Shown here: one piece after another, positions 1 through 64,000 of the stretch | Position numbering within the stretch: position 1 is the stretch's first letter | How the letters are laid out: every line of letters begins with the position of its first letter | Assembly (NCBI GenBank): GCA_016210545.1 | Contig: JACQTY010000103.1 | Span: forward strand, 194 to 64,193 | Length of the DNA: 64,000 nucleotides | Source of the DNA: Chloroflexota bacterium | GTDB lineage: Bacteria; Chloroflexota; Dehalococcoidia; JACVQG01 | Direction: 5' to 3' | Made by a program: the position numbers and the translations under genes | Notes under the pieces: generated by a model | What the model saw: the letters and a program-made list of their open reading frames with translations, nothing else | Database searches by the model: none | Told to the model about the DNA's origin: nothing

Positions 1-1047
1 CTTATCTATCTCCTCAATCAACGCCTTCAAATACTCCCCCTCCTCCACCGTCCGCACCGGCTTCCCTTTGCGGAACAGGGTGCCCCGGCCCTTGCCGCAG
101 GCAATGCCCACATCGGCCTCCCGGGCCTCGCCGGGGCCGTTCACCACACAACCCATGACGGCAACCTTGATAGGCTTATCCATCTTGGCCAGGCGTGACT
201 CCACGGCCCTGGCCAGCCCGATAAAGTCGTACGACTCCGAACGCCCGCAGGTGGGGCAACTGACCAGCACCGGGCCTGTCTGACGCAGGTCCAGGCTCTT
301 GAGTCTGTCGTAGCCCGCGGCCACCTCTTCAGTTGGCGGCCCGGTCAGCGATACCCGCAGGGTATCGCCGATGCCCTCGTATAGCAGGATGCCCAACCCT
401 ACAGCGCTCCGCACCAGGCCCGCCGGAGCCGGGCCAGCCTCGGTGATCCCCAGGTGGAGAGGGTAGGGCATCTTCTCGGCGATCCACCTGTAAGCCTCAA
501 CTGTGGTAGGAACGTCAAATGCCTTGAGGGATACCTTAATAAGTTCAAAGTCCAGGCTTTCCAGCAGCCTGACCTGTTCCAGGGCCACGGCCACCATCTT
601 TTCGGCAGTGGACCCGGGTAGGGACTCTGTGGACTTAGGCAGGCTGCCGGCGTTGACGCCGATGCGGATGGGTACCTGGCGCTGCTTGGCGGCATTGACC
701 ACCGCCACCACCCGCTCCCGGTCGCCAATATTGCCAGGATTCAGCCGCAGGCCATCTACGCCGGACCGAATCGCTGCCAGGGCAAGGCGATAGTCGAAAT
801 GGATATCGGCGACAACCGGGATGCTACTGGCCTTCTTGATGGGGGAAAGCGCTTCAGCGGCCTCCATGTCGGGGACCGCCAGGCGGATGATCTCGCAGCC
901 GGACTCGTGCAGCTCCTCGATCTGACGGACAGTAGCCCTGACGTCCCGGGTGTCGGTCTTGGTCATGGACTGCACGGAGATGGGCGCGCCGCCGCCTATG
1001 GTGACGCCACCAATGGAGATGGGACGGGAGAGACGCCTCCTGGTCAT
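1..1047 (-). CDS. ispG: 4-hydroxy-3-methylbut-2-enyl diphosphate synthase (IspG/GcpE), 3' end runs off window
   Basis: Reverse translation from 1047 gives MTRRRLSRPISIGGVTIGGGAPISVQSMTKTDTRDV..., then CPTCGRSESYDF and VAVMGCVVNGPGEAREADVGIAC near position 1. There is no stop codon in the window. The six-frame track misses this ORF because it is edge-truncated. Confidence 0.85.
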   Translation of the reverse strand, partial: MTRRRLSRPISIGGVTIGGGAPISVQSMTKTDTRDVRATVRQIEELHESGCEIIRLAVPDMEAAEALSPIKKASSIPVVADIHFDYRLALAAIRSGVDGLRLNPGNIGDRERVVAVVNAAKQRQVPIRIGVNAGSLPKSTESLPGSTAEKMVAVALEQVRLLESLDFELIKVSLKAFDVPTTVEAYRWIAEKMPYPLHLGITEAGPAPAGLVRSAVGLGILLYEGIGDTLRVSLTGPPTEEVAAGYDRLKSLDLRQTGPVLVSCPTCGRSESYDFIGLARAVESRLAKMDKPIKVAVMGCVVNGPGEAREADVGIACGKGRGTLFRKGKPVRTVEEGEYLKALIEEIDK

Positions 1048-1070
1048 CACAGGTATCGAGGCGTCATGGA

Positions 1071-2120
1071 CTAGCTTCCGCCGATCCATCGCAACACATC
1101 GAAGTAGGTCACCACGACTATCATTGTAATGAGTACGGCGAAGCCGACGAGATGCACCAGTCTTTCTTTGCTCGGGGAAATGCGCTTTCCTCGCCGGGCG
1201 GCCTCGATGAGCAGGAAAAAGAGGCGCCCCCCATCCAGGGCAGGAATGGGCAGCAGGTTCACAATGCCCAGGTTGATGCTGATGAAGGCAGCAAAACTCA
1301 GAAGTGGACTGACGCCCCCTTGGGCGACTTCCCCAGTCGCCCGGAAAATACCAACCGGTCCGGTGACCTCAGGGGCAGTACCGCGGGCAAACATACTGCC
1401 TATCTCGTTCCGAAACAGCTTGAACGTGTTCACCAGCGTGCGCATACCGAGTGGTATCGCCTCCCAGAAGGGGTGGGACTCAGTCACCAGTGTGAATTCC
1501 TTCATCTGGGACCTGATGCCTAGCGGGCCTTCGCCCGGCGGCGGGGCCCAGCGTGGAGTCGCCCTTACGATCTGGCGCCCACCGTCTCGCTGGACGGCCA
1601 GGGCTATCTCCTTGCCCAGGTTAAGATGGATGTCCCGGATAAGCTCTGGAGTGTTGCGTACCGGGTGATCGTTGATCTCCAGGATAACGTCGCCAGCCCT
1701 GAGCCCGGCCTGCTCCGCTGGCGTCCCCGGGGCCACCTCCTCTATAGATACAGGTCCCTGAGGCACCTGCTGCGGGATCATGAAGGTCAAGCTCAAGAGA
1801 AGCGCGGGAAGCAGAAAATTCATCAATGAGCCTGAGCTTAAGACGAGGAACCGTACAGACTTCCTCTTACTGGCAAAGCTGCCGGGGTCCTTTGGGTCTT
1901 CCTCTCCCAGGAGCCGCACGAATCCGCCCAACGGCAACGCGTTCAACGAGTATTCCGTCCCTCTCCATTTCACGCCTACGATGCGGGGAGGATAGCCAAG
2001 ACCGAATTCCTCAACCTTCACCCCTGTCAGCTTGGCGGTGACGAAGTGTCCCAGCTCGTGCACCAGAATGAGCACCACGAGCACACCCACGAAGGCAATC
2101 AAAGCCGTACCTATAGGCAT
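1071..2120 (-). CDS. rseP: RIP site-2 zinc metalloprotease RseP with PDZ domain
   Basis: HELGH zinc motif at the N-terminus, multi-pass hydrophobic segments, a central PDZ-like region and a C-terminal LDGG motif. It sits in the conserved dxr-rseP-ispG arrangement. Confidence 0.85.
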   Translation of the reverse strand: MPIGTALIAFVGVLVVLILVHELGHFVTAKLTGVKVEEFGLGYPPRIVGVKWRGTEYSLNALPLGGFVRLLGEEDPKDPGSFASKRKSVRFLVLSSGSLMNFLLPALLLSLTFMIPQQVPQGPVSIEEVAPGTPAEQAGLRAGDVILEINDHPVRNTPELIRDIHLNLGKEIALAVQRDGGRQIVRATPRWAPPPGEGPLGIRSQMKEFTLVTESHPFWEAIPLGMRTLVNTFKLFRNEIGSMFARGTAPEVTGPVGIFRATGEVAQGGVSPLLSFAAFISINLGIVNLLPIPALDGGRLFFLLIEAARRGKRISPSKERLVHLVGFAVLITMIVVVTYFDVLRWIGGS

Positions 2121-2174
2121 ACTATTACGACTCCCTCCCTATAACTCGCGACGACCTTACCCATGAAACGCCAA

Positions 2175-3338
2175 TCAGACCGCGATGGCGCCAGCTATCT
2201 CCCGCGCCCGGACGCGGCTGGACGCATCGGCCTCCAGAATGGCCTCCAGGGTCGGCCCCCGCCTGCCATCCCTCCGGATACCAGAATTCCCGCCGCACCC
2301 TTCCAGCGTGCGCTCGATAAGCCTCGGTATGTCCACAAAAGATATCCGGCCGTCAAGAAACAGCTCGACGGCCACATCATCGGCAGCCGCCAGGACCGCC
2401 GGATATGTTCCCCCCAGCTTTCCCGCTTCCAGAGCCAACCGGAGGCACGGGAACCGGTCTACAGCAGGAGATTCAAAGGTCAACGATAGAGGCTTACTCC
2501 AGTCCATACGCGGAAGGACAGGATTGGCCCACCGTTCCGGATAAGACAGGGCATACTGGATGGGCAAACGCATATCCGGCGCCCCCATCTGGGCCTTCAA
2601 CGAGCCGTCCCGGAACTCCACCAGGGAGTGAACGAGGCTCTGCGGATGGAGGACAACCTGGATCTTGTCCCAGGAAAGGTCAAATAGCCAGTGGGCTTCG
2701 ATTGCCTCCATCCCTTTGTTCATGAGGGTGGCCGAATCGACGGTCACCTTAGGCCCCATTTCCCACACAGGGTGCTTCAGCGCATCCGCCGCCGTAACGC
2801 GGGATAGTTCTTTTGCGGACAAGTTACGGAAAGGTCCGCCCGAAGCAGTCAGAAGCACCCGGGCTGCCTCACCTTTCTCGCCACGAAGACATTGCCAGAT
2901 GGCGCTGTGCTCGCTGTCCAGGGGAAGAAGTCTTGCGCCCCACTGGAGCGCTTCGGCCATGACCAACTCCCCGGCCATCACCAGGACCTCTTTGTTAGCC
3001 AGCGCCACGGTCTTGCCCGCCCGGATAGCGGACAGCGTGGGGAGTAATCCGGCCCTTCCCGCGGTGGCCACCACCACCATGTCTACCTCGGGCAGGCAGG
3101 CCATCTCCTCCATGGAAATCCACTTGCAGCCATCTTGCTCGGGGCGCCCCGCCCCTTCAAGATAGAGCCATTCAGGCCCGAACTCCCCGGCCTGTTGCTC
3201 AAGCGCCCTACGGTTGCGGCCGGCCGCTAACCCCACAACTTTCAAACGATCGGGGAAAGCCCTCACCACATCCAGCGTCTGACGACCGATGGAGCCGGTG
3301 GACCCCAGTACGGCTAATCTCTTTACCTTACGACCCAT
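2175..3338 (-). CDS. dxr: 1-deoxy-D-xylulose 5-phosphate reductoisomerase
   Basis: The internal start MGRKVKRLAVLGSTGSIG carries the NADPH-binding motif. The upstream part of the 427-aa ORF overlaps cdsA and looks non-coding. Length is about 387 aa. Confidence 0.9.
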   Translation of the reverse strand: MGRKVKRLAVLGSTGSIGRQTLDVVRAFPDRLKVVGLAAGRNRRALEQQAGEFGPEWLYLEGAGRPEQDGCKWISMEEMACLPEVDMVVVATAGRAGLLPTLSAIRAGKTVALANKEVLVMAGELVMAEALQWGARLLPLDSEHSAIWQCLRGEKGEAARVLLTASGGPFRNLSAKELSRVTAADALKHPVWEMGPKVTVDSATLMNKGMEAIEAHWLFDLSWDKIQVVLHPQSLVHSLVEFRDGSLKAQMGAPDMRLPIQYALSYPERWANPVLPRMDWSKPLSLTFESPAVDRFPCLRLALEAGKLGGTYPAVLAAADDVAVELFLDGRISFVDIPRLIERTLEGCGGNSGIRRDGRRGPTLEAILEADASSRVRAREIAGAIAV

Positions 3339-4132
3339 ATGACATAATAATACAACACCATACCTACAAAGACAATTGAATCCAGCCTGTCCAGCATGCC
3401 GCCGTGCCCCGGGATCAAGCTGCCGGAGTCCTTCACGCCCGAACGCCGCTTCAGCCACGATTCAGCCAGGTCGCCAAGCTGGGCGAAAACACCAATGAGA
3501 GCACCCAGGACGCCGGTCTCTATCGCGCTCATGGGCAACGGCTGCGCCGCGAATCGCTGGGAAAGAAACGTTACGATAAAGACGCCTGCAATTGCCCCGA
3601 GGAATCCGGCTACAGCCCCTTCCTTGGTCTTGCGCGGGCTAACTGTAGGGGCCAGCTTGTGGCGTCCCCAGGCCCGTCCGACAAAATAGGCGGCGGTATC
3701 ACAGGCAAAGGTAGCCCCAATACCCAGAAGCACCCAGTCCCTGCCCTGAGGTACCTGGCGTAGCGCGATCCACAGCCCCAGCAGGCCGCCCAGGAACAAG
3801 GCGCCCGTCAACGCCCAGCCCCAGCCTCTCACTCTGCCCCTGCGTTTACCAACACCCAGTACCTCCAGGAACACAAAACCAGGCACGAAGGCCCACGGCA
3901 TAAGTATGGTGAGCCATCGCGGGAAGTCAGGGCTGAGGATTATCAGAACAAGAGCGAGGCCCTGTCCGAGGGTTAGATACCGGCGACCCCACGCGGTCAG
4001 CCGGTACAGCTCCAGGCTAGCCGCTACGGTGGCAACGGCAACGAGGGCAATAAACCCGAACCTGCCGAACCACACGGCGGCAAACACCAGGGGCATTATG
4101 GCCAGAGAGCTGAGGACGCGATACCTTAGCAT
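3323..4132 (-). CDS. cdsA: phosphatidate cytidylyltransferase
   Basis: Polytopic membrane protein with the C-terminal GHGGMLDRLDS signature of CDP-diglyceride synthase. Confidence 0.85.
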   Translation of the reverse strand: MLRYRVLSSLAIMPLVFAAVWFGRFGFIALVAVATVAASLELYRLTAWGRRYLTLGQGLALVLIILSPDFPRWLTILMPWAFVPGFVFLEVLGVGKRRGRVRGWGWALTGALFLGGLLGLWIALRQVPQGRDWVLLGIGATFACDTAAYFVGRAWGRHKLAPTVSPRKTKEGAVAGFLGAIAGVFIVTFLSQRFAAQPLPMSAIETGVLGALIGVFAQLGDLAESWLKRRSGVKDSGSLIPGHGGMLDRLDSIVFVGMVLYYYVIWVVR

Positions 4133-4135
4133 TGG

Positions 4136-4870
4136 CTAGGCAGCTACGCCGCCCTTGCATTTTGCCGTCGGGACCAGGCCGCCGAAGCGGCGTTGCCTCT
4201 GGCTGTAGGCGCGAATAGCATCCTCGATCTCTTCCTCATCGAAGTCCGGCCAGTAGGTTGGAGTGGCATAGTATTCGCTATAGGCAGCTTGCCACAGAAG
4301 GAAGTTGCTCAAACGCAACTCTCCGCCAGTGCGAATGATAAGGTCCGGGTCGGGCAGCCCCGCCGTGAAGAGATAGCTAGCAAAAAGCTTTTCATCTATG
4401 CTCTCCGGCGGCGCCTTCTCTTCGATGAGCCGCCGCACTACACCAAGGATTTCCGCCCGTCCACCGTAATTGAACGCCAGGCTAAGGGTAATGTTAGTGT
4501 TGTGACGGGTAAGCTCTACGGCTTCCTTCACCTGGCGGACGAGGTGAGAAGAAAGCCCGTCCGTAGTACCCAGGTGGCGGATATGCACCCCCCTCTCGTG
4601 GAGGGCGCGCGTTTCTCTTTGGATGACCTGCCCCAGCAATCGGAAGAGGCCGTTGACCTCGGACCTGGGCCGGCTCCAGTTCTCAGTGGAAAAGGCATAC
4701 AGCGTAAGATACTTCACGCCGCGACCGGCAAAAGCATCGATGACCCTTCGGATGTTCTCGGTGCCCGCCCGGTGTCCCTCGACACGCGACAGGCCCCTCT
4801 GCTTGGCCCAACGGCCATTTCCATCCATTATTATGGCCACGTGTTGCGGGACCGTGGATATACTGGCCAT
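4136..4870 (-). CDS. uppS: undecaprenyl diphosphate synthase (isoprenyl transferase)
   Basis: HVAIIMDGNGRWA and YAFSTENWSRP motifs. The start was chosen at the internal Met (MASISTV...) to avoid overlap with the upstream acyl-CoA dehydrogenase. Confidence 0.88.
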   Translation of the reverse strand: MASISTVPQHVAIIMDGNGRWAKQRGLSRVEGHRAGTENIRRVIDAFAGRGVKYLTLYAFSTENWSRPRSEVNGLFRLLGQVIQRETRALHERGVHIRHLGTTDGLSSHLVRQVKEAVELTRHNTNITLSLAFNYGGRAEILGVVRRLIEEKAPPESIDEKLFASYLFTAGLPDPDLIIRTGGELRLSNFLLWQAAYSEYYATPTYWPDFDEEEIEDAIRAYSQRQRRFGGLVPTAKCKGGVAA

Positions 4871-4910
4871 GTCTTCTTGCGACGCGGCTCCTTGCTTCTT
4901 GATGGCGTTC

Positions 4911-6056
4911 CTAGGGTGCACCTATCTCCCGCCCAATGACTATGTGCTGGATTTCAGAAGTGCCCTCGGTAATAGTGTAGAGTCGGGCATCCCGATAGTA
5001 GCGCTGGACGGGCGAGTCCATCATGTAGCCGTAGCCTCCGTGGATTTCCATGGCCTCGCTGGTAATGTCCACCACCACTTCGCTGGCAAACAGTTTGGCC
5101 ATGGATGCCTCTTTCAGGCAGCGACGTTTCTGGTCATGCATCCAGGCGGCATAGTAGGTCAGCCAGCGGGCCGCCTCCAGTTGCGTCGCCATGCGGGATA
5201 GCTTGAAGCCGATCGCCTGGAATTTGCCTATCGGTTGGCCGAACTGCACCCGTTCAGAGGCATACTTCAGGGATGCCTCGTAGGCAGCCTGGGCCACACC
5301 CAGACTGCGACCGGCGTGGGAAATGCGACCGCCGTCGAGGGTCTCCATCACGTAACGGAACCCTTTACCCTCCTCACCGACCAGGTTACTCGCCGGCACC
5401 CGGCAGTTATCAAATACCAGTTCCGCAGTCCCGCCGGACCTGTTGCCCAGCTTCTCCATTTTGCGGGATACGGTAAAGCCCGGCGTCCCCTTCTCCACGA
5501 CAAATACGCTCACCCCTTTGCCGGGGCCTTTGCTCCTGTCCGTGTAGGCCGCAACGCAGACGAAATCGGCGTAGGGGCCGTTGGTGATGAATATCTTTGT
5601 GCCGTTGATGATATAATGGTCCCCGCTCCTCACGGCCTTCGTTTGCATGTTGGCGGCATCGGAGCCGGCATTGGCCTCGGTCAACCCGAAGGCAGAAATC
5701 TTCAGCCCCCTGATAGCGGGCGACAGATACTTCTGTTTTAGCTCCTCGCTGCCGTGGTCAGCGATCATTGAAGTGCCCAGTCCTGAGTGGACCATGACAG
5801 CAGAGGCAATCCCGCCCGATATGCGGGCCACCTCCTCCAGCAAGATACATTCGCTCAGTTTGCCCAGTTCAGCGGCGCCATACTTGGCTGAATACCGGGC
5901 GCAGATATAACCCAGTTCCCCCATCTTGGGGAACAGGCCCGGGGGGAAAATCTCGGTAGCCTCTGCCTCGTCCACCAGCGGCGCTATTTCCTTTTCACAG
6001 AAGCTCCGCACCGCCTGCTGAAACATCTTGTGTTCTTCTGACAGGTCAAAGTCCAT
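4911..6056 (-). CDS. acyl-CoA dehydrogenase
   Basis: 381 aa with the ACAD fold signatures GLTEANAGSD and YTITEGTSEIQ (C-terminal catalytic Glu region). Confidence 0.85.
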   Translation of the reverse strand: MDFDLSEEHKMFQQAVRSFCEKEIAPLVDEAEATEIFPPGLFPKMGELGYICARYSAKYGAAELGKLSECILLEEVARISGGIASAVMVHSGLGTSMIADHGSEELKQKYLSPAIRGLKISAFGLTEANAGSDAANMQTKAVRSGDHYIINGTKIFITNGPYADFVCVAAYTDRSKGPGKGVSVFVVEKGTPGFTVSRKMEKLGNRSGGTAELVFDNCRVPASNLVGEEGKGFRYVMETLDGGRISHAGRSLGVAQAAYEASLKYASERVQFGQPIGKFQAIGFKLSRMATQLEAARWLTYYAAWMHDQKRRCLKEASMAKLFASEVVVDITSEAMEIHGGYGYMMDSPVQRYYRDARLYTITEGTSEIQHIVIGREIGAP

Positions 6057-6065
6057 GCAATATCC

Positions 6066-6638
6066 CTAGCTTTCCAAAAGCTCAGCTTCTTTTTGTTGGC
6101 CGACCTTGTTGACATCCACCGTATGACTGTCAATCAGCTTTTGCAGCGCGTCCGTCGAGCGCTTGAGTTCATCGGTCGATATCGTCTTGGCTTTCTCCAT
6201 CTGCCGCAGTTCCTCCAGGGAATCGCGGCGGATGTTTCTCAGTTCTACCCTGGCTTGCTCAAGCCTCCTGTTTACCAAACGCGTCAATTCCAACCTCCTC
6301 TCCTCTGTGAGGGAAGGGATAGTCAGACGAATAACGGCGCCGTCGCTACTCGGCGTCAGACCCAAATCCGACTTGAGGATGGCCTTCTCGATACTTCCCA
6401 CCACGGTCCGCTCCCAGGGCTGGATGACCAGTAGCCGGGACTCAGGCGCAGATATGGCAGCGATCTGGTTGAGCGGCGTGGGGATGCCATGATAGTCCAC
6501 GCGGAGATGTTCAACCAGAGCCGGGGTAGCCCGGCCGGTACGGATACCGGCCAGTTCGCGGCGCAACGCGTCTATGGCCTTGCGCATCTGTACTTCAGTC
6601 TGGACGAGAACATCCTTGCTGGTCTTAATCTGACTCAT
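6066..6638 (-). CDS. frr: ribosome recycling factor
   Basis: About 190 aa from the internal Met MSQIKTSKD. Typical RRF coiled-coil sequence (VDYHGIPTPLNQIA...IRRD) at the expected position relative to tsf. Confidence 0.9.
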   Translation of the reverse strand: MSQIKTSKDVLVQTEVQMRKAIDALRRELAGIRTGRATPALVEHLRVDYHGIPTPLNQIAAISAPESRLLVIQPWERTVVGSIEKAILKSDLGLTPSSDGAVIRLTIPSLTEERRLELTRLVNRRLEQARVELRNIRRDSLEELRQMEKAKTISTDELKRSTDALQKLIDSHTVDVNKVGQQKEAELLES

Positions 6639-6640
6639 AG

Positions 6641-7168
6641 CTACTTCCTTGCAGCCTTCAGGCCAAAATGCCATTCGCACCACAGGGTCTCAAAGTATTT
6701 TTCCGGAGGACAAAAATTGCAGGTTACCTTGATGCGCGGGTCAAAGGTCTCAGCAAAGCTGTCGAAATACCCCTGCTCCACGCCCTTGCAACTGAAAACG
6801 CCCACGCCCGCCTTCAGCCTCTCTTGCTGGGAGGAGCACTTCAGGACTTGCAACACGGCTTCGCGTTCCGATATTTGTTCTATGCGCAGGTCGCCCCATA
6901 GCGTCCATGTGGGGGCCAGTTTCAGGGCCTTGACCACCGCCGCGATGCCATTCCCATCCACTTTGAAATTCGCTTTGACCTGGCTGGCCTCTACTTTCCC
7001 AAATCTCCGCCACACCTGCTCGTCCACCTTTATGGCATTCTCTACCCCGAATTGTTTCTCCATGCCGATGAACCAGTAGCCGTCGATGCGAAGCGTGTTG
7101 CGAAGTGCGTCGTTGAGCAGGGCCAGGATGGTCTCCCGTGGAAGCTGGGACATTTCTTCCCACTTCAT
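6641..7168 (-). CDS. hypothetical protein with a Cys-rich C-terminus, at the locus where pyrH is expected
   Basis: ORF with a strong SD (AAGGAGGTGGAG) 5 nt before the ATG at 7168. C-terminal CNFCPPEKYFETLWCEWHF. No UMP-kinase motifs. Confidence 0.5.
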   Translation of the reverse strand: MKWEEMSQLPRETILALLNDALRNTLRIDGYWFIGMEKQFGVENAIKVDEQVWRRFGKVEASQVKANFKVDGNGIAAVVKALKLAPTWTLWGDLRIEQISEREAVLQVLKCSSQQERLKAGVGVFSCKGVEQGYFDSFAETFDPRIKVTCNFCPPEKYFETLWCEWHFGLKAARK

Positions 7169-7452
7169 GTCTCCACCTCCTTTCCTGCTCCGATCCCGGG
7201 ACGCCAACAAATCAGCATATTGAAAAAAGAGATACGTTGGGATCGAACCATATCCCTCAGTATCTCAAGATTCATCGTGTGTCCAGGTCTGTAGTGGGAA
7301 ACCCGCTCTAGCCGCTGTCAGTCGACCGTTCGGACCGACTCCCACATGAGCAAATCGCGCTCAGCAGCGCCACAATCGGAACTCCCACTCCGGCGAAGGC
7401 ATGCGTTTCCCGGACTGCCCGCCGATGCCCAAAACGTAACACATCCGGCGAC

Positions 7453-7956
7453 TTAGTTACCGAGCTCGAAACGCGAGAACCGTCTCACACGTACATTCTC
7501 GCCCACCTTCGCAATGGTCTCGGTAATAAGGTCCTTCACTGATTTCCCGGGGTCCTTGATGAACGGCTGGTCCAACAGGCAGACTTCCTGGGGATTGAGC
7601 TCGGCGCCAGCCGGCATTTCCTCGCGAGTAACGAACTGAGGAGAGGTGGCTACAACCTGGAGCACCAGGTCGTGGGCCAGTTGCATAAACTCCTGTGTCC
7701 GAGCTACGAAATCGGTCTCACAGTTGACTTCCACCAGAGCACCTACCCTGCCGCCGGGATGAATATATGCCTCTACCAGGCCCTGGCCGGTGGACCGACC
7801 TGTTTTCTTTTCGGCCTTAGCCAGTCCCCGCTCCTTGAGGACCTGCATAGCTCTTTCAACGTTTCCCTCAGCCTCGGCCAGGACGTTTCGACATTCCAGC
7901 ACGCCCGCCCCGGTCCTCTCTCTCAATTCCTTAACAGCACTTGCTGTAATCTGCAA
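7453..7956 (-). CDS. tsf: elongation factor Ts (short form)
   Basis: N-terminal UBA-like segment ITASAVKELRERTGAGVLECRNVL and the EF-Ts core. Confidence 0.9.
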   Translation of the reverse strand: MQITASAVKELRERTGAGVLECRNVLAEAEGNVERAMQVLKERGLAKAEKKTGRSTGQGLVEAYIHPGGRVGALVEVNCETDFVARTQEFMQLAHDLVLQVVATSPQFVTREEMPAGAELNPQEVCLLDQPFIKDPGKSVKDLITETIAKVGENVRVRRFSRFELGN

Positions 7957-7965
7957 ATCGTCCTC

Positions 7966-8754
7966 CTACGCTGCCTTCTCATCATCCGGAGCAAAGGATA
8001 AGGTCTCCGCGGGTTGGCCAGCCACGGCGGCCGCAACCTGGGCCGTCGCCCCCTCCCGAGCTGCCTTACCTTCAAGGACCGCATCCGCCATCTTACTGGT
8101 AACAAGTTTCACGGCCCTGATAGCGTCATCGTTGGCCGGAATGATGTAATCGATAGGGTCGGGATCGCAGTTCGTGTCTACGATGGCTACGACAGGCACC
8201 TTCATTCGTTTCGCCTCGGCCAGAGCAATCTTCTCCTTGGTGGGGTCGACGATGTAAAGGGCCGACGGGGGCGCGGTCATTTCCTTGAATCCACCCATCA
8301 TGAGGTTCAGCCGTCGGATCTCCTCCTGCAACTTCAGGTTTTCCTTCTTCGGCAGGCGTTCCAATTCGCCCTTGGCCAATTGGTCCTCCAGCCGGACAAG
8401 GTAATCGATCCGCCCCTGGATGGTGGCAAAATTGGTCAGCATACCACCCAGCCAGCGCACATTGACATGAAACATGCTGCAGCGCTTCGCTTCGTTTTGG
8501 ACCGCTTCCTGGGCCTGCTTCTTGGTGCCTACGAACAAGATAGTGCCGCCGTCAGCTACAAGCTCTCGCACGAAGGCCATAGCTTTCCCCAGCATCCCGA
8601 GAGTCTGCTCCAAATCAATAATGTGAATTCCGTTGCGCTGGGTGAAGATGTACCGCTTCATCTTCGGGTTCCAGCGACTCGTCTGGTGACCGAAATGCGC
8701 TCCCGCCTCCAAAAGCTCCTTTATAGATACGGCGGGTACCGTCTGCTGTGTCAT
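7966..8754 (-). CDS. rpsB: 30S ribosomal protein S2
   Basis: Internal start [32 protein letters not shown] and the IVDTNCDPD motif. The upstream 27 codons of the ORF are likely non-coding. Confidence 0.9.
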
Positions 8755-8785
8755 TGGCTCCTTTCTGCCTGTCCGTATTAGTGTA

Positions 8786-10222
8786 CTACAGGATATACCT
8801 GCTGAGGTCGTCATCCGCGACCAGGCCCCCGACATGCTGGTCTACGTAGTTCTTGTCCACTACAATAGTCTGTCCGGCCATCTCCGGGGCCGAGAAATTG
8901 AGCTCTTCCAGCGCCTTTTCCATTATGGTGTATAGACGCCGGGCGCCTATGTTCTCAACTCTTTCGTTCATCAAGGCGGCCAGCCGCGCCACTTCGTCAA
9001 TGGCATCCTCGGCGAAGACCAGATCTATCCCTTCTGTCTTCAACAGGGCCTGATATTGTTTGGTAAGCGCGTTCCTGGGTTCGACGAGTATCCTCTTCAG
9101 GTCTTCCTGGCTGAGAGGCGACAGCTCCACGCGGAGCGGGAACCGTCCCTGTAGCTCAGGAATAAGGTCTGCCGGCTTACTCTGATAGAACGCACCAGCA
9201 GCGATGAAAAGTACGTGCTCCGTCTTGACCGGGCCGAAACGAGTCATGACCGTCGTGCCCTCTACTATGGGCAAGAGGTCCCTTTGCACACCCTCTCCGG
9301 ATACGTCCCGCCCCACTTCGACACGCGGCCCAGCCAGCTTGTCCAGTTCGTCGATAAAGACTACGCCGTTTTCCTCTACATGGTCTATGGCGCTGTCTAC
9401 GACATCGTCAAAGTCCACCAGACGATTGGCCTCTTCCCTCGTCAGAATGCGGCGGGCGTCCTTTACCGCGACCTTCCTCCATCGCCTTTCTTTTGGATAG
9501 CTACGGTGCGACGTAAGAAGCCCATAGTTGTCGGACATATCCCCGAAGGAATCAGCTGTGTCCTCCGGGTTCAGCCGGAGGTCTGGAGGTCCCGGCTCTT
9601 CATACTCCACACCTACCTCTATGTCCAGGAGCTGGTCCTCTAGTTGTTTGGCCTTCACCAGATTCGCCACGAACTGCCTGTACCGGTAAGGACGCCTCTT
9701 TGTCTTCAGACTGGTCTTATCCGCAATCAGAGACGTCCTCGGCTCTTCAACGCCGAGGGACTTCACGCCTTCAGCCCGGACGGCTGCTTTGGCCACCCCC
9801 CTTGGCCATTGCTGGCACAAGTAGTCTACGATCCTTTCGGTGGCTAGTTTCTCTGCCTTAAGCTCTACGTCCTTGAGCTTCCTGTCATACCCCCGGGTTA
9901 CCGCGGCCTCTACCAGGTCAGTGATAATAGATTCCACGTCCCTGCCAACATACCCCACTTCAGTGAACTTGGTCGCCTCTACCTTGGTGAAAGGTGCATC
10001 TATGAGAGCAGACATCCGCCGCGCGATCTCAGTCTTGCCGACCCCGGTAGGCCCTATCATCAGGATGTTCTTCGGCATAACGTCCTGCCTTAGCTCCGGT
10101 GATAAATGACGGCGTCTCTCCCTGTTCCGTAGGGCTATGGCAACCACTTTCTTCGCCTGGCTCTGCCCTACAACATACTTATCAAGCTCTCTTACAATAG
10201 CTTTGGGAGTAAGGTTATCCAT
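8786..10222 (-). CDS. hslU: ATP-dependent protease ATPase subunit HslU
   Basis: Start at [20 protein letters not shown]. Walker [10 protein letters not shown], an intermediate domain and the C-terminal [13 protein letters not shown]...SRYIL. No hslV ORF lies in the adjacent 200 bp. Confidence 0.9.
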
Positions 10223-10474
10223 ATAGGCGTTACATATCCCCCGTCGGTCTGATTTAGTGTAGCACAAGCTTCTGTAAAGGGCAACAGCATGGCGCTGAGC
10301 GCGACCCGATAGCCCATCTGCCCCGGCTGCCGAAGGCGGCGCGGGCCGACGGCCAGAGCCCTCAAGGAATAGCTCGCTATGGTTGCGTGATGTGGAACGT
10401 CAACTCTGAAGGCGGCTGGCGTCCCTCGACAAGCAACAATACTGGACTACCAGCATACGAAAAGAAGACACGTC

Positions 10475-11617
10475 CTATTTCTTGCCCCACAGGTCTATGA
10501 GCCACCGGTCCACATACTTCTGGGTCTCCTCCGTGATGTCGGTGGGGGTCTCCAATACCTGCCGGGCATTGACTGGTATGGTGACCGCCGCCGGCCGGAA
10601 ATCCTGGACGTCTTTCCTTACCGAACCTGTACTCTTGGCTTTGTGGTAGGTAGTCTGCCCTTCCTGTGTGAGTATCCAGTTCATGAAAAGGCGCGCCGCG
10701 TTGGGATGAGGAGCGCCTTTTACCTGACCAACCACCAGGTTGGTGGTAACCACGCCTTCGGTCATTGGCAGGGCCTTGATGGGGGCGCCCTGCTTCACAT
10801 AATCGCCAGCCATGGTGTCGGCTAATATCAACGCGACCGGATACTCGCCACGAGACAGCTTTTCCGCCGTTTCCTGATCCCCGCGGGTCAACACGAGGTC
10901 TTGCTTACCCACATCGCGCAGGAAGTCAACGGTGAGTGCTTTGGCATTGATTAAGGGTATGAATGCTATGTACATGCCCGTGCTCACCAGGGGACTGTGC
11001 GCCATCATTTTGCCCTTCCACTTAGAGTTCAACATGTCCTGCCACGACTTGGGCTCTTCCTCGGGCCTGACCATCTTTGTATTGACCATGGGACCGAGGA
11101 GTTGGAGGTTCTCCTGCAATAGATAGCCCTCTTTGTCCAGTACAGGGTCCAAACGGAAATCACCCTTGTTGGCCAGCGCCGGCAGTGCGGGGGCTACCGC
11201 CAGGAGATCTGAATTCCTCATATTCAAAAGATGTACACCAGCTCCCTGGGCAACATCAGCCACAATCTGGCCCACTCGTCGCTCAGTCTTCAATCGCTCG
11301 GTGAATTCGGCCCCCCGTCCAGTGACAAGATCGAGACCCACACCGTAACGGGCCTCAAACGTCCTCTTGATCTGTATCCCCGTATCCCCAATATACCCCC
11401 ACGTATACAACGTGACTTTGCCCTCTTTTTGGGCCGCCGCTATTACCTTCTGCCACTCTGCATCCTCGGGGCTTACCTGCGGCGACGCCGTTGCCGGCGT
11501 CGCCGGAGCACCGGTGGCGACGGGGGTTGCCTTGGTCGGCGCAGGAACCCGGGATGGAGCACAGGCAACCACGATAACCGCAATGATGGGGACCAGAGCA
11601 AACACCAGTTTCTTCAT
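10475..11617 (-). CDS. ABC-transporter substrate-binding lipoprotein (family 1, Fe3+/PhnS-like), orphan
   Basis: Signal peptide with lipobox (VVACA), a Pro/Ala/Thr linker, then an SBP_bac_1-like fold. Paralogous to the SBPs at 57554-58702 and 61228-62364. No permease or ATPase genes are adjacent. Confidence 0.75.
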   Translation of the reverse strand: MKKLVFALVPIIAVIVVACAPSRVPAPTKATPVATGAPATPATASPQVSPEDAEWQKVIAAAQKEGKVTLYTWGYIGDTGIQIKRTFEARYGVGLDLVTGRGAEFTERLKTERRVGQIVADVAQGAGVHLLNMRNSDLLAVAPALPALANKGDFRLDPVLDKEGYLLQENLQLLGPMVNTKMVRPEEEPKSWQDMLNSKWKGKMMAHSPLVSTGMYIAFIPLINAKALTVDFLRDVGKQDLVLTRGDQETAEKLSRGEYPVALILADTMAGDYVKQGAPIKALPMTEGVVTTNLVVGQVKGAPHPNAARLFMNWILTQEGQTTYHKAKSTGSVRKDVQDFRPAAVTIPVNARQVLETPTDITEETQKYVDRWLIDLWGKK

Positions 11618-11926
11618 GCGCCTCCTTGTTTTGTCAGCAGAATGCTCGCCGATTATAGTTCACAGCCGAATATCCTGTCAAGCCAAGCTCGGGGCCAAGC
11701 TCGGGGCTTCCAGCCATCCTGTTTAGATGCACGGAGCCGCCACGGGCAGTTCCGGCCAACGCGCCCGGGCATGAGCCTCTGACCATGCTTGGTGCGCCAA
11801 CCTGCACAGCCCGCGCGGAGGAGCATTGTTGAGTAAACTAACGCTTTGGAAGACATTGACGAAGTATTTACCCTTACTCCCTGGTCACACATTGACGTCA
11901 TTGCCCCTGGCTTACTCCACAGTTGG

Positions 11927-11955
11927 TTGCTGGCAAGGTATGCCTGGTCTATAAT
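11927..11955 (+). promoter_or_regulatory. candidate sigma70 promoter for groES-groEL (TTGCTG-N17-TATAAT)
   Basis: -35 TTGCTG at 11927-11932 and -10 TATAAT at 11950-11955 with a 17-nt spacer. It lies immediately upstream of the CIRCE element. Confidence 0.45.
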
Positions 11956-11957
11956 AA

Positions 11958-11984
11958 TTAGCAGTCTCGGCTTGAGAGTGCTAA
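11958..11984 (+). promoter_or_regulatory. CIRCE operator (HrcA-binding inverted repeat)
   Basis: TTAGCAGTC-N9-GAGTGCTAA, one mismatch from the consensus TTAGCACTC-N9-GAGTGCTAA, about 70 nt upstream of the groES ATG. Confidence 0.75.
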
Positions 11985-12055
11985 AATGTTTATAAAGGGC
12001 ATTCAGCACCGCGCCGGAATCAGTAGACCTAAAGACGTGAAAAGGAGGTGTTCAA

Positions 12056-12349
12056 ATGGCTACTGAATTGAAGCCGCTGGGTGACAGGGTGGTAATAAAG
12101 CCTAGCGCGAAGGAAGAGGTCACCAAGAGCGGACTTGTTCTGCCCGACACTGCAAAGGAGAAGCCCCAGGAGGGGGAAGTCATCGCTGTGGGACCAGGCA
12201 AGGTAGGCGATGATGGCAAGCACATTCCAATGGAGGTCAAGAAGGGCGACCGGGTCATCTACGCCAAGTACGCCGGCACAGAGATAAAGCTCGACGAGGT
12301 CGAGTACATCATCCTGCGCGAAAGCGATATCCTGGCGAAGAAAGCATAA
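12056..12349 (+). CDS. groES: co-chaperonin GroES
   Basis: 97 aa, [16 protein letters not shown]...[10 protein letters not shown], classic cpn10. Confidence 0.95.
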
Positions 12350-12365
12350 TTAGGGGAGGAGATAA

Positions 12366-13982
<1,617 letters not shown>

Positions 13983-14000
13983 ACCAGGAATTAGCGGATA

Positions 14001-14046
14001 AAGAAGGGGGGCGGCCTCTTCATGCGGTCGCCCCCCTTCTTCTTTC
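14001..14046. terminator. bidirectional rho-independent terminator between groEL and the convergent peptidase gene
   Basis: GAAGGGGGGCG...CGCCCCCCTTC inverted repeat followed by TTCTTTCT; the minus-strand reading also has an AT/T-rich tail. Confidence 0.6.
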
Positions 14047-14051
14047 TCGCT

Positions 14052-15338
14052 CTACAGTTTCAGGAGTCCCTCGAGGCGTCCGGCATTAACCCGCGGCCCA
14101 ACGGCTGCCATGTTGAGCTTAGGCGTCACTATGATCTTACTGGCCACGTCCCGCAAATCTTCAGCAGTCACAGCGTCAATCCTGGCGATTATTTCATCTA
14201 TAGTCAGAATGCGGCCGCTTAACAGTAGCTGGCCGCCCAGAAAACCAGAGACACTCCGGGTATCCTCCATCCGTAGAAGCATCCGCCCCTTGAAGAACTC
14301 CCTGGCCTTGACTATTTCCGACTCCGGTATGGGGTCCTTCAACTTGGCCAACTCATCCAGTATCGCCTGCACGGCCGCCTCCACCTTCTGAGGGTCAACT
14401 CCCGCATAGACCACCAGAGATCCCGCATCCAGAAAGAATTGTGGATAGCTGTGGACCTCGTACGCCAGGCCGCGCTTCTCCCGTATTTCCAAGAAAAGGC
14501 GACTGCTCATCCCCTCTCCCAGGATGACATTCAGCAATCCGAGGGTGAAACGTTGCGGGTGCGAAGCTGATATGCCCTTCAATGCAAGGCAGAAGTTAAC
14601 CTGTTCGGTTTCTTTGTTCTCCACCTTGATACGGGGGGACGTCTGATTGTCCTGAGCCGGGTACAAATGTTGGGGCTCACCCTTGCCCCAGGACGCGAAA
14701 TGGCGGCCCATCCTTTCCACCACCTCATCATGCTCCACATCACCAGCCACAGAGATTACCGTGTTGGTGGGCAGGTATTGCCTCGCCCTGTAGTTCACCA
14801 AATCCTGCCGGGTAAAGCTGCCCACCGTCTCCCGCGTGCCCCCTACATCCCGCCCCAATGCCTGCTGGGGCCACAGTACATCGTCGATAAGCAGGTCCAC
14901 CAACTGGGAAGGAGAATCGCGACTCATGTTGATCTCTTCGATAATAACCTGGCGCTCCTTCTCCACGTCGTCGAGACGGAAGCGCGGGTAAAGAAGCATA
15001 TCTGCCAGGAGGTCGACGGCCAGGGGGAAATGCAAGCGGGCCACTTTAGTCCAATAAATAGTAAGCTCTTTATCGGTGCCGCCGTTCAGGATACCTCCCA
15101 CCCCCTCTATGACCTCGGAAAGCTCCCGCGACGTCGGCCATCGCTCACTCCCCTTGAACAGGATATGTTCCAGGAAGTGGGATACGCCAGCTTCGGCATC
15201 GCTTTCATAGCGCGAGCCGGCCCCCACAAAAAGGGCCACACACACGGAGTAGGTGTTGGGAATACTGCTGGTGACTATTCGAAGCCCGTTGTCAAGACGG
15301 GTGAGTTTATGCACTACATGACCTCCTGTAACATTCAT
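14052..15338 (-). CDS. M16 family zinc peptidase (insulinase/pitrilysin-like)
   Basis: Inverted zinc motif HFLEH with downstream Glu. Start taken at MNVTGGHVVHKLTRLDNGLRI. Both M16 and M16_C halves are present. Confidence 0.8.
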   Translation of the reverse strand: MNVTGGHVVHKLTRLDNGLRIVTSSIPNTYSVCVALFVGAGSRYESDAEAGVSHFLEHILFKGSERWPTSRELSEVIEGVGGILNGGTDKELTIYWTKVARLHFPLAVDLLADMLLYPRFRLDDVEKERQVIIEEINMSRDSPSQLVDLLIDDVLWPQQALGRDVGGTRETVGSFTRQDLVNYRARQYLPTNTVISVAGDVEHDEVVERMGRHFASWGKGEPQHLYPAQDNQTSPRIKVENKETEQVNFCLALKGISASHPQRFTLGLLNVILGEGMSSRLFLEIREKRGLAYEVHSYPQFFLDAGSLVVYAGVDPQKVEAAVQAILDELAKLKDPIPESEIVKAREFFKGRMLLRMEDTRSVSGFLGGQLLLSGRILTIDEIIARIDAVTAEDLRDVASKIIVTPKLNMAAVGPRVNAGRLEGLLKL

Positions 15339-15488
15339 TCTAGTTGATGAACGGAGTTGCGTCAATGAATAACAGATGAAGCGTATTTGGATCTGGCGCG
15401 TAGCGTTGCTGGGCGAGCAACTCCTAAATCGCCACGGTATGCCGGGTCGCCGCCTACCTGGGGTAACCCAGAGCGCCTTGAAATCTTT

Positions 15489-15517
15489 TTGACGATGTGG
15501 CTCAAGGAAGATATAAT
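15489..15517 (+). promoter_or_regulatory. candidate sigma70 promoter for the glycan island (TTGACG-N17-TATAAT)
   Basis: TTGACG at 15489-15494 and TATAAT at 15512-15517 with an exact 17-nt spacer, 36 nt upstream of the first radical SAM gene start (TTG 15553). Confidence 0.45.
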
Positions 15518-15552
15518 TAGGCGTACTAATTTTTCCGTGGAGATGACTCAGC

Positions 15553-17034
15553 TTGAGACAAATTAAGAAGGTACTCCTCATCAACCCCCCCTGGTACCGG
15601 CTTTTCGGTGAGGAGTCACCCAGTTCCCCTTTGGGGCTTTGCTATATCGGCGCCGTACTGGAACAAAACGGGTACGACGTAGCGATCTACAATGGCGATT
15701 TCTCCAAATCTGGCATTGGGTTGCCCTCGGCTACCAAGAAGACCACGATGTACGAGACCTACCTTCATGCCCTGCAGGACCCCGGCCACTCCATCTGGAG
15801 TGAGGTACGTGCCGTGGTCTCCCAGCAGAAGCCTGACGTGGTAGGCATCTCCCTTCGCACCTCGGCCTATGGCTCCGCCATAAACGTGAGCCGCATTGTA
15901 AAGGAACTGGACCCCACCATACCTGTAATATGGGGGGGCGCCCACCCTACCGTTCTGCCTGGCGAGGCAATCAACAACGCCAACGTAGACATCGTAGTAC
16001 GCGGCGAGGGTGAGAACACAGTCCTGGACATTTTAAGAAGCAGGGATAACCTGGAGAGTGTCCCCGGGATTACATACAAGAAAGATGGTCGGATTATTCA
16101 CAACCCGGACCGCGCCCTCATCCCCAACCTCGATGAGTTGCCCTTTCCCGCGCGCCACTTGATACTAGACTGGCAAAGCTGTCCTCCGGAAGCCTTGGGA
16201 AACATCTTCGCAACCCGCGGCTGCCCCTACGATTGCGTCTTCTGCGCCTCTCACAAAGTATGGAGCCGCAAGGTAAGGTACAGGTCAGCAGCCAATATCA
16301 TCGCCGAGCTTCAACACCTGCAGCAGAAGTTCGGTGTCCGCCAGTTCTCTTTTGAGGACGACAGCTTCACCGTGAACAAGAAGCTGGTCAGCGAATTCTG
16401 CAGCGGGCTCCTGAAGGCTGGATTGAAGATCAGGTGGAGATGCGAGACCAGGGTGGACCTCGTTACCAGGGAACTCGTAGAGCAGATGAAAGGGGCGGGA
16501 TGTGAGGAGATATTCCTGGGCCTGGAATCGGGCAGCCCTGAGACCTTGCGCCGATTAAAGAAGGGTATCACCGTTGAGCAGATGAATACGGCGGCGGGCG
16601 TTTTGCGGCAATCTGGTATACGCTTCAGCGCCTTCTTCATGATCGGGTTCCCCTGGGAGACAATGAAAGAGATAAACGAGACCCTGACGCTGATGAAGGA
16701 GTTGGACCCCTTTGCCATAAACCTGAGCATCGCCACTCCTTATCCCGGGACGGAGTTGCATAAGATATGTATCGAGGAGGGCGTGGTCTCGGGGAACATG
16801 GACTGGAGCACCTTTTTCCATCAGAGCCCCGATATGTTCTTCTCCAATAAGTTCTCGCGTCAAGAAGTCAAAGAGATTATCAAGAAAGCTCAGTTGATAG
16901 TTGAGCGGCATAACCGCATCAAGAAGCGGCAACTGGTCCTGTTCGAGCCGCTCTACGTGGCCAAGCGCGTCATCAAAGGCAGGTACTATTACCCCAAACG
17001 TCTGTGGAGTCTACTACGTTACATATCAGGTTGA
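15553..17034 (+). CDS. B12-binding domain radical SAM protein (class B rSAM), paralog 1
   Basis: TTG start. N-terminal cobalamin-binding Rossmann-like region (LLINPPWY...VVGISLRT...WGGAHPT...VVRGEGE). Radical SAM cluster motif GCPYDCVFC, and FLGLESGS and IGFPWET. Closest to paralog 4. Confidence 0.85.
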   Translation: MRQIKKVLLINPPWYRLFGEESPSSPLGLCYIGAVLEQNGYDVAIYNGDFSKSGIGLPSATKKTTMYETYLHALQDPGHSIWSEVRAVVSQQKPDVVGISLRTSAYGSAINVSRIVKELDPTIPVIWGGAHPTVLPGEAINNANVDIVVRGEGENTVLDILRSRDNLESVPGITYKKDGRIIHNPDRALIPNLDELPFPARHLILDWQSCPPEALGNIFATRGCPYDCVFCASHKVWSRKVRYRSAANIIAELQHLQQKFGVRQFSFEDDSFTVNKKLVSEFCSGLLKAGLKIRWRCETRVDLVTRELVEQMKGAGCEEIFLGLESGSPETLRRLKKGITVEQMNTAAGVLRQSGIRFSAFFMIGFPWETMKEINETLTLMKELDPFAINLSIATPYPGTELHKICIEEGVVSGNMDWSTFFHQSPDMFFSNKFSRQEVKEIIKKAQLIVERHNRIKKRQLVLFEPLYVAKRVIKGRYYYPKRLWSLLRYISG

Positions 17035-17086
17035 CGCCATCAGGACCGACCACGATCATGAGAGACATGTCAACGACCAGGAACGG

Positions 17087-19486
17087 ATGAACTTGCTCAA
17101 GACCTTCATACTGTTATCGATCGCGGCTCTGCTATCCTCCTGCGCTGCCTTCCCCTGGCTACCACAGAGGCAGACATTGCCTCTTGGGAGACTGACGGGA
17201 AACGCCAAGGACGCCGGCTCCGCTAAGGACGGCATGAATCTCGGCATGGTCGTGGACCTTACCGGCCCGCTGGCATTGGCAGGTAAAGACGCTATTGCCG
17301 GAGCAGAACTTGCCATAGAGCAGCTAAACGAGGCCGGCGGCATCAAAGAGCAGCGGGTACGCCTTTTGGTGAGGGACGCAGGCGGTGCCAAAGCGGCGGC
17401 TCAAGCCCAGTCCTTGGTTAGCGATTACCAGGTATCTGGCATCATTGCACCCCTGTCCAGTAATGATGCCTACTCCATCGCTCAAGCCGTGGAAAGACGG
17501 GCACTGGTTTTCACCTACGTCGCCAATGCTGCTTACATGACCACCGAATGGGAGACCCCCAAGTCTCTGTTTCAGATCGGCCCGAGCGACTATATGGAGA
17601 GCAAAGCCCAGGCAGTGGACCTCTCGGGCCAGAAATATGGAAGGTACTTTGTGGTTGGCGCGGACACCGTTGAAAGCAGGGCTCGGGTGAGCGCCTTCGA
17701 GGAATGGCTAGCAAAGCTGCAGCCTGGCGTCACCTTCCTGGGAGCGATGTGGCTCTCCCCGGGACAACATGTCTATGGGGCCGCCATAGACAAGGCTCTA
17801 GCAGCTCAGCCAGACCTGGTTTACTCTACGCTTGAAGGCAGCGATCTGGAGGCTTTCACCCGGCAAGCGAAAGCACGGGGTTTTTTCGAAAGGGTGGCGT
17901 TTACAGCCCCCTACGACGTAGGTGTACTTCAATCATTGAAGAGCGACATGGTCTCAGGAGTCCGAGCCTACTCTCGGGCGCCATTCTTTGCGCTGAGCAG
18001 CGCGCCAGCCATGGCCTTTGTCCAAAGATACTGGGCCAACACCGGCAAATATCCTTCCGACGCTGCCGTTTTGGCGTATGAAGCAGCAAGGGTTTGGGCG
18101 CAAGTAGGTGCTAGCAGTGATTCCCTGAGCTGGAGTGACCTCCTGAGGGTGGCGGAGGGAATGAAGTTTGAATTCCTGATGGGCAGCGGGTATTTGCGGA
18201 GCCTGGACCACCAGAGTAGCCTCGGCTCGTTTGTCGGCTACACCCAGTGGAGCGACACATACGGGTTTATGACGTATCGTGGTCTCAAATACTTGTCCGC
18301 TGACGGTCTGTGGCGACCAGAGGGAGAGGTGAAAGAGATAAAAGAGCGGCCGCCAGCTAGCAAGTTGGCTATGGTCTCTGATATTTCCAAAGAGTTAGCT
18401 TCAGTTGTCAAAGACGCCGGCGCCGCAGCCGAGCTTGCCGTAGAGGAGATAAACAGAAATGGCGGTCTGCTGGCGCGGCAGGTGAAGTTAGTCCAGCAGG
18501 ATGCATCGGACGATGCCCAGAGGACCGCGGAGAAGTTGGAGGAGCTTATTATCGGTGGCGGGGTGTCGGCAGTCATCGGGCCAGTGAGCAATAGCACAGC
18601 GGCGCAAGTGATAGGCATTGCCAAGGTACGCGACGTAGCAATGTTTTTTAGCTACGCGAATAGCGAACGTCTCACGATGAAGTTGTACAACGAAAAGGTT
18701 TTCCAGGTAGGACCCAGTACGTATATGACCGGGCGTCTGCAAGCTCTGGCCCTTTCGGAAGAGAAATACACTCGCTATTATCTCCTGGGCCCCCGCATTG
18801 GAGCAGCCCAGGAGGAAGCGAACGCATTCAAGGAGTGGATGCAGAAACTAAGGCCCGACGTGAGATTCGTGGGCGAGGTCTGGCTGCCGATGGCTACTCA
18901 GGACTACGCGCCGGCAATCAACACGATATTGGCAGCCAGGCCCGAGATGGTCTATTCAAACTTACAGGGAGAGGACCTTGTCCGGTTTACACGCCAGGCA
19001 AAAAGCCAGAAGTTTTTTGAACAAGTAGCTTTTGCTGCTTCCTATGACGTGGGCGTACTTCAGGAGCTAAAGGGAGACATGCCCTCAGGGGTAAAAACGT
19101 TCGCCCGCGCCCCTTTCTTCGCCTCGGATGACCCGGGGCTAAAGCAGTTTGTAAACCAGTACCGTGCTCGGACATCTCTCTACCCTTCGGACGCAGCCGT
19201 ACTTACCTACCAATCGGTTATGCTGTGGGCATTTGCCGTAAGCAATGCCAATAGCGTTACCGGATATCATATAAGCCGGTTCCTGGGAGGAAGGCAATAC
19301 GCAAGCCTTTTCGGTCCCCGGATACTCCGATCCGTGGACCACCAGGAAAACGCAGGCATCTTTACGGGCTATACTGAGTGGAGTAACGAATACGGTTTCA
19401 TGGTCTTCAGGGACACGAAGTATCTTCCACCAGAAACTGTGTGGCGTTCGCCCGGAGAGGTTAGCGCCATCAGGCTAGCGCCTTAG
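17087..19486 (+). CDS. lipoprotein with two tandem type-1 periplasmic binding (LivJ/ANF-receptor-like) domains
   Basis: Start at MNLLKTFILLSIAALLSSCAAF (lipobox) after an AGGAA SD. The two halves are homologous, for example FTRQAKARGFFERVAFTAPYDVGVLQSLKSDMVSGV versus FTRQAKSQKFFEQVAFAASYDVGVLQELKGDMPSGV. Confidence 0.7.
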   Translation: MNLLKTFILLSIAALLSSCAAFPWLPQRQTLPLGRLTGNAKDAGSAKDGMNLGMVVDLTGPLALAGKDAIAGAELAIEQLNEAGGIKEQRVRLLVRDAGGAKAAAQAQSLVSDYQVSGIIAPLSSNDAYSIAQAVERRALVFTYVANAAYMTTEWETPKSLFQIGPSDYMESKAQAVDLSGQKYGRYFVVGADTVESRARVSAFEEWLAKLQPGVTFLGAMWLSPGQHVYGAAIDKALAAQPDLVYSTLEGSDLEAFTRQAKARGFFERVAFTAPYDVGVLQSLKSDMVSGVRAYSRAPFFALSSAPAMAFVQRYWANTGKYPSDAAVLAYEAARVWAQVGASSDSLSWSDLLRVAEGMKFEFLMGSGYLRSLDHQSSLGSFVGYTQWSDTYGFMTYRGLKYLSADGLWRPEGEVKEIKERPPASKLAMVSDISKELASVVKDAGAAAELAVEEINRNGGLLARQVKLVQQDASDDAQRTAEKLEELIIGGGVSAVIGPVSNSTAAQVIGIAKVRDVAMFFSYANSERLTMKLYNEKVFQVGPSTYMTGRLQALALSEEKYTRYYLLGPRIGAAQEEANAFKEWMQKLRPDVRFVGEVWLPMATQDYAPAINTILAARPEMVYSNLQGEDLVRFTRQAKSQKFFEQVAFAASYDVGVLQELKGDMPSGVKTFARAPFFASDDPGLKQFVNQYRARTSLYPSDAAVLTYQSVMLWAFAVSNANSVTGYHISRFLGGRQYASLFGPRILRSVDHQENAGIFTGYTEWSNEYGFMVFRDTKYLPPETVWRSPGEVSAIRLAP

Positions 19487-19571
19487 AATTATGAGATTCA
19501 TTCCCTCTTTTACATTCAGCATAGCCGAAATCCTCTCTACATTCGCCTCCTGGCAAAAGCTAAGACGACAC

Positions 19572-20843
19572 ATGGCGTCGCCTTTCTACAAAAATGCCTA
19601 TTATATGCTGGCTAACTCGGGCGTCGCTGCCCTGACCGGGTTTTTCTTCTGGCTGGTATCAGCACGCTTCTATACCGCCAGAGACGTGGGGTTGGCGTCG
19701 GCCACTCTTTCATCTGTGGTTTTTCTTGCCTCCATAGCCGATATGGGGTTGAGCATCAGCCTCATCCGTTTCCTTCCCAGCGCCACCAACCGGCTAAGTC
19801 TGATCAACACCTCTTTCACCGTAGGCGTTCTTGCTTCCTTTCTGGCAGGCGCCATTTTCTTAACAGGCCTAAATCTATGGTCTCCGGCCCTGCTGTTAGT
19901 CAGGGAGAACCCCTTGCTGGCGTCATTGTTCTTACTTTTGTTACCCCTTTCTGCCGTTTCCGTCATGGGAGACCGCGTGTTCATAGCCCTGCGGATAGCT
20001 AAGTATGGCTTTATCCGGCATCTGTTAATAATCCTGGAAATACCCCTTGCCGTGGCGCTGGTATCGTGGCTGCACGTCGCGGGTATTCTAATGGCTGCGG
20101 GAATAGCGGTAGGTCTATCTGTAGCTTTTAGTCTCTTTGTGCTGCTACCCCGCATCCAGCGAGGCTACTTCCCGTGGCCGGGTTTGCAGAGAGAGTACCT
20201 GAAGCAGACATTCGGCTATTCTATGGGCAACCATGTCTCTTTTCTTCTCCTGGGTGCGCCAGGCTGGATATTCCCCTTGCTGGTAGTGAACTTGCTGGGA
20301 CCGGAGCAGAATGCCTACTTTTACATCTCTTGGACAATAGGTGTCACTCTTGCTGCGATACCCTCAGCCATTTCTTACTCTTTCTTTGCCGAGGGTTCTC
20401 ACGATGAGAACGGGCTTCTCCATTTTGCCACCAGTGCCCTCAAACTGTCCCTGTTGCTGGTTGTTCCGGCCATCGCCGTAATTTTCGTTGTGAGCAATAG
20501 ACTGCTGCTCCTCTTCGGAAGGGCTTATTCTGAGGAGGGTCTGCTTTTGCTCCGGGTGCTGGCGCTTTCAACCTTACCCGGCACCTTCAACACAGTATAT
20601 TTGACATACAGGAGAGTGACCAAGGAAGTTGGACTGGTACTGGGAATCAGCGGGGCAATCGCTTTGCTCTCACTGGTTGCTGGTTATCTACTGGTTCCTC
20701 GCCTGGGTGTTCTGGGTGCAGGGTTAGGTTATTTAGGGGCGCAGACAGTAGTAGCGTTGTGGCTGGGAGCTAACCTGTACGTCAGGAATCTCAGTGCCAG
20801 GGGACACAAGACCGAGAAGGTTGAAGAAAATGTCAGGCGATAG
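19572..20843 (+). CDS. polysaccharide/oligosaccharide flippase (MOP superfamily, Wzx-like)
   Basis: About 12 predicted TM helices across 424 aa with Wzx-like hydrophobic topology. Start at MASPFYKNAYYML. Confidence 0.65.
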   Translation: MASPFYKNAYYMLANSGVAALTGFFFWLVSARFYTARDVGLASATLSSVVFLASIADMGLSISLIRFLPSATNRLSLINTSFTVGVLASFLAGAIFLTGLNLWSPALLLVRENPLLASLFLLLLPLSAVSVMGDRVFIALRIAKYGFIRHLLIILEIPLAVALVSWLHVAGILMAAGIAVGLSVAFSLFVLLPRIQRGYFPWPGLQREYLKQTFGYSMGNHVSFLLLGAPGWIFPLLVVNLLGPEQNAYFYISWTIGVTLAAIPSAISYSFFAEGSHDENGLLHFATSALKLSLLLVVPAIAVIFVVSNRLLLLFGRAYSEEGLLLLRVLALSTLPGTFNTVYLTYRRVTKEVGLVLGISGAIALLSLVAGYLLVPRLGVLGAGLGYLGAQTVVALWLGANLYVRNLSARGHKTEKVEENVRR

Positions 20844-22806
20844 GAAGATTCTTTTTGTAGCTCCGCGCTGGCAGCCATTCAGTAGCCTCAAACCTCATCT
20901 ATTGAAGCTGGCAAAGAGTGGGGACGAGGTGATTGTGCTCACCAAGGTTCCCTTGCCAGATGGCGACGTCAATCGCCTGATGCAACTTGGCTGTAGCTCG
21001 GTGCGGCCCTTGGACAGCTACCTGAGCCACAAAGAGATAGATGAAATCCGCTCTGAAGTCGTGAGACTGATAGAGGGGCTGCCGCAAGCCTCTCCGGATT
21101 TTGCCCGGGCTGTGGACTACAAGGGGATATCCCTGTGGCAACTCGCCGAAATGGCAACCTTCTACCCGGTTTTCGATGTTGTTCGCTGTTTACAGGCGAT
21201 GAGCCGTGCCCTGGAGCAAGAAAAGCCCGACGAAATTTGGGCATGGCAGGACCGGGGGCCCAATCTTTTCTGGCACGACGTCCCCTGGCGCTCGTTAGGA
21301 GCATTTGCTGAGTACTGGCTGCACTCCCGTGTTATAGATTATAATCAGCTAATTGCACAGTTGGCTGCCTCCGCCGGGGTGAAGTTCCGTCCACTTCTGT
21401 TGCCAGCATGGTTCAGAGGAATTGCTCCTTTAGCCGGAAGGATGGTCGGCTTTGCCTACAGGCTTTACCTGGAGCATCAAGAACGCAGAAACTCCAAGCG
21501 TTCGAACCGATCAACAAGGCCGCCAAATCCGGGAGTGGAGAACGGGGTCATGATAATGTCCGGCGGCGTCAGCACCGACTACGTCGCCATCCCCATCGCC
21601 CAGGCTATCGAGAACGAGACGGGCACCAGGGCTTTTGTAGCCCGGCTGGCCAGACATGTGAGGACCGAGGAGTGCGAGTTGCTGGACCAGGAAGGAGTCC
21701 ACTATATATTCTGCCAGGAATTCGCTACCGAAGATGTTTTCTCGGCAGCGAGGAAAGACAGGAGTAGACTGGTAAGCAGTTGGCGGGAAATTCAAAGGCT
21801 ACCGGAAATCGGCCAGTATCTGAAGTGGGGTGGTATCTCCTTGTGGGCAGTTCTTCGCGGTGACGTGGAATTGATGCGCCATGGCTACTTGCCTGTTGTA
21901 ATGAAAAATATTGAGATATTCTGTCGGATTGTAGACCAGACTAAGCCTGGGGCTTTAGTGATCACGAATTTCTATTCACCTGAGGAGCGAGCGGCAATTT
22001 GTATTGCCCACAAGAGGAATATACGTACTCTAGCTGTGCCATATTTCCCATTGGCAGAAGGGTCTCCGCCTATCAATATGATGATAGACACGATTGCGCT
22101 TTGGGGTGATGATATGAAGGAATTCCTCATACGGAGGACAATACCATTGCCCCACCACATGGTGATCACAGGCAATCCAGCCTTCGAATATAGGTGCCGA
22201 AAAGCCGGAATAGAGTTACCATACAAAGCTGCGGGTGTTTGGGGCCCGGAAGTAAAACAAAAGAGGGTGCTTTTCATTTCTCAGTCAGCCCAACAAGACT
22301 ACACGGAGGAGAAAAGGCGTTTACATTTGGAATGCGTATATAGCGCCGCAGGCTGTCTACCAGACATCTTGTTTGTGGTGAAGCTGCATCCCATGGAAAG
22401 CATCAACATGCACCTGAAGTTGATAAAATCAATGAAGCTAATAAATGTGGTCATTGAACAGAACGCCGACCTGTATCAGACAATCCTGGCCAGCGACCTG
22501 GTGGTAACCTTTTCCTCTACCGCGGGGTTCGAGGCCATGCTGCTGGACAAGCCGATAATAGCCATAAACTTGGTGGGGGAGCCTATTGGTAGAATACCCT
22601 ATCTGCGAGATGGCGCAGCCTACGGGGTTTACGAGAGGGAGCGGTTGCCACAGGCCATCGAATGGGTATTGACTGACCCGGACATAAGACGGCAACTGTC
22701 TCTCAAGCGCCAACAGTCTTTGCGCCGCTACCTCTACCAGTGCGATGGCCAGTCCGCAAACCGTATCGCCGCAGAGATATTTGATATGGTCGGAGAAACA
22801 CGGTGA
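20830..22806 (+). CDS. GT-B fold glycosyl/glycerophosphotransferase-like enzyme (TagF/KpsS-like)
   Basis: C-terminal LHPME...ADLYQTILASDLVVTFSSTAGFEAMLLDKPIIAIN resembles the CDP-glycerol glycerophosphotransferase / capsule-synthesis C-terminal signature. The N-terminal half is a second Rossmann-like domain. Confidence 0.5.
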   Translation: MSGDRKILFVAPRWQPFSSLKPHLLKLAKSGDEVIVLTKVPLPDGDVNRLMQLGCSSVRPLDSYLSHKEIDEIRSEVVRLIEGLPQASPDFARAVDYKGISLWQLAEMATFYPVFDVVRCLQAMSRALEQEKPDEIWAWQDRGPNLFWHDVPWRSLGAFAEYWLHSRVIDYNQLIAQLAASAGVKFRPLLLPAWFRGIAPLAGRMVGFAYRLYLEHQERRNSKRSNRSTRPPNPGVENGVMIMSGGVSTDYVAIPIAQAIENETGTRAFVARLARHVRTEECELLDQEGVHYIFCQEFATEDVFSAARKDRSRLVSSWREIQRLPEIGQYLKWGGISLWAVLRGDVELMRHGYLPVVMKNIEIFCRIVDQTKPGALVITNFYSPEERAAICIAHKRNIRTLAVPYFPLAEGSPPINMMIDTIALWGDDMKEFLIRRTIPLPHHMVITGNPAFEYRCRKAGIELPYKAAGVWGPEVKQKRVLFISQSAQQDYTEEKRRLHLECVYSAAGCLPDILFVVKLHPMESINMHLKLIKSMKLINVVIEQNADLYQTILASDLVVTFSSTAGFEAMLLDKPIIAINLVGEPIGRIPYLRDGAAYGVYERERLPQAIEWVLTDPDIRRQLSLKRQQSLRRYLYQCDGQSANRIAAEIFDMVGETR

Positions 22807-24611
22807 AAGGAACAGAACACATTGGGGGCATAGCGGCCACTCTGGCCTTCTTGTTCCTGGCTGGTTTTGTACTGTTGGTCACCCCGCAGCCACCTCTGGG
22901 CTACGAGCTGAACATCTATGCCCACATACCCGTGATCGCCTGGGTATTCTTCGGCTTCAGCCTGCTGGGGGCCGTGCTGCTGATACTCAAGGCTGTTTTC
23001 TTGGATAAAGAAGATTGGCGGCGGTCAGGTATCCTGGGTTTCCTACTCCTGTATCTCAGCATGATTTCCCTGGTTATGCTCCCCGTATTTAGAGGCTATC
23101 TCAATTATGGGCGGGGAGATGGCCTGGCCCACCTTGGCTTCGTTCAGGATACCCTGCGGTCAGGGAACTTTTTAACAGACGACATCTACCCCGCTAGAGA
23201 GCTGATAGTCGCCAACTTATCCCTATTTTCGGCAATATCGCCGATGTTCCTCGAGTTAACGATCCCCGGTATAGCCCCAATGCTCGGCCTGCCCTTTTTC
23301 TATCTGCTGGCACGGGTGACCCTGGGCTCGTCCCGGCAGGCCCTGCTGGGCATGCTCATATTGAGCACCACCACGCTCGGCATAACGAACTCCCGGTTCG
23401 CCCCCCAGGACCTGGGCAATTTAATTACCGTGTTTTTCCTATTTTTGTACCTCCGTTTCCGGTGGGAGTCCTCCGCCGGTGGACGGGCGCTTCTGGTACT
23501 CATGGGCCTGTGCTTGCCCATTATCCACCCATTTACTGCCACCATAATAATCCTGTGTCTGGTTGTCATGGAGATTGTTTTGGCCGTAGTAAGGTACAGG
23601 CCGCAGCCTTCGTACATAGTATCACCCCCCTTGTCCAGCATTTCCCTGGGACTAGCTATCATGATTACGGTTGTATACGTGTTGTGGAGCATGTATCACA
23701 CCTATCTCCTGGGAACGCTCAGCAGTACTATAGAATATATGCTGGGCAAAGGTATCCCGCAATCCCTCTTTGAGGAATACTTTATCCAACTTGCAAAATA
23801 CAAGGTCAATCTGTACTCCATTGTTGCGAAGATGTATGGCCACACCATATACTATGGCATCATCGCACTGGTTGGCGCAATCATCTTCGTCCGCCGGTTT
23901 TCAACCAAGGATTCTGGGGGCAGAAACAAACTGATGCTCTTGGCCTTCGCTGTGGTCCCTTTCTCAATAACTATCTTGCAGACCTTCTCCGAGATATGGC
24001 GTGTGCACCCGGGGCGCGCCGCCGTGCTGGTGGAAGTAGCCTTTCCGGTGTTCGCAGCAGTGGCGTTAATGCGCATCTTTAAGAACAGGCTCCGGTTACC
24101 CCTTACTGGAAAGAGGATTGCGCCTTTCAGTATCCTGGCGATAGCTCTGCTGGCGCCCATGGCCAGCGTGGTTATGTTCGATGCCCACCTTACCCCGCTC
24201 CGGCAGTGGCCCGGAGAGCAGGTTACACGACAGGAGTACAGGGGACTGGGGTGGTTCTTCGCTCAAAAGGACGAGTCGCTAGGAATCAAGGAAATAGGCA
24301 TCCGGCATTTCCGGTTTGCCTCACTGTATCCGAAAGCAGTAGCCTCCGGGTGGTACGGCTCTCCCGAACTTGAAGTGAAAGACCATTTTGGATATAATTT
24401 CTATGTGCAGATGGGTGAGGCACTCGAGCGAGACTCCTATGTGCTCACCTCAGAGTATGACTGGCAGGTTCAAACGGTACTGTTCGCGTACCTGGACAGG
24501 TTCTCCGCTGGAGATTTCCGCAAACTGGACGATGACCCGTCCGTGTCGAAGCTTTACACGGCCACCCGTGAGATGGAAGTACGCTACGTTAGGGCTCTGG
24601 CGAGGTATTAG
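22803..24611 (+). CDS. large polytopic membrane protein, candidate glycan polymerase/GT-C-type transferase
   Basis: 602 aa, about 12-14 TM helices followed by a roughly 150-aa soluble C-terminal domain. Start overlaps the upstream stop (GTGA). Confidence 0.4.
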   Translation: MKGTEHIGGIAATLAFLFLAGFVLLVTPQPPLGYELNIYAHIPVIAWVFFGFSLLGAVLLILKAVFLDKEDWRRSGILGFLLLYLSMISLVMLPVFRGYLNYGRGDGLAHLGFVQDTLRSGNFLTDDIYPARELIVANLSLFSAISPMFLELTIPGIAPMLGLPFFYLLARVTLGSSRQALLGMLILSTTTLGITNSRFAPQDLGNLITVFFLFLYLRFRWESSAGGRALLVLMGLCLPIIHPFTATIIILCLVVMEIVLAVVRYRPQPSYIVSPPLSSISLGLAIMITVVYVLWSMYHTYLLGTLSSTIEYMLGKGIPQSLFEEYFIQLAKYKVNLYSIVAKMYGHTIYYGIIALVGAIIFVRRFSTKDSGGRNKLMLLAFAVVPFSITILQTFSEIWRVHPGRAAVLVEVAFPVFAAVALMRIFKNRLRLPLTGKRIAPFSILAIALLAPMASVVMFDAHLTPLRQWPGEQVTRQEYRGLGWFFAQKDESLGIKEIGIRHFRFASLYPKAVASGWYGSPELEVKDHFGYNFYVQMGEALERDSYVLTSEYDWQVQTVLFAYLDRFSAGDFRKLDDDPSVSKLYTATREMEVRYVRALARY

Positions 24612-24617
24612 ACCCAG

Positions 24618-25796
24618 TTGAAAATCTTCATGGCCTGCGACCACCCGCTGCCGCCGGAGCTTTACGGAGGTATCCAGTACTATGTTCTGAAACTGGCGGA
24701 GGCCATGCAGCGGTCAGGCCACGAGCTGGAGGTATTCTCTCCAGTAAGGGACCCGTCGCGTTATCCGTTTCGCGTCAATGCTGTCAGACGTTATGGCATC
24801 CTGTTCGCTGAAGGCTCTTTGGCTGCTCTCAAGACATACCCCTTGGGCTACTTCAGGATGTTGCATAGCCTCCGAGGCAGCCTAAGCAACGGCAGCCGAT
24901 GCGATATTCTTCATGCCCACAATCCATTCATCTCCGGCAATGCCGGACGTCAGGTAATAAAAGAGACGGGGATACCGGCTGTCCTCACCTACTATGGCTG
25001 GGATACTGCAGAGAACCACCTGCAGCACAAGGGCCTTACGTGGACGGAAAGGCTGGCCCGCCTGAGTCTCAAGGGATACCGCAAGATTGTAGTCTACAAT
25101 GCGTTGACAAAGGTAGCCCTGCAGGAGCGGTTTGGGCTGATCCCGGGCGAAATCGAGGTGTTGCCGCTAGCCGTGGACACCGATTTCTTTCGGCCAGGTG
25201 TTTCTGGCGAGTGGGTGAGAGAAAAGTACGACATACCGCGTGACAGGCCGCTGGTACTGTTTCTGGGCAGCGTGGGGAAGCAGAAGGGCGTCCACGTGCT
25301 GATAGCCGCAGTAAAGGAGGCTCTGCAGAAAACCGACCTGTATCTCATGGTTGCTGGCAACGGGCCTTTTCTGGAGACTGCGAAAGAGATGTCCAGGACG
25401 ATGGGACTCGATAATCGTGTAACCTTCACTGGCGGCGTGCCCGAGGAAGACCTGCCCGCCTTTTTAAATGCCTGTGACATTTTTGTGAACCCCAGCCTCG
25501 ACGATTGCTACAGCCTTGTGGTACTGGAGGCCAGCGCCTGTGGCAAAGCGGTCATCGGCACCGACCACCCGATCATGGTTGAGGAGTACGCCGGACACGG
25601 CAATAGCGGCCATATCCTTCTCTGCCCCAGGGGCGACCACCGGAAGCTTTCCGGGGCGATATTACATCTGGTTGATAATCCCGATCTGAGACAGAACATG
25701 GGAAGAAAAGCAAGGGAAAAAGTAGAATCGAGGCACACGTTGACCAAGTATTGCGATAGCTTGTTGCAGATTTATGAAAAGGCTATAGGTAATTAG
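24618..25796 (+). CDS. glycosyltransferase family 4 (GT-B, retaining)
   Basis: EX7E-type motif region ...FVNPSLDDCYSLVVLEASACGKAVIGT... and N-terminal GGIQYYVLKLA. Confidence 0.8.
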   Translation: MKIFMACDHPLPPELYGGIQYYVLKLAEAMQRSGHELEVFSPVRDPSRYPFRVNAVRRYGILFAEGSLAALKTYPLGYFRMLHSLRGSLSNGSRCDILHAHNPFISGNAGRQVIKETGIPAVLTYYGWDTAENHLQHKGLTWTERLARLSLKGYRKIVVYNALTKVALQERFGLIPGEIEVLPLAVDTDFFRPGVSGEWVREKYDIPRDRPLVLFLGSVGKQKGVHVLIAAVKEALQKTDLYLMVAGNGPFLETAKEMSRTMGLDNRVTFTGGVPEEDLPAFLNACDIFVNPSLDDCYSLVVLEASACGKAVIGTDHPIMVEEYAGHGNSGHILLCPRGDHRKLSGAILHLVDNPDLRQNMGRKAREKVESRHTLTKYCDSLLQIYEKAIGN

Positions 25797-25798
25797 GC

Positions 25799-27232
25799 AT
25801 GAAGGTCCTTCTAATCAATCCCAACTACGTCACCCAGGTGTATGGAGAGGAGACTCTGGACTACTTGGTAGCGCCCCTCGGGCTGGCCTACGTAGCGGCA
25901 GTTCTCAAGCGAGACGGTGTGGACGTGAGCTTGCTAGAGGCTAATGCCCTCGGCCTGGGCATGGACGACATAGAAAAAGAGATCAAACGCCAGAAGCCGG
26001 ACCTGGTTGGCATTACGGGGACTACGCCCCTTATTGCCCGGGTAGAGGAAATCGCCCGGCGAGCCAAGTCGGCAGACAAGGGCATCAAAGTGGTGGTGGG
26101 CGGTCCCCACGCTACCATTCTTCCCCAGGAGGTGTTGAAAAGCCAGAACATCGACTTCTGTGTGCGCGGGGAAGGTGAAATCACTGCCCTCGAGCTTGTG
26201 AAGGCATTGGAAAAGGGCGGCGACTTTGGCGCCATTCTGGGGCTGGGATTCAAGAGCAACGGGCAGATCCACCTGAATGACAGCCGCCCGCTCATCAAAG
26301 AACTGGACAGTCTCCCATTCCCGGCCAGGGAGTTGCTCCCGATGGAAAAGTATATTTTCCCTCTTCCTACGGGTGCAGTGGCGCGGTTCACCAACCTCAT
26401 CTCAAGCCGGGGTTGCCCGTACCTTTGCACTTTCTGTGGGCAGCACAATATCTGGACGCGCCTGGTGAGGTTCAGAAGCCCGAAGAATGTTGTCGATGAG
26501 ATACAGGCAGTCAAAGACAAATACGGCGTCGCCTTTGTGGGTTTCACCGATAGCAACTTCCCGCTGAACCGCAAGATAACCATGGACATCTGTGACGAGA
26601 TGGCGGCGCGTGGGATCAAGATAAAGTGGGCCTGTGGCTCACGGGTGGACCTGGTAGACCAGGAATTGCTGAGAAAGATGCACAAGGCTGGATGTCAGCA
26701 GATCAACTTCGGCGTGGAGTCGGGAAACGCCGAGATCCTGAAGGGTTACAAGAAGGGCATCACCATTGACCAGGCCAAGACTGCCATAAAGCAGGCGAAG
26801 AAGGCCGGACTCAAGGTGTATACCTACTTCATGGTGGGGGGGCCGGGCGAAACCAGGGAGACGGCGGAGGAGACGATCAAGTTGGCCTAGAAACTCGACC
26901 CCGACTACGCCCAGTTCTCCGTTGCCACGCCATTTCCGGGGACGGAGCTATTTGAGATGGCCAACGCTGGGGGCGCGCTGGGGAGCTACGATTGGACTCA
27001 GTTCCTGACCTATCAGGCGCCCCTATTCGCTACGAAGAACCTTTCCGCAGCGGAGCTCGAGGAACTCAAGGCCAGAGCGTTCCGCAGCTTCTACCTCCGG
27101 CCGTCTCTGATGTTGAAGAAGGCACTGCAAATCAGGTCTTTGTCCGATATCAAGATTCTGGCCAAGGGGTTCCGTTTTGCTTTGAAGCTGGGTAAGGGGA
27201 AGGCAGCAGCGGCCGCGGCCAAAACATCCTAG
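25799..27232 (+). pseudogene. B12-binding radical SAM protein, paralog 2, interrupted by an in-frame TAG at 26888-26890
   Basis: GGPHAT and GCPYLCTFC motifs. The reading frame continues unbroken after the TAG as KLDPDYAQFSVATPFPGTELFEM..., which aligns to the paralogs (ELDPFAINLSIATPYPGTEL, VSPLWPMYSIVTPYPGTEL). The TAG sits where paralogs have Lys or Tyr (AAG/TAY), one substitution away. Intact length would be 477 aa. Confidence 0.65.
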
Positions 27233-27234
27233 TA

Positions 27235-27292
27235 GCATGTAACATTTACTTTTGATACTGGTGGCACAGGCGTCTCTGCCTGTGCAATGGCG
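27235..27292 (+). ncRNA. copy 1 of a conserved ~35-nt motif plus GC hairpin (unknown RNA/regulatory element)
   Basis: AGTAGCATGTAACATTTACTTTTGATACTGGTGGCAC followed by the hairpin GCACAGGC-gtctct-GCCTGTGC. Second copy at 58985-59043 has the same motif and a different but structurally equivalent hairpin. Confidence 0.4.
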
Positions 27293-28204
27293 AAAAATGC
27301 CCTGTTACAGCGTACTAGCAAGACGTCCGTCGGCTCAAGGCAAACTGCTGGAAGGAGTTGCACCCAAATAGAGAACAGCGATTCCAAAGGCGCCAGAAGA
27401 TTCGAGTTGGCCCAAGTCTGGGAGAAGGATTTCTGGGCAAACGTGTGGACGGACGACCGGGCCAGGCAGACCAAGGCCAGGTCATACTGGGAACACTACA
27501 TAGCCGTCCTCAAGGAGTACGCGCGTCTGAAGACGGACGACAGGGTGCTGGATGTGGGCTGCGGTCCCTTCGGCATGATCAGCTATCTCGCCCAGGGGCA
27601 GAGGTTTGGCCTGGACTCCTTGATGCACTTCTATCTGGCCAGTTTCGATATGGAGAAGGAGGTGACCTGGGCGAGCGGCGGCGCAGAGAGTTTGCCTTTT
27701 GATGACGCATTCTTCGATGTGGTTATATGTACAAACACTATAGACCATACACGGGTGCCACAAAGGGCGCTGGCCGAAATGAACAGGGTACTCAAGAGTG
27801 ACGGGGTTCTCTTCTTGACCGTGCATATCTACTCCCGGCGTGTGAGAACCGTCAAGGCGTTTCTGGAGAGAGTAGGTTGGGGAGACCCTCCACATCCCTA
27901 TTCGTTTAATGTCCCAGACGTAAAGCGCCTGTTAAGTGAGTCGGGCTTCAAGCTGACTGGCTTGAGACACGGCATCGGCAATCTGGATTTCTGGGTTGGG
28001 GGCGAGAAGACCGGAGACCCAAAAACTTTTGTCTCCAGGACCAGGGACTACGGCAACAGGGCCGTGGCAATTGGGAGAAGTAAGGGCGCCCGGGTACTGT
28101 TCAAAACACTGGTGAGGTTTGCCCTGCTCTTTTTGCTGATGGATACGCAGAGGTCAGCCGATACAATATTCCTGGCCAGGAAGAAAGCTAGCGCCTCCGT
28201 TTGA
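27287..28204 (+). CDS. class I SAM-dependent methyltransferase
   Basis: Motif I VLDVGCGPFG, an acidic motif II and motif III VLKSDGVLFLTVH. Confidence 0.75.
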   Translation: MAKNALLQRTSKTSVGSRQTAGRSCTQIENSDSKGARRFELAQVWEKDFWANVWTDDRARQTKARSYWEHYIAVLKEYARLKTDDRVLDVGCGPFGMISYLAQGQRFGLDSLMHFYLASFDMEKEVTWASGGAESLPFDDAFFDVVICTNTIDHTRVPQRALAEMNRVLKSDGVLFLTVHIYSRRVRTVKAFLERVGWGDPPHPYSFNVPDVKRLLSESGFKLTGLRHGIGNLDFWVGGEKTGDPKTFVSRTRDYGNRAVAIGRSKGARVLFKTLVRFALLFLLMDTQRSADTIFLARKKASASV

Positions 28205-28253
28205 TGTTGACGCTGGATTAATGACTCCATCATATTATTGCAGTCGAAAACCC

Positions 28254-28390
28254 CAGTTTCGATTCACTTTGTGAATCGAAACTGCCCCCTTTACGTAAAG
28301 GGGGTCCGAAGATGTCCCGATAGTTCGGGACTCATCAGGACTCTCCGATACAGTATGGCTACCTATCGGAGTCCGAGCGGAGTTCGGACC
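28254..28390 (+). other. array of consecutive perfect hairpins / multibranched structured element in the gmd leader
   Basis: Hairpin 1 is CAGTTTCGATTCAC-ttt-GTGAATCGAAACTG (14 bp, 28254-28284). Next is the 20-nt palindrome CCCCCTTTACGTAAAGGGGG (28285-28304). An outer stem GGTCCGAA (28303-28310) / TTCGGACC (28383-28390) encloses GTCCCGA-tagt-TCGGGAC (28314-28331) and CTCCGATA-N13-TATCGGAG (28343-28371). Confidence 0.5.
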
Positions 28391-28559
28391 GTAAAGGTGA
28401 AGCACTTTCGGAGGGGCTTTCTCCATAGCACCTGCACGCAAATGAACAAGACGTAACGGACTTATATAACAAGTTGACACTGGACACCGAACCGGACAAA
28501 GGGTGGTGTACCTGCGGTTTCCTGGCCTTTCTGAATGTTTCACACGAGAGGACAGTTCC

Positions 28560-29612
28560 TTGAAATCAGCTTTGATAACAGGCGTAACAGGACAGGACGG
28601 CGCCTACCTGGCAAAGTTCTTGCTGGAGAAAGGTTACACCGTATACGGCACGTATCGCCGGCTGTCCACGCCCAATTTCTGGCGGCTGCAGTATCTGGAT
28701 ATTTTCGACCAGGTTAACCTGGCGCCGGCTGACCTGCTGGACTCATCCTCCATCGGAGAGGCCATTCGTGTATCTCAGCCGGATGAGATCTACCATCTGG
28801 CAGCGCAGAGCTTTGTGGGGGCCTCTTTTGAACAGCCGGTGGGGGCAGGTGAGATCACCGGGCTGGGAGTAACCCGTGTCCTGGAAGCAGTGCGCACCCT
28901 CAAGCCCGATGCGCGTGTCTACCAGGCATCTACCAGCGAGCTATTCGGCAATAGTCATACGGCCTGTCAGAATGAAGCCTCCGTTTTCGCCCCGTCCAGC
29001 CCGTACGCCGCCGCGAAGCTGTATGGCTACTGGTTGACCCGCATCTACAGGGAAGGCTACGGCCTGTTTGCCTGCAACGGCATTCTGTTTAACCATGAGT
29101 CCCCGCTGCGGGGCCTCGAGTTTGTTACGCGCAAGGTAACCAACGCGGTGGCCCAGATCGCTCTCGGCCTGAGCCAGAAGCTGGTGCTGGGCAACCTCGA
29201 TGCAAGAAGGGACTGGGGGTATGCCCCGGAGTACGTGGAGTCCATGTGGCTTATTCTCCAGAAAGACAAGCCGGACGACTACGTGATAGCAACCGGGGAG
29301 GCCCATTCAGTGAGAGAGATGGTTGCCGAGGCGTTCCAGAGAGTGGACATGGACTGGGAGAAGTATGTTGAGGTGGACAAGAGGTTCGTGAGGCCATTAG
29401 ACGTGGATTTACTTTGCGGCGATGCCTCCAAGTCAAAAAAGGAACTGGGCTGGCAGCCGCGGGTCAAGTTCAACAAGCTGGTTGACATAATGGTTGAGGC
29501 GGACCTGAAACGCTGGGAGCGCTGGCAAAAAGGCGAGCACTTTCCCTGGGATGCCCCGAACTACCCCAACGAGAATAAGATACTGTCCCGCCAGTTTAAG
29601 CTGGATAGATAG
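28560..29612 (+). CDS. gmd: GDP-mannose 4,6-dehydratase
   Basis: Probable TTG start with GAGAGGA SD, giving MKSALITGVTGQDGAYLAKFLLEKGY. Also YAAAKLY and LFNHESPLRG. The longer ORF from 28503 is probably a 5' extension. Confidence 0.88.
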   Translation: MKSALITGVTGQDGAYLAKFLLEKGYTVYGTYRRLSTPNFWRLQYLDIFDQVNLAPADLLDSSSIGEAIRVSQPDEIYHLAAQSFVGASFEQPVGAGEITGLGVTRVLEAVRTLKPDARVYQASTSELFGNSHTACQNEASVFAPSSPYAAAKLYGYWLTRIYREGYGLFACNGILFNHESPLRGLEFVTRKVTNAVAQIALGLSQKLVLGNLDARRDWGYAPEYVESMWLILQKDKPDDYVIATGEAHSVREMVAEAFQRVDMDWEKYVEVDKRFVRPLDVDLLCGDASKSKKELGWQPRVKFNKLVDIMVEADLKRWERWQKGEHFPWDAPNYPNENKILSRQFKLDR

Positions 29613-29615
29613 GCC

Positions 29616-30032
29616 ATGCTAGAGACTATCGAAGCTCGCGGCCAGGTGTTTGCTCTCGTGATACGTTGCGGCCATAGGAGCCAGGGCGTTGAGTTTTACT
29701 CTCGACCCGAATACGCTTTGCAACTGGGCCTGTTGCAGCACCCCAAAGATGCGGAGATAAAGCCGCACATACACCATTCAGCTACCAGATCCATCAGTGA
29801 GGTGCAGGAGGTGCTGCACATCGAGCGAGGACGAATAGAGGCCGAATTCTTCACGTCCTCCGGCGAACCGGTCGCTTCATGCTTGCTCAACGAGGGAGAT
29901 ACGATACTGCTGGTGAGCGGCGGCCATGGCTTCCGCGTCCTGGACGAGGCCACGATCCTGGAGATCAAGCAAGGCCCGTACGAGGGCAGAGACACGGACA
30001 AGGAGCCCCTCAAGGTGAAAAACGGTGGCTGA
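29616..30032 (+). CDS. cupin-fold sugar nucleotide ketoisomerase/epimerase-like protein (WxcM/FdtA-like)
   Basis: 138-aa single cupin barrel (HIHH...E...GGHGFRV) between gmd and a DegT aminotransferase, the typical position of 3,4-ketoisomerases/epimerases. Confidence 0.5.
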   Translation: MLETIEARGQVFALVIRCGHRSQGVEFYSRPEYALQLGLLQHPKDAEIKPHIHHSATRSISEVQEVLHIERGRIEAEFFTSSGEPVASCLLNEGDTILLVSGGHGFRVLDEATILEIKQGPYEGRDTDKEPLKVKNGG

Positions 30033-31158
30033 AACAGCGCGGCGGCAGACGATTCCGGTGTGCGAGCCCCTCTTGCTGGGGCAGGAATCGGCGTACGTAC
30101 AGGACTGCCTGAGAACAAACTGGATCTCCTCACGCGGCAAGTACATCCAGGAGTTCGAGAGCAAGTTTGCGGCCTATTGCGGCTGTTCTTATGGAGTCAC
30201 CACAACCAACGGCACCACCGCCCTGCACCTGGCCCTGGCGTCCATAGGTATCGGAGAGGGCGATGAGGTGGTCCTTCCTACCTTCACCATGGCTGCGTGC
30301 GTGCTGGCCATTCTGTATACAGGAGCTACCCCTGTTCTGGTAGACAGCGACCCAGACACATGGAACATGGATGTCAGCCAGTTGGAGGCTAGGATTACGC
30401 CGCATACGAAAGCCATAATGCCCGTGCATATCTACGGCCATCCTTGCGACATGTCGCCCATTCTCGACGTCGCTTCCAAACACAGCCTGTGGGTGGTGGA
30501 GGATGCCGCCGAGGCCCACAGCGCCGAATACAAGGGCAAGCGGGTGGGAGGTATTGGCCAGTTGGGGTGTTTCAGCTTTTATGCCAACAAGATCATCACC
30601 ACCGGCGAGGGTGGCATGGTGGTTACCAATGACCCGAAAATTGCTCAGCGGGCTAGAGCCTTGAAGGACCTGGCCCACTCGCCACAGCGGCGCTTCCTGC
30701 ATACCGAGATCGGCTTCAACTACCGCATGACCAACCTTCAGGCGGCTATCGGACTGGCTCAACTGGAGCGTATCAATGAGCTTTCAGAGATGCGGCGGCG
30801 CAATGCCAGTCGCTACAACTCGCTGCTGGCTGGGGTGCCGGGGATAAGACTGCCTGTGGAGAGGGCGTGGGCTCGCAACGTCTACTGGATGTACTCTGTT
30901 GTGATCAAGGACGCGTTTGGAGCCAGCAGGGATGACCTGATGGCCCGGCTAACCCAGCGCGGCATTGAGACGCGCCCCATGTTCATACCCATGCACCAAC
31001 AGCCGGCTTTTCTGCAGCGAGGCCTGTTCACGGGGGAGCGCTATCCGGTTGCCGAGGAACTGTCCGAAAGGGGGCTAAACCTACCGTCAAGCTCTGGCCT
31101 CGGAGACGCTGTGCATGCCGTATGCTCAGCTATCGGCGAAATAGCCGGGGGAGCATAG
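30025..31158 (+). CDS. DegT/DnrJ/EryC1/StrS-family PLP-dependent sugar aminotransferase
   Basis: IPVCEPLLLGQE...TNGTTALHLAL...FSFYANKIITTGEGGMVVTND, and FNYRMTNLQAAIGLAQLE. Confidence 0.85.
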   Translation: MAETARRQTIPVCEPLLLGQESAYVQDCLRTNWISSRGKYIQEFESKFAAYCGCSYGVTTTNGTTALHLALASIGIGEGDEVVLPTFTMAACVLAILYTGATPVLVDSDPDTWNMDVSQLEARITPHTKAIMPVHIYGHPCDMSPILDVASKHSLWVVEDAAEAHSAEYKGKRVGGIGQLGCFSFYANKIITTGEGGMVVTNDPKIAQRARALKDLAHSPQRRFLHTEIGFNYRMTNLQAAIGLAQLERINELSEMRRRNASRYNSLLAGVPGIRLPVERAWARNVYWMYSVVIKDAFGASRDDLMARLTQRGIETRPMFIPMHQQPAFLQRGLFTGERYPVAEELSERGLNLPSSSGLGDAVHAVCSAIGEIAGGA

Positions 31159-32279
31159 ACGAGACGTTGCACATAGCCATTGATGGCTGGCCCCTTGGGG
31201 AAAGGATGAAGGGGGGAACGTCTGTATACACACTTAACCTGGTAAACTGGTTGCCCCGGGTGGACAGCTCCAACGAGTATACCGTGTATCAACCCTTGGG
31301 AGCGACATGGGGGGCGCGGCCAGGCGTCGCCAACCTTACTGTCAGGAGCCTCCCTTCCGGCATTGCGGGCTATTATGCGAGTCTCTATAGAGAAATCAAG
31401 CGCAAAAAACCGCGGATTCTCCTGTCCGGAGTTCTTCCGTTTACGCCGAAATCGGTAAGGCTCGCCCTGGTGGTATATACACTATCGCACATGGTCTACG
31501 GAAGATACGTCCCTCCGATTAGCAGGGCTGTGTGGTCGTCCCTTACGTCTCTGGGCATGCGCCGGGCCTCGCACGTCATTGCTCTGTCGCAGTCGGGCAA
31601 GAGAGACATAGAGCGTCTTTTCGGGGCTGGTCACCCGGTAAGCGTTGTCTATCCGGGGTGCGACGGTGAGACCTTCAGACCAGTTGAAAACAAGGGCGAC
31701 ATAGAACCGGTCAAGGAGAAATACGGGGTGGACGGACCCTACATCCTGTACGCAGGGGTTCTGGAGCCACGGAAAGACCTGGCTACACTGGTGAAGGCCG
31801 TGGCCACATTGCGTCGCGACCGCGGCGTCAACCACAAACTCGTGATTGGCGGCCGGAACGGCTGGCGCTGCCAGGACGTCTTTCGAGTGGCCCGGAAGTC
31901 TGGGCTTGGGAGTAACGTTGTCTTCACCGGCTACGTTCCCTATCCGGACTATCCTCGGCTGCTGGCCGGCGCGGACGTGTTCGTATACCCGTCCCTGCAC
32001 GAAGGTTTCGGCCTGCCGGTGCTGGAGGCCATGTCCTGCGGCGTACCGGTTATCACATGCAATACGTCCTGTTTCCCGGAGGTGGTCGGGGATGCAGGGC
32101 TAATGGTGGAGCCGGGCAACGTGTCACAGATGGGGGAGGCCATCCTGAGAGTCATCTCCGACTCCACGCTGAGTCGCCAGATGGTAAATAAGGGTTTGCA
32201 GAGGGCGGCCCAGTTCACCTGGGAGCGGACAGCCCGGCAGACCCTGCAAGTATTTGGAAAGCTCATCGAGGAAAACTGA
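31122..32279 (+). CDS. glycosyltransferase family 4
   Basis: C-terminal FVYPSLHEGFGLPVLEAMSCGVPVI (EX7E). The true start is possibly TTG at about 31167 (MHIAIDGWPL). Confidence 0.8.
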   Translation: MLSYRRNSRGSIDETLHIAIDGWPLGERMKGGTSVYTLNLVNWLPRVDSSNEYTVYQPLGATWGARPGVANLTVRSLPSGIAGYYASLYREIKRKKPRILLSGVLPFTPKSVRLALVVYTLSHMVYGRYVPPISRAVWSSLTSLGMRRASHVIALSQSGKRDIERLFGAGHPVSVVYPGCDGETFRPVENKGDIEPVKEKYGVDGPYILYAGVLEPRKDLATLVKAVATLRRDRGVNHKLVIGGRNGWRCQDVFRVARKSGLGSNVVFTGYVPYPDYPRLLAGADVFVYPSLHEGFGLPVLEAMSCGVPVITCNTSCFPEVVGDAGLMVEPGNVSQMGEAILRVISDSTLSRQMVNKGLQRAAQFTWERTARQTLQVFGKLIEEN

Positions 32280-33725
32280 TTGTTCAAGAGAGTTTTGTTT
32301 TGCGTCCCAGAATCGCCCAATATAGATAAGGATCCGCCTCAGATACCTCACATTGGCTTCGGGTATCTCATGGAGGTCCTTGACCAGCACCACATCGAAA
32401 ACGACGTGATCGACATGAGGCTGGGATACAAGTTTGCCGATGTAAAGAAGAAACTGGACAGCTTCAAGCCGGACCTGGTGGGCGTCACCATGTGGACATA
32501 CTACCACGAGCTGGCTTACGACCTCGTTAAGAAACTCAAGGCCGAGGGCTATACGGTGGTCGTGGGCGGCCCTCACGTATCAACCTTTGGCGGCGGCGTG
32601 CTCGAGGAATGTCAAGCGGACTTTGCCGTCAAGCATGAGGGCGAGTTTACCATCATGGACCTGTGCACCCGTAGCGATTGGGACAAGATTGAGGGCATCG
32701 CCTACCGCCGCGACGGGCATGTGATGGAGAACCCTGACCGGCCCCGCATCCACGACCTGGACAGCCTGCAATTTCCCAGGTATGCCAGGTTCGAGCTGCC
32801 CAGGTACGCCCGCAAGATGATCTCCATCGTGACGTCGAGGGGGTGCCCCTACAACTGCACCTTTTGCCCTATCAAGACCGTTCTGGGGAAGCTCTATGTG
32901 TTCCGCAGTGCGAAGAGTGTAGCCGAAGAGATAAATTACTGGTATGAACACGGCTACCGTGAACTGGACATCGTGGATGACAACTTTGCGGTGCGGCGAG
33001 AGCGGGTCTATGAGATATGCGATCTCCTGAAGGGAAAACATTTCAACTCCCTCAAGCTCGTTTGCTGCAATGGAATTCGGGCTGACCTGGTGGACGAGGA
33101 CATCCTCAAGCGCATGTACGAGGTTGGCTTCAGAGAGATAGCCTTTGGCGTGGAATCGGGGAACTCCCAGGTCTTGAAAACGGTCAAGAAAGCCGAGGAT
33201 GTTGCTCGCATAGAGAGAAGCATCGACGCTGCCTGCAAGCTGGGTTATGAAGTGACCCTGTTTTTCATCGTCGGCCTGCCGGGTGAGACGTTGGAGTCGC
33301 TGGAGGACTCGATAAAGCTGGCCTACAAATACCCCATAGCCAGGGCCAAATTCATGAACCTGGTGCCATTCCCGGCCACGGAACTGTTCGATTGGGCCGT
33401 AAAGAACAATTATCTTACAAAAGACCCCAAGGAGTATTTGAACCATATCGCCCATCACGAGTTCGAGCCTCTACTTTCCACTCCCGAGTACACTGTGGAG
33501 CAAAGGCGGAAGGGTCTGGCCCGAGCCAAGAAGGCGATGGCGGATATCAAGAAGCGGAGCGTGGCCCGGCAGCTCGGGAATAGCCCAGTTAGCCGGCTCA
33601 TGGCCAGTTTGATTTACTCGGGTCCGATACACGGGTTCATATTTGCCGTACTGAATACCAGCCCGCCTCTGCGCCGGCTGACAAACAAGGTATTGAACAG
33701 ACTGGGTCTGGTGTTCTATGAATAG
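32280..33725 (+). CDS. B12-binding domain radical SAM protein, paralog 3
   Basis: TTG start directly after the upstream TGA. GGPHVS and the CxxxCxxC motif GCPYNCTFC, FGVESGNS and IVGLPGET. Confidence 0.85.
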   Translation: MFKRVLFCVPESPNIDKDPPQIPHIGFGYLMEVLDQHHIENDVIDMRLGYKFADVKKKLDSFKPDLVGVTMWTYYHELAYDLVKKLKAEGYTVVVGGPHVSTFGGGVLEECQADFAVKHEGEFTIMDLCTRSDWDKIEGIAYRRDGHVMENPDRPRIHDLDSLQFPRYARFELPRYARKMISIVTSRGCPYNCTFCPIKTVLGKLYVFRSAKSVAEEINYWYEHGYRELDIVDDNFAVRRERVYEICDLLKGKHFNSLKLVCCNGIRADLVDEDILKRMYEVGFREIAFGVESGNSQVLKTVKKAEDVARIERSIDAACKLGYEVTLFFIVGLPGETLESLEDSIKLAYKYPIARAKFMNLVPFPATELFDWAVKNNYLTKDPKEYLNHIAHHEFEPLLSTPEYTVEQRRKGLARAKKAMADIKKRSVARQLGNSPVSRLMASLIYSGPIHGFIFAVLNTSPPLRRLTNKVLNRLGLVFYE

Positions 33726-33842
33726 TCGATCCTCATGGGAAAGGCTCATTGCAGAAAGACCGAACCGGGGGTGATCTCCTGTGAGCTATGAACACAACGA
33801 GACGGTGAGGCCATGTTCCCAGAGGTCATTGCACTGTGAATT

Positions 33843-35351
33843 GTGCTTGAAAGGGCAACGATGAAGGGCAGTTCAATAAAGAAAGTTCTACTAATTAATC
33901 CTCCGTGGTACAGAATATTCGGTGAAAGTATGTATAACAATCCTTTGGGGATATCCTATTTAGCTGGCGTGCTAGAGCAGAGTGGCATAGAGGTATCAAT
34001 CTATAATCCGGACATTGTTACCAGAGGTAAGAAATCCACGGATGAGAGTCGTATTCCCAAATACCATACCTACATAAATACCCTGCGTAGTCTGGAGCAT
34101 CCGTTGTGGAGCGAGGTTGAAACCGTAATTGCTCGACATCAGCCCGACCTTGTAGGTATCACTGTGATGACGGCCAGATACGGATCAGCATTGAACGTGA
34201 GCAAGATTGTGAAGAGGCTGTCTAAAGACGTGCCGGTTGTATGGGGCGGGATACACCCTACAATCATGGCAGATGACTGTTTGAAACACCCTGAAGTGGA
34301 CGTAGTCGTAAGAGGCGAAGGGGAATACGTTTTCAAGAACCTAGTAGAACACTTCGGACAGTTCGGTAGTATGGCCGGAATCTCCTACAGAGATGGCACC
34401 AAGTTCGTGCACAATCCTCCAATGCCATTAATTCACAATCTGGACAGCCTGCCGTTCCCCGCCAAGCACCTCATTGTTGACAAAGAAAAAATGCCAAGGG
34501 AGAGTTTCGGGAACATATTGGGTGCTAGGGGCTGCCCTTTCGATTGCATATTCTGTGGAGCGCACCTCATCTGGTCCCACAAGGTAAGACATCGTTCCCC
34601 AGAGAATGTTGTCAGAGAAATAAGGGAGACGAAAAACAATTTCAGAACTAACTACTTTGTCTTTGAAGATGATACCTTTACCGTGAACAAGAAATATGTA
34701 TTGGCGTTGTGTGACCTTCTGATAAAAGAGAGGATGCGTATACTGTGGAGTTGTAAGACGAGGGCTGACCTGATCAGTGATGATTTGATTGCTAAAATGA
34801 GGGAAGCGGGCTGCGATTCAATCGAAATCGGGATCGAATCAGGCAGTGACGAGACACTACAAAAGATGAAAAAGGGCATCACTACAGAACAGGTGGTTCT
34901 GGCAAAGGCGCTCTTGGAAAAATATAAGATAAAAATGGAGTCAGGCTTCATGTTTGGTTTCCCATGGGAAACCAAAGAAGACTTCCAAGAAACGACTGCC
35001 TTTATGAAAAAGGTGTCTCCATTGTGGCCTATGTACAGCATCGTTACACCCTACCCGGGTACTGAGCTTTACGACATGGCAGTTGCCCAGCGCCTCATCC
35101 CTGATAACCCGGATTGGAGCACGTTTTACCCTGAAAGAGAAGGCGGATACCTATCGAAGGGCGTACCACAGGATGAAGCAGAGAAAGTTTTCTCTCAGAT
35201 TGAAAAGGAGTTCACCCAATATACAAGAAGGCAAAAGAGGAGAATCCTTCTTTCGCACCCCTGGTACGTCTTTCTAAGGACCAAGAATACGGGCTATTTT
35301 AACATACGCACCATATGGAGTTTCCTCAGGAAATACCTTTGGGTTAAGTAG
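33843..35351 (+). CDS. B12-binding domain radical SAM protein, paralog 4 (low-GC copy)
   Basis: VLLINPPWYRIFGE..., GGIHPT and GCPFDCIFC. Closest to paralog 1 but encoded with AT-rich codons (about 45% GC versus about 60% in the flanks). Confidence 0.85.
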   Translation: MLERATMKGSSIKKVLLINPPWYRIFGESMYNNPLGISYLAGVLEQSGIEVSIYNPDIVTRGKKSTDESRIPKYHTYINTLRSLEHPLWSEVETVIARHQPDLVGITVMTARYGSALNVSKIVKRLSKDVPVVWGGIHPTIMADDCLKHPEVDVVVRGEGEYVFKNLVEHFGQFGSMAGISYRDGTKFVHNPPMPLIHNLDSLPFPAKHLIVDKEKMPRESFGNILGARGCPFDCIFCGAHLIWSHKVRHRSPENVVREIRETKNNFRTNYFVFEDDTFTVNKKYVLALCDLLIKERMRILWSCKTRADLISDDLIAKMREAGCDSIEIGIESGSDETLQKMKKGITTEQVVLAKALLEKYKIKMESGFMFGFPWETKEDFQETTAFMKKVSPLWPMYSIVTPYPGTELYDMAVAQRLIPDNPDWSTFYPEREGGYLSKGVPQDEAEKVFSQIEKEFTQYTRRQKRRILLSHPWYVFLRTKNTGYFNIRTIWSFLRKYLWVK

Positions 35352-35484
35352 CCGTAGGCAAGCCGTAGGACGTGCACGATGGGGCTAGGCCGGGGACGTG
35401 CCTGGTGGCGACTGGAAGGAAAGCAAACTAATGCTTAGTTGCGGAAACAAATCGCCAATGCTGCCGCCGACGGAACGAAGTCCA

Positions 35485-35512
35485 TATACCCCAGGTTTAA
35501 ACCTGGGGTATA
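35485..35512. promoter_or_regulatory. perfect 28-bp palindrome (candidate dimeric-regulator operator or RNA hairpin)
   Basis: TATACCCCAGGTTTAAACCTGGGGTATA, centred on GTTTAAAC, in a 330-bp intergenic region with further hairpins (GCAAACTAA/TTAGTTGC, TCTTGATT/ATCAAGA, TTGCCCGCGCC/GGCGCCGGGCAA). Confidence 0.4.
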
Positions 35513-35677
35513 GTGAGAATGAATGTCCAATGATTCTTGCAACTGAGGATTAGCCGTGGAGAGGGCGGCTCGTAACGAGCGCAAATGTTGGGCTGTGTCT
35601 TGATTCCAGATCAAGACGGTTAGGGAACTCTGAGTACCGACCGCTAACTTTTTCTTGCCCGCGCCGTTTTACCAGAG

Positions 35678-36454
35678 GTGGCGCCGGGCAAACGTACTAA
35701 AAGGAAAAGGACGTTGGAAAACAACATATGGCAGAAACGGGCTGGACTCTACGACAAGTTGGAGTGGGTCCGCAAGGATGATTTCCTGGATTTCTTCAAG
35801 CGATCTTGCAATGTAAGAGATTGCCACTCTGTCCTGGATATGGGCTGTGGCACCGGTATAGTAACTGAAATTCTAGCCGGACATGTGAAGCTGTTCATAG
35901 GTATCGACGACTCGATCGCGATGCTGCACGAAGCAACAGCCAAAAGCTCTCCGAATGGGAAGCGGGCGCACTATCTGCTTCAGGACGCGCAGGTCATGGC
36001 ATTTCCGGATGACGTCTTCGATCTGGTAACCGCCCGCATGTCATGCCACCATATAAACGATGTGCAGCAGTCGGTACGCGAAGCCTACCGGGTACTGAGA
36101 CCGGGAGGAAGGCTGCTGGTTTGCGAGGGGGTGCCGCCGGATGAGAGGGTGAGAGAAAGATACAAGCAGATATTCGCGTTGAAGGAGAAGAGGCACACTT
36201 TTCTGGAGGCCGACCTGGTTGACCACCTGTCGCGCGCCGGCTACAAGAACATAGCCGTGGCCCCTTACTTCATGCGGGGCGTCAGCCTCATGAACTGGCT
36301 GACCAATTCGGCGGTGAAGGATGGCGTGGCGCAGGAGATATTCCGTCTCCATCGCAATGCCGACAAGCATTTCAAGAAGGTCTACAATTTGCAGATACTG
36401 GACGGAGACATTATCATGGACTGGAAATTCGTCATCGTAACAGGGGATAAATGA
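35678..36454 (+). CDS. class I SAM-dependent methyltransferase (type 11-like)
   Basis: VLDMGCGTGIV (motif I), LRPGGRLLV (post-I/III). The probable real start is TTG at about 35714, after an AAAGGAAAAGGA SD. Confidence 0.75.
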   Translation: MAPGKRTKRKRTLENNIWQKRAGLYDKLEWVRKDDFLDFFKRSCNVRDCHSVLDMGCGTGIVTEILAGHVKLFIGIDDSIAMLHEATAKSSPNGKRAHYLLQDAQVMAFPDDVFDLVTARMSCHHINDVQQSVREAYRVLRPGGRLLVCEGVPPDERVRERYKQIFALKEKRHTFLEADLVDHLSRAGYKNIAVAPYFMRGVSLMNWLTNSAVKDGVAQEIFRLHRNADKHFKKVYNLQILDGDIIMDWKFVIVTGDK

Positions 36455-37317
36455 AGTTCACCGGGCCTACCATAGTGGAACTGCGCGCTTCTTACCCTCC
36501 GGAGAAGCAGAGATTCGATAGCGGGAACCTGTGGGGCTTCCTGGTTATGCGCAGAACGTCATTCTACCCTACATGGCTACTGGTGCGGCTGGGCTTATCG
36601 GCCAACACTGTGACTGCCCTGAGTTTCGTTGTGGGGCTGGCCGGAGCCGCCTTACTGGTCGCCGCCTGGCGCGACGCGTTGCCCTTAGCCGGCGCGGTAC
36701 TGGTGAACCTGTGGAACTGGCTCGACTACGTGGACGGGAACATAGCCAGATATAAGCGATCCGAAAGCAGCTACGGCCACTTGCTCGACCAGACCGTAGG
36801 CAGTGTCGTCGTGGTCTTGTTCGGTATCGCGGCGGGGCTAAGCGTCTACTACGACCGCGGTTCAGTGTTGGCGCCGTTTTTCAGGCACCTGGGGATACGC
36901 CGGTGGCTGTTTGTGGTATTGGCCCTGAGCGGGGTATGGTCATATACACTCCGTTTCTTGCTGAGGCAGTCGCGGGAGCAATTCGCGAACCTCTTCCCCC
37001 GGGCAGACGTTTCCAGTCGCCGACAGAGCGCAGTGGAAAGGGGCAGCGTAGTCTTTTCCTCGTGGGTCGACCATGCCATATCGCTGTTGCCGCCTTTGCT
37101 GCTCGTCGCGGCTATAATGGACGGCATGGCCGGGTTCGTCATTCTCTATGCGCTCCTCTTTGGCCTTAGCGCTATCATAGCTTTGGTGCAGTTCGGAGCG
37201 CTGGTGCAGAGCCATTTGCCAGGGAAGGCAAGTAATGTTAGACACGGCGGCAACACTGCGTTGAACCCCGGCCCCAACAGCCACAGAGAGGGCCACGGGC
37301 GAAGCCAACATGACTAA
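36451..37317 (+). CDS. CDP-alcohol phosphatidyltransferase family membrane protein
   Basis: D-x2-DG-x2-AR...G-x3-D-x3-D signature LDYVDGNIARYKRSESSYGHLLDQTVGSVVVV, with about 6 TM helices. ATGA overlap with the upstream methyltransferase, and an 8-nt overlap with the downstream cytidylyltransferase. Confidence 0.7.
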   Translation: MKFTGPTIVELRASYPPEKQRFDSGNLWGFLVMRRTSFYPTWLLVRLGLSANTVTALSFVVGLAGAALLVAAWRDALPLAGAVLVNLWNWLDYVDGNIARYKRSESSYGHLLDQTVGSVVVVLFGIAAGLSVYYDRGSVLAPFFRHLGIRRWLFVVLALSGVWSYTLRFLLRQSREQFANLFPRADVSSRRQSAVERGSVVFSSWVDHAISLLPPLLLVAAIMDGMAGFVILYALLFGLSAIIALVQFGALVQSHLPGKASNVRHGGNTALNPGPNSHREGHGRSQHD

Positions 37318-38008
37318 GCCAAATGTAGTGGGCATAGTGCCCGCCCGGGGCGGCTCTAAAGGCATACCCAGAAAGAACATCAGGCCTCTTTTGGGAAAGC
37401 CGCTGATACACTATACTCTTAGCGCGGCTCTACGATGTAAAGCTCTTGACAGGGTAGTGGTATCTACCGAAGATGAGGAGATAGCCAGAATAGCCAAAGC
37501 ATGCGGCGCCGAGGTAGTTGCCAGGCCCGGAGAACTGGCTCAAGATGATACACCTTCGATCCCTGTGTTCCGCCACGTGGTCGAACACCTGAAGCGTGAA
37601 GAGGGCTACCTGGCGGACATCATCGTTGTTCTCCAGCCCACCTCGCCCTTGAGGAAAGCGGAGGACATCGAGGCCGGAATCAGAAAATACCAGGGCAATC
37701 CCTGCGACTCGGTGATCAGCGTCTGCCCGGTGGAGCACCCGCCGCAGTGGATGTACCGCCTGGAAGGTGATAGAATGGTAGCTTTGCTGGGCGAGGACAA
37801 GCGGGTGTTGCGCCGACAAGACGCACCGACGGTATACCGGCTCAACGGGGCAGTGTATGTAGTGGGCAGGGACTGGCTGATGGCCAAAGACTGGCTTATC
37901 GGAGACAATTCCTTGGCTTTCGTGATGGCCCCGGAGCGGTCGCTGGATATAGATACGGAGATGGACTTGGTCATAGCTGAGGCTTTTCTGAGAGGAAGGC
38001 CAGGCTAA
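37310..38008 (+). CDS. acylneuraminate cytidylyltransferase family (NeuA/PseF/LegF-like CMP-sugar synthetase)
   Basis: N-terminal VGIVPARGGSKGIPRKNI signature of the CTP_transf_3 family. 232 aa. Confidence 0.8.
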   Translation: MTKPNVVGIVPARGGSKGIPRKNIRPLLGKPLIHYTLSAALRCKALDRVVVSTEDEEIARIAKACGAEVVARPGELAQDDTPSIPVFRHVVEHLKREEGYLADIIVVLQPTSPLRKAEDIEAGIRKYQGNPCDSVISVCPVEHPPQWMYRLEGDRMVALLGEDKRVLRRQDAPTVYRLNGAVYVVGRDWLMAKDWLIGDNSLAFVMAPERSLDIDTEMDLVIAEAFLRGRPG

Positions 38009-38150
38009 TACGAACGCGGCAGTGGGTGCAAGAACACTCTGGGTATTGTATATTTATCTTGAGCCAGAGCCATCACGGGGACGTTCAAGAAACTATCTGC
38101 ACTGGACCGGTCTCGCTAGTGGAAGATTGCTTATTGGGGGATAGAGCCAT

Positions 38151-39014
38151 ATGGGGACGAGGTGGGGGAAAGTTAAAGTTGACATATCGCAGGTCTACGC
38201 GGAAGTAACAAGTTGCGCTTCGTCCTTCCCCGAGGTAGAGGCTGTGCTTCTCTTTGGTTCTCGCGCTCGCCAGGAGGAAACCCCTCTGAGTGATGTGGAC
38301 CTGGCCTATCTCCTGGAAAAGGGGTTGGCGCCGTCTACCGAGGCAGAGATAGACACAAAGCTCTACAATGGGATAAGCCGAATCCTGGGCACTGATGAGA
38401 TAACACTATTAGACCTCGGTAAAGCTCCTCTTTCCATAGCCTTCTCTGTGTTTCAGGAGGGGAGGGTGTTGTTCTCCCGGAATCCCCAAAGGTTGGCGGC
38501 TCTTCAGGAACGAACGTTGATTCTCTATCCTGAAATCCACCGGTTCAGGACTGAAACGCTCGCCGAGTTTGAGAGGAGCTTAAAGGGGGGGCAGATGGAT
38601 GTCTCGCGGGAGAGAATCCTTTATTACTTGCGCTTCGTCAAAGAAGAGGTAACCAGATTGAAAGAACTGGCAAACCTAACCAAAGAGGAGTATCTCGCCA
38701 ACAGCGATAGCCAGATAGTGGCCGAGAGAAGATTTCAGAGAGCCGTGGAAAGCTGTCTCAACATAGGCAATCATATTATCTCCAAACAGGGACTAAGGCT
38801 GGCTGAGGATTATGCATCCGTGTTTAGGGTCCTGGCTGAGTCTCACATCATATCCGGGAAACTTGCTGAGCGGATGTCTGATATGGCCAGGTTCAGGAAT
38901 CTCCTGGTCCACGTCTACTGGAATATTGACCACGAAAAGATATATGAGCAGATGCCTGAAAGAATCAGCGCCCTGGACTCTTTCATAGATGAAATCCACA
39001 CATTTATTACTTAG
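38151..39014 (+). CDS. fused minimal nucleotidyltransferase (MntA-like) - HepT/DUF86 (HEPN) protein
   Basis: N-terminal LLFGSRARQEETPLSDVDLAYLL (GS...D.D Pol-beta NTase motif). C-terminal RFRNLLVHVYWNIDHEKIY (Rx4HxY HEPN motif). About 50% GC versus about 60% upstream. Confidence 0.7.
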   Translation: MGTRWGKVKVDISQVYAEVTSCASSFPEVEAVLLFGSRARQEETPLSDVDLAYLLEKGLAPSTEAEIDTKLYNGISRILGTDEITLLDLGKAPLSIAFSVFQEGRVLFSRNPQRLAALQERTLILYPEIHRFRTETLAEFERSLKGGQMDVSRERILYYLRFVKEEVTRLKELANLTKEEYLANSDSQIVAERRFQRAVESCLNIGNHIISKQGLRLAEDYASVFRVLAESHIISGKLAERMSDMARFRNLLVHVYWNIDHEKIYEQMPERISALDSFIDEIHTFIT

Positions 39015-39180
39015 CGCAGCTAGAGTTTTGAAGATCGGGAACAGACGGTTGACGAAAGAGCGCTTTATTGAGGATAGCTCCCTGGCCCTGGTGCCAGTGG
39101 GAATATCACTGGACATAGATACGGAGATGGATATTCTCATGGCCGAAGTATTGCTCGCGGCGAGGAGGAAAGCAGGATGA
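38989..39180 (+). pseudogene. C-terminal remnant of a second NeuA/PseF-like cytidylyltransferase
   Basis: Translation ...RVLKIGNRRLTKERFIEDSSLALVPVGISLDIDTEMDILMAEVLLAARRKAG* aligns to the C-terminus of the 37310-38008 product (...AVYVVGRDWLMAKDWLIGDNSLAFVMAPERSLDIDTEMDLVIAEAFLRGRPG*). Its TGA overlaps the ATG of radical SAM paralog 5 (ATGA). Confidence 0.6.
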
Positions 39181-40679
39181 AAGTGCTGCTCATCCAGCCC
39201 CCCCACGATTTTTGCGGCACGGGACGGCCCCCTGCCTTTTTCCCTTCGGGGCTTGGTTACATTGCTCAACAGATACTCAGCGCTGGCCACGAGGTGCAGG
39301 TACTTGAGATATGGGCCAATGGTCTCATCCAGGACCGAGTACTAGAAGAAATAGACAAGGCCAAGTATGACTTGGTTGGCATAAGCGCCCACTCCAGCCA
39401 GTATGCCTATGTGAAGTGGCTAAGTGCCGAACTCAAGAAGAGGAGCAGCAGCCCTGTAATATTGGGGGGTGCGCTAGCCACCCTGACCCCAGAGATTGTC
39501 CTCGAGCATTCCTGTGTGGATATTTGCGTGGTCAGCGAAGGTGAGGAAACCGTTACTGAATTGTTAGAAAAGCCGGACAGTCTGGATAAGACAGCAGGCA
39601 TATATTTCAAGGATGCAGCGGGGAAGATTCGCAAGGGACCAGTCAGGGCCTATACTAAAGACCTGGATGCTACTCCTTTCCCCGCCTGGGATTTCTTCCC
39701 AATGGACGTATATCTGGCTAACTGCACAGTTCCCGGGCAGAGCCATTTGAAAGCGATTAATGTTATCGCTGGCCGGGGTTGCCCTTATAGCTGCCACTTC
39801 TGCTCTAAGACTTTTACTGGAGCCCGTTTTCGGTCAGTGGACAATATTATGAAAGAGGTCTTGGCGCTGAAGGAAAAGTATGGCATAAAGGGCCTCTTCT
39901 TCGCCGATGAGCTATTGCTTATCAATAAGAGGCGGGTATATGAGCTGTGTGAGGCTATAGAGCCCCTGGGGCTGAAGTGGTATTGTCAGGGACGGGTCAA
40001 CCTGGTAGACTATGAACTTCTGAAACGCATGAAGAAAGCGGGCTGCGTTTCCGTAGGCTATGGCGTGGAATCAGGTAGCCAGACTATCCTGGATAACATG
40101 AAGAAGGAGACAACTGTCGAACAGGGTATCCAGGCGCTTAAGGTTACGGCCAAGGTAGGCCTTCGTGCAGTAGTACAGATGATGTATGCCTACCCCGGCG
40201 AGAATCAGCGGACTGTCCAGGAGACAGTAGATTTTTTCAAGAAAGCGCCGCACGCGGGTTGGATGGCTTTTTCGATTACCACCCCACTGCCTGGCACTCA
40301 ATTGTGGCAAGATGCCATTGACAAAGGCATCATATCGAACGAAGAGAGTTTCCTGGAACGGATGGCGGGAGGCCACAATCCTCGGGCCGAACATGCCAAC
40401 CTTAGCGATCTGACAGAGGATGAGTTCGCTCCTTTACTGCGGCGAGCGCAGAACCAGATCCTGGTCAACTCAATACTCAGACATCCTCTGCTTTCTATGA
40501 GATATACATTTTCGGACACTGTTCACTATGTACGTCGCTTTGGAGCTAAGAAAACATTGGGGGCAGTTTGGGACAGAATAACCATCTTGTTCCCCAAGTT
40601 GAGAATACGCCGCCGCGGAAGTGAAGAAAGCTGTAGCCTCCCTGTGCCTGTCAAAATCAAAGAGGATAACCGGTCGTAG
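39177..40679 (+). CDS. B12-binding domain radical SAM protein, paralog 5
   Basis: MKVLLIQPP..., GGALAT and GCPYSCHFC, YGVESGS. C-terminal extension of about 100 aa. Confidence 0.85.
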   Translation: MKVLLIQPPHDFCGTGRPPAFFPSGLGYIAQQILSAGHEVQVLEIWANGLIQDRVLEEIDKAKYDLVGISAHSSQYAYVKWLSAELKKRSSSPVILGGALATLTPEIVLEHSCVDICVVSEGEETVTELLEKPDSLDKTAGIYFKDAAGKIRKGPVRAYTKDLDATPFPAWDFFPMDVYLANCTVPGQSHLKAINVIAGRGCPYSCHFCSKTFTGARFRSVDNIMKEVLALKEKYGIKGLFFADELLLINKRRVYELCEAIEPLGLKWYCQGRVNLVDYELLKRMKKAGCVSVGYGVESGSQTILDNMKKETTVEQGIQALKVTAKVGLRAVVQMMYAYPGENQRTVQETVDFFKKAPHAGWMAFSITTPLPGTQLWQDAIDKGIISNEESFLERMAGGHNPRAEHANLSDLTEDEFAPLLRRAQNQILVNSILRHPLLSMRYTFSDTVHYVRRFGAKKTLGAVWDRITILFPKLRIRRRGSEESCSLPVPVKIKEDNRS

Positions 40680-41601
40680 AGGGACGTTTTTGGATACTGT
40701 CTCCTGCAATCTCTGCGGTGGTGTTGAGTCTGTTGTCATAGCTACCAAAGGTCGCTATGATAGTTCCTGCGTTTTTGTTCAGTGCCGGTCGTGCGGTCTA
40801 GTGTACATGAACCCGCGCCTTACGACGGACGAATTGGCTGATTTCTATAAGAGAGCCTATCGTGATTTGTATAACCCCGGCTGTACACCTGAAAGATTCG
40901 ATCGCGACACATTGCCGACCGCTGTGGCCAATGTCAAATGGGTTGTGAAGTTCACCAAACCAGGTGGCCCAAAGACAATCTTAGATATTGGCTGTGCTAC
41001 GGGAAACTTCCTGCGCCTCTTGTCAGAGGCTGGTTGGGAGAATTGGGGCGTTGAGCCTGACTCAGGTTATGCTTCTTACGGCCAGTCGAAAGGATTAAGC
41101 ATCATTAATGGCACACTGGAGAATACGAGAATACCCGAATACTGCTTTGACGCGGTGACGATGTTTCATACGCTTGAACACCTGGTTAGTCCGTTAGAGT
41201 CGTTGCACAAGGTACGAAGTCTGCTCAAGCCCGAGGGCAAACTGTTTGTGGTCGTACCCAACCTGAACAATCTTAGCCTTAGAATACGAAAACGCTATGC
41301 AAACTACTACTTCCAGCCGGCGCACAATTATGAGTTTACCATTAGAACACTGAAGCGTATGTTGCAGAGAGCTGGTTTTTCAGTCGTGAGCTGCAAAACC
41401 AGGGGCATACAGATTGGTGTGCCTGGAGGTTTGGACAGGGTGGTAGAGACTTCGCAAGGTACCATGGCTACTTTTTTTCGGCGGTTGCTGGTAATGCCGT
41501 ACAGGTTCACGAGGAACGTAGCCGGGGTCATAGTGGGACTGCCCGGGTGGGGTGAGGAGATACGCGTTGTCGCCAGGAAACAGCCAGAGGCGCATCCATG
41601 A
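40621..41601 (+). CDS. class I SAM-dependent methyltransferase with an N-terminal Zn-ribbon
   Basis: CNLCGG...CRSCG (CxxC x2) followed by ILDIGCATGNFL (motif I) and LKPEGKLFVVVPN. The probable real start is TTG at about 40692 after an AGAGGGA SD. Confidence 0.75.
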   Translation: MKKAVASLCLSKSKRITGRRGTFLDTVSCNLCGGVESVVIATKGRYDSSCVFVQCRSCGLVYMNPRLTTDELADFYKRAYRDLYNPGCTPERFDRDTLPTAVANVKWVVKFTKPGGPKTILDIGCATGNFLRLLSEAGWENWGVEPDSGYASYGQSKGLSIINGTLENTRIPEYCFDAVTMFHTLEHLVSPLESLHKVRSLLKPEGKLFVVVPNLNNLSLRIRKRYANYYFQPAHNYEFTIRTLKRMLQRAGFSVVSCKTRGIQIGVPGGLDRVVETSQGTMATFFRRLLVMPYRFTRNVAGVIVGLPGWGEEIRVVARKQPEAHP

Positions 41602-42692
41602 TACCCATCGCAGAACCCATTCTGGGCGAGGCCGAAATGGCCAACGTAGTCCAGGCGGTGAAGAGCACCTGGATAAGCTCCAAGGGGGAGTTCATCCCTC
41701 TTTTTGAGAAGCAGTTTGCCGGCTATTGCGGAGCAAAACACGGGGTCGCGGTGAGCAACGGCACGGTGGCCCTGCATCTGGCCTTGAAGGCCATGGACAT
41801 AAAAGAGGGTGACGAGGTGATCGTGCCCACGCTCACGTTCATAGCTACGGCTAACGCCGTGCGCTATGTGGGCGCAACCCCCGTCTTTGTGGACTCTCAT
41901 CCTGAGTACTGGTGTATAGACCCCTCCCGAATCAGAGGCAGGATAACTAAGCGAACGAGGGTTATAATCCCGGTGCACCTTTATGGACACCCTTGCGATA
42001 TGGACGCCATAAACACCCTGGCTAAAGAATTTGGCCTCCGGGTAATAGAGGATGCCGCTGAGGCTCATGGGGCGCTCTATAAAGGCAAGAAGGTGGGAGG
42101 GCTAAGCCACATATCCTGTTTCAGCTTCTATGGCAACAAGCTCATCACCACCGGCGAGGGTGGCATGTGTCTTACCAGTGACAGGCTCCTGGCTGAAAGG
42201 ATGCAAGCGCTTAGAGACCACAGCATGAACCCGGTAAAGCGCTACTGGCATGATGAGGTTGGCTTCAATTACCGGATGACTAATATCCAGGCAGCTATCG
42301 GTGTGGCCCAGTTGCAAAGGCTGGACGAGTTTATTGAGCAGAAGCGCCGACTGGTCGGCTGGTACAATTCTCGCCTGGGGGAAGTATCCGGAGTAACTTG
42401 CCCTCCGCAGATGCCCTGGGCCAGAAGTGTCTACTGGATTTACAGCGTGCTGCTCAGTGGGTGTTCCGAGGAGAGACGGGACCGCGTGATGGCGGGGTTG
42501 ATGAAAGATGGCATTGAAACAAGGCCAATCTTCTACCCTATTCATATCCAACCCCCGTACTCAAGCGGGGAACGGTACCCCGAGGCGGAGAGGATTGGGG
42601 CCTGCGGCATCAGTCTGCCCTCAGCGCTGACACTTACTGAAGACAATGTGGATTATGTCTGCCAACGCCTCGTGGCCAGGTTACGGAGTTAG
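41598..42692 (+). CDS. DegT/DnrJ/EryC1/StrS-family aminotransferase (PseC/LegC-like)
   Basis: MIPIAEPILGEAE...SNGTVALHLAL...FSFYGNKLITTGEGGMCLTSD...FNYRMTNIQAAIGVAQL. Confidence 0.85.
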   Translation: MIPIAEPILGEAEMANVVQAVKSTWISSKGEFIPLFEKQFAGYCGAKHGVAVSNGTVALHLALKAMDIKEGDEVIVPTLTFIATANAVRYVGATPVFVDSHPEYWCIDPSRIRGRITKRTRVIIPVHLYGHPCDMDAINTLAKEFGLRVIEDAAEAHGALYKGKKVGGLSHISCFSFYGNKLITTGEGGMCLTSDRLLAERMQALRDHSMNPVKRYWHDEVGFNYRMTNIQAAIGVAQLQRLDEFIEQKRRLVGWYNSRLGEVSGVTCPPQMPWARSVYWIYSVLLSGCSEERRDRVMAGLMKDGIETRPIFYPIHIQPPYSSGERYPEAERIGACGISLPSALTLTEDNVDYVCQRLVARLRS

Positions 42693-42776
42693 ATGTGACG
42701 GGCTTCCATATAACATGAAAACTGTCGGCATGAGCGAAGATCGCTATTTCAGTTTATTAGATGAGCTTTAAGACTA

Positions 42777-43823
42777 ATGAGAATAGAAATTAGGAAAAAG
42801 CTGCTTGGGGATGGGGATCCCTGCTTCATTATTGCTGAAGCTGGGGTAAACCACAACGGCGATTTTGAGGTGGCCAAGAAGCTGGTAGATGCCGCTTTCG
42901 AGGCTGGAGCTAACGCTGTCAAGTTTCAGACCTTCTCGACGGAGAAGCTGGTGACTCAAACCGCTCCCAAACCTGAATATCAAAAGAGGGGAACCCCGGC
43001 AAGGGAGTCCCAATTTAGTATGCTCAAGAGCCTGGAGCTTCCCTTAAAGCAACAGCGGGAACTGAAACTATACGCTGATAGAACAGGCATCATTTTTCTT
43101 TCGACCCCGTATGATGAAGAAAGCGTGGACTTTCTGGTGGAGATAGGTGCGCCTGCCCTGAAAATCAGCTCCGCCGACATAACGAACTTGCCTCTTTTGG
43201 CCTACGCAGCCTCCAAGGGGATTCCCATAATCCTATCTACAGGAATGTCCACTCTCGGGGAGGTGGAGGAGGCGGTTGGCGCCATTAGAGATGCAGGCTC
43301 ACCGCCCCTAGCGTTGTTGCACTGCAATTTCAACTATCCGGCCGCGTACGAGGACGTTAACCTGCGGGCAATGGGCACGTTAAGGCAGGCATTCCAGGTG
43401 CCTGTTGGATACTCCGACCATACCCCTGGGTACGAGGTGTGTCTGGCCGCAGTGGCCCTGGGAGCAGTCATCATCGAGAAGCACTTTACTCTGGACAGGG
43501 GGCTGCCGGGGCCGGACCACAAGGCATCTATCGAGCCCGGCGAAATGAGGGAGCTAGTCGCCGGTATCAGGAAGGTTGAGAAGGCCCTCGGTTCGCCTGT
43601 AAAGCGGCCAAGTGGGGGCGAGATCCCCAACCGGGCCATCTCCCGCAGAAGCATTGTGGCAGCGGTAGACATTGCGGCCGGCGCGACGATCTCACGGGAA
43701 ATGCTCACGGCAAAGCGGCCGGGTAGCGGGCTGCAACCTGCGCATATTGCCGATCTGGTGGGGCGGAAGGCCAGGTATAGCATGAGCAAGGACGAGCTAA
43801 TAGACTGGGAGAAGGTAGAGTAA
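42777..43823 (+). CDS. N-acetylneuraminate synthase family (NeuB/PseI/LegI-like nonulosonic acid synthase)
   Basis: CFIIAEAGVNHNGD, VKFQTF and KISSADITNLPLL, followed by a C-terminal SAF domain (about 60 aa). Confidence 0.85.
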   Translation: MRIEIRKKLLGDGDPCFIIAEAGVNHNGDFEVAKKLVDAAFEAGANAVKFQTFSTEKLVTQTAPKPEYQKRGTPARESQFSMLKSLELPLKQQRELKLYADRTGIIFLSTPYDEESVDFLVEIGAPALKISSADITNLPLLAYAASKGIPIILSTGMSTLGEVEEAVGAIRDAGSPPLALLHCNFNYPAAYEDVNLRAMGTLRQAFQVPVGYSDHTPGYEVCLAAVALGAVIIEKHFTLDRGLPGPDHKASIEPGEMRELVAGIRKVEKALGSPVKRPSGGEIPNRAISRRSIVAAVDIAAGATISREMLTAKRPGSGLQPAHIADLVGRKARYSMSKDELIDWEKVE

Positions 43824-44458
43824 TGAAGGTCATCATCGTTGGGGCGGGCGGCCAGGCAAGGGTTGTCTACGAGATACTGAGTCTTGATCGGCGCGTGGAA
43901 GTCGTGGCCTTTGTTGACAACGTATTCCACGGAGCCGACGAAAGGATCATGGGCGTGCCTGTGCTGGGAGACCATTTGGTAGTCGTCAAGCTTATAAAAA
44001 ACGGGGTCAAAGGAGCCATTATCGCTATAGGAGATAACAAGATAAGGGCCGAGCGCTTCGCGGAGTGCAGCGAGATGGGCCTGGAAATGATAAACGCTAT
44101 CGCGCCCACTGCCCACATCGCCCACAGCGCCAGGATTGGGAAGGGGGTGGTACTTGCTACCAGCGCCATCGTCTCCACGGGCGCCCACATTGGCAACAAC
44201 GTAATCATAAACACGGGTGCGATAGTGGAACATGAGGACATTCTTGAAGACCACGTCCATATTGGCCCGGGGACGGTGCTTGCTGGCAGGGTCACCGTAA
44301 AGAGAGGAGCTTTTGTCGGCCTGAGATCCGTGGTGAAGGAAAATATTACCATCGGCGAGAATGTCACCGTGGGGGCCGGCTCTGTAGTGCTGGAAAATAT
44401 TCCCGATAACGCGGTCGTGGCGGGTTCCCCGGCGAGACTGTTGCACTATAGCCAGTAA
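43823..44458 (+). CDS. NeuD/PglD-like hexapeptide-repeat sugar acetyltransferase
   Basis: N-terminal Rossmann-like MKVIIVGAGGQARVV followed by left-handed beta-helix hexapeptide repeats (IGKGVVLATSAIV...IGNNVIINTGAIVEHE...). Confidence 0.8.
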   Translation: MKVIIVGAGGQARVVYEILSLDRRVEVVAFVDNVFHGADERIMGVPVLGDHLVVVKLIKNGVKGAIIAIGDNKIRAERFAECSEMGLEMINAIAPTAHIAHSARIGKGVVLATSAIVSTGAHIGNNVIINTGAIVEHEDILEDHVHIGPGTVLAGRVTVKRGAFVGLRSVVKENITIGENVTVGAGSVVLENIPDNAVVAGSPARLLHYSQ

Positions 44459-44469
44459 GAGGGCGCAAA

Positions 44470-45366
44470 TTGGATGTCTATGTCTCTACAGGTTGCCTCA
44501 AGGATGGAAAGGATGTCATTCGCGTTCTGGATGGCTACCGCTCGGCAAGTTTCCGTTACATCGAGTTGGGAGCGTCCCACGAATACTCTGCGGATATAGT
44601 CGGCTGTCTGGAAAAACAGCCAGCCCGTTTCTTGGTCCACCATTACTTCCCGCCACCGCCCAATGCTTTCGTTCTTAACCTGGCCTCAGCCAGCCCGGAA
44701 ATCCTGTACCGCTCCTTGCAGCAGATCGATCGATCTCTCGATTTGTGCCGCAAACTAGGTTCGCCGTTACTGTCGGTCCACGCCGGATTTACCGCCGACC
44801 CGAGCCCGGGGCTGACATTTGTTGGACACGAGCCGCAACCCTATGAGAAGGCTTTTGACATCTTTGTGGACTCCATAAAGAGAATAGACGCCTCGGCAAG
44901 GGAATACGGGGTCAGGCTGGCGATTGAGAATAATGTGCTAGCCAAATACAATATGGTGAACGGTACAAATCCCTACCTCTTGCTCTGTCGGGCTGAGGAG
45001 TTCGAGGAGTTTTTCAGAAGAGTGCCCTCTGATAACGTAGGCATCTTGCTGGACCTCGGCCATCTCCAGGTTAGCTCGCATAATCTGGGCTTCAACAAAG
45101 ATGGATTTATAGATAAACTGGAGGATAAGGTCTTTGCCCTCCATATTCATGACAATAATGGAGAAAAGGATGAGCATCTGGGCTTGAGACCCGGCTCATG
45201 GGTATGTCGGGTTCTCAAAACAAGAAGCTTCGCCGCGCTCCCCTGGATACTGGAGAGCGCAAACCTAACTATCGCTGAAATTCGACAAAACCTGGAACTC
45301 CTCGATGGTCAGCGATCGCAGATGACACCACTCGGCAACTGTTCGCAAATGAACCGTCCCATTTGA
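44470..45366 (+). CDS. xylose-isomerase-like TIM-barrel sugar phosphate isomerase/epimerase
   Basis: RLAIEN, LLDLGH and ALHIHDN metal-ligand motifs typical of the AP_endonuc_2 / sugar isomerase family. Confidence 0.65.
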   Translation: MDVYVSTGCLKDGKDVIRVLDGYRSASFRYIELGASHEYSADIVGCLEKQPARFLVHHYFPPPPNAFVLNLASASPEILYRSLQQIDRSLDLCRKLGSPLLSVHAGFTADPSPGLTFVGHEPQPYEKAFDIFVDSIKRIDASAREYGVRLAIENNVLAKYNMVNGTNPYLLLCRAEEFEEFFRRVPSDNVGILLDLGHLQVSSHNLGFNKDGFIDKLEDKVFALHIHDNNGEKDEHLGLRPGSWVCRVLKTRSFAALPWILESANLTIAEIRQNLELLDGQRSQMTPLGNCSQMNRPI

Positions 45367-45379
45367 CAGCGAGTCCACC

Positions 45380-46030
45380 GTGCCAATAATCGCAATAATA
45401 GGAATTGACGGCAGCGGCAAGACGACGCAGGCCAGACTCCTGACGCAAAGGCTAACTGAGGCCGGCCTCGCCGCCAGATATATCCGTCCCGACTACGTCC
45501 TCGTCGAGCTTTTGTCGCGACTGAAGTTGCCCCTAGACCGTCTCCTCCCCTCCCCCCGCCAGAGGCGCGCCGGGCCGCAGTCTGATTCCCCGATCGATCA
45601 AAGCAAACGGAACGTAACCGGTCTCGTCATGGGCATAGCCGGCTTCTTCTACGTCTGGATGAGCTACCTTGTCCTCGCCTGGTATGGCCTCGGCGGTAAG
45701 ACAGCCGTCTGCGACCGTTACTTCTACCAGTTCTTTTACGACCTCTATGGCAGCCGCGGCAGCCGGAGAGCGGCCCGGTTCTTCCCCCGGCCTGGAAGGG
45801 CGTACTTTCTGGACGGCAGCCTGGAGCTATTCCGGAGCAGGATGACGAACCCCTTTGACAGGAAGGCCTCGTCGGACTACTACGCCCAGGTGCATTCATT
45901 ACTCAGCGAGATGGCCAGCCGGTACCACTTTACCACAGCGGATGCCGGTCAAGATGCCAGCATTATCAGCGATTTCATCTTCGCCGACTGCAGCCGGAAG
46001 CTCTACGGCCTGGGGCGGAGCGAGGCTTGA
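45380..46030 (+). CDS. thymidylate-kinase-like P-loop kinase with a hydrophobic insertion
   Basis: Walker A IIAIIGIDGSGKTTQ, the DRY-type motif AVCDRYFYQFF and a LID-like RAYFLDGSLELFRSR. A roughly 60-aa insertion contains a hydrophobic helix VTGLVMGIAGFFYVWMSYLVLAWYGL. Confidence 0.5.
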   Translation: MPIIAIIGIDGSGKTTQARLLTQRLTEAGLAARYIRPDYVLVELLSRLKLPLDRLLPSPRQRRAGPQSDSPIDQSKRNVTGLVMGIAGFFYVWMSYLVLAWYGLGGKTAVCDRYFYQFFYDLYGSRGSRRAARFFPRPGRAYFLDGSLELFRSRMTNPFDRKASSDYYAQVHSLLSEMASRYHFTTADAGQDASIISDFIFADCSRKLYGLGRSEA

Positions 46031-47061
46031 CGGTGGACACAGAAGCGTTGCGGTTGCTCCTCTCCCTGGCAGCTCCCGAGGACTACGGTTCCACCGCAAG
46101 GGTCCCGTACGCCTTGGAAAAGGGCCTGGTGAAGCGTGTAGTCCGGCTGGCCAAAGCCAATGGCCTATTCTACTGCGTAGCCCGGGGCATCAATACGCAG
46201 GAACAAGACCTATCGTTCCTGAAAGAGGCGCTGGCCCAGGAAGAGAGAAAGCGTCAGGCATACCTGGAGACCATCCGCCTGCTGAACGACATCGAGGCCA
46301 GGCACGGCATCAGATTCATGCTGATCAAGGCATGTACATCGGTGCCACACGTCCCAAGGGATATCGATATCTTCGTATCCCCCATGGAAAAGTCCAGCTT
46401 CAGCCAAGCCCTCAAAGACTCCGGTTTCAAATGCGTCTACGACAGCCCGGCAGAGTCCTCCTACGCCAGCCCCGGCCATATGGAACTGGACATCTACACC
46501 AGCATCATCTACGCCCACAAGACGTTCTTCGACGAAGACTTCCTGTGGCAGGCCAAGACTATCGAAGAAAAGGACGGACTCAAGTACCCGGCGCTCCAGC
46601 CATATGCCAATTACCCGCTCATCCTAGTGCACAGTCTCTTCGGTCACCGGGTCATGTCCCTCTTGGACTTCCTCCAGCTCCAGTACTTGCGCCGCAGCAT
46701 GCAACCCGATGCCAGCAGGGACTACGCCTACCTGATGGGGTGGGGCAAGGTATTTGACATAGCAGTCGAAAGGTTAGACGTCATCGAGAAGATGGTCAGC
46801 GCTCGGTCGCCGGGGATCTCGTTTCCCTTGCTGTTCGACCAGCGCTTCGTTATGGCGTGCTTCGCTAAACTGGGGGACGGCGGAGAGGACGAGTTCCATG
46901 CCTCACTGTCGCTACGGCTCTCACTATTCATAGACCGGCTGGTCCACGAGCTAAGAAAGTCGCCTTTTTATGAGCCTCTGGAGCGGCTCAAGTTCCCAGG
47001 AAGGGTTGCCACCAACCTGGGCCTCATCGTGCGAAGGTTGAGGGGCGACCGCAAGGCGTAG
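46027..47061 (+). CDS. putative nucleotidyltransferase-fold protein (PF14907-like)
   Basis: MLIKACTSVPHVPRDIDIFVSP resembles the hG[GS]...DxD core of Pol-beta-type NTases. Start overlaps the upstream kinase stop. Confidence 0.4.
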   Translation: MTVDTEALRLLLSLAAPEDYGSTARVPYALEKGLVKRVVRLAKANGLFYCVARGINTQEQDLSFLKEALAQEERKRQAYLETIRLLNDIEARHGIRFMLIKACTSVPHVPRDIDIFVSPMEKSSFSQALKDSGFKCVYDSPAESSYASPGHMELDIYTSIIYAHKTFFDEDFLWQAKTIEEKDGLKYPALQPYANYPLILVHSLFGHRVMSLLDFLQLQYLRRSMQPDASRDYAYLMGWGKVFDIAVERLDVIEKMVSARSPGISFPLLFDQRFVMACFAKLGDGGEDEFHASLSLRLSLFIDRLVHELRKSPFYEPLERLKFPGRVATNLGLIVRRLRGDRKA

Positions 47062-47063
47062 GC

Positions 47064-47294
47064 CTACACACCGCACGCCCTGTTCAATTCGTCCACCAGC
47101 TTGTCGGCGTCCAGGCCGTGGATCTGAGTCGCCTGGGATATGGTCACCGCCCTGGCCATAGTCTTTCGCGCCAGGGGATTGGCCAAAGGCGCAAAACCGT
47201 TCCGGAGGAATACCTCCAGCGCCTTGGGATACTTCTCCAGGACGCTGCCCACTATCATATCCTTGGTTATCTTTGCTGAAGCCATTGTTGCCAC
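47064..47294 (-). CDS. DUF1858 domain protein
   Basis: 76 aa. KITKDMIVGSVLEKYPKALEVFLRNGF...ISQATQIHGLDADKLVDELN matches the DUF1858 hairpin-helix pattern. Confidence 0.55.
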   Translation of the reverse strand: MATMASAKITKDMIVGSVLEKYPKALEVFLRNGFAPLANPLARKTMARAVTISQATQIHGLDADKLVDELNRACGV

Positions 47295-47366
47295 CTCTCC
47301 TCGTCAATTTGTCCCGAACGCACCTACAAGGGACGCCAGAGCCCTGATAGGGGTTCCCCCCCCCGG

Positions 47367-47669
47367 TCACCGGCTGATGCCCAATATCTTCTTCCCCTCG
47401 GGCGAGATGCGCTCTGCAGTCCATCGCGGCTCCCACACCATGTCCACCTGGGCATCCTTCACGCCCTTGAGGGAGAGCACCCGCTTCTTAACGTCATTTG
47501 AAATCGTCGAGTGCAGGGGGCACCCCGGGGCCGTGAGCGTCATCTGCACCCTCACCCTTTCCTCCGACACGTCCACCCCGTAAACGAGACCCAGGTCAAC
47601 TATGTTCAACGGGATCTCGGGGTCGTAGCACTCCTTCAGGACTTCCAGTACCGACTCCTTCGTTACCAT
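47367..47669 (-). CDS. DUF59 / SufT-like FeS-cluster assembly protein (MIP18 family)
   Basis: CYDPEIPLNIVDLGLVY...TLTAPGCPL signature. 100 aa. Confidence 0.7.
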   Translation of the reverse strand: MVTKESVLEVLKECYDPEIPLNIVDLGLVYGVDVSEERVRVQMTLTAPGCPLHSTISNDVKKRVLSLKGVKDAQVDMVWEPRWTAERISPEGKKILGISR

Positions 47670-47724
47670 GAAAGGACCTCCTCCATCGCTTATCTAAGCC
47701 TGTCCGCCGTCTACTGACGGCCGG

Positions 47725-48222
47725 TCAGGCGGACGTCTCCACCATCTGTATCCTGGCCACTACCTCTTGCATGGCGCCGGGATCGAGAGCCTCCTCTGCC
47801 AGAGGAAACAGGACATTGTCTTCCTTCTGAATATGGGAGCGCAGGAACCCCGCTATGTGGTTGGCTATTTGCTGCGCCGCCTGCACCTGCTTCGAGTCCT
47901 CAGACCCGCTAGACTCTTTTATCTGGCCTACCTTCTCCTGGAAGGCATCCCACGCCCTCCACAAGCTCTGATGCTCATCCAGCATGGCCGCGATCGGCCC
48001 CTCCCGGCCGACTACCCTGGCCAGATAAGGGAACAGTACCTCCTCTTCATGCTGGAAATGTACCTTGAGTTCACTATCAAAGAACCTGGATACTCTATCC
48101 AGATCAGCCCCAACGGGGGATCCATTGCAGCTCAATGCCCGGGCGCTGCGCTCCAGTAGATCAAGTTCGGCCAAGGCGCCGCGGTGGGCGGACCTCAACA
48201 TATCCAATGGTCTGCTCGACAT
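47725..48222 (-). CDS. hemerythrin HHE cation-binding domain protein
   Basis: HFQHEEEVLFP, MLDEHQ and HIQKEDNVLFP metal-ligand motifs. Start at the Met preceded by an AGGGGGGG SD. Confidence 0.75.
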   Translation of the reverse strand: MSSRPLDMLRSAHRGALAELDLLERSARALSCNGSPVGADLDRVSRFFDSELKVHFQHEEEVLFPYLARVVGREGPIAAMLDEHQSLWRAWDAFQEKVGQIKESSGSEDSKQVQAAQQIANHIAGFLRSHIQKEDNVLFPLAEEALDPGAMQEVVARIQMVETSA

Positions 48223-48236
48223 AACTAATGCCCCCC

Positions 48237-48479
48237 CTACTTTTTCACTCTCTTGATGCTGGCCACCCACTCGCGGGCGGACTTCTCCTCGGACTTCCAT
48301 TCGAACTGGCCCTCGCGCTCCATCATGAACTGATAGTGTAACGGACGCGGATCGTGGTCATTGATTATGACCAGCGACTCCCCCGGCTCCAGCGAGTCGA
48401 AGATGTCGAAGATCTTGGGGTGCCGCTCCCACGGCGGGATGGTCCTTACGTCCAGAGTCACAGTCTTGGTCTGAGTCAT
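48237..48479 (-). CDS. DUF2249 domain protein
   Basis: LDVRTIPPWERHPKIFDIFDSLEPGESLVIINDHDPRPLHYQF, the characteristic DUF2249 pattern that commonly accompanies hemerythrins. Confidence 0.6.
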   Translation of the reverse strand: MTQTKTVTLDVRTIPPWERHPKIFDIFDSLEPGESLVIINDHDPRPLHYQFMMEREGQFEWKSEEKSAREWVASIKRVKK

Positions 48480-49181
48480 CTAACTCCCTCCACGTACAAA
48501 ATTCGAGAAAACAACCTCGGCCAGCCGTCTCAACTCCCCACACCTCTCAGCGAGGTCGTCAGGCAACAGTACCCCCGCAACCGGACGGCCTGGAGACTCA
48601 ATCTCCACCTTATTGGCCCTCGCCCAGTCCCGGACCATGGCCGGGGTTACCTCCAGGTGGAACTGCACAGCGTAGGCAGCCCGGCCGTAGACGAAGGCCT
48701 GATTGGGGCAATCCTGCGACTCCGCCAGCTTGACCGCTCCTTCCGGTATCGAAAAGGTGTCGCCATGCCACTGAAAGACCGGCAGCCTCGTCCCCAGACC
48801 TTTGAACAGGCCATCCTTCGCTGCGTCCGGGGTTAGCTGGACGTGACTAAATCCGATTTCCTTGACCGGATTGGCTGCCACTTTCGCTCCCAGGGCCTTG
48901 GCCAGGAGCTGCGCCCCAAGGCAGATGCCGAGATAAGGCTTGCCCTGCCGCACCACGTCCTTGATCACCAGATTCTCCTCGGCCAGGAAAGGGTACCTGT
49001 CTTCCTCGTAGACATTCATCGGACCGCCCAGGACCAACAAGGCATCGTAGTCTGACAACAACGGGACGGAATCTCTCCGATAGAAAGCAACGATGTCGAA
49101 GGGAATGCCCCACCGCTTCAGGAACTCGCCGAACAGTCCCGGCCCCTCACTCTCGACCTGTTGAAAAATCAGAGTCTTCAT
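48480..49181 (-). CDS. class I glutamine amidotransferase-like protein
   Basis: LGICLGAQLL nucleophile-elbow region with a downstream His (QFHLE). 233 aa. Confidence 0.7.
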   Translation of the reverse strand: MKTLIFQQVESEGPGLFGEFLKRWGIPFDIVAFYRRDSVPLLSDYDALLVLGGPMNVYEEDRYPFLAEENLVIKDVVRQGKPYLGICLGAQLLAKALGAKVAANPVKEIGFSHVQLTPDAAKDGLFKGLGTRLPVFQWHGDTFSIPEGAVKLAESQDCPNQAFVYGRAAYAVQFHLEVTPAMVRDWARANKVEIESPGRPVAGVLLPDDLAERCGELRRLAEVVFSNFVRGGS

Positions 49182-49542
49182 CGCCGCCTTACAACAAATA
49201 TTCTATATGGGTTCCATACGTGTGTATGCGACTTTTGTCTCAGGGCATTCTGAGCCGCCTCCGGGGAGACCCGGCACATATCCCATAGCCAGTGCACACC
49301 GACCGTCGGCCCCGCAGGCCGCCATCGCTTGACGGTGCGCCGGACGGCTGCTAGAATCCGACCGACTGGACCTCGGCGGGCCAGGCTTGAGTATCTCGGT
49401 CTGCCCCGACGAAGTCGGCGAGATGGCGCCGACCCAGTGCGCCAAATCCAGAGGGCGCCATCTTCTCATTTGGCCGCATCCAGCGCCGCGCTGTGGACAG
49501 TTGCGCTGCGCCTTCCATCTCTTTGGCTATTGAGGAGGCGAC

Positions 49543-50415
49543 TTGAAACTGGTGTTTCTCGGCACAGGCACCCCCATTCCCTCCCCCGAGAGGGCGGGCA
49601 CCGGGGCGGCCATCGTCTCGGACAAAGAGGTCCTGATGATAGACTGCGGGCCCGGCTCCGCCTTCCGTTTCACCCAGGCACGGCTTGCCTACCGCAAGCT
49701 CAGCCACCTTTTTCTCACCCACCACCACTTCGACCACACAGTAAGCTATGGCTATGTGGCTCTGGAGAGCTGGATAACGGGTAGAAAGCGCCCCTTGCAG
49801 GTGTTCGGGCCACAGGGGACCGTTCGCATGTCGCGACTTCTTTTCGATGAAGTCTACGCCGAGGAAATCAGGAGCCGCATTTCCCTGGGTGGACAGGGGC
49901 CTCTGGGAATGGAGGCCCCAGCAGAAGCGGACAGCGGCATGGCCTTACTGGGAGTAGCGCCCCAGGACATCGACGAGGGTTTCTCCTTGCAAACGGACGA
50001 CTGGCGCATGAGAGCGATTCGCGTCGACCATAACTGCCCGCCGTACACCCTCGGCTACCGGCTGGACTGGGGGGAAAAGGCTATTGTGTTTTCCGCTGAT
50101 ACTATCCCCTGCCCCAATCTGGTAGAGATGGCCCGTGAGGTGGACGTACTGGTCCATGAAGTGTTCTGGCCAAAGGCCGAAGGGGCGTGGAAGAGCCTTT
50201 TGAGCCAGGCCAGCGCCCAGGAATGGGCGCGTCGCTGGGGGCACACTACGCCGGAAGAAGTCGGCAAGCTGGCACGAGAAGCCCGAGTGAAGACTCTGGT
50301 GCTCACGCATCTTACGCCCTATGAAGATGAGGCGGCCCTCACCGACATGGTGCGCCGTAACTATTCCGGCGAACTGGTGGTGGCGCAAGACCTGATGGAG
50401 ATCGAATGGAAGTAG
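49543..50415 (+). CDS. MBL-fold metallo-hydrolase (RNase Z/ElaC-like)
   Basis: LTHHHFDH motif and N-terminal LVFLGTGTPIPSPERAGTGAAI. Confidence 0.8.
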   Translation: MKLVFLGTGTPIPSPERAGTGAAIVSDKEVLMIDCGPGSAFRFTQARLAYRKLSHLFLTHHHFDHTVSYGYVALESWITGRKRPLQVFGPQGTVRMSRLLFDEVYAEEIRSRISLGGQGPLGMEAPAEADSGMALLGVAPQDIDEGFSLQTDDWRMRAIRVDHNCPPYTLGYRLDWGEKAIVFSADTIPCPNLVEMAREVDVLVHEVFWPKAEGAWKSLLSQASAQEWARRWGHTTPEEVGKLAREARVKTLVLTHLTPYEDEAALTDMVRRNYSGELVVAQDLMEIEWK

Positions 50416-50420
50416 CCGGG

Positions 50421-51362
50421 CTAGGCCCTTATCTCCTGCCTCATGAAACGGACGTAGCCGATAGCGAATACCACCAGAGTCAGGGCCACAATTGTAGTCA
50501 ATTGCGGCCATACCAGATTCAGGCTCTGACTCAAGCGGAGAGGGGTCGGGATGAGCCCCTGCACCTGCTGCACCAGTACCGGGCCGAGCGTACGCACGCC
50601 AGGGCTGACGATGGTGCCAATGGCCTCGTCATAAAGCGTGGTAGGGGACATGCGCATTATGCCCTGACGCAGATTCGCGTTTCTCACCAACAACTCCGGC
50701 GGCGACCCCTCATTGACAGGAATCGCGGCGTCAGCTGCAGCGCCGGCAATCATGACCATAAAAAACGAGAGGAAGACCCACAGGGCAATCGCCCCCAGCG
50801 CTGAAGTAGCGGTCCTGCGGAACAGGATGGAGAACAGGATCGCCAGACCCAGCCAGAAAGCGATGTATATGATACTTGTCATCACAAAAAGCAGCAGCCG
50901 GAGCATCTCCTCCTGAGTCGGCGGCACGCCAATTAGCTGTAGACCCAGGCCGGAGACGATCAGTATCAAGCTCAGCAACATCACAGTTATGGTAGCTACG
51001 CCGGCCAGGAATTTACCGTTGATAACGGAGTCACGGTACAGCGGCTGAGAAAGTACCCGGCTCATGGTGCCTTCGGACATCTCCCGGTTGATGGCGTCGA
51101 AACCCAGGGCCAGCCCCACCAGCGGGCCGAAGAAACCAATGAAAGACACAAAAGGCGGCAACAGTCCACTGGATGATGTGAAAACCCGCAGGAACACGAA
51201 ACGCGAATCGGGGTTCGAGGCCAACTCAGAACGTATGGACTGGGCTGCTACATACGTGGCCCACAAGCCAGCCAGGCCAATGATGGCGAACAGAATGAGA
51301 AAACGCCGGCTCCCCATATGGTCCGACACTTCTTTCCAGAAAACTGCCAGCATCCCGCGCAT
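50421..51362 (-). CDS. ABC-2 family transporter permease
   Basis: 6 TM helices with an ABC-2-like topology. Directly downstream of the ABC ATPase, with ATG/stop overlap at 51362. Confidence 0.7.
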   Translation of the reverse strand: MRGMLAVFWKEVSDHMGSRRFLILFAIIGLAGLWATYVAAQSIRSELASNPDSRFVFLRVFTSSSGLLPPFVSFIGFFGPLVGLALGFDAINREMSEGTMSRVLSQPLYRDSVINGKFLAGVATITVMLLSLILIVSGLGLQLIGVPPTQEEMLRLLLFVMTSIIYIAFWLGLAILFSILFRRTATSALGAIALWVFLSFFMVMIAGAAADAAIPVNEGSPPELLVRNANLRQGIMRMSPTTLYDEAIGTIVSPGVRTLGPVLVQQVQGLIPTPLRLSQSLNLVWPQLTTIVALTLVVFAIGYVRFMRQEIRA

Positions 51363-52300
51363 CAGTGGGCCTCCCGGAAATACCGCAGGTAAATTTCCTC
51401 CAGCGTGTAGTCCTGCAGCCGCATCTGAAGCAGAGCGCTCCTGGTCTGGGTAACGGCTTTGGCCACCAGGGAACGCACCTCTTTGTCCGCAGCTATGGTC
51501 AACAGGTCACCGGACTTCTCCACGTTAAGGACTCCCGGTATCCGCTTGATGGAATCCACAAGCTCCGGAGTCGCCGGCGAAGCCTCAACGTCCAGGGTCG
51601 TTTTCCCTGCCTCCAGCTTCTTCCCAAGTTGGTCGACGCTGCCCAAAGCCACCATCTTGCCCTTCACCAGTATGCCCACCCGGCTGCAAATGCGCTGGAC
51701 CTGGTATAGCATATGGGATGACAACATGATCGTCATCTTTCGCCTGTGGCTCAGGTCCACAATCAGGTCAAGTATCCTCGCCGAACCATCGGGGTCAATT
51801 CCCAGAGTGGGCTCGTCCAGAATGATTACCTTAGGGTCCTTTATCAGCACATCGGCAATCCCCAGGCGCTGTTTCATGCCTCTGGAAAACTCCGCGACCT
51901 TCTTGTCGCCAACGTCTGGCAGTCCGACCACCTCCATCATTTCCGAGACCCTGGAGACCGCCAGCTTCTCCGGCACGGCGTTGAGGCGGGCTGTGTACAT
52001 CAGGTTCTGCCGTGCAGTCAACTCGCCGTAAAAGCCGACGTTCTCGGGGAGGTAGCCTGTCAGTCGCTTTACTTTCAGCGGCTCTCTGGCCGAGTTGTAA
52101 CCGCAGACCCTGGCCGCCCCCGTTGTGGGTTCGGTAAGGCCCAGAAGCATGAGAATAGTGGTGGTCTTCCCAGCGCCGTTCGGCCCCAGGAAACCGAAAA
52201 TCTCACCCTCCTGCACCTGCAGGTTCAGACGGTTGACAGCGACAAGCTCGCCGTAAACCTTGCTCAGATTCGTAGCATCGATGATAGCCTGGTCTGCCAC
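51362..52300 (-). CDS. ABC transporter ATP-binding protein
   Basis: Walker A GPNGAGKTT, Q-loop, Walker B ILDEPTLGID, and an LSGG variant embedded in FSRGMKQRLGIA. Start placed at the GTG at 52298-52300 (VADQAIIDATNLSKVYG). The track ORF extends to 52384. Confidence 0.85.
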   Translation of the reverse strand: MADQAIIDATNLSKVYGELVAVNRLNLQVQEGEIFGFLGPNGAGKTTTILMLLGLTEPTTGAARVCGYNSAREPLKVKRLTGYLPENVGFYGELTARQNLMYTARLNAVPEKLAVSRVSEMMEVVGLPDVGDKKVAEFSRGMKQRLGIADVLIKDPKVIILDEPTLGIDPDGSARILDLIVDLSHRRKMTIMLSSHMLYQVQRICSRVGILVKGKMVALGSVDQLGKKLEAGKTTLDVEASPATPELVDSIKRIPGVLNVEKSGDLLTIAADKEVRSLVAKAVTQTRSALLQMRLQDYTLEEIYLRYFREAH

Positions 52301-52302
52301 GC

Positions 52303-53499
52303 TTACCGCCTGCCTAAACGCACGAATATCCCGGCCAGCCCAGCTACCACCACCACCACGATGCCAATACCTACCGCTCCCCACTTGGTTGGCGTGCTGA
52401 CAGTGACCCGGATGTCCTTGGTGCTGGAACTCCGCTGCCCCAGGGCGTTCAGACTTATCGCGTAATCGCCGGCGATCGTCTTGTCCGGCGCCTTTATCTT
52501 GACGCTTACCTCTCGTATCTCCGCGGCAGCCAGGGTATCGATCTTCTCCGGTTCAAACTTGATGTCCCAGCCGTCAGGCTTCGTCGAAGAGAAGGATATG
52601 CCCTTTACCTCGGCTGTTCCGATGTTGGCCACCACCAGCGCCATGACGCTCTCCTGACCGGCCACGGCATCGGCGTTGAGACGGCCAGTTGGCGTGGTCA
52701 CAAGTATGTCATAGCTACCCGTCACCCCCACCTTGAGGTTCAACGTCTCCTGGACAGACCCCGATCGGGCGGTGAAGCTGACAGGAAAGTCGCCCGGCGC
52801 CTGCCGTTCGTTAGGCGTTAGGATAAGGTTTACACCCTTAGTCTCGCCGGCTTTGAGGCTGATGGTGGATATCTGCTTCTTCTCGAAGGCAGGCTCCACA
52901 GATGTTGTCCATTGCTGCGGCGCCCCTTTGACCACCAACTCGAAAGTGCGGTCCGTCCGCCCCTGGTTGGTCAGGTCAATGTTGAACTGAATGCTGGCCC
53001 CGGCAGGGGTGCTTACCTCCGGGTACAAAGTTACCATCTGCACCTTCTCGGCGGTGGCCCCCTGGGCCTGTATTCCGATGGTAATCCTGAGGGTGTCCTG
53101 GACCTGCTTGTCTCGCGTGATAGCCTTCAGGTCAAAGGTGTAGTCGGAGACTGCCGCGTCAGCCGGCGGTTTCGCCCTGAACGTTACCTCCTGCTCTTTC
53201 CCCGCGGCCACATAGACGCCGCGAAGTCCGAAACTGAAGTCGCTGAAACGAGCTTCCCAACCGCTCGGCGGCGAAACAATCTCCAGGTCAACGAATTCCC
53301 CGTCCTTACCGGTATTGGCAACCCGGACGGTGAGGCGTGCGTCATCCTCCCTGCCGATCACTATACTCGTGAACTCGGGAAGGAGCCGAATGCCCCTCGC
53401 AGGCTGGGCAGTCGCCAGAGCCGGAAACACCATGAGAGTGACCAACACACCAACCGCAAGCAAAGCCAGACTGCGGGCCAGGCAAGACTTCAGAAGCAT
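52303..53499 (-). CDS. secreted, C-terminally membrane-anchored protein with repeated beta-sandwich (NEW3/CARDB-like) domains
   Basis: Signal peptide, several roughly 100-aa repeats rich in T/V with NxG/DG turns, and a C-terminal hydrophobic anchor followed by RLGRR. Confidence 0.45.
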   Translation of the reverse strand: MLLKSCLARSLALLAVGVLVTLMVFPALATAQPARGIRLLPEFTSIVIGREDDARLTVRVANTGKDGEFVDLEIVSPPSGWEARFSDFSFGLRGVYVAAGKEQEVTFRAKPPADAAVSDYTFDLKAITRDKQVQDTLRITIGIQAQGATAEKVQMVTLYPEVSTPAGASIQFNIDLTNQGRTDRTFELVVKGAPQQWTTSVEPAFEKKQISTISLKAGETKGVNLILTPNERQAPGDFPVSFTARSGSVQETLNLKVGVTGSYDILVTTPTGRLNADAVAGQESVMALVVANIGTAEVKGISFSSTKPDGWDIKFEPEKIDTLAAAEIREVSVKIKAPDKTIAGDYAISLNALGQRSSSTKDIRVTVSTPTKWGAVGIGIVVVVVAGLAGIFVRLGRR

Positions 53500-53675
53500 A
53501 GGGACGAACCTCCTGGTTTTCAGTAGTTCTCAGTTAGCCAAAGCCGCCGAAAAGCAGTGTTTTCAGCGGCTTTCGACATATGCACTATTGCCTACAATTT
53601 TAGCATGTACCGCTGGAATGTCAAATCGATTGTCTACGCATCCCCCACCCCCGACCTGGCTAGCGCATGACCGGT

Positions 53676-54164
53676 TTACGCGGCAAGTGTCCTCTCGTAG
53701 AGCATGCGCAGTATGATAGCCAGCAGCACAATTACGGCTCCCAGACCACCCGTGAACCAGCTTGACGAAACGAGACCCCCGGCAGACGCCGCGCCACGCT
53801 TTACGCCGGTCACAGCACGCAGGGCAAGCAGGGCCATCAGGACTGCCAGCGCCACCTTGACCCCCAGAACAATCGCATAGGCCGCCCCAATGTTCGGCTG
53901 TGTCAGCCTGTTCACGGACAGAAGGGCGCCGCTAATAATGAGCACAAAGGCTGCTATCTCCTGGAACTCGCGCCACTCGCCGGCCGCAGACTGCCCAAGG
54001 GTCCAGCCCCGATCGGACGACGGAGCTTGCCCGGCACTTGGTGTCTCCCTCCCCATGCCAGGGCCCACAACGGCGGCATAGAACAGGGCGCTGCCAACCC
54101 AGCCGGCAGCCGCAATGGCATGCAGCCAGCGCAGAGCTAGCCACAGAATGTCAGCGCCGCTCAT
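53676..54164 (-). CDS. hypothetical 4-TM membrane protein
   Basis: Hydrophobic ORF. Start at MSGADILWLALRWLH. Confidence 0.45.
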   Translation of the reverse strand: MSGADILWLALRWLHAIAAAGWVGSALFYAAVVGPGMGRETPSAGQAPSSDRGWTLGQSAAGEWREFQEIAAFVLIISGALLSVNRLTQPNIGAAYAIVLGVKVALAVLMALLALRAVTGVKRGAASAGGLVSSSWFTGGLGAVIVLLAIILRMLYERTLAA

Positions 54165-54255
54165 CGCTCTGCACCCGAGATAGTTTTCGTCCGAGTCCTC
54201 GATGCTGGCCTTCACTGCGCCTCACGAGCCGGTTCCGGCGGCAGGCCCGCCCTGA

Positions 54256-55119
54256 TTAGCCAGAGGTAGCAGTAGTAGCCGCCAGCTTGTAATTGGTGCT
54301 GAAAAGATTGAAGTCCGGCCCCGTGATCGTGAATGAAAACGGCGTGCTCTGGCCCGGCGGTAAGGACGATATTAAAGGCGTCCCTTTGCCGGACCCCAGT
54401 ACTGTCCCATCTATCTTGTAAAGCGTGGCTACAACGACCAGGGGCGTAGCCACGATTTTCCCGTTGTTCACCACCTCCCCCGTTATGGTTATGGTCTTCC
54501 TGTCCGCGCTCAGTTGGTAGCTGTGGTTCACTATTCCCAGGTCTACCGTTGGCGTAAGTGTGGGAGCCTGCGTAGGAATTGGAATGGGGGTCGGGGCGGC
54601 GCGCTTGTCCAGTTGTTGCACCTGCTTCTCCAGCGTATCCACGCGCTTCTCCAGGGCTGTCACAGCCACGGCGGAAGCCACTGGCGTTGACGCCGGCGTG
54701 GGGCTGGGCGAGGCTGGGGTACCCGGGCCGGAAGCCGGCCTCCCCGTGGGCGTCGGCGTCGGTTCCAGAGCTTTCACCCTCTTGTCCAGCCTCTCAAGCT
54801 GGGCCTTCTCATCCGGGGATAGCCCACCGGGCATAGGCCGAGTTTCCAGCAAGTTAAGCCGGAGCCTCAGGTCGTCGAGGTCTCTCCTCAGATCGACCAT
54901 CTGCTTCGATGCCGGTTGAGACGCCGCATCCTCCAGCGCTTTCAAACGTTTCTCCAGGTCCCCCACGCGCTGGTTGAACTGCTGCACGGAAACGCCCTGC
55001 TGGGCCGGGGTCTCCTTGGGAGAAAGAGACGCGCAGGACGCAGAAGCCACGACAAATACGCAAGCTAGAATGAGAAGGCTGGTCCTGAACAAAGGCGCTC
55101 CACCTGTATTTCTTTTCAC
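54256..55119 (-). CDS. secreted lipoprotein with coiled-coil repeats and Pro/Thr-rich linkers
   Basis: Signal peptide plus lipobox (ASASCAS), repeated LEKRxKALE / VQQLDKR heptad segments, PTPTPT linkers and a C-terminal beta-rich domain. Confidence 0.45.
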   Translation of the reverse strand: MKRNTGGAPLFRTSLLILACVFVVASASCASLSPKETPAQQGVSVQQFNQRVGDLEKRLKALEDAASQPASKQMVDLRRDLDDLRLRLNLLETRPMPGGLSPDEKAQLERLDKRVKALEPTPTPTGRPASGPGTPASPSPTPASTPVASAVAVTALEKRVDTLEKQVQQLDKRAAPTPIPIPTQAPTLTPTVDLGIVNHSYQLSADRKTITITGEVVNNGKIVATPLVVVATLYKIDGTVLGSGKGTPLISSLPPGQSTPFSFTITGPDFNLFSTNYKLAATTATSG

Positions 55120-55485
55120 CTATTGTGCCGTTTGTTGCCATATTTTGCAAGGGGTGGCCGCAACCGAAATCCGCCGCCCATTCAATCTCACGAAACAGAA
55201 CGATTCTTCGCCTGGCTGGTGCAGCAACTTGGTCCGGGCGCAGCTTGCGGCAAATAGGCGGCCAACCCACCTCTCCCTTTCGAAAATCCCGATGAATCGG
55301 GATGAGCCGAGCGAAAGCGAGTCCTGAGCCTGTCGAAGGATCTCCGAAGGGGAGCTTGAGCGGGATTTGATGGCGGATTCAGGGCCGCAACACAATGCAG
55401 TTTCCTCTATAATGTAGCAGTAACCTGACGCGCCGGATACATGGCGGGTCACCGGCTGGCGAAATTCGACATCGGGGGGACTAGC

Positions 55486-56856
55486 ATGGGTCGGATAATC
55501 ACCAATGACGGCCCTTCCAACATAAGACCCTTCCTCGAGCCAGACTCAATCGCCCTTGTGGGCGTACCCCGCCGGACGGGTCGGGCGTCGTTCAATATCC
55601 TGGAGACCCTCCTGACCTGCGGCTTCCCCGGGAAACTGTACCCCGTAAACCCAAACGCCGATTCGCTGCTGGGGGTGAAGGTCTATCCTGATACCGATTC
55701 CCTTCCCCACGGAATCGAGCTGGCTGTAATCATGGTCCCAAGGGACATGGTGCTGGGGGCTGTCAGAGGCTGCGCCCGCCGGGGCATCAAAGCCGCCATC
55801 ATAGTCAGTGAGGGTTTCGCCGAAGCCGGAAAAGACGGCCAGTCCCTTCAGGTAGAGGTGGTAGAGGCCGCCCGCGCAACGGGAATGCGGCTCGTGGGAC
55901 CTAACTCGCTCGGCTCGATGAACAACTTCCTGCCCTTCAGCTCTTCTTTCCTACCGCCACCGCCCGTAAAGGCCCCGGTAGCCCTTGTCTCTCAGTCGGG
56001 CGGCTTCCTGGAGGGGTTTTCCGATTTCGTGGCTGGAAAAGCCATTGACCTGGGCAACACCTGCGACGTAGACTTCGTTGACTGCCTGGAATACCTCGAA
56101 ACTGACCCTGATATCAGGCTCATAGTGTTGCACATCGAGGGTATGAAGCGGGGGCGTCGTTTCCTGGACATCGCCAGGCGTGTGAGTAGACAGAAGCCGA
56201 TCCTAGCCCTGAAGACAGGCCGCACCGGCGCCGCGGCCCGTGTCATAGCCTCCCATAGCGGCTCGTTGGCCGGGCAGGATAGGGTCTACGACACCGCGTT
56301 CGCCTGCGCGGGGATCATGCGGGTGAAAGATGGTGACGAGCTAAGCGACGTAACCAGGGCCCTTCTCCACCTGTCGCCTCTGAAGGGCAATCGGATTGGA
56401 ATAGTCACCCCAACCGGCGGCTGCGCCATCATGGCTGTGGATGCCCTGGTCCAGGAAGGACTCGAGTTGGCCCAGCTTTCCACGCAGACCGTCGAGCAAT
56501 TGCGGGAATATTTCTCCAAATGGGCGCCCCCGAAGAACCCCCTCGACATGCTGTCGGCGGGCATGTCTTTCGGATACAAGAAGGTCTACACCGCCTGCCT
56601 ACAGGGGCTGCTCGATGATCCGGAAGTCGATGCCGTCATATGTATCGCTGGTTGGCCAACCGTAAAGACCATCCAGGAGACGGCCCACGGCAAGTCAAAA
56701 CCGGTTGTCACCTGGGTACAGGGGCGCTGGACCGGAGAGGTGTCTGCCCGGCTGGAGGACACCGGCTACAAGACCGCCTACCCGACGCCGGAGCGCGCCG
56801 CCCGGGCCCTCTCGGCTCTCCGGCAATACAGTAGTTGGAAGAACAGATACAAGTAG
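55486..56856 (+). CDS. NDP-forming acyl-CoA synthetase alpha-like protein (CoA-binding + ligase-CoA domains)
   Basis: IALVGVPRR...GKLYPVNP (CoA-binding Rossmann), and LVGPNSLG and SQSGG motifs of the succinyl-/acetyl-CoA synthetase (ADP-forming) family. Confidence 0.65.
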   Translation: MGRIITNDGPSNIRPFLEPDSIALVGVPRRTGRASFNILETLLTCGFPGKLYPVNPNADSLLGVKVYPDTDSLPHGIELAVIMVPRDMVLGAVRGCARRGIKAAIIVSEGFAEAGKDGQSLQVEVVEAARATGMRLVGPNSLGSMNNFLPFSSSFLPPPPVKAPVALVSQSGGFLEGFSDFVAGKAIDLGNTCDVDFVDCLEYLETDPDIRLIVLHIEGMKRGRRFLDIARRVSRQKPILALKTGRTGAAARVIASHSGSLAGQDRVYDTAFACAGIMRVKDGDELSDVTRALLHLSPLKGNRIGIVTPTGGCAIMAVDALVQEGLELAQLSTQTVEQLREYFSKWAPPKNPLDMLSAGMSFGYKKVYTACLQGLLDDPEVDAVICIAGWPTVKTIQETAHGKSKPVVTWVQGRWTGEVSARLEDTGYKTAYPTPERAARALSALRQYSSWKNRYK

Positions 56857-56920
56857 GGGGCGATTCGCTAATTCGCTAATCGCCCCCTGCAATACGTCGA
56901 ACACGCCTTGAACTGCTGTC

Positions 56921-57466
56921 TCAGGCCACGTGGCCGATCTTGGGCGGGGGTGGGGTCGGCCCTTTCCAATCAGGAGAGTTCTCCGACTGTATCTTAAGGT
57001 TGCCCGAGGCGTCAAAGAAAGGCCAGAAGATAAAGGCAAGCCACTGCGATGCTTTGTCCGGGTCCAGGTTGAAGTGCTGGTGCTCGCAGCCGCCTGGCTT
57101 CATAGGCAGCACGATCAGATCGTCTTTTTCCCAATCATATCTCACTCCGTCAACCACGGAATAGCCCTTGCCCTCCAGTACGAATAGCCCCAGGCCGCCC
57201 TGGTGCGTATGACGGCCCCCCTGCTTCTTGATATGGTGCACGAAGAGGGCCCAGTGGGGTACGGCCAGGTTCGGCCAGTTCTTGGGATGCGTGTAGAACT
57301 TTATGAGGCCCTGCCGGTTCTGCTCCCAGGGCACGTCTTTCCCTTTGATGACCACCGTCCCCTTTTCCCCCTGCTCCCTGCGGACACGGTAGAACTCCTG
57401 CATGTACTCGAAGATAAGTTCCTCGGGTTCGGGTTCTCTGCGCCGTTCGATGACTTTCTCGGTCAC
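56921..57466 (-). CDS. cupin domain protein (copy A)
   Basis: GTG start after a GGAAGGAAG SD. Cupin motifs HIKKQGGRHTHQGG...LEG and PMKPGGCEHQHFN. 80% identical to copy B. Confidence 0.7.
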   Translation of the reverse strand: MTEKVIERRREPEPEELIFEYMQEFYRVRREQGEKGTVVIKGKDVPWEQNRQGLIKFYTHPKNWPNLAVPHWALFVHHIKKQGGRHTHQGGLGLFVLEGKGYSVVDGVRYDWEKDDLIVLPMKPGGCEHQHFNLDPDKASQWLAFIFWPFFDASGNLKIQSENSPDWKGPTPPPPKIGHVA

Positions 57467-57553
57467 GCTTCCTTCCTTTCTACTCTACGCTGGCCAACAA
57501 CGCCCCGGCTTTGTCCACGTACTCCTTCCTGGAAGACAGTACGCACCCCAAAC

Positions 57554-58702
57554 CTACCTGTTCCACAACTTGACCAGGTACTTGTCGGCGAACAGCTTCG
57601 CCTGCTCGTTCATCATGTCATCCGTCAGCGTTAGCAGCTTCGTATCCACTTTGGCCGCTGGCGGCGTGAAATTCGGTACATCTTTCCTCACCGAGCTGCT
57701 GGCCTTGGCCTCGGCGTTCACTTGTTGTCCCTCTTGAGTGAACAACCAGTTCAGGAACACTCTGGTCGCATTGGGGTGGGGGTTGTCCTTCACCTGCCCG
57801 ATGCCCATCACCAGGGCTACCACACCCTCTTTCATGGAAACCGCCTTTATCGGCGCGCCGGCTTTTACCAGAGATGCCGCATCCGAGTCGACCATGAAAA
57901 GAGACAGGGCGCGCTGCCCCTGGGCCAGCAACTGGGTCTCCTGCTGCACACCCGTGGTAAACCTGATATCCTGATTCGCGAACTGGCGCAACGCGTCTTC
58001 GGTGAAAACCCCGTACCTGACATAACCCACCAAACGGTAAGCGCCGGTGCTGATGGCGGGGTCGGTGGCCATCATCTGGCCCTTCCATTTCGGCTGAAGG
58101 AGGTCCGCCCAGCTCTTGGGCTCGTCACCCGGCTTGACCATGTTGGTATTGATGTAAGGAGGACCCACCAGAGGCATGAATGCCAGTATGACCCCATCCT
58201 TGTCCTGGGACAGCGGCTCCACCGCCCAGACCCCCTTTTCCCCTAATGCCGGCAAACCCTTGGCGCTCGCCGTCATGGTCTCGGCCACCCGGGCGTTGGT
58301 CAAATGAGTCACGGACCCCTCGAACACGTCCGCCGTCATGGCGCCCATCCTCTTCTCGGTCTTCATCCGTTCGACGAATTCCGCGCCGCGGCCCGTTATT
58401 ATGTCCAGGTCAATCCCATACCGGCTCTTGAAGGCCCTCGACATCGCCACACCGGTATCTCCGACCCAGGTATAGCCGTAGACAGTTACCTTGCCTTCCT
58501 TTTTCCCGGCCTGGACCACCTTGTCCCAGGCAGCCTGCTCCGGAGAAGTCTGGGGGGCGCTGACAGGCGCGGCCGCAGTCCTTGCCGGCGCCGGCACGGC
58601 AGGAGCGGGAGCCGGCGGGGGCGCGCAGGCAGCAAGCATCAGAGCGACCAAGGTGGACACAATACCGAGCAGAGCCAATAACTTCTTCATCTTTCGCCTC
58701 AA
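57554..58702 (-). CDS. ABC-transporter substrate-binding lipoprotein (family 1), paralog A, orphan
   Basis: Signal/lipobox LAACAPP, a Pro/Ala linker, and SBP fold homologous to 10475-11617 and 61228-62364. C-terminus FADKYLVKLWNR. Confidence 0.8.
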   Translation of the reverse strand: MRRKMKKLLALLGIVSTLVALMLAACAPPPAPAPAVPAPARTAAAPVSAPQTSPEQAAWDKVVQAGKKEGKVTVYGYTWVGDTGVAMSRAFKSRYGIDLDIITGRGAEFVERMKTEKRMGAMTADVFEGSVTHLTNARVAETMTASAKGLPALGEKGVWAVEPLSQDKDGVILAFMPLVGPPYINTNMVKPGDEPKSWADLLQPKWKGQMMATDPAISTGAYRLVGYVRYGVFTEDALRQFANQDIRFTTGVQQETQLLAQGQRALSLFMVDSDAASLVKAGAPIKAVSMKEGVVALVMGIGQVKDNPHPNATRVFLNWLFTQEGQQVNAEAKASSSVRKDVPNFTPPAAKVDTKLLTLTDDMMNEQAKLFADKYLVKLWNR

Positions 58703-58984
58703 TTCTTGTCTCGCCTGCCCGGAGACTGTCGCTAACCCGGACCCGGCTGACTAAAAGTAATTGCACTCATTCTATCATTTCTCGGCGTTTTGTAAAGCCC
58801 GACCATGGCGCTCGTTTGGGTGCAGCCCCACGGCCAACTGCAAGACAGGGCAAGAGACGCCGAGACAAGGGGGTCCAGACATCGTGTACTCAGGGCCGAG
58901 AAACCCGGGGATGGGGCAAGTCGGGGTTCTGTCGCCGCCTGGGCCAGAAGTGGCCCCGCTGCAGTGGGGCCACTTCTGGCCAGT

Positions 58985-59043
58985 AGCATGTAACGTTTGC
59001 TGTTGATACTGGTGGCACCCCGACTTGTCGGGGCCTGTGCGGT
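58985..59043 (+). ncRNA. copy 2 of the conserved motif plus GC hairpin
   Basis: AGTAGCATGTAACGTTTGCTGTTGATACTGGTGGCAC followed by CCCCGA-cttg-TCGGGG flanked by GCAC...GTGC. Compare copy 1 at 27235-27292, which has 31/35 identical motif positions and compensatory stem changes. Confidence 0.4.
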
Positions 59044-59086
59044 AGCGACAAAGATGCTGCTACAAGGTATTAGGCGTATAGCCTTC

Positions 59087-59629
59087 TCAACCGACGTGAG
59101 GCGGGACAGGCGGCGGTTCGTTGGGGCCTTTCCAGTCGGGGGAAGTCTCCGATTGCACCTTCAGGTTACCCGTGGCATCCCAGAACGGATTGAATATGAA
59201 AGCGAGCCACTCCGACGGCTTGTCCGATAGGTTGAAGTGCTGGTGCTCGCAGCCACCAGGCTTCATGGGCAGCAGGATCAGGTCGTCCTTCTCCCAGTCA
59301 AACCGGACTCCGTCCACTACCGAGTAGCCCTTGCCCTCCAGCACGAACAGGCCGAGACCACCCTGATGGGTGTGCCTGCCCCCTTGTTTCTTGATATAGT
59401 GGACGAACAAGGACCAACCGGGGGCCGCCAGGCTGCGCCAGTTCTTAGGATGGGTGTAGAAGTGGATCAGCCCCTGCCGGTTCTGCTCCCAGGGAACATC
59501 CTTTCCCTTCACTACGATAGTGCCCTTCTCCCCTTGCTCCCTTCTTACCCGGTAGTACTCCTGCAGGTATTCGAATACGAGTTCCTGAGGTTCGGGCTCT
59601 TTGCGACGTTCGACAACTCTTTCAGTCAC
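59087..59629 (-). CDS. cupin domain protein (copy B)
   Basis: GTG start (VTERVVERRKEPEP) preceded by AGGAGGA. Same cupin motifs as copy A. The track ORF start at 59791 is an out-of-frame-looking 5' extension. Confidence 0.7.
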   Translation of the reverse strand: MTERVVERRKEPEPQELVFEYLQEYYRVRREQGEKGTIVVKGKDVPWEQNRQGLIHFYTHPKNWRSLAAPGWSLFVHYIKKQGGRHTHQGGLGLFVLEGKGYSVVDGVRFDWEKDDLILLPMKPGGCEHQHFNLSDKPSEWLAFIFNPFWDATGNLKVQSETSPDWKGPNEPPPVPPHVG

Positions 59630-59640
59630 AATTCCTCCTA

Positions 59641-59781
59641 CTATCTGTTTGCAAGGCCAACGGCTTGACGGTTCCACAGCTTGACCAGGTACTTGGCGCT
59701 GAACAACGTGGCGTACTCGTTCAGCATGTCGGCGGTGAGCACCAACAGTTTGGTCTGCACCTGAGCAGCGGGTAGGCTCAT
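59641..59781 (-). pseudogene. remnant of an SBP gene (C-terminal 46 codons retaining an RBS and ATG)
   Basis: Translates to MSLPAAQVQTKLLVLTADMLNEYATLFSAKYLVKLWNRQAVGLANR*. This aligns to the SBP-A C-terminus ...AKVDTKLLTLTDDMMNEQAKLFADKYLVKLWNR*. The nucleotide sequence also parallels 57554-57640. Confidence 0.6.
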
Positions 59782-60206
59782 TTCCTCTCATATCGAGTAA
59801 TCGCGATAACCTGGCCTCTTGACCCTCTCGGCTCAGGAGGCCAGGTTGCCCCTATTATAAAGGCGCAGTCTCCGGCTTGGCAATAGGGAGAACGTCCAAA
59901 ATCCACCACCCGTTGAATCTTGGCAAAACAGCATCTTTTTCACCAAATTGGTGCAGCAACTGTCTTGGAGAGGCCGCTATGACCTCTCCCTTTGGAAAAG
60001 GGAGACTGAGAGGGATAATGATGGCGGATTAAGAACGTACTGTCACACGCGGGTTATGGGGGATTACGAAGAGGCTGGCAAGTCGTTGGAACCACTACGT
60101 AGAGACGCGCAGGCCAGATCAATGCGCGGTTCAGCCCTGCGGACCGGGCAAGGCCGTCCTATGACGGTCACTGAGCAGATATAGTGGAGCTGCCATCCGA
60201 CAAAAC

Positions 60207-60244
60207 AGGAAGTCCAGGCCCAATAAATTGGGCCTGGACTTCCT
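60207..60244 (-). terminator. rho-independent terminator downstream of the amidohydrolase gene
   Basis: Perfect 16-bp stem AGGAAGTCCAGGCCCA-ataaa-TTGGGCCTGGACTTCCT. On the minus strand it is followed by GTTTTGT. Confidence 0.6.
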
Positions 60245-60306
60245 AAATCTCTGTTCTGCGCGTTACCCACGGCGACGGACAAGACCGGTTCTCCTGGGTA
60301 CCGTCT

Positions 60307-61149
60307 TTACATACCGAACAGACGCATCGTGTTCTTGTAGAATACCTTCTCCCTGGCCTCGTCGCGCATGGGGAACTTCATGAAAGCATCGAGCATAGCC
60401 TTCATCGAGTGCACCGGGTACGCCGAGGCATAAAGCAAGGAGTCCTCGAGAGCGTTATTGGCCGCTTCCAGGTAGAGATTGCCGTTGGGCAGAAAGATGT
60501 AGATGTCGGGCATAATGAAAACGTTGTTGTAGCGGAAGCCCAGGGCTATCATCTCCATCACCCAGGGGTAGCCCCCGTGCACCACAGCGATATTGAGTTT
60601 GGGGAAGTCCTTGGCAACCTGCTCGATGGTCCGGGGATGGCCCCATTCGATGCCCTCTCCGATGAAAGGAGTATCCAGAAGAAATACCGGGACCCGAAGC
60701 TCCTGGCACTTATCGTACATTGGGTAGAGGCGCGGGGCATTGAACTGCATGGGAGGACGGACGACCCCCGGCTCCATGCACACGCCCTTGAGCCCCAGGA
60801 CTTTGATGGACCGCTCGATCTCCGGCAGCGCCTTGTGCAAGGTGTTCGAAGGGTCTATCCCGGCCACTCCTATGAGTTTGTCAGGATATTTATTGACCAG
60901 GTCCGCAATGTGATCGTTGGAGACCTGGGCGCCGGGGACGCCCGGCGTGTTGCGGTGGCAGACGACAGCCTTGCTGAGTCCCGCCTCATCGAACTCCTTC
61001 CACCACATGTTCAGGTCGTGGGTCAGCATCGACTTAGGCTGCTCCCAGCGGGCCACCCGCGCCGAGATCACCTTCTTGTACCACCCCGATTCGAACATCC
61101 CCGTGGACTCCGGCGTCGGCGGCCGGTTCCTGGCATCTATTATCATCAT
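60307..61149 (-). CDS. amidohydrolase-2 (PF04909-like) TIM-barrel protein, non-canonical N-terminal metal site
   Basis: 280 aa with the ACMSD/LigW-like fold features (VVHGGYPW, FIMPDIYI). The N-terminal strand reads IIDARNRP instead of the usual IDxHxH. Confidence 0.65.
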   Translation of the reverse strand: MMIIDARNRPPTPESTGMFESGWYKKVISARVARWEQPKSMLTHDLNMWWKEFDEAGLSKAVVCHRNTPGVPGAQVSNDHIADLVNKYPDKLIGVAGIDPSNTLHKALPEIERSIKVLGLKGVCMEPGVVRPPMQFNAPRLYPMYDKCQELRVPVFLLDTPFIGEGIEWGHPRTIEQVAKDFPKLNIAVVHGGYPWVMEMIALGFRYNNVFIMPDIYIFLPNGNLYLEAANNALEDSLLYASAYPVHSMKAMLDAFMKFPMRDEAREKVFYKNTMRLFGM

Positions 61150-61227
61150 GGCTCAGATACTCCTTTCAAACTTTACTCGGCTGTCCGCCTTCATTGGAAC
61201 TAAGGCATTGTCTGGACCGGTCGGGAT

Positions 61228-62364
61228 TCATTGCCCGCCGAACAATTTGTCCAGTTCTCTCTCGCGCTGCACGCGTGCTGTCTCCAATTGGTCGCTCAGG
61301 TCCATATCTATGACCTTCTTCGGCTTCACGACAGCGTCCTGTGGGACGAACTGAGGAACGTCGGAGCGCACGGGGATGAGGCTCTTCGCCTCGCCGTATA
61401 CCCGCTGGCCCGGGTTGGAGAGCACCCAGTTGGCGAAGAGCCGGGCAGCGTTGGGGTGGGGGGCGTTCTTCACTATGCTTATCCCCGAGGACAGGCTGGA
61501 GACGAGACCCTCCTCCATGTATAGCGCCCGCACCGGCGCTCCCTTTGAGATCGTGTCGCCGAAAACTGTGGCCGAAAGCTCGGGGGCGATAGCCCGTTCG
61601 CCAATGGAGACAATCTGAATAGAGTCTCTAATGCTGGGCGCTATCTTAAGATCGTTGGCCGCCAGCCGGCGGAACCAGTTATCATCCAGTCCTAGCTGGC
61701 TGCGCTTGACATACAAGTATATTATGTTCGGGGTTGTTGCGGGAGCGGCGACGACTGCCTTCCCCTTCCACTTAGGCTCTATCAGTTCCTTGAAGGTGCG
61801 GGGCTCCTCCCCGGGCTTGATGAGTTTGGAGTTTATGAACGGCGTGCTCAGGGACACCGACCAGGCAAAGACGTGCCCCTCCACATCCACACGGGGAAAA
61901 GAATACCAGACGTTGCTTTCAGCCAGGACCGGCAGGTTACCCGCGGCCTCAGTAAGTCCGGCCGCCTTGGCCTGTATCAGGATAGACACAGCGGTATCGA
62001 ACGTATCAGCTATGTCCTTCTTGGCGGCTTTCTCGCTTTTTAGCCTCTCCAGCAACTGGGACCCCAGCCCGGTCACGAATTCCAGGCGGATGCCGTATGC
62101 ATCCTCAAAAGCCCTGGCCACCTTCTGCCCCGGGTCCCCCGGCAAATTGAAGGTGTACATAGTCAGGCGGCCCTCCCGCTTTGCGGCGGCTACGGTCCTG
62201 GCCCAGGCGTCGTCCTGAGCAGTCGAACGAACAGCCTCGGGGGACGGTGATGCCGCCGGAGAAGACGGCGTTACGGCGGGAGGCGGCGGAGGGGCAGCCG
62301 CGGGGGCGCAGGCCACTAGCGCCAGCATAAGGACCGGGAGGATGAACCAGGCGGACTTGCGCAT
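61228..62364 (-). CDS. ABC-transporter substrate-binding lipoprotein (family 1), paralog C, orphan
   Basis: Start at MRKSAWFILPVLMLALVACAPAAAPPPPP, Pro/Ala linker and SBP fold. The track ORF start at 62505 is a 5' extension. Confidence 0.8.
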   Translation of the reverse strand: MRKSAWFILPVLMLALVACAPAAAPPPPPAVTPSSPAASPSPEAVRSTAQDDAWARTVAAAKREGRLTMYTFNLPGDPGQKVARAFEDAYGIRLEFVTGLGSQLLERLKSEKAAKKDIADTFDTAVSILIQAKAAGLTEAAGNLPVLAESNVWYSFPRVDVEGHVFAWSVSLSTPFINSKLIKPGEEPRTFKELIEPKWKGKAVVAAPATTPNIIYLYVKRSQLGLDDNWFRRLAANDLKIAPSIRDSIQIVSIGERAIAPELSATVFGDTISKGAPVRALYMEEGLVSSLSSGISIVKNAPHPNAARLFANWVLSNPGQRVYGEAKSLIPVRSDVPQFVPQDAVVKPKKVIDMDLSDQLETARVQRERELDKLFGGQ

Positions 62365-62768
62365 AGAGTCAGACCCCCTCCTCACTTGTTCATGAGGGCA
62401 ATTGCAAAGCGGGTAAAGCCTGTTTGTAAGGAAATAAGATGGCCCGATTATAGCACAGTTTTGGGTGTTGTAAAGCGCGCCGAGAGAGAAAAATCTGCGG
62501 GACACTTAGCAGGTGGCAAAATGCCCCGTGTCAAATCGTTCAACAAGTAACCCAACGGCTTCCGGAGGGCGAATATCGTTACGACGGAATAGAGCATCCC
62601 TACCCTTTAGTGTGGGCTAAAAGCAGTTTTCCCTATACTTTTGGGCATGCTAATCTCGCTCTTTATTGTAGTGTTGAAAACCACCCCCAGGCATATGGCA
62701 CATACACCACCATAGTGGCAAAATAGTAGTAGGCGAGGCGCTTAATCAAACTCGGAGGTAAGAGAATC

Positions 62769-63779
62769 GTGATTAAAAGGCATAAACTGGTATTCATGGT
62801 GCTGGCAATATTAGCAGTCGGGGTATTCCTGTTGAGCGCTTGCCAGGGGGCTGTAGGTCCAGCGGGGCCTCCCGGAGCACAAGGGCCAGCTGGGCCATCT
62901 GGCGCCCCTGGAAAAGCTGGTGTTGCCGGAGAACGCGGCCCGGCGGGGCCAGCCGGTCCTGCCGGCCCGGCGGGTCCTGCCGGAGCAGCGGGGAAAGCCG
63001 GGGAAAGGGGACCTGCAGGACCAGCCCCAACCCCGGCTGCGCCCGCTGTTTCCATGCCTATGACAGGCGCCATGCCTGCCGGCGGCGCGATGCCATCCGC
63101 GGCCTTAATAGCCGAGGGCAAAGCTGCGTATGCCAAGAGTTGCGCCGCATGCCACGGAGCCAACGGTGAAGGCACGGCTATAGCGCCTATGGTGGCTGGC
63201 CACAGTATCACAGCGGTAAAAATCCAGGTGAGAACCCCTATAGGAAAGATGCCAGCATTTCCGCAAGCCCAACTTAGCGATACGGATTTGGATAAAGTAG
63301 CAACCTTTATTCGCAGCCTGGGACCGGCCGCAAGCCCTGTTCTGGCCTGGGAGAAGGCCGCTCCGGAAACCATGCATCTATGGATGTTTCTACTCGCCAT
63401 CAAAACTAATGAAATTGCCGATGCGAAGCAGCACCTTCAGGATGCCCTGACTTTAATTAAGGAGCCACAACATAAGACCGAGATGGATAAAGCGTTGGAC
63501 TTGCTGAATAAAGGCAACCTTCACGATGCAGAGCACGAGATTGAGGAAATGGCTGGATCTGAAGCCCCGTCCGGTGTGACTTTGCAGCGGTTTCATCTCA
63601 CCCTGGCGATGAACGCTAACGACGCCAAGAGCGCGGCGGAGGTCAAGAAACATCTGGAGCGGTTTGCATTGAAGGCTACCGATAAGCAGAAAGCCATTGT
63701 GGAGGAGACCCTGGAGCTAATCGCCAAAAATGATTTCCACGAGGCCGAGCATGAGATTGAGGAGCTGCTACAAAGTTAG
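62769..63779 (+). CDS. lipoprotein fusing a collagen-like (GXY)20 tract, a class I c-type cytochrome domain and a His/Glu-rich helical repeat domain
   Basis: Signal plus lipobox LLSAC. 20 uninterrupted Gly-X-Y triplets ([12 protein letters not shown]...GERGPAGPA). Heme-binding CAACHG with a downstream IGKMPAF (Met ligand). Two roughly 55-aa repeats ending in [10 protein letters not shown] / [18 protein letters not shown] 10 nt before the GTG. Confidence 0.75.
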
Positions 63780-63840
63780 CTTCCGATTATATGAAATGAC
63801 CCGATGCGGGCCGAGAGTTACTAACCGAGCGTGACACGGC

Positions 63841-63885
63841 AAACGGGCTGCCACCAGGTATTGTGGGCTGGCCCGTTTTTCCTTT
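63841..63885 (+). terminator. candidate rho-independent terminator after the collagen-cytochrome gene
   Basis: AAACGGGC...GCCCGTTTTTCCTTTG: a GC stem with a 22-nt loop followed by a T-tract. Confidence 0.4.
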
Positions 63886-64000
63886 GTCGAAGGACATAAC
63901 GATAGGGGGTTATGCTACAATTTTCCCTCAGGATCCCCTGAGAGAGGACTGCATACACCTATTACCGTTGCGTTTTGCGGGCCACAATATTTTGAGTTAA

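Follow-up and report, generated by a model that had tools for sequence, protein, structure and literature searches.

A 32-kb, one-strand island in the genome of a Dehalococcoidia-related Chloroflexota bacterium is a variable, cassette-built cell-surface glycoconjugate locus, and its connection with glycan biosynthesis has good support. Five class-B-type radical SAM paralogues, four of them intact in this genome, are distributed along it. The preferred reading, at a probability of about 0.6, is a surface glycoconjugate locus in which the radical SAM enzymes tailor the glycan, probably by methylation. For the five paralogues, methylation and the precise substrates are inferred.

Layout and gene content

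The window is the whole 64-kb stretch of DNA that was analysed. The ORF listing and Pfam gave 26 co-directional + strand ORFs at 15553-47061, with no competing minus-strand genes listed in that span, in agreement with the single-strand island of about 25 genes described in the first-pass annotation. The many overlapping stops and starts that it reported were also found, as 12 of the 25 consecutive junctions overlap or abut. The biggest overlap (134 nt, at 16901) comes from ORF calling and is an artefact, and gaps of 298 and 326 bp lie inside the island. Housekeeping genes lie on both sides, with rseP-dxr-cdsA-uppS-frr-tsf-rpsB, GroEL and a divergent M16 peptidase upstream and hemerythrin, GATase and ABC-2 genes downstream. 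The start proposed earlier, 15489, coincides with a promoter-like site recognised by its consensus alone, and such sites are in total no more numerous than expected from shuffled sequence. The features are as follows (scores in bits).

15489..15517, +, promoter-like site TTGACG-17-TATAAT, 11/12 match, top-scoring in the region, preceding the first gene
15553..17034, +, rSAM1, class-B radical SAM, 493 aa (PF02310 70.9, PF04055 85.9)
17087..19486, +, lipoprotein with two tandem Peripla_BP_6 domains (290 over two stretches)
19491..20843, +, Wzx/MOP-type oligosaccharide flippase, 450 aa (at least seven hydrophobic segments)
20794..22806, +, soluble 670-aa protein with a TagF/GT-B-like C-terminal domain, resembling nonulosonic acid transferases
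22803..24611, +, orphan polytopic membrane protein, 602 aa (hydropathy: 11 or more TM segments plus a soluble C-terminal domain)
24618..25796, +, GT4 glycosyltransferase a (Glycos_transf_1 120.9, Glyco_transf_4 76.5)
25799..27232, +, rSAM2, class-B radical SAM, interrupted (PF02310 102.6, PF04055 116)
27287..28204, +, SAM methyltransferase 1 (Methyltransf_11 57.7)
28503..31158, +, amino-deoxyhexose module, a conserved block of the next three genes
28503-29612, +, GMD-like 4,6-dehydratase (GDP_Man_Dehyd 403.8; gmd equivalog 395, cutoff 415)
29616-30032, +, cupin, 138 aa (WbuC cupin 33, sub-threshold, cutoff 42)
30025-31158, +, DegT aminotransferase 1 (LegC family 371, cutoff 420)
31122..32279, +, GT4 glycosyltransferase b (Glycos_transf_1 126.6)
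32280..33725, +, rSAM3, class-B radical SAM, 481 aa (PF02310 49.4, PF04055 87.5)
33843..35351, +, rSAM4, class-B radical SAM, 502 aa (PF02310 85.5, PF04055 91.3)
35678..36454, +, SAM methyltransferase 2, MT2 (Methyltransf_11 85.2)
36451..37317, +, CDP-alcohol phosphatidyltransferase-family membrane protein (PF01066 32.8, cutoff 22)
37310..38008, +, CTP_transf_3 cytidylyltransferase, putative CMP-nonulosonic acid synthetase (PF02348 102; PseF 163, cutoff 206)
38151..39014, +, fused MNT (Polbeta nucleotidyltransferase) and HepT toxin-antitoxin-like gene (HepT-like 102, Polbeta 60.7)
38989..39180, +, CTP_transf_3 relic, the last 40 codons of a second such gene; the stop codon overlaps the rSAM5 start
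39177..40679, +, rSAM5, class-B radical SAM, 500 aa (PF02310 63.8, PF04055 85.8)
40621..41601, +, SAM methyltransferase 3, MT3 (Methyltransf_23 88.8)
41598..44458, +, nonulosonic acid core, the next three genes
41598-42692, +, LegC-like aminotransferase, DegT2 (LegC family 372, cutoff 420)
42777-43823, +, NeuB/LegI-type synthase (NeuB_NnaB 458, cutoff 399.65; PseI 294, cutoff 340)
43823-44458, +, NeuD/PglD-type N-acetyltransferase (NeuD_NnaD 205.7, cutoff 160.8)
44470..47061, +, three tail genes, role unassigned: xylose-isomerase-like TIM barrel (AP_endonuc_2 90.4), P-loop, dTMP-kinase-like (Thymidylate_kin 33.3, P-loop region only), NTP_transf_5 nucleotidyltransferase (39.6)

Most of the earlier gene calls were confirmed, namely the methyltransferases at 27287, 35678 and 40621 (by Pfam), the GT4s (24618, 31122), GMD (28503), the DegTs (30025, 41598), CDP-OH_P_transf (36451), NeuB (42777), NeuD/PglD-like (43823) and CTP_transf_3 (37310), and this domain content supports a glycoconjugate biosynthesis island. 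The cupin call has its sub-threshold WbuC match and no Pfam match. For the flippase, Pfam gave no direct match, and the Wzx call rests on homologues (37-57% identity) that carry PF01943, PF13440 and PF01554 and are named oligosaccharide flippases. The TagF-like label for the 20794 product is borderline (Glyphos_transf 25.5 bits, cutoff 22.1, C-terminal 150 residues only); the C-terminus fits the BFO_1060 family (84.5 bits) and TIGR04396 (59 bits) better, over residues 500-665, and the N-terminal 500 aa have no match. Genetics has proven Tanf_01245 and TFUB4_00887 to be Pse/Leg transferases, and BFO_1060 is their homologue (PMC5420450); through its family match, the 20794 product is related to these Tannerella transferases.

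The ORF at 16901-19486 was ruled out as a glycan enzyme; it encodes the Peripla_BP_6 lipoprotein, with a likely start at M63 and the signal and lipobox sequence MNLLKTFILLSIAALLSSC. The 22803 membrane protein has no match in Pfam or PDB, and a search of 5.8 billion proteins gave just 5 homologues; one, at 24% identity, carries DUF1616, and the rest are from Chloroflexota or Dehalococcoidia. The AF2 model of the protein (pLDDT 40) was unusable. Hydropathy indicates about six TM segments in the CDP-OH_P_transf protein, and MT3 has an N-terminal extension of about 110 aa and overlaps both rSAM5 and DegT2. Homologues of the tail genes were present in none of the fetched loci.

The nonulosonic-acid module proposed earlier stands for its synthase, acetyltransferase, aminotransferase and cytidylyltransferase. 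Pfam and NCBIfam profiles found no hydrolysing 2-epimerase (PF02350) and no LegB/PseB-type dehydratase in the island, and the pathway encoded there is therefore incomplete. The island's domain content includes no initiating phosphoglycosyltransferase and no recognisable polymerase or ligase; because the former is absent, a glycolipid, a polymer and a glycoprotein are indistinguishable as products.

Radical SAM paralogues

The five B12-binding radical SAM paralogues of the first-pass annotation were confirmed at 15553, 25799, 32280, 33843 and 39177, all with PF02310 and PF04055 above gathering scores and CxxxCxxC. They share 27-43% pairwise identity (43% for rSAM4 and rSAM1), and a search of the whole 64 kb found no sixth copy of this kind. 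All five have the cobalamin motifs GxS/TxX, GG and GE, which were defined from the OxsB, TsrM and TokK structures (PMC9204698). In rSAM1, CPYDCVFC lies at residue 224 and the cobalamin motifs are GISLR, GG and EGE; rSAM3 has CPYNCTFC and GVTMW, and rSAM5 has GISAH. An in-frame TAG at 26888-26890 interrupts rSAM2, a correction to the first-pass annotation; the frame stays open for 114 codons beyond it, and the orthologues (480 aa, 86-87% identical) are intact, with Lys at that codon.

All paralogues score below the cutoffs of the named NCBIfam families, BchE, HpnJ and AprD4 included. Their best scores lie at 170-223 bits where the cutoffs are 481-750, and the top models are HpnJ and BchE. HpnJ scores 170-208 (best match of rSAM1, 208) against a cutoff of 578, and AprD4 scores 74-129 against 500. 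The nearest solved structure is AprD4, 6fd2 (rSAM1 E = 6e-34, rSAM5 E = 4.5e-25). These profile comparisons support placing the five among class-B-type radical SAM proteins, outside the well-characterised non-glycan subfamilies. The closest HMM and structure matches (HpnJ, BchE, AprD4) are non-methylases, a point against the preferred reading, and lie far under their cutoffs.

rSAM5 orthologues (37-55% identical) occur among NeuB, CTP3 cytidylyltransferase, DegT and PglD genes at no fewer than 15 loci in many phyla. Among 23 genome loci with an rSAM5 homologue at 37-45% identity, NeuB or CTP_transf_3 lies within 10 kb in 13, and NeuB in 11. All three long-flank protein-anchored loci (L002, L004 and L005; 44-51% identity) have both genes, and methyltransferases flank the rSAM5 orthologue there. 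CTP3 is directly 5' of the orthologue in L016 and L061 and about 0.7 kb away or nearer in L029 and L032; the CTP3-rSAM junction overlaps in L016 and the rSAM-NeuB junction in L015. Homologues of the 37310 product (32-45% identity) are found in NulO loci bearing rSAM5 orthologues. Relatives of rSAM1 and rSAM3 (36-48% identity) neighbour GT4, DegT, GMD-like, methyltransferase and NeuB genes, and rSAM3 relatives at 39-42% identity are located in glycan loci L107 and L129.

Conservation and mosaic structure

Gene order is kept in three related Chloroflexota/Dehalococcoidia contigs (L167, L168 and L169), so that the neighbourhood is conserved in related genomes and, for rSAM5, across phyla. L169 has rSAM1 (78% identical), the lipoprotein (56%, directly after rSAM1 as here), flippase (84%), transferase, membrane protein, GT4a, rSAM2, GMD, cupin, DegT, GT4b and rSAM3, all at 56-87% identity. 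In L168 the shared order runs from the 22803 membrane protein through CDP-OH_P_transf (58-88%), which follows MT2 (88% identical) as in the island. GT4a is 65-78% identical in all three contigs; in L168 and L169 the GMD-cupin-DegT block is 67-79%, GT4b 58-60% and rSAM3 87-88% identical.

Content varies at defined slots. The rSAM2 slot holds a radical SAM gene alone in L168 and L169, where methyltransferase 1 is missing, a methyltransferase alone in L167, and both kinds of gene here, the radical SAM gene being interrupted. A 281-aa methyltransferase occupies the rSAM4 slot in L168, and L167 has zero radical SAM genes and four methyltransferases, including a TylC3-type sugar C-methyltransferase. 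This slot-swapping may be read as a circumstantial pointer to methylation, and the methyltransferases beside the rSAM5 orthologues in L002, L004 and L005 point the same way.

The island is not unique. Metagenomes often carry two to four class-B radical SAM genes within glycan loci (L002, L045, L049, L104, L169), and multi-copy loci of this kind are common there; the earlier "highly unusual" is thus right when the comparison is with characterised systems and the searchable literature, and not when it is with metagenomes. Arrays of five to six class-B genes without recognised glycan genes also occur (L075, checked by Pfam; L162, checked solely by BLAST against the island proteins). rSAM2-like genes are present in both arrays, an observation that runs against the tailoring model; in L075 they form a five-gene array with rSAM1-like genes, accompanied by a SPASM radical SAM.

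The earlier description of one biosynthetic unit is too strong because of the gaps (298-326 bp), low-GC rSAM4, a toxin-antitoxin-like insertion, a gene relic and interrupted rSAM2; the island is a mosaic of cassettes. rSAM4 is a low-GC insert (GC 0.459, neighbours 0.53-0.59), and rSAM5-MT3 has GC 0.51 against 0.54-0.59 in its neighbours. The MNT-HepT gene (GC 0.50) is an insertion between the two copies of a 50-nt direct repeat (37940-37989, 39106-39155; 76% identity), and has truncated a second cytidylyltransferase gene, whose relic at 38989 matches the 37310 product at residues 191-230 (50% identity, E = 2e-8). The relic and the interrupted paralogue show that the locus is partly decaying.

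Proposed pathway and alternatives

Pathway gene functions were assigned from HMM matches and the order of steps was deduced. The GMD-like dehydratase, cupin and DegT aminotransferase would make a nucleotide-linked amino-dideoxyhexose, and the second DegT, the NeuD-type acetyltransferase, the Neu/Leg-type synthase and the cytidylyltransferase a CMP-activated legionaminic-type nonulosonic acid. The two GT4s and the relative of the Tannerella Pse/Leg transferases would assemble the glycan, the Wzx-type flippase would export it, and the orphan membrane protein and the CDP-alcohol phosphotransferase-family protein may take part in membrane steps. The five class-B enzymes would tailor sugars or activated sugar intermediates. 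Methylation is our leading guess for their chemistry; the likeliest form would be cobalamin-dependent methylation at an unactivated carbon, as in GenK, GenD1, MoeK5 and Fom3. Sugar-acting cobalamin radical SAM methylases (GenK, GenD1, MoeK5, Fms7) are listed in PMC9204698.

The enzymes could instead act on sugars without methylating them, by radical dehydration or deoxygenation, epimerisation, ring contraction or C-C rearrangement, with AprD4, HpnJ and OxsB as models and methyl groups coming solely from the three ordinary methyltransferases. AprD4 is a diol dehydratase of an aminoglycoside sugar, and HpnJ catalyses a glucosamine ring contraction. We consider this unlikely, although 6fd2 is the nearest structure to rSAM1 and rSAM5 and the top models HpnJ and BchE act on a sugar or tetrapyrrole (PMC9204698). 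Each of the five also has its own residue at position five of the cobalamin motif (R, T, W, M, H); as this position is potentially chemically determinative (PMC9204698), the five may not share one chemistry. The low AprD4 and HpnJ scores and the alternation of radical SAM and methyltransferase genes at the same slots of syntenic loci argue against it. AprD4 is not known to use cobalamin, whereas the paralogues all retain GG, GE and GxS/TxX. More doubtful still, and distinctly improbable, is that part or all of the enzyme set has a substrate other than a sugar that the locus makes or displays. This could be a membrane lipid (its head group or anchor), which would connect to the CDP-alcohol phosphotransferase, or a protein or peptide such as the tandem lipoprotein beside rSAM1. 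Class-B lipid enzymes (HpnP/HpnR, a ladderane candidate) and peptide or protein enzymes (RiPP C-methylases, ApyD, Mmp10) match partially, the L075 array has no glycan genes recognised by Pfam, and the lipoprotein (L169) and CDP-OH_P_transf (L168) genes are conserved. Relatives of rSAM1, rSAM3 and rSAM5, however, consistently neighbour sugar-nucleotide and glycosyltransferase genes, rSAM5 orthologues overlap NeuB or cytidylyltransferase genes, and the Pfam scan of the island gave no above-threshold domain of RiPP-associated type.

The odds are about even that the island is a partly decayed recombination patchwork of at least three cassettes and not one pathway. In that case the five copies would have accumulated as interchangeable tailoring genes of a hypervariable surface-antigen locus, and would not stand for five steps on one product. 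The TAG in rSAM2, the relic and repeat-flanked insertion, the GC of rSAM4 (0.46) and rSAM5-MT3, a fragmented radical SAM gene in L169 and the variable slots of the island, L167, L168 and L169 favour the patchwork reading; tight one-strand packing with many overlaps and a conserved head block and hexose module (56-88% identity) do not. The patchwork reading is compatible with the tailoring model and does not exclude it.

The first-pass annotation is thus confirmed in its observation and partly supported in its overall interpretation. Under the tailoring model, the radical SAM enzymes and the three ordinary methyltransferases would yield a heavily methylated glycan, and the "heavily C-/O-methylated" product proposed earlier is plausible. 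The substrate of rSAM5 would be a nonulosonic acid or its precursor, possibly in CMP-linked form, and rSAM5 represents a seemingly undescribed group that is widespread in many bacterial and archaeal phyla inside sialic-acid-like (nonulosonic acid) clusters.

Layout of the island and conserved synteny

The island at 15553-47061 on the + strand holds 26 + strand ORFs in the ORF listing; at 12 of the 25 junctions the two genes overlap or abut, while the wider intergenic gaps measure 298, 326, 142, and 162 bp. Its GC content is 0.544 vs 0.58-0.59 in the flanks. Upstream, the minus strand carries rseP, dxr, cdsA, uppS, an acyl-CoA dehydrogenase gene, frr, tsf, rpsB, and genes for an AAA protein and a solute-binding protein, and a chaperonin gene and a divergent M16 peptidase gene lie between these core genes and the island. 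Downstream are genes for a hemerythrin, a GATase, a metallo-beta-lactamase-fold protein, and an ABC-2 transporter. Most of its genes are listed below.

Features of the island (start or range, strand, content)
15553, +, rSAM1, B12-binding and radical SAM protein
17087-19486, +, lipoprotein with two Peripla_BP_6 domains
22803-24611, +, 602-aa polytopic membrane protein (locus tag HY671_06055)
24618, +, GT4a, glycosyltransferase
25799-27232, +, rSAM2, B12-binding and radical SAM protein, interrupted
27287, +, MT1, SAM methyltransferase
28503, +, GMD-like dehydratase
30025, +, DegT aminotransferase
31122, +, GT4b, glycosyltransferase
32280, +, rSAM3, B12-binding and radical SAM protein
33843-35351, +, rSAM4, B12-binding and radical SAM protein
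35678, +, MT2, SAM methyltransferase
37310, +, cytidylyltransferase (CTP_transf_3)
38151-39014, +, fused MNT and HepT toxin-antitoxin-like gene
38989-39180, +, 63-codon ORF, relic of a second CTP_transf_3 gene
39177, +, rSAM5, B12-binding and radical SAM protein
40621, +, MT3, SAM methyltransferase
41598, +, second DegT aminotransferase
42777, +, nonulosonic acid synthase (NeuB)
43823, +, NeuD-type acetyltransferase
to 47061, +, tail genes: xylose-isomerase-like TIM barrel, P-loop protein, NTP_transf_5 protein

Using Pfam, the five B12-binding plus Radical_SAM proteins were found at exactly the starts proposed by the first-pass annotation, and the other genes it listed are present apart from specific corrections. 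The last three genes were reassigned as in the list, the gene at 38151-39014 was identified as the MNT-HepT fusion, and the ORF at 16901-19486, formerly counted as a glycan enzyme, encodes the lipoprotein. A 147-aa ORF at 47140 has no Pfam match. The three tail genes (44470-47061) are without counterpart in about 170 fetched loci.

Site counts from promoter and terminator consensus scans were close to the shuffled expectation, so near chance that the scans were uninformative on operon structure. Weak terminator-like hairpins were modestly above shuffled expectation in 33-48.5 kb, and no convincing internal terminator was found by the terminator scan. A cobalamin riboswitch or other RNA element controlling the island was rejected after the Rfam scan, which gave no match at gathering scores anywhere in the window.

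Gene order is common to three related contigs (L167, L168, and L169); the lack of conserved neighbors that the first-pass annotation named as evidence against it was not seen. In L169, a JGI metagenome contig to which L087 is identical in sequence, two divergent GT4 genes are followed by rSAM1 (78%), the lipoprotein (56%), the flippase (84%), the transferase-like protein (71%), the membrane protein (81%), a fragmented radical SAM gene, another radical SAM gene, GT4a (78%), an intact rSAM2 (87%), GMD (75%), cupin (68%), DegT (79%), GT4b (60%), and rSAM3 (87%). L168, from Dehalococcoidia bacterium GCA_015661045.1, has the order membrane protein, GT4a, rSAM2 (88%), GMD, cupin, DegT, GT4b, rSAM3 (88%), a 281-aa methyltransferase, MT2 (88%), and CDP-OH_P_transf. 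The more distant L167 retains the transferase-like protein, membrane protein, GT4a, GMD, cupin, and DegT, with zero radical SAM genes and four methyltransferases, including a TylC3-type sugar C-methyltransferase (PF08421/PF08484). The feature is real, and the conserved synteny backs its predicted role in glycan synthesis; of the first-pass description, the glycan reading stands, and the claims of a single pathway and of a "highly unusual" locus were too strong.

The lipoprotein is about 800 aa long with tandem-duplicated Peripla_BP_6 domains, a lipobox LLSSC, a likely start near 17087, and no transporter genes nearby. It sits between rSAM1 and the flippase in both the window and L169 (4213-6687), and it diverges faster than its neighbors (56% vs 71-84% identity between the two). 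Candidate roles are those of a surface glycoprotein acceptor and a glycan-binding component. A search of 5.8 billion proteins gave only five homologues of the 602-aa polytopic protein. All are encoded in this type of locus, and a distant one carries DUF1616; an invariant G105-D106...H110 (RGDGLAHLG) separates hydrophobic segments three and four. Assignment of a GT-C, Wzy, or ligase fold to this protein was dropped, given the five homologues, an unusable AF2 model (mean pLDDT 40), and no match in PDB or Pfam sequence searches. PDB sequence searches with the TIM barrel, the flippase, and the 670-aa transferase-like protein gave nothing useful.

The radical SAM paralogues

All five paralogues match PF04055 (85.8-116 bits vs a gathering score of 29.5) and PF02310, the N-terminal B12-binding Rossmann domain (49.4-102.6 bits vs 32.1), and each carries the CxxxCxxC [4Fe-4S] motif as CP[YF]xCxFC. 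Their pairwise identity is 27-43%, and no sixth copy is present elsewhere in the window. In OxsB, TsrM, and TokK, base-off cobalamin is contacted by Gly-x-Ser/Thr-x-X, Gly-Gly, and Gly-Glu motifs (Bridwell-Rabb, Li, Drennan; PMC9204698). In the alignment, all three motifs are present in all five paralogues: the first reads GISLR, GITGT, GVTMW, GITVM, and GISAH in rSAM1 to rSAM5, and the GG (G128 G129 of rSAM1) and EGE (152-154) are invariant. By domains and motifs, the five are class-B-type radical SAM proteins, with cobalamin binding predicted. The fifth residue of the first motif (rSAM1 position ~102) differs in all five (Arg, Thr, Trp, Met, His); the equivalents in this column are Asn186 of OxsB, Arg69 of TsrM, and Tyr74 of TokK. 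The position is a hotspot that possibly determines the chemistry by tuning the cobalamin (PMC9204698), and since it varies in every paralogue, it hints that the five may not all do the same thing.

None of the five reached the cutoff of any named NCBIfam class-B family (BchE, HpnJ, HpnR, PhpK, AprD4, ApyD, MCR glutamine methylase, and others); the best scores per paralogue (HpnJ, BchE, ApyD) were 170-223 bits vs cutoffs of 481-750. The paralogues therefore lie outside the characterized non-glycan subfamilies, membership of which would have counted against the first-pass proposal. The nearest solved structures by PDB sequence search were AprD4 (6fd2), an unnamed radical SAM protein (9ccb), OxsB, and TokK. 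HpnJ and AprD4 act on amino sugars, and AprD4 carries the B12 domain yet is not known to use a cobalamin cofactor. The best-scoring models, HpnJ and BchE, and the closest structure, AprD4, are all non-methylating enzymes; with scores of 74-223 bits where the cutoffs are 481-578, none of the paralogues belongs to these families, and no hopanoid, bacteriochlorophyll, or aminoglycoside genes are near the island.

Class-B radical SAM enzymes are among the largest enzyme pools of unknown chemistry, and the few sugar-acting ones known to us all belong to antibiotic biosynthesis. GenK and GenD1 (gentamicin), Fms7 (fortimicin), MoeK5 (moenomycin), and Fom3 have the same architecture as the island paralogues, an N-terminal B12-binding domain and then the radical SAM core, and share with them CxxxCxxC, GxS/TxX, GG, and GE. 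Fom3 uses a CMP-linked substrate. There is no family-level membership among the sugar C-methylases, as PhpK, KedN5, and other models score far below cutoffs. Unlike the actinomycete antibiotic clusters, the loci here serve primary cell-surface glycans or nonulosonic acids in Chloroflexota, CPR, and DPANN organisms that are uncultivated, and the enzyme activities are predicted. GenK, GenD1, Fms7, and MoeK5 are the known sugar-acting class-B members (PMC9204698). A carbohydrate or cytidylylated substrate context is common to these enzymes, Fom3, and the island.

Comparison of the relatives bears on the chemistry. At the rSAM2 slot, L168 and L169 each have just the radical SAM gene and L167 just a methyltransferase gene; in the window, the radical SAM gene there is interrupted and accompanied by a methyltransferase gene. 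Of the four genomes compared, only the window has this extra methyltransferase, MT1. The rSAM4 slot is taken by a methyltransferase in L168 and by rSAM4 in the window. This sharing of slots is the main, circumstantial, reason for favoring methylation, which is the most likely predicted chemistry; rearrangement or dehydration is possible.

rSAM4 has a GC of 0.459 and a GC3 of 0.535, compared with about 0.54-0.59 and about 0.7 for its neighbors, and looks like a recently acquired cassette. In rSAM2, an in-frame TAG at 26888-26890 is followed by 114 intact codons. Pyrrolysine insertion or programmed read-through was not the first choice, as a single AAG-to-TAG change suffices; this explanation is preferred because the codon aligns with Lys in two intact orthologues (86-87% identical) and because the window has no tRNA gene. 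The TAG is either a nonsense mutation of recent origin or a variant of the assembly, the latter being a possibility because the 363-aa product has no record in other assemblies. L169 provides a second case of radical SAM decay in this locus type: directly behind its orphan membrane protein gene, a class-B radical SAM gene is broken into pieces of 121 and 181 aa (11834-12722). The 63-codon ORF, which ends within the start of rSAM5, is a C-terminal relic that matches the final 40 residues of the cytidylyltransferase at 50% identity. The MNT-HepT gene is flanked by 50-nt imperfect direct repeats (37940-37989 and 39106-39155) and appears to have truncated this second cytidylyltransferase gene.

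On metagenome contigs, relatives of rSAM1 (36-48%) and rSAM3 (39-42%) are surrounded by genes of the GT4, GMD-like, DegT, methyltransferase, and in some cases NeuB types, and such a locus frequently has two to four radical SAM genes; multi-copy loci of predicted class-B enzymes are not rare. rSAM2-like genes are also found in arrays that lack recognized glycan genes: an Anaerolineae MAG (L075 6768-15513) has five B12-type radical SAM genes together with one for a SPASM enzyme, flanked by metG, moaA, and rtcB, and L162 (5665-14613) has six, as checked by BLAST against the island proteins only. A rule that five class-B radical SAM genes mark a glycan locus was rejected on account of L075, where no glycan gene was recognized. 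These arrays may belong to peptide or other pathways, and they show that radical SAM arrays are a Chloroflexota habit.

Sugar genes and glycan assembly

The synthase scored above the NeuB_NnaB equivalog cutoff (TIGR03569, 458 bits vs 399.65) and below that of PseI (294 vs 340), and the acetyltransferase scored above that of NeuD_NnaD (NeuD/PglB/VioB, 205.7 vs 160.8). The two DegT proteins (371 at 30025 and 372 at 41598) fell just below the LegC family cutoff of 420. The cytidylyltransferase matched PF02348 (102 bits vs 22.6), with PseF as best equivalog (163 vs 205.7). For the dehydratase at 28503, the gmd model gave 395 bits vs 415, and the LegB model only 82 vs 475. These matches point to a putative Neu/Leg-type nonulosonic acid (NulO) and a GDP-linked amino-dideoxyhexose. 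The NulO pathway is incomplete within the island because no hydrolysing UDP/GDP-GlcNAc 2-epimerase (PF02350; NeuC/LegG) was matched among island proteins by Pfam, no LegB/PseB-type 4,6-dehydratase by NCBIfam, and no initiating phosphoglycosyltransferase; ORFs of the island gave no PF02397, PF00953, or PF04932-type match for the latter, Wzy, or a ligase. The missing 2-epimerase and dehydratase genes may be elsewhere in the genome, and the glycan acceptor could be a lipid, a polymer, or a protein.

With the described NulO clusters (LegB, C, H, G, I, and F in Campylobacter; the Tannerella forsythia Leg locus), the island shares the NeuB/LegI-type synthase, above cutoff, the NeuD/LegH-type acetyltransferase, LegC-like aminotransferases, the putative CTP_transf_3 synthetase, and a transferase domain related to Tannerella BFO_1060 and Tanf_01245. 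It differs from them in lacking LegG/NeuC and a LegB/PseB-type dehydratase, and its embedded class-B radical SAM gene plus methyltransferase is absent from described NulO pathways in the literature searched. Like Wzx-dependent O-antigen, capsule, and S-layer loci, it has sugar-nucleotide genes on one strand, GT4 transferases, a MOP-family flippase, GC below the flanks, and cassette content variable between relatives. Unlike them, it has no recognizable initiating phosphoglycosyltransferase, Wzy, Wzz, or ligase; in their place are the orphan 602-aa protein, a CDP-alcohol phosphotransferase-family protein, and the tandem substrate-binding lipoprotein.

Two first-pass names need qualifying. The 450-aa "Wzx" has no direct Pfam match, but homologues 37-57% identical to it carry PF01943, PF13440, and PF01554 and the name oligosaccharide flippase. 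The "TagF-like" protein does match Glyphos_transf (PF04464, 25.5 bits vs 22.1), but marginally and over profile positions 226-366 only; its C-terminal 166 residues are better fitted by the BFO_1060 family and TIGR04396 "surface carbohydrate biosynthesis," and the score of 84.5 bits against NF046086 (BFO_1060 family, cutoff 200) marks a similarity short of membership. BFO_1060 itself comes from strain 92A2 and is homologous to the Tannerella forsythia Pse-/Leg-derivative transferases proven by knock-out (PMC5420450).

rSAM5 homologues and nonulosonic acid clusters

The rSAM5 protein is 100% identical to NCBI MBI4287986.1, annotated "radical SAM protein." Homologues at 41-68% identity are numerous, and the other island paralogues are only 29-36% identical to it. 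In all three long contigs examined (L002, L004, and L005), the rSAM5 homologue is in a cluster with NeuB, CTP_transf_3, DegT, and PglD/hexapeptide or Epimerase_2 genes, together with further B12 radical SAM genes and methyltransferases; L004 has a canonical Leg-type set, and L005 is from an Elusimicrobiota MAG. The NulO locus of L002 (16956-20779) also encodes a formyltransferase and two fusion proteins, NeuB with CTP_transf_3 and FolD with 5-FTHF cyclo-ligase; together these suggest an N-formylated NulO.

A genome scan with one genome per species gave 80 loci. Where the rSAM5 homologue was 37-45% identical, NeuB or CTP_transf_3 was within 10 kb in 13 of 23 loci (NeuB in 11); below 37%, either gene was found in 8 of 52 (NeuB in 3). 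The four matches at ≥45% identity had neither gene, and three of these were on contigs of ≤8.2 kb. Gene maps placed the rSAM5 orthologue wedged among or overlapping NeuB, CTP_transf_3, DegT, and PglD genes in MAGs of Nitrospirota, Thermodesulfobacteriota, Actinomycetota, Omnitrophota, Moduliflexus, "Deltaproteobacteria," Nealsonbacteria, Woesearchaeota, and Nanoarchaeia. The window keeps the same putative NulO signature in the CTP_transf_3 relic that overlaps the rSAM5 start. Judged from these neighborhoods, rSAM5 appears to represent a widespread, undescribed class-B radical SAM group embedded in NulO gene clusters. No link of B12 radical SAM enzymes with NulO or surface-glycan loci was found in the full-text literature searched, outside of which most subscription journals fall.

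At a probability of about 0.3, the group would be a new pan-prokaryotic cobalamin-dependent family that alkylates or radically modifies a legionaminic-type NulO, probably at the free or CMP-activated stage. The group occurs in Chloroflexota, Nitrospirota, Thermodesulfobacteriota, Omnitrophota, Elusimicrobiota, Actinomycetota, and CPR among bacteria, and DPANN and Methanosarcinales among archaea.

Nonulosonic acids are key surface determinants in host and phage recognition and in flagellin and S-layer glycosylation, and to our knowledge every described NulO modification uses polar chemistry. The window alone is of modest value, as one richly decorated example of a widespread pattern; the most useful result beyond it is the widespread rSAM5 group within NulO clusters. 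A conserved class-B radical SAM gene in such clusters across phyla is a concrete, testable entry point. The candidate substrates are accessible by enzymatic synthesis, with DMB-LC-MS for their detection. Novel radical reactions of carbohydrates, and novel sugars on the surfaces of anaerobes that are uncultivated (Dehalococcoidia, CPR, DPANN), might come to light in this way. If the proposal is true, a class of C-modified "sialic-acid-like" sugars on uncultivated anaerobes has been overlooked until now, and a single glycan made by the Chloroflexota island would undergo as many as five radical tailoring steps of this kind. Surface-glycan composition in these communities would then be linked with cobalamin availability.

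Follow-up and report, generated by a model that had tools for sequence, protein, structure and literature searches.

The question raised by this locus is whether a gene for a radical SAM enzyme that is interrupted by an in-frame amber codon is truly broken, has been altered only in the assembled record, or is decoded in some unorthodox manner. The gene lies on the plus strand of a 64-kb stretch of Chloroflexota DNA, the whole of which was analysed here (the window), and its reading frame, opened by the ATG at 25799, meets a TAG at 26888-26890 (local sequence GCC TAG AAA, 26885-26893), beyond which the frame remains open for 113 more codons and closes with the terminators TAG TAG (27230-27235). 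An earlier note on this DNA had observed that the frame of 25799-26890 runs past the TAG to 27232, and our read-through translation of 477 aa confirms it. The window belongs to a contig (65,369 in length, locus-tag prefix HY671) of an NCBI metagenome-assembled genome (MAG) labelled Chloroflexi/Chloroflexota bacterium, and in GenBank the locus is given as two separate CDS, with no pseudogene flag. The reading we favour, and consider likely, is that of a recent lysine-to-stop nonsense allele which is real, which segregates in the population and whose product is probably inactive. The coordinates of the features discussed are collected in Table 1.

Table 1. Window coordinates of the disrupted gene, its intact paralogs, the positions that distinguish it from the intact allele, and example genes ending in TAG.
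Feature	Position	Strand	Description
Disrupted B12-binding radical SAM gene, 5' part	25799-26890	+	363 codons and premature TAG; GenBank MBI4287973.1, 'radical SAM protein'; from ORF list and Pfam
Premature amber codon K364*	26888-26890	+	AAG to TAG by A-to-T at 26888; AAG in L001, L005 and L006
In-frame 3' remnant	26891-27232	+	Codons 365-477 and normal TAG; second TAG at 27233-27235
91-codon ORF from Met387	26957-27232	+	Begins at ATG 26957; GenBank HY671_06070, hypothetical protein, MBI4287974.1
Intact paralog 1	15553-17034	+	493 aa, 36% identity; Lys at stop column
Intact paralog 3	32280-33725	+	481 aa, 33% identity; Tyr at stop column
Intact paralog 4	33843-35351	+	502 aa, 35% identity; Lys at stop column
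Intact paralog 5	39177-40679	+	500 aa, 36% identity; Lys at stop column
Difference from intact allele	26888		Window T, Logan A; TAG / AAG
Difference from intact allele	26971		Window G, Logan A; GGG / GGA, synonymous, Gly391; outgroup GGA
Difference from intact allele	27097		Window C, Logan T; CTC / CTT, synonymous, Leu433; outgroup TTT, same third-position T
Example TAG-terminated genes	7966-8835; 6066-6683; 12366-13982; 4136-4921	-; -; +; -	

The read-through product comprises a B12-binding domain (PF02310, residues 20-133, E 7e-30) and a Radical_SAM domain (PF04055, residues 201-363, E 6e-33), and the three cysteines of its CxxxCxxC motif (C206, C210 and C213) are invariant, as expected for a member of the B12-binding-domain radical SAM enzymes. 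Four paralogs reside within the same 64-kb window at 33-36% identity (BLASTP), and the five-way alignment runs on past the stop through a conserved PxPGTEL motif, as the earlier note had claimed in aligning the continuation with the C-termini of the paralogs; its statement that the stop column is occupied by Lys in three of the four also holds (K, Y, K, K). Among solved structures the closest are AprD4 (6fd2), an aminoglycoside 1,2-diol dehydratase, and MgmA (9ccb), the methylase of an MCR glutamine, and then TsrM, OxsB, CysS and TokK. The match to 6fd2 reaches E 9e-33 by sequence and a TM of 0.75 by Foldseek, and both AprD4 and MgmA align across and beyond the stop site. In common with the class B-like B12-binding radical SAM enzymes, the family displays an N-terminal Rossmann domain of the B12-binding type, a CxxxCxxC core and a C-terminal helical region; unlike them, the window allele ends at residue 363 and has no equivalog assignment. 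All matches to NCBIfam equivalogs (BchE, HpnJ, HpnR, AprD4, MgmA and others) fall far below the curated cut-offs, with none of the five radical SAM paralogs passing any of these (the best being BchE, at 256 bits against 481), and an exact look-up of paralog 3 returned no match.

The identity of the ancestral codon can be approached through the orthologs. The closest of these (P0001, 480 aa) is full length at 86% identity and has Lys at the site, the codon in the relative L001 being AAG; of the six contigs on which it occurs, four were examined (L001-L004, each from a different sample), and these share synteny with the window and do not differ from one another within the gene. The remaining orthologs have either Arg (P0002, 467 aa, 79% identity; P0004, 469 aa, 56% identity) or Lys (P0005, 470 aa, 45% identity). 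Among 59 aligned sequences, the intact allele included, the stop column is Lys in 43, and every one of the 58 aligned homologs keeps 97-145 residues after the stop position, with P378, P380 and T382 invariant. The site thus has the form expected of a nonsense pseudogene, with a sense codon in the orthologs that lies one substitution away, and the ancestral codon was AAG (Lys).

The stretch that follows the stop is family sequence rather than a chance open frame, because it is identical (100%) in protein to residues 365-477 of an intact allele (P0123, described below) and approximately 85% identical to the ortholog P0001, and because the family-invariant P378, P380 and T382 are present in it. 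Measured against the ortholog, dN amounts to 0.077 for the part 5' of the stop and to 0.080-0.098 for the part 3' of it; dN alone was compared, the synonymous sites between the window and the sole ortholog with DNA being saturated (pS about 0.8). As these values are about equal, the tail was under the same purifying selection for nearly all of its history, and no further stops or frameshifts and no relaxation of constraint were found in it. The lesion is very recent, younger than the strain-level split. As a separate matter, the window gene has a GC3 of 0.74, against 0.52 for its counterpart in L001 (10001-11443), and approximately 80% of synonymous sites differ despite the 86% protein identity; these figures point to a strong compositional shift between the window and L001 lineages.

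The intact allele is a protein of 477 aa (P0123) that is identical to the read-through product and has Lys364, and it was found in the 90%-identity protein cluster of the 91-aa fragment encoded downstream of the stop. It is encoded in two independent Logan assemblies, SRR12113390 (L005) and SRR12113401 (L006), which differ from window positions 24681-28172 at three sites in total, with both runs agreeing on all three; at each of these (26888, 26971 and 27097) the Logan allele has the base of the outgroup ortholog, and the state of the window is derived. A further five Logan contigs of these runs (L007-L011) bring the comparison to 12,926 window positions and the differences to four overall, the fourth being an Asn/Asp change in a methyltransferase at 36356, on which both runs again agree. 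Since only 4 of these 12,926 bases differ, the MAG and the two runs sample the same species-level population and in essence one strain, at approximately 3 differences per 10,000 bases. The stop is unfixed, two other runs carrying AAG, and this refines what the earlier note had proposed. The neighbouring accession SRR12113421 belongs to the Modesto (California) groundwater data set (He et al. 2021), and from the proximity of the accessions we infer that SRR12113390 and SRR12113401 come from the same project.

It might be argued that the true codon in the window genome is AAG also, and that the T at 26888 arose during assembly or through the mixing of strain variants in the consensus. Such an artefact would accord with the AAG of two independent assemblies from the same population, and with the fact that the TAG product is on record from one NCBI MAG contig only. 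The 363-aa product corresponds exactly to P0003, from an NCBI Chloroflexi MAG, and its exact look-up gave no record in the contig index; no Logan or JGI assembly yielded the TAG allele, and a 39-nt pattern with N at 26888 gave no match in the GTDB species genomes or the JGI metagenomes, so that neither allele occurs there. However, the MAG also differs at two other positions in the same 210 bp, and at a third 9.5 kb away (36356), with both runs agreeing, which is the pattern of a distinct haplotype. Given that the TAG allele is accompanied by two linked derived synonymous SNPs in 210 bp, we take it to represent a real haplotype and not a single base-call error. Furthermore, L006 ends in a Nextera adapter, a sign of Illumina data, in which consensus substitution errors are rare, and the T must exist in some reads, as assemblers invent no bases. 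We therefore consider an artefact of sequencing, assembly or consensus unlikely, and retain it as a minor alternative; the earlier note had allowed more room for a lone sequencing error than the two linked derived SNPs would suggest. Its suggestion of a very recent nonsense mutation within a redundant family is the one we favour, with AAG in the intact allele and no further decay, and of the codons (AAG or TAY) from which it had derived the stop by a single substitution, AAG is substantiated by both the ortholog and the near-identical intact allele.

Of the four positions that separate the MAG from the Logan contigs, three lie in a span of 210 bp, at the premature stop or 3' of it. In a simulation that covered the first 5,740 compared bases, clustering of this kind arose in approximately 0.4% of cases. 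A simple point mutation has no power to explain this clustering, which could reflect a small recombination tract or a cluster of mutations.

A real amber codon need not be a terminating one, and programmed read-through or recoding (by pyrrolysine, a suppressor tRNA or a code in which TAG is a sense codon) would yield the full-length enzyme, in agreement with a frame that is perfectly preserved past the stop. TAG is, however, the commonest stop codon in the window: the 56 long ORFs of the window end in 30 TAG (54%), 15 TGA and 11 TAA, and by our count TAG ends 26 of the 49 Pfam-supported genes, including those for ribosomal protein S2 (rpsB) and RRF (frr), groEL and uppS. The gene's own terminator is TAG TAG. 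In bacteria TAG is normally the rarest stop, and its predominance is unusual; the relative L001 (GC 49%) employs TGA 10, TAG 6 and TAA 3 times. Furthermore, the in-frame TAG is not conserved among close relatives, as alleles of approximately 99.9% identity and the 86% ortholog all have the plain Lys codon AAG. A tRNA scan of the 64-kb window found none and an Rfam scan no family, and neither pyl genes, tRNA(CUA) nor methylamine methyltransferase genes were found within it. Last, the RNA of 26880-27010 (131 nt around and after the TAG) is less stable than shuffled controls (z = +1.49), and no stimulatory RNA structure downstream of the premature stop was detected. The sole likeness to the pyrrolysine (UAG) system is an in-frame UAG in a conserved gene, whereas here TAG is the dominant stop, the sister allele has Lys AAG and the window offers no pyl or methylamine methyltransferase context. 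With TAG as the principal terminator of this DNA, amber read-through is set aside as extremely improbable, in agreement with the earlier note, which had placed it last among its options. As TAG is the preferred terminator in the lineage, in-frame TAG codons should not be taken for recoding.

There are two weaker forms of this proposal. Partial read-through, mediated by a suppressor tRNA or pyl genes elsewhere or by near-cognate decoding, might supply a low level of the full-length enzyme and so act as a dimmer of glycan modification; in a milder variant, the nonsense allele may be kept as an on/off variant of the surface glycan under pressure from phage or grazers, with the excess of derived SNPs just past the stop marking a small recombination tract by which the allele passes from strain to strain. 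We regard these notions as very unlikely.

Other genes of the window were considered as candidates for nonsense-split pairs or read-through fusions and were rejected, the TAG-ended genes with long in-frame ORFs after them being distinct and separately annotated genes, such as frr and then an acyl-CoA dehydrogenase, or uppS and then cdsA. The other pairs of a TAG and an in-frame ORF are parted by other genes in the relative.

If the recent nonsense allele is translated only as far as its stop, the consequences for the protein can be gauged from an AF2 model of the intact allele (pLDDT 90.8, pTM 0.90). Residue 364 lies in a helix (353-366) that follows the strand carrying the GGPGET motif (339-346), and beyond this helix the model places a strand (370-375) and the helices 383-390, 417-432, 435-443 and 448-463; by the same secondary structure, the 3' remnant encodes the strand 370-375 and the C-terminal helices. 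We read helix 353-366 of the predicted fold as alpha5 and strand 370-375 as beta6, the sixth core strand. The beta6 region of the radical SAM fold contributes to SAM binding. The 363-aa product retains the B12-like domain, but its radical SAM core extends no further than helix 353-366, and the product loses strand 370-375, P378, P380 and T382 together with approximately 100 residues of C-terminal helices, such that the truncation takes away a conserved and structurally integral part. Because the next core strand and the C-terminal helices are lost, the 363-aa product is expected to be inactive, and to judge from conservation and the predicted structure the truncated allele is most probably null.

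An alternative fate for the two coding segments is a functional split enzyme, in which the 363-aa fragment would combine into an active protein with a 91-aa fragment translated anew from ATG 26957. This start is preceded by GGAG 9 nt 5' of the ATG, and PGAP called both ORFs. However, it is the first in-frame start after the premature TAG, with none earlier than Met387 available for re-initiation, so that residues 364-386 would be missing from both pieces, and with them strand 370-375 and the invariant P378, P380 and T382. There are no comparable natural splits among the 120 best database homologs, and the split is younger than the strain divergence, which amounts to approximately 3 differences per 10,000 bases. 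We give the split enzyme almost no credence. The 91-aa ORF is a by-product of the split and its annotation, and no independent gene.

The disrupted gene is situated within a long plus-strand cluster (approximately 15.5-47 kb) whose gene content is that of a surface-glycan pathway: family-4 glycosyltransferases, a 4,6-dehydratase, two DegT-type aminotransferases and a WbuC-like cupin, as well as NeuB, a PglD-like acetyltransferase, a CMP-sugar cytidylyltransferase, a CDP-alcohol phosphatidyltransferase and several SAM methyltransferases. From this context it is reasonable to suppose that the enzyme modifies a sugar or a lipid-linked intermediate by radical chemistry. We postulate that in a groundwater population of Chloroflexota a single A-to-T transversion changed Lys364 from AAG to amber in one of the five B12-binding-domain radical SAM paralogs, in a gene that lies in a surface-glycan biosynthesis cluster. 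The allele would be young and unfixed, with AAG kept by close genomes from samples elsewhere in the accession series, and translation would presumably end at the premature TAG, this being the organism's main stop codon. One step of glycan modification may thereby be lost in the strain, and polar effects upon the downstream genes may be envisaged, albeit speculatively. As the paralogs are only approximately 35% identical, it is improbable that any of them fully substitutes for the broken gene.

Radical SAM genes of this cluster differ between relatives. In L001, the interval from the 601-aa protein to the glycosyltransferase contains two additional radical SAM genes, and the methyltransferase of window positions 27287-28204 is absent. 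One of these two (L001 6312-7200) is what is left of a tandem copy of the neighbouring radical SAM gene (L001 7311-8777). Its similarity to that neighbour is confined to residues 1-106 and 302-488, at 67-68% identity and in two different frames, and the CxxxCxxC region is deleted. On sequence grounds we judge this remnant to be a genuine, older pseudogene of the same family. The gain and decay of radical SAM paralogs is evidently routine in the lineage, and the paralogs of the glycan cluster are gained and lost between relatives.

The phenomenon is of a known and ordinary kind. Like other segregating loss-of-function alleles in bacterial surface-polysaccharide clusters, it involves a single-base change from sense to stop in an accessory glycan gene with paralogs, in a frame that is otherwise intact; there is an intact allele in the same population, and the relative L001 contains an older decayed paralog. 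It differs from other nonsense-mutation pseudogenes in having been caught very early, with no secondary lesions. The allele would as such offer a clean example of loss of function caught segregating in a natural groundwater population, and its importance is small beyond the correction of the annotation and the caution regarding TAG. MBI4287973.1 and MBI4287974.1 are to be merged and flagged as one disrupted gene, and the 91-aa 'hypothetical protein' does not constitute a gene family, though it stands as a cluster representative.

Several minor observations accompany these results. MBI4287974.1 (91 aa) is the representative of its 90%-identity protein cluster, the other member being the intact 477-aa enzyme, and because the fragment represents the shared cluster, a homology search with the full-length query missed the intact allele. 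Within the glycan cluster, 38151-39014 (+) is a single ORF of 287 aa in which a nucleotidyltransferase domain of the Pol-beta type (MNT) is fused to a HepT/HEPN ribonuclease domain; MNT and HepT/HEPN pairs are normally two-gene toxin-antitoxin systems. Directly 5' of the glycan genes, an ORF of 861 aa (16901-19486, +) contains two tandem Peripla_BP_6 stretches and is conserved in L001. From the TTG listed as its start, this ORF shares 134 nt with the 3' end of paralog 1, and for this reason the true start is probably further downstream.

Follow-up and report, generated by a model that had tools for sequence, protein, structure and literature searches.

A short repeated sequence is present at two places in the window, that is, in the whole stretch of 64,000 nucleotides of Chloroflexi DNA that we analyzed (Table 1). 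Copy 1 lies in the sense orientation inside a long plus-strand glycan-biosynthesis operon with genes for a glycosyltransferase, a B12-radical-SAM protein, a methyltransferase, a GDP-mannose dehydratase, and an aminotransferase. Copy 2 is located in the spacer between a cupin gene and a solute-binding-protein (SBP) gene, 13 nt past the stop codon of the cupin gene and ∼280 nt upstream of the SBP gene, and is antisense to both of these minus-strand neighbors.

Extent and anatomy of the two copies

The window contains two occurrences of the motif AGTAGCATGTAAC(R)TTT(R)CT(K)TTGATACTGGTGGCAC, each on the plus strand (27231-27267 and 58982-59018), with 34 of its 37 bases identical between the copies. 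When up to three mismatches were allowed, it had no match in 100 dinucleotide-preserving shuffles. The sequence-only reading of this DNA had described a two-copy motif of ∼35 nt with 31 of 35 identical positions. The two copies stand, but the positions given were 3-4 nt off and the identity is 34/37. The real repeat is also longer, extending over ∼90 nt in a pairwise alignment of 27229-27318 with 58980-59073, at whose ends the similarity stops abruptly in both copies. Outside the left arm (51-57 nt) the identity was 63%, compared to 47 ± 5% for random window segments, and the whole repeats are only 73% identical. The 60-nt flanks of the two copies are 53% and 45% identical, with a random level of 47 ± 4%. 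Because the similarity falls to random in the flanks, the repeat is a discrete ∼90-nt unit and not a segmental duplication that includes its flanks, the origin that had been named as speaking against a functional or mobile motif. The two copies in the window are diverged and probably old.

Table 1. Coordinates of the repeat copies and their parts in the window.
Feature	Position	Strand	Description and basis
Copy 1 with both CTAG repeats	27229..27318	+	90 nt; L001 alignment, similarity bounds
Left target-site duplication CTAG	27229..27232	.	Sequence, ORF end at 27232, L001 empty site
37-nt left arm (family D15)	27231..27267	+	92% identical to 58982-59018; best-conserved part of the element
Left terminal inverted repeat TAGCATGTAACA	27233..27244	+	Inverted-repeat arms
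Internal GC hairpin, copy 1	27264..27285	+	8-bp stem GCACAGGC/GCCTGTGC, 6-nt loop GTCTCT
ATG inside the element	27287..27289	+	In frame with the downstream methyltransferase ORF; not the annotated start
Right terminal inverted repeat TGTTACAGCGTA	27303..27314	+	Inverted-repeat arms
Right target-site duplication CTAG	27315..27318	.	Sequence, L001 empty site
Copy 2 with degenerate flanking repeats	58980..59073	+	Element proper 58984-59069, 86 nt
Internal hairpin, copy 2	59015..59040	+	CCCCGA-CTTG-TCGGGG nested in GCAC...GTGC

Copy 1 has the layout CTAG-TAGCATGTAACA...TGTTACAGCGTA-CTAG, and the TAG within its left CTAG is the stop codon (27230-27232) of the upstream B12-radical-SAM ORF. Its terminal inverted repeats (TIRs) are imperfect (CTAGTAGCATGTAACA / TGTTACAGCGTACTAG). 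The 16-nt arms that include CTAG (27229-27244 and 27303-27318) are 81% complementary, and without CTAG the TIRs are short and match at 9 of 12 positions. Copy 2 is flanked by the degenerate repeats CCAG (58980-58983) and TTAG (59070-59073) and has weaker TIRs than copy 1 (∼10 of 15 positions by eye), both of which are expected of an older insertion. Neither copy contains an ORF that lies wholly inside it, and the ATG at 27287 reads out into the neighboring gene.

The left end of copy 2 is abutted by a 40-nt near-perfect palindrome (58942-58981; GGCCAGAAGTGGCCCCGCTG / CAGTGGGGCCACTTCTGGCC, 95% complementary) that has no T-run on either strand. This palindrome could be the terminator-like hairpin of the cupin gene, with the element inserted beside it. 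The cupin and SBP genes themselves (56921-59791, minus strand) form tandemly duplicated modules (57066-57365 vs 59229-59528, 79%; 57560-57661 vs 59671-59772, 74%), and the order SBP-cupin-SBP-cupin is also found in a Dehalococcoidia MAG (L002, 752-4313).

The copy 1 junction in a related strain

For a related strain, a Logan contig of 2.2 kb (L001, SRR22387965) covers the radical-SAM/methyltransferase junction and is collinear there with the window. It is ∼92% identical over the 700 nt upstream, and its methyltransferase (P0002) is 85% identical in protein sequence to the homologue in the window. The junction in L001 reads ...GCCAAAGTATC-CTAG-CATGACGCCGG... (...GTATC-CTAG-CATGACG...), with a single CTAG and no element, and the junction in the window reads ...GCCAAAACATC-CTAG-[TAGCATGTAAC...CAGCGTA-CTAG]-CAAGACGTCCG... 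(flanks ACATC and CAAGACG). The DNA missing from L001 is exactly 86 bp, which corresponds to the 82-bp element proper (27233-27314) and one CTAG. The bounds of this indel are the same as the bounds of the similarity between the two copies and as the TIRs, and this three-way coincidence of limits characterizes the insertion of a transposable element with duplication of its target site. Hence, the insertion of copy 1 added 86 bp and duplicated a target site of either CTAG or the inner TA; the CTAG palindrome contains TA, so that a 4-bp and a 2-bp duplication give identical sequence. A small mobile motif had been one of two suggestions made in the sequence-only reading, and it is borne out by the TIRs, the CTAG at both ends, and the precise absence from the L001 site.

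The polarity of the copy 1 indel rests on one relative (L001), and the contigs encoding P0003 and P0004, which we checked for polarizing it, are not syntenic at the junction. For copy 2, no element is present in the orthologous cupin-SBP spacers of the more distant L002 and L003 (Dehalococcoidia MAGs) and of L022, and the spacer in L002 has a classical terminator in its place. Owing to their divergence, these three spacers do not reveal an exact empty site for copy 2. Far fewer CTAG tetranucleotides are present in the window than base composition predicts (59 observed vs 242 expected), and a CTAG-targeting element would therefore find few landing sites.

Copy 1 had been placed immediately 5' of the methyltransferase start codon. 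However, the ATG at 27287 lies within the repeat, and the start annotated by NCBI is a TTG at 27407. The in-frame ATG creates the 305-aa ORF that had been taken as the methyltransferase, and its position inside the element means that the first 10 codons of this long ORF would be element-derived if the ATG is used. A 100% identical methyltransferase of 265 aa (P0001, from a 'Chloroflexi bacterium' MAG) is listed at NCBI with TTG 27407 as its start, the more distant homologues P0003 and P0004 begin near 27407, and L001 has GTG there. In view of these starts, the region 27233-27406 is probably an untranslated spacer that was enlarged by the insertion. A conserved N-terminal peptide (MAKNALLQ vs VATKMLLQ) was considered and rejected, as the frame in copy 2 runs over the cupin gene of the opposite strand, and homologues of the methyltransferase have no such extension.

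In L001, the TAG stop codon of the radical-SAM gene lies within the CTAG, and a single nucleotide separates it from the ATG with which the next called ORF begins (TAGCATG). The ATG abutting CTAG in L001 (CTAGCATG) corresponds to CAAG in the window (27319-27322), where the old ATG reads AAG (27320-27322). The duplication kept the stop codon of the radical-SAM gene and moved the downstream gene 86 bp away. The B12-binding radical-SAM ORF (25799-27232, plus strand) also carries an in-frame TAG at 26888-26890 (GCC TAG AAA), where L001 has AAG (Lys). This codon splits the gene into ORFs of 363 aa and 91 aa, and the split gene is either a pseudogene or the product of an assembly or consensus error. 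With a nonsense codon in the adjacent radical-SAM gene in addition to the insertion, the copy 1 locus may be decaying or being rewired in this strain.

Hairpins, folding, and the search for related sequences

A GC-rich hairpin had been noted to follow each copy of the motif, and we found it at both loci (Table 1). The reported lack of a U-tract was likewise confirmed, since a terminator scan revealed no T-run or terminator-like site at either locus. The claim of covariation in the stem fared differently: RNAalifold on the two copies gave 22 pairs, none of them with changes on both sides, in a test that has low power with n = 2 sequences. The 3' half of the hairpin, GCCTGTGC, is unchanged between the copies. 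On the 5' side, an indel or a replacement separates the copies (AGGCGTCTCT vs CCCGACTTGTCGGG), and the sequence in copy 2 is self-complementary. At this place, each copy has a self-complementary insert of its own, which is not covariation.

As RNA, copy 1 folds with −34.5 kcal/mol (z = −3.2 compared to shuffles, on either strand), while copy 2 folds no better than shuffles (z = −0.5 on the plus strand and −1.5 on the minus strand). Folding as single-stranded DNA gave z = −3.2 for copy 1 and −2.0 for copy 2. The long closing stem of copy 1 forms because the TIRs pair. The internal hairpins and the foldability are by-products of the inverted-repeat architecture and are no evidence of a selected RNA. 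A search of the whole window against Rfam 15 at the gathering threshold gave no match, a search of both loci at E ≤ 10 gave only sub-threshold chance matches, mostly to miRNA and snoRNA models, and a scan for sigma-70 promoters found no consensus in either copy.

A Logan contig from the same organism (L021, SRR12113390) is 100% identical to the window. Its positions 1-53 correspond to 59032-58980 of the window (minus strand), and the contig end falls exactly within the palindromic hairpin of copy 2, where the palindrome probably caused the assembly to break.

Searches with nhmmer and blastn-short through the window and all fetched loci returned only the two copies, plus the one in L021 from the same organism. 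The pattern GCATGTAAC-N10-TGATACTGGTGG had no match in 185,579 species-representative genomes or in JGI metagenomes. The sequence CTNTTGATACTGGTGGCAC matched 16 times in the 185,579 genomes, which equals the chance expectation, and none of these matches was accompanied by the rest of the element. The left-end 20-mer was absent from JGI metagenomes, and no copy of the element was found in a viral scan (IMG/VR) or by blastn against plasmids and phages. The search for further or orthologous copies that the sequence-only reading had proposed as a check thus yielded none in the genome, metagenome, viral, plasmid, and phage collections searched. The terminal 12-mer has no second occurrence in the 64-kb window, and no autonomous IS with matching ends was seen. 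Pfam detected no transposase domain among the 40 ORFs of the window that were scanned, which cover part of the glycan cluster.

Origin of the repeat

We consider the repeat to be a MITE-like, non-autonomous DNA transposon of 82-86 bp that is mobilized in trans, and we give this reading a probability of about 80%. It is based on the insertion/empty-site polymorphism, on the TIRs and the CTAG duplication, and on the unit being discrete and too short to code for anything, as well as on the presence of two copies in unrelated contexts and in opposite orientations relative to the neighboring genes. Several of the features by which MITEs are recognized are found here: small non-coding size, TIRs, a target-site duplication (in copy 1), and presence/absence polymorphism. 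MITEs usually have a high copy number, and here there are two copies, in a 64-kb window. The 37-nt motif is the best-conserved arm of this ∼82-86-bp miniature transposable element, which is an ordinary kind of bacterial repeat and not a new regulatory RNA. Judging from its conservation, the left arm is the probable transposase-binding end; the contrast between 92% identity within this arm and 63% outside it is not explained by a neutral relic by itself.

In the mechanism that we propose, a transposase encoded elsewhere in the genome would bind the TIRs and excise the element, which would re-insert at a CTAG site via staggered cuts, and gap repair would leave a target-site duplication of CTAG (4 bp) or TA (2 bp). 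Copy 1 landed on the CTAG that held the stop codon of the B12-radical-SAM gene. We infer that the cut-and-paste enzyme is a DDE transposase with the 37-nt left arm as its binding site. The target suggests either an IS5-like enzyme (4-bp CTAG/YTAR) or an IS630/Tc1-mariner-like enzyme (TA within CTAG). IS630 itself prefers CTAG and duplicates the central TA. Elements of the IS630/Tc1-mariner group such as ISY100 duplicate TA (PMC2170065). The CTAG of copy 1 fits the 4-bp CTAG/YTAR duplication of IS5-type elements, yet a TA duplication in CTAG gives the identical sequence, and an origin of the IS630 type is as possible as one of the IS5 type.

Several other readings were weighed against a MITE. 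The repeat could be a Y1/HUH element (an IS200/IS605-derived PATE or a RAYT-mobilized unit similar to REP/REPIN) that inserts 3' of CTAG and ends in CTAG, in which case the apparent duplication would be the target plus the element's own end and there would be no true target-site duplication. A palindromic tetranucleotide at both borders fits a target plus a right-end cleavage site equally well, the element begins with GTAG, which is the tetranucleotide preceding REP palindromes, and it folds well in single-stranded DNA form, with a strong hairpin in its interior. In addition, each copy lies past the stop codon of its upstream gene, copy 1 directly and copy 2 after 13 nt. We nevertheless regard a Y1/HUH element as unlikely, because the symmetry reaches the termini as in DDE-type TIRs, the hairpin is central instead of subterminal at each end and differs in sequence between the copies, REPINs normally occur in tens to hundreds of copies compared to two in 64 kb and none in the collections searched here, and the scanned ORFs of the window include no Y1 transposase. 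It is quite unlikely that the left arm is a co-opted portable functional module, or that the element belongs to an undescribed CTAG-specific single-strand (Y1) transposition system in Chloroflexi. As a module, the left arm might be an operator, an RNA-binding site, or a donor of a start codon or promoter in the glycan-biosynthesis operon, and with the original ATG gone, the in-frame ATG might now come from the element. A structured RNA, either cis-regulatory or small, that is selected for its fold, with the same regulator at the two loci, is close to the novel cis-regulatory RNA that the sequence-only reading had favored. The folding of copy 1, the GC hairpin at the same place in both copies, and the higher conservation of the 37-nt arm compared to the remainder are in line with such an RNA. 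Against it, the element is absent from the orthologous leader of the ∼90%-identical L001 with a clean target-site signature, RNAalifold found no compensatory pairs, copy 2 does not fold better than shuffles, Rfam gave no match, and no orthologous occurrences were found in the genome and metagenome collections searched. The two copies also sit in unrelated gene contexts and are oppositely oriented relative to the flanking genes, and we consider a selected RNA very unlikely.

The repeat might also not be mobile at all, if the 86 bp were ancestral and L001 had lost them by slippage between CTAG microhomologies, with copy 2 as an unrelated old segmental copy. Loss between 4-bp direct repeats gives the same two alleles as an insertion with target-site duplication, and L001 is the only relative available at the junction. 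Such a deletion is highly improbable: its end-points would have to fall by chance exactly where the similarity to a second copy, at a distance of 31.7 kb, stops, and also at the TIRs; CTAG is rare in the window; and the stop codon and next ATG of L001 are tightly apposed, which resembles an intact coupled junction. A sigma-54 promoter (TGGCAC ... TTGC), or another protein-binding regulatory site common to the two operons, is scarcely credible. The consensus for sigma-54 is TGGCACG-N4-TTGCW, and the invariant core of the repeat has CTGGTGGCAC, which matches the −24 element TGGCAC. However, neither copy has TTGC as its −12 element at the required spacing (copy 1 has TCTC there, copy 2 has CTTG). 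Copy 2 is antisense to the two neighboring genes and directed away from them, and the whole unit is an insertion that is absent from L001. Two further candidates were rejected. The ends resemble those of an integron attC site (RYYYAAC / GTTRRRY) only loosely (ATGTAAC / GTTACAG), the indel boundary is at CTAG and not at a GTT core, and no cassette moved along. The copies at 27.2 and 59.0 kb could have been direct repeats serving as att sites of a 31.7-kb island, but the glycan operon continues straight across the left copy, and the identity between the repeats is only 73%.

Among known elements, the closest documented analogue is MITEPsy1 from Pseudomonas syringae pv. phaseolicola, a 100-nt MITE with 18-nt TIRs and a 4-nt CTAG/YTAA duplication, for which transposition was shown experimentally and which is thought to be derived from ISPsy2 of the IS5 family (PMC3189936). 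The element described here shares with MITEPsy1 a size of ∼100 nt, the lack of coding capacity, short imperfect TIRs, insertion at CTAG, an apparently low copy number (6 in MITEPsy1), and intergenic or gene-end positions. The ends of MITEPsy1 (GGAAGGTCTGAAAAAGCC) have no sequence resemblance to those found here (TAGCATGTAACA / TACGCTGTAACA), and so it is an analogue and the present element is not a member of the same family. MITEPsy1 differs from the Chloroflexi element in having a candidate parent (ISPsy2) and shown transposition, and the host phyla differ (Pseudomonas vs a Chloroflexi/Dehalococcoidia-like MAG).

MITEs derived from IS630/Tc1-mariner elements include the Correia elements of Neisseria and RUP of Streptococcus pneumoniae. 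These are ∼100-150 bp long, have TIRs and a TA duplication, and often lie in or beside transcription units, whose expression they can change. In contrast to the element described here, with its two copies in the window and shorter TIRs, they are present in tens to hundreds of copies and have TIRs of ∼24-26 bp. REP/REPIN sequences are short extragenic hairpin units that start with GTAG, lie downstream of genes, and are mobilized by RAYT proteins. The element resembles them as a short extragenic unit with a hairpin, a GTAG start, and a position downstream of a gene. However, REPINs are highly repeated, consist of two inverted REPs each with a palindrome, and lack a target duplication, none of which applies to the two copies found here, which have an asymmetric internal part and no Y1 transposase among the scanned ORFs.

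To our knowledge, MITEs are little documented in uncultured Chloroflexi/Dehalococcoidia-like lineages. The repeat would document an apparently low-copy MITE in such a lineage, inserted on a stop/start junction inside a long cell-surface glycan operon. Annotating it correctly would prevent the misclassification of a transposon relic as a new riboswitch-like RNA, and would show that the long methyltransferase ORF has its ATG at 27287 and its first 10 codons from the element.

The operon around copy 1 belongs to a long one-strand surface-glycan cluster (15553-47061, plus strand). This cluster encodes several paralogous B12-binding radical-SAM enzymes, which share repeats in the CxxxCxxC region (D3, D7, D9, D10, and D12), as well as several SAM methyltransferases and NeuB, PglD-like, DegT, and GDP-mannose dehydratase proteins, and is an unusually radical-SAM-rich sugar-modification locus. 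Inside the cluster, an ORF at 38151-39014 encodes a nucleotidyltransferase (Polbeta/MNT) fused to a HepT-like RNase, a toxin-antitoxin-type module. It is flanked by a diverged repeat (D11, ∼70%; 37880-38008 vs 39046-39170) that corresponds to the 3' end of the preceding cytidylyltransferase gene, which suggests that the toxin-antitoxin-type module was inserted by recombination.

Follow-up and report, generated by a model that had tools for sequence, protein, structure and literature searches.

REPs, REPINs and BIMEs are GTAG-tagged repetitive extragenic palindromes that are mobilised by RAYT/TnpA-REP (Bertels & Rainey 2011, PMC3116915; Di Nocera 2013, PMC3733652). REPs have been reported near the stop codon of the upstream gene and also nested inside target palindromes, the latter in the Chloroflexi member T. 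roseum among others (Di Nocera 2013, PMC3733652). The repeat family described in this study has much in common with these systems. Its members are likewise short, high-copy, extragenic stem-loops that occur as single units or as clusters of different units, lie mostly between co-directional or convergent genes near an upstream stop codon, are often nested in "target" palindromes, have no target-site duplication and come from genomes in which RAYT genes are present. The family also resembles the MITE-like repeats (Correia/NEMIS, ERIC, RUP/BOX, Nezha) in being made of non-coding 50-300 bp units with terminal inverted repeats, in its many copies and intergenic insertion, and in having ends that can be promoter- or terminator-like, although its core has no target-site duplication and it has no sequence similarity to any of these families.

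We undertook multiple analyses of an array of hairpins located between a methyltransferase gene and gmd in a 64,000-nt (64-kb) stretch of DNA from a Chloroflexota bacterium, which we refer to as the window. Our results make it quite probable that positions 28216-28479 are a composite member of an intergenic repeat family that is non-coding, forms hairpins and is dispersed in uncultured Chloroflexota. The window element is a REP/BIME-like nest of hairpin repeats, which belongs to a new family of a known kind, and not a regulator dedicated to the GDP-sugar genes.

The family was recognised by a 20-nt palindrome, P2 (CCCCCTTTACGTAAAGGGGG), exact copies of which were identified in 107 metagenome stretches, 92 of them with unique flanks, against a chance expectation of roughly one as estimated from the size of the collection. 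The same modular architecture is present throughout the 92 unique-flank copies, the unit being a three-way junction of an outer helix, P1 (GAAAACCCCC/GGGGGTTTTC), the invariant palindrome P2 and a variable perfect hairpin, P3. The basal member is a ~50-bp palindrome, GAAAACCCCC-(TAA)-CCCCCTTTACGTAAAGGGGG-(TTA)-GGGGGTTTTC, and in most copies a further perfect hairpin (P3), placed at one of the junctions, produces the three-way junction. A covariance model, R1, was built from 40 copies. About 30 of its 259 hits over 720 kb of loci, or roughly one per 25 kb, were unselected copies with P2 loops of variant sequence. These variants keep the C5T3/A3G5 stem of P2, while its ACGT centre is replaced by ATGT, AGT, AAT or GCGT. 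The structure of P3 has been kept through compensatory change, with both-side changes at 8 of 11 pairs and a covariation score that none of 500 shuffles reached, and the wobble count across P1 and P3 (G-T 40 versus A-C 48) has no strand bias. The same core sits within at least three different carrier units, with evident terminal inverted repeats in larger ones (TGTTCCAACA in the L020 type, CTAGTGTKCTGACAG in the L056 type). Four loci that had been considered as orthologous loci with a loop flip (L056, L059, L036 and L096) were rejected as such, being copies of a larger carrier unit. With no match in Rfam or in text, the family is apparently uncatalogued.

Only one full R1 copy is present in the window (28243-28319, + strand, 53.6 bits, E 3e-12), and judging from its relatives the source genome presumably contains the family in multiple copies. 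The order and spacing of the P1 5' arm, P3 and P2 in the window are as in R1. The P1 3' arm, which in R1 follows P2 after a ~3-nt linker, is displaced by ~108 nt and still pairs in folds, and the window copy is therefore an expanded variant. The features of the window element and its surroundings are as follows.

27287-28204, + strand: upstream methyltransferase gene, stop codon at 28202-28204; the repeat unit begins 12 nt downstream
28206-28217, + strand, and 28473-28484: 12-nt direct repeat (GTTGACGCTGGA) and its partner (GTTGACACTGGA), a pair that brackets the unit
28216-28479, + strand: whole repeat unit, structured core with conserved flanks, delimited by flank identity to L057, L012 and L014
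28246-28254, + strand: P1 5' arm (GAAAACCCC), outer helix of the family, at R1 model positions 3-13; pairs with 28413-28421 in the MFE fold
28254-28284, + strand: H1, the variable hairpin P3, with a 14-bp perfect stem and 3-nt loop, CGATTCAC..GTGAATCG subtype; in the P3 slot of the R1 alignment
28285-28304, no strand assigned: the 20-nt perfect palindrome that is the P2 hairpin of the family
28305-28412, + strand: ~108-nt block of hairpin modules separating P2 from the P1 3' arm, which is missing where R1 expects it
28314-28331, inside the block: H3 (GTCCCGATAGTTCGGGAC), P3-like arms GTCCCGA/TCGGGAC
28338-28374, inside the block: H4, 8-bp core 28343-50/28364-71
28371-28389, inside the block: H5, GTCCGA/TCGGAC
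28389-28412, end of the block: small hairpin
28303-28310, no strand assigned: left arm of an 8-bp inverted repeat (GGTCCGAA), partner 28383-28390
28383-28390, no strand assigned: right arm of the 8-bp inverted repeat (TTCGGACC), overlapping the H5 3' arm
28294-28301 and 28390-28397: direct repeat CGTAAAGG, which with the 8-bp inverted repeat brackets an ~88-nt insert
28413-28421, + strand: displaced P1 3' arm (GGGGCTTTC), pairing with 28246-54 in RNA and DNA folds
28546-28562, + strand: gmd RBS (GAGAGGA) and TTG start (28560)

Membership of the window element in the family is evident from its flanks as well as its core. Those at 28216-28254 and 28413-28479 have 87% (39 nt) and 94% (67 nt) identity, respectively, to the minimal element L057 and about 80% identity to L012 and L014, copies that all sit among genes unrelated to those of the window, and downstream of the window's P1 3' arm is the family's conserved flank CATAGCAC... 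The core of H1 recurs in eight copies across the compared loci, and H1 itself is unique within the 64-kb window. Within the ~108-nt block, the minus strand of H3 scores as a second P3 (R1, 26.8 bits), ten H5-type hairpins were found in the compared loci, 25 nt at 28365-28389 are identical to positions 975-999 of L042, and H4 had no homologue in the compared loci. As the window copy combines the P1 5' arm, a long P3, P2 and the ~108-nt H3-H5 block, it constitutes a nest comparable to a REP cluster or BIME. Searches of other collections gave no further relatives, as blastn of 28205-28559 against plasmid and phage collections had no match and the P2 palindrome was found in none of the viral contigs. 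The sole match of the H1 core in the genome collection, in Iodobacter arcticus, was rejected as unrelated, being an AT-rich promoter palindrome duplicated with its gene at about chance expectation.

The hairpins described in the original prediction, which was made from the sequence alone, were all recovered at their coordinates. Both the 14-bp perfect hairpin with a 3-nt loop (28254-28284) and the adjacent 20-nt perfect palindrome (28285-28304) are present. The 8-bp outer stem that was thought to enclose two further hairpins does exist as an inverted repeat (28303-10/28383-90) around H3 and H4, but it competes with H5: only one of the two pairings can form at a time, and H5 is the one adopted in the MFE fold. 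Apart from that competition, the hairpins coexist in a single multibranch fold. The array had been placed at 28254-28390, and its hairpins are there, but the unit is larger, with its outer helix extending to 28413-21 and its flanks spanning 28216-28479. A hairpin density beyond background had also been claimed, and in this the folds agree: when 28240-28400 was folded as RNA, the + strand reached -73.6 kcal/mol (z -6.4) and the - strand -76.1 kcal/mol (z -7.1), a stability that none of 200 shuffles matched. In a GC-corrected 150-nt sliding scan over the whole window, 28240-28430 ranked first on both strands as the most structured stretch of the 64 kb (z about -7). A fold in which the outer helix (28246-54/28413-21) closes the whole array has an energy of -86.6 kcal/mol (z -7.0).

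Such extreme stability, and the position of the element between the methyltransferase stop and the gmd start, are what favour the original proposal of a structured 5' leader or riboswitch-like element, specific to gmd and controlling the GDP-perosamine/GDP-sugar module. It has in common with riboswitches and other cis-regulatory leaders that it is structured, RNA-capable intergenic sequence upstream of a biosynthetic gene. Nevertheless, we regard this proposal as highly improbable. Consistent with the earlier remark that the array matched no RNA family recognisable by eye, no Rfam family matched at the gathering threshold in the whole window or in 14 related loci, and at E<=10 the region 28100-28650 gave only sub-threshold, chance-level matches to CRISPR-DR63 (21.5 of 37 bits, E 0.81) and HCV_SL588 (20.9 of 79 bits). 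A homologous structured spacer upstream of gmd in relatives had been suggested as a check, and it was not found. A relative has a syntenic cluster, L115/L116, whose proteins have 78% (GT4), 88% (rSAM), 75% (Gmd) and 79% (DegT) identity to those of the window and whose spacer before gmd is 107 nt long and unstructured (fold z +0.25); the corresponding spacer in L113 is 35 nt. The element is absent from L115/L116 and from four other gmd loci, and R1 at E<=1 had no hit in L115/L116, L113, L112 or L110; absence from orthologous loci had originally been named among the grounds for refuting the proposal. Also missing from the orthologous L115/L116 glycan cluster is the methyltransferase gene, which in the window is flanked by two repeat elements.

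Further evidence against a leader comes from the element itself. Homologous copies adjoin unrelated genes, the stems are perfect on both strands in keeping with the wobble counts given above, and, in contrast to riboswitches, the family is not conserved with a gene, has neither a conserved unpaired core nor an expression platform and folds with equal stability on either strand. Within the family, the window copy has the minority orientation. It ends 81 nt short of the gmd start codon, which is unpaired with the unit, and the RBS is untouched by the element; the product from 28560 has 350 aa and is identical to MBI4287976.1. Two other known structures were considered and rejected, a CRISPR repeat (there is no tandem array with spacers, H1 is unique in the window and the CRISPR-DR63 hit is single and sub-threshold) and a hammerhead on the minus strand (CUGAUGAG then H3), for which there is no GAAA after stem II and no Rfam hit. 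Of the other roles that had been put forward, a miniature repeat element is the one backed by the family copies in many metagenome stretches and by the R1 match, and action as a processing or stability element is a plausible consequence of it.

Copies of the family are nearly all intergenic, and their neighbours are diverse: 150 flanking ORFs had matches in 176 Pfam families, the 25 commonest of which do not include GDP_Man_Dehyd. There was likewise no transposase among those 25 families that would represent a related autonomous IS. Relative to co-directional genes, copies de-duplicated by their outer flanks have a 24:7 orientation bias (p 0.003). Copies of the majority orientation have median distances of 55 nt upstream and 120 nt downstream, and 8 of 26 are only 5-13 nt past the upstream stop codon. 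Some ten copies separate convergent genes, and some five separate divergent ones. When the sequences around P1 were compared for target-site duplications, all 43 copies had flank matches of 0-2 nt, as expected by chance.

A relationship to RAYT proteins is suggested by two contigs, L035 and L032, that carry the repeat and also encode Y1_Tnp/RAYT proteins. These were the two hits of a tblastn search with an approximate E. coli RAYT query, and Y1_Tnp was confirmed in them by Pfam; a similarly approximate IS608 TnpA query had no tblastn hit, and the 64-kb window has no RAYT gene. The RAYT gene of L032 is flanked by GTAGTTGCCCGATTCATCGGGC REPs, which share only a CCCGAT/ATCGGG core with P3, and that of L035 by GTAGGGTGGGTTAAGC REPs, whereas P1/P2 flanks neither gene. 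A GTAG-like tag occurs at the P2-P3 junction, which reads GCAG in 25 of 43 copies and GTAG in two, and P1 and P2 have no tag. The family differs from REPs in that its P1 + P2 scaffold is without the GTAG tag and is not the repeat found around the two RAYT genes, and in that the tag beside P3 is mostly GCAG; in the window H1, the CAG of that tag lies in the 14-bp stem and is base-paired, unlike a classical REP tag. Its stems, too, are perfect, and the unit is a three-way junction in which one arm is invariant and another hypervariable, where a REP is a lone imperfect palindrome or part of a doublet. The hairpin units presumably spread as DNA, with a RAYT-type (Y1/HUH) transposase probably acting on them in single-stranded hairpin form, a mode of spread that would account for their nesting in palindromes, for the missing target duplications and for the orientation bias. 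In a transcript of the polysaccharide operon, the multibranch structure (-87 kcal/mol) would behave as REP elements do, as a 3'-5' exonuclease barrier and/or a partial break in transcription or translation coupling between the methyltransferase gene and gmd. By the same analogy, its role at the RNA level would not be that of a ligand- or signal-responsive switch.

The proximity of many copies to stop codons (5-13 nt) raises the question of whether the element is mainly a bidirectional intrinsic terminator/insulator that ends the upstream gene (GAAAACCCCC...GGGGGTTTTC), with the family spreading or persisting as a supply of terminators. In the basal copies L057, L071 and L074, an A-tract and a T-tract form part of a perfect palindrome, and like intrinsic terminators the family has these tracts around a GC-rich helix just past stop codons; the copies between convergent and divergent genes also fit such a function. 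This explanation is rather unlikely, however, as the T-run is only 3-4 nt long, the helix is branched and, unlike ordinary terminators, which differ from one another, the family is conserved in sequence across numerous loci and organisms. A terminator scan (GC-rich hairpin with at least 5 T in 8 nt) was negative in the elements of the window, L074, L057 and L020, the 3' arm in the window reads GGGGCUUUCUCC on the + strand, and a symmetric terminator leaves the orientation bias unexplained. In addition, the window copy is inside a long co-directional cluster with no consensus promoter detected between the element and gmd. A related possibility, which we consider speculative and unlikely, is that P1/P2, with its strong conservation, is a dedicated, host-tolerated landing pad past stop codons, possibly a terminator/insulator, into which RAYT-type units (P3, H3-H5) insert repeatedly in one preferred orientation to create Russian-doll nests. 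If true, this would be an undescribed two-component system of scaffold and guest in Chloroflexota that could tune the expression of neighbouring operon genes.

A transcriptional role of a different type, that of an sRNA gene or a promoter with a 5'-stabiliser cassette, would rest on a conserved motif beside P1 (TTGTTC/TTCACT, N16, TGcTATGGA/TATGAC) that would fire inward. In the window this would give a minus-strand transcript from about 28425 to 28244, antisense to the methyltransferase gene at its 3' end. Across subfamilies, the hexamer-like blocks and their 16-nt spacing are kept while the spacer sequence varies, the motif is co-directional with flanking genes in the majority orientation, and the other end of the L012 element provides TTGACA-N17-CATAAT ahead of a gene. 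Against this, consensus promoter scans called none in the window element and three other copies, the motif being uncalled because its -10 block lacks the final T, minimal copies directly after stop codons are without it, and there is no wobble bias toward either strand, all of which make this role decidedly doubtful. The strong conservation of P2 as a perfect palindrome without a spacer could instead reflect double-stranded DNA operators for dimeric regulators (candidate TTTACGTAAA within the 20-nt palindrome) that mark a regulon. That is very improbable, since the variants alter the central bases, the would-be operator core, and keep the stem, the flanking genes are functionally unrelated, and the copies cluster past stop codons rather than in promoter regions. 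Finally, the hairpins might be an assembly or amplification artefact (fold-back chimeras) of a MAG, given that an independent Logan contig (L001) starts inside H4, at 28362. We find this extremely improbable, as that contig is 100% identical over 28362-30609, including the H4 3' arm, H5 and the P1 3' arm, a contig break at 28362 is expected from repeated k-mers, and many independent metagenome assemblies contain the left half (P1, P3 type, P2) in the same arrangement. An exact-protein look-up with the methyltransferase, for an independent contig over the left half of the element, returned no record.

The finding of a REP/BIME-like repeat family does not open a long-standing question, but it carries a warning for annotation: a sequence with an extreme fold z-score ahead of a biosynthetic gene looks like a riboswitch, and here it is repeat DNA. 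R1 can be used to mask or label such sites in Chloroflexota MAGs. With its invariant and hypervariable arms, orientation bias and proximity to stop codons, the family represents a tractable example of nested hairpins in a poorly studied phylum, and it could serve studies of REP/RAYT-like mobility, of break-points in metagenome assembly and of the reshaping of operons by inserts. Possibly, the three-way junction may also be a functional RNA that is recognised by a protein.

Several smaller observations concern the edges of the element and its surroundings. The ends of the ~88-nt insert could be read as terminal inverted repeats with a target duplication, a reading that is suggestive only. In L057 and L012, the GTTGACA of the 12-nt repeat that brackets the unit is also the right end of the element itself. 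One relative carrying the family encodes a protein 90% identical to a window ORF, and at least three further hairpin repeat families are common to the window and the repeat-carrying contigs.

Folding of the stretch 28240-28400 gave -73.6 kcal/mol on the plus strand (z -6.4) and -76.1 kcal/mol on the minus strand (z -7.1), a stability that none of 200 dinucleotide shuffles matched, and the stretch ranked first on both strands in a G+C-corrected 150-nt sliding scan of the whole window. The original prediction of a stem density far above background was thus well founded, and the 14-bp hairpin, the palindrome and the two further perfect hairpins that it described were all present. Its 8-bp outer stem exists as an inverted repeat, but is unused in the minimum-energy fold and competes with the hairpin H5. 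The structured unit proved larger than predicted, as an outer helix closes the entire array; the closed array folds at -86.6 kcal/mol (z -7.0), and DNA parameters gave the same closure. From 28362 onward, an independent Logan contig matches the window sequence without a difference. The components are as follows.

28246-28254, GAAAACCCC, pairing with GGGGCTTTC at 28413-28421 (outer helix)
28254-28284, 14-bp perfect hairpin with a 3-nt loop
28285-28304, 20-nt perfect palindrome CCCCCTTTACGTAAAGGGGG, abutting the 14-bp hairpin
28303-28310 and 28383-28390, 8-bp inverted repeat
28314-28331, perfect hairpin
28343-28350 and 28364-28371, arms of a perfect hairpin
28371-28389, hairpin H5, arms GTCCGA/TCGGAC

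A scan of metagenome contigs for the palindrome identified 107 stretches, many from the same few groundwater/bioreactor-type metagenomes, where about one match was estimated to be expected by chance. The flanks of the 92 unique copies revealed a single modular architecture.

P1, outer helix, (c)GAAA(A/C)CCCCC ... GGGGG(T/A)TTTC(g)
P2, hairpin formed by the 20-nt palindrome
P3, variable, internally perfect hairpin at one junction only, typically GTCCCGAT-nn-ATCGGGAC or GACCCGATTCACC...GGTGAATCGGGTC

A few basal copies (on contigs L057, L071 and L074) are without P3 and form single perfect palindromes of ~50 bp. The three-helix structure was written on an alignment of 40 copies (A1), from which the covariance model R1 was built. 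Changes on both sides were found at eight of the 11 P3 pairs in A1, and the observed covariation score was reached by 0 of 500 shuffles. R1 matched the window at 28243-28319 on the plus strand (53.6 bits, E 3e-12), with the 14-bp hairpin aligned as P3, the palindrome as P2, and the 5' arm of P1 present. The 3' arm of P1 is absent from the position expected by R1, being displaced by ~108 nt to 28413-28421, and the block between it and P2 (28305-28412) is composed of further hairpin modules. The arms of one of these, H3 (GTCCCGA/TCGGGAC), are exactly those of the short P3 type, and with filters off R1 recognized H3 on the minus strand as an additional P3 (26.8 bits). Ten H5-type hairpins were found in the compared loci, and the 25-nt segment 28365-28389, which includes H5, recurs unchanged at L042 975-999. 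The 8-bp inverted repeat and an 8-nt direct repeat, CGTAAAGG, enclose the block, which looks like an insertion into P2. Outside P1, the flanks (28216-28254 and 28413-28479) have 87% and 94% identity to the two flanks of the basal L057 element, whose neighboring genes are unrelated to those of the window, and are ~80% identical to L012 and L014. Because the flanks match these copies, the whole 264-nt unit is a repeat, present in the window in an expanded, nested form. Among the roles originally proposed, that of a miniature repeat element was the right one.

The proposal of a leader or riboswitch controlling gmd was not supported. The element sits in a long plus-strand glycan-biosynthesis cluster of glycosyltransferases and B12/radical-SAM enzymes, in which the methyltransferase gene (ending at 28204) is followed on the plus strand by gmd, a 138-aa ORF and a DegT aminotransferase gene. 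The predicted TTG start of gmd at 28560 is real, the 350-aa product from this position being identical to MBI4287976.1 of a 'Chloroflexi bacterium' MAG; the closest Gmd among 5.8 billion proteins was only 77% identical. Two syntenic relatives, L115 and L116, hold the orthologous cluster (identities to the window of 78% for GT4, 88% for radical SAM, 75% for Gmd, 68% for the 138-aa ORF, 79% for DegT and 87% for the next radical SAM), in which a spacer of 107 nt separates gmd from the radical-SAM gene upstream, without a methyltransferase gene. Absence from orthologous loci had been named as evidence against a leader, and this is what was found: R1 had no match in L115 or L116 at an E of 1 or less, and their pre-gmd spacer folds no better than shuffles (z +0.25). 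The element is likewise absent from four other gmd loci, and the pre-gmd spacer of L113 is only 35 nt. It thus does not qualify as a conserved gmd leader; the window copy stops 81 nt short of the gmd start codon, and the ribosome-binding site takes no part in its structure.

Comparison of window 27233-28559 with L115 2894-3000 revealed that the methyltransferase gene and the repeats on both its sides are missing from the relative's otherwise syntenic cluster, so that the gene looks like an insertion of a repeat-bracketed cassette between gmd and the radical-SAM gene. A second repeat family, ~90 nt long, occurs at 27229-27320 and 58983-59060, and at L058 2190-2280, 55 nt from a three-way-junction copy; inverted repeats CTAGTAGCATGTAACA/TGTTACAGCGTACTAG form its termini, and a GGTGGCAC...GTGC frame encloses a variable hairpin at its center. 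As the first ATG of the methyltransferase ORF (27287) lies inside this second repeat, its true start may be further downstream. The B12-binding radical-SAM gene (25799-27232) is divided by an in-frame TAG (26888-26890) into ORFs of 363 and 91 aa; the L115 ortholog has Lys at this codon (KLAKKLDPDY versus KLA*KLDPDY), and the TAG could be a nonsense mutation/pseudogene, a sequencing error or read-through.

Nearly all R1-family copies are intergenic. Their 150 nearest ORFs match 176 Pfam families, mostly of ordinary metabolism, and neither GDP-mannose dehydratase nor transposases were among the 25 most frequent families listed. An R1 search of the loci (720 kb) returned 259 matches, ~30 of which had not been selected by the search pattern, an unselected density of about one per 25 kb; these retain the P2 stem C5T3/A3G5 with a varying center (ACGT, ATGT, AGT, AAT or GCGT). 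Three-way copies between co-directional genes have an orientation bias of 26:8 (24:7, p 0.003, once copies with similar outer flanks were merged), with the window copy in the minority. Majority-orientation copies lie at median distances of 55 nt from the upstream and 120 nt from the downstream gene, and 8 of 26 start 5-13 nt past the upstream stop codon. No target duplications were found around P1. At least three different larger carrier units (L020-type, L056-type and window/L057-type), each bounded by terminal inverted repeats of its own, contain the core. On L042 (497-900), two tandem ~214-nt units each have the palindrome 9 nt upstream of the GGAGGA ribosome-binding site and ATG of a minus-strand gene, placing some copies in 5' untranslated regions adjoining the start codon.

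The closest known behavior is that of REP elements, which lie mostly between co-directional and convergent genes near the upstream stop codon, form clusters, and are frequently nested in 'target' palindromes, whether small or long, with Thermomicrobium roseum of the Chloroflexi among the examples; those of the GTAG class are thought to be mobilized by RAYT transposases (Di Nocera et al. 2013, PMC3733652). A tblastn lead, confirmed as Y1_Tnp by Pfam, identified RAYT genes on two repeat-carrying contigs, each forming a REPtron with its flanking GTAG REPs.

L035 5155-5739, RAYT gene flanked by GTAGGGTGGGTTAAGC GTAG REPs, protein 44% identical to E. coli RAYT
L032 6655-7035, minus strand, RAYT gene flanked by GTAGTTGCCCGATTCATCGGGC GTAG REPs

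The L032 REPs and the P3 hairpins have in common a CCCGAT/ATCGGG core, which is also central to many other GTAG...CTAC palindromes in these contigs. Beside P3, the last G of P2 and the next three bases read GCAG in 25 of 43 copies and GTAG in two. Potentially, Y1 transposases mobilize the hairpin guests (P3, and probably H3-H5) as REP-type units in the form of single-stranded DNA, and the P1/P2 palindrome would be a preferred host site; such a model would explain why copies are nested, lack target duplications and are biased in orientation. However, the GTAG tag of a classical REP is missing from P1 and P2, neither of the two RAYT genes is flanked by the family, and CAG is paired in the window copy. 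As the classical definition fits incompletely, we filed the element as a REP/BIME-like hairpin repeat and not as a REP. The Rfam scan originally suggested matched no RNA family, plasmid and phage collections contained nothing similar, a text search of the accessible literature had no match to the signature palindrome, and literature searches for repeats of Chloroflexi yielded REP and MITE papers of a general kind only. The Rfam and literature results indicate a new family of a known kind of element. It is unusual for its modular three-way design, in which one arm is invariant and another hypervariable, and the window copy stands out for its degree of nesting.

At this locus, by analogy with REP/BIME elements, the element is most likely transcribed within the operon, where its very stable multibranch structure would protect the upstream methyltransferase mRNA from 3' exonucleases and/or lower read-through into gmd. 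A consensus scan found no plus-strand promoter-like site between the element and gmd; no terminator-like site was called in the element, and the T-runs of 3-4 nt in other family copies also fail the terminator consensus. A promoter-like motif conserved beside P1 (TTGTTC/TTCACT, N16, TGcTATGGA/TATGAC) would be oriented along the minus strand in the window and makes a small RNA or antisense transcript a minor rival, but it fails the consensus scan. G-T and A-C mismatches are equally frequent in the family (40 versus 48) and therefore give no pointer to selection on one RNA strand.

Further palindromes and hairpins were noted. A 28-nt perfect palindrome, TATACCCCAGGTTTAAACCTGGGGTATA, at 35485-35512 in a 329-nt intergenic gap has further copies in L041, L051 and L091, two of which directly adjoin a three-way-junction copy, and is another dispersed repeat common to the window and related contigs. 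Two intergenic stretches rank second and third in the window for fold stability: a perfect hairpin with a 16-bp stem and 8-nt loop (58942-58981), and a 38-nt palindrome, AGGAAGTCCAGGCCCAATAAATTGGGCCTGGACTTCCT, with an 18-bp perfect stem and 2-nt loop (60207-60244). A related second three-way-junction family (AAAATCCCTCTCAA, TCTCCCTTTnnnAAAGGGAGA, ..., CCCCCTTTCGCAAAAGGGGG, ..., GGGGGATTTT) was found at the following positions.

Window ~59975-60025, minus strand, partial copy around the hairpin 59985-60005
L063 4016-4966, four tandem-spaced copies
L052 2111-2196 and L074 902-986

Within the coding region of a radical-SAM-type ORF (33843-35351) lies a 24-nt perfect palindrome, TTTGGTTTCCCATGGGAAACCAAA (34953-34976). 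In Iodobacter arcticus (L002), the palindrome TTCGATTCAC-ATT-GTGAATCGAA occurs twice, 1672 bp apart (4284-4306 and 5956-5978), upstream of duplicated genes, and probably represents an operator within a tandem duplication, unrelated to the window.
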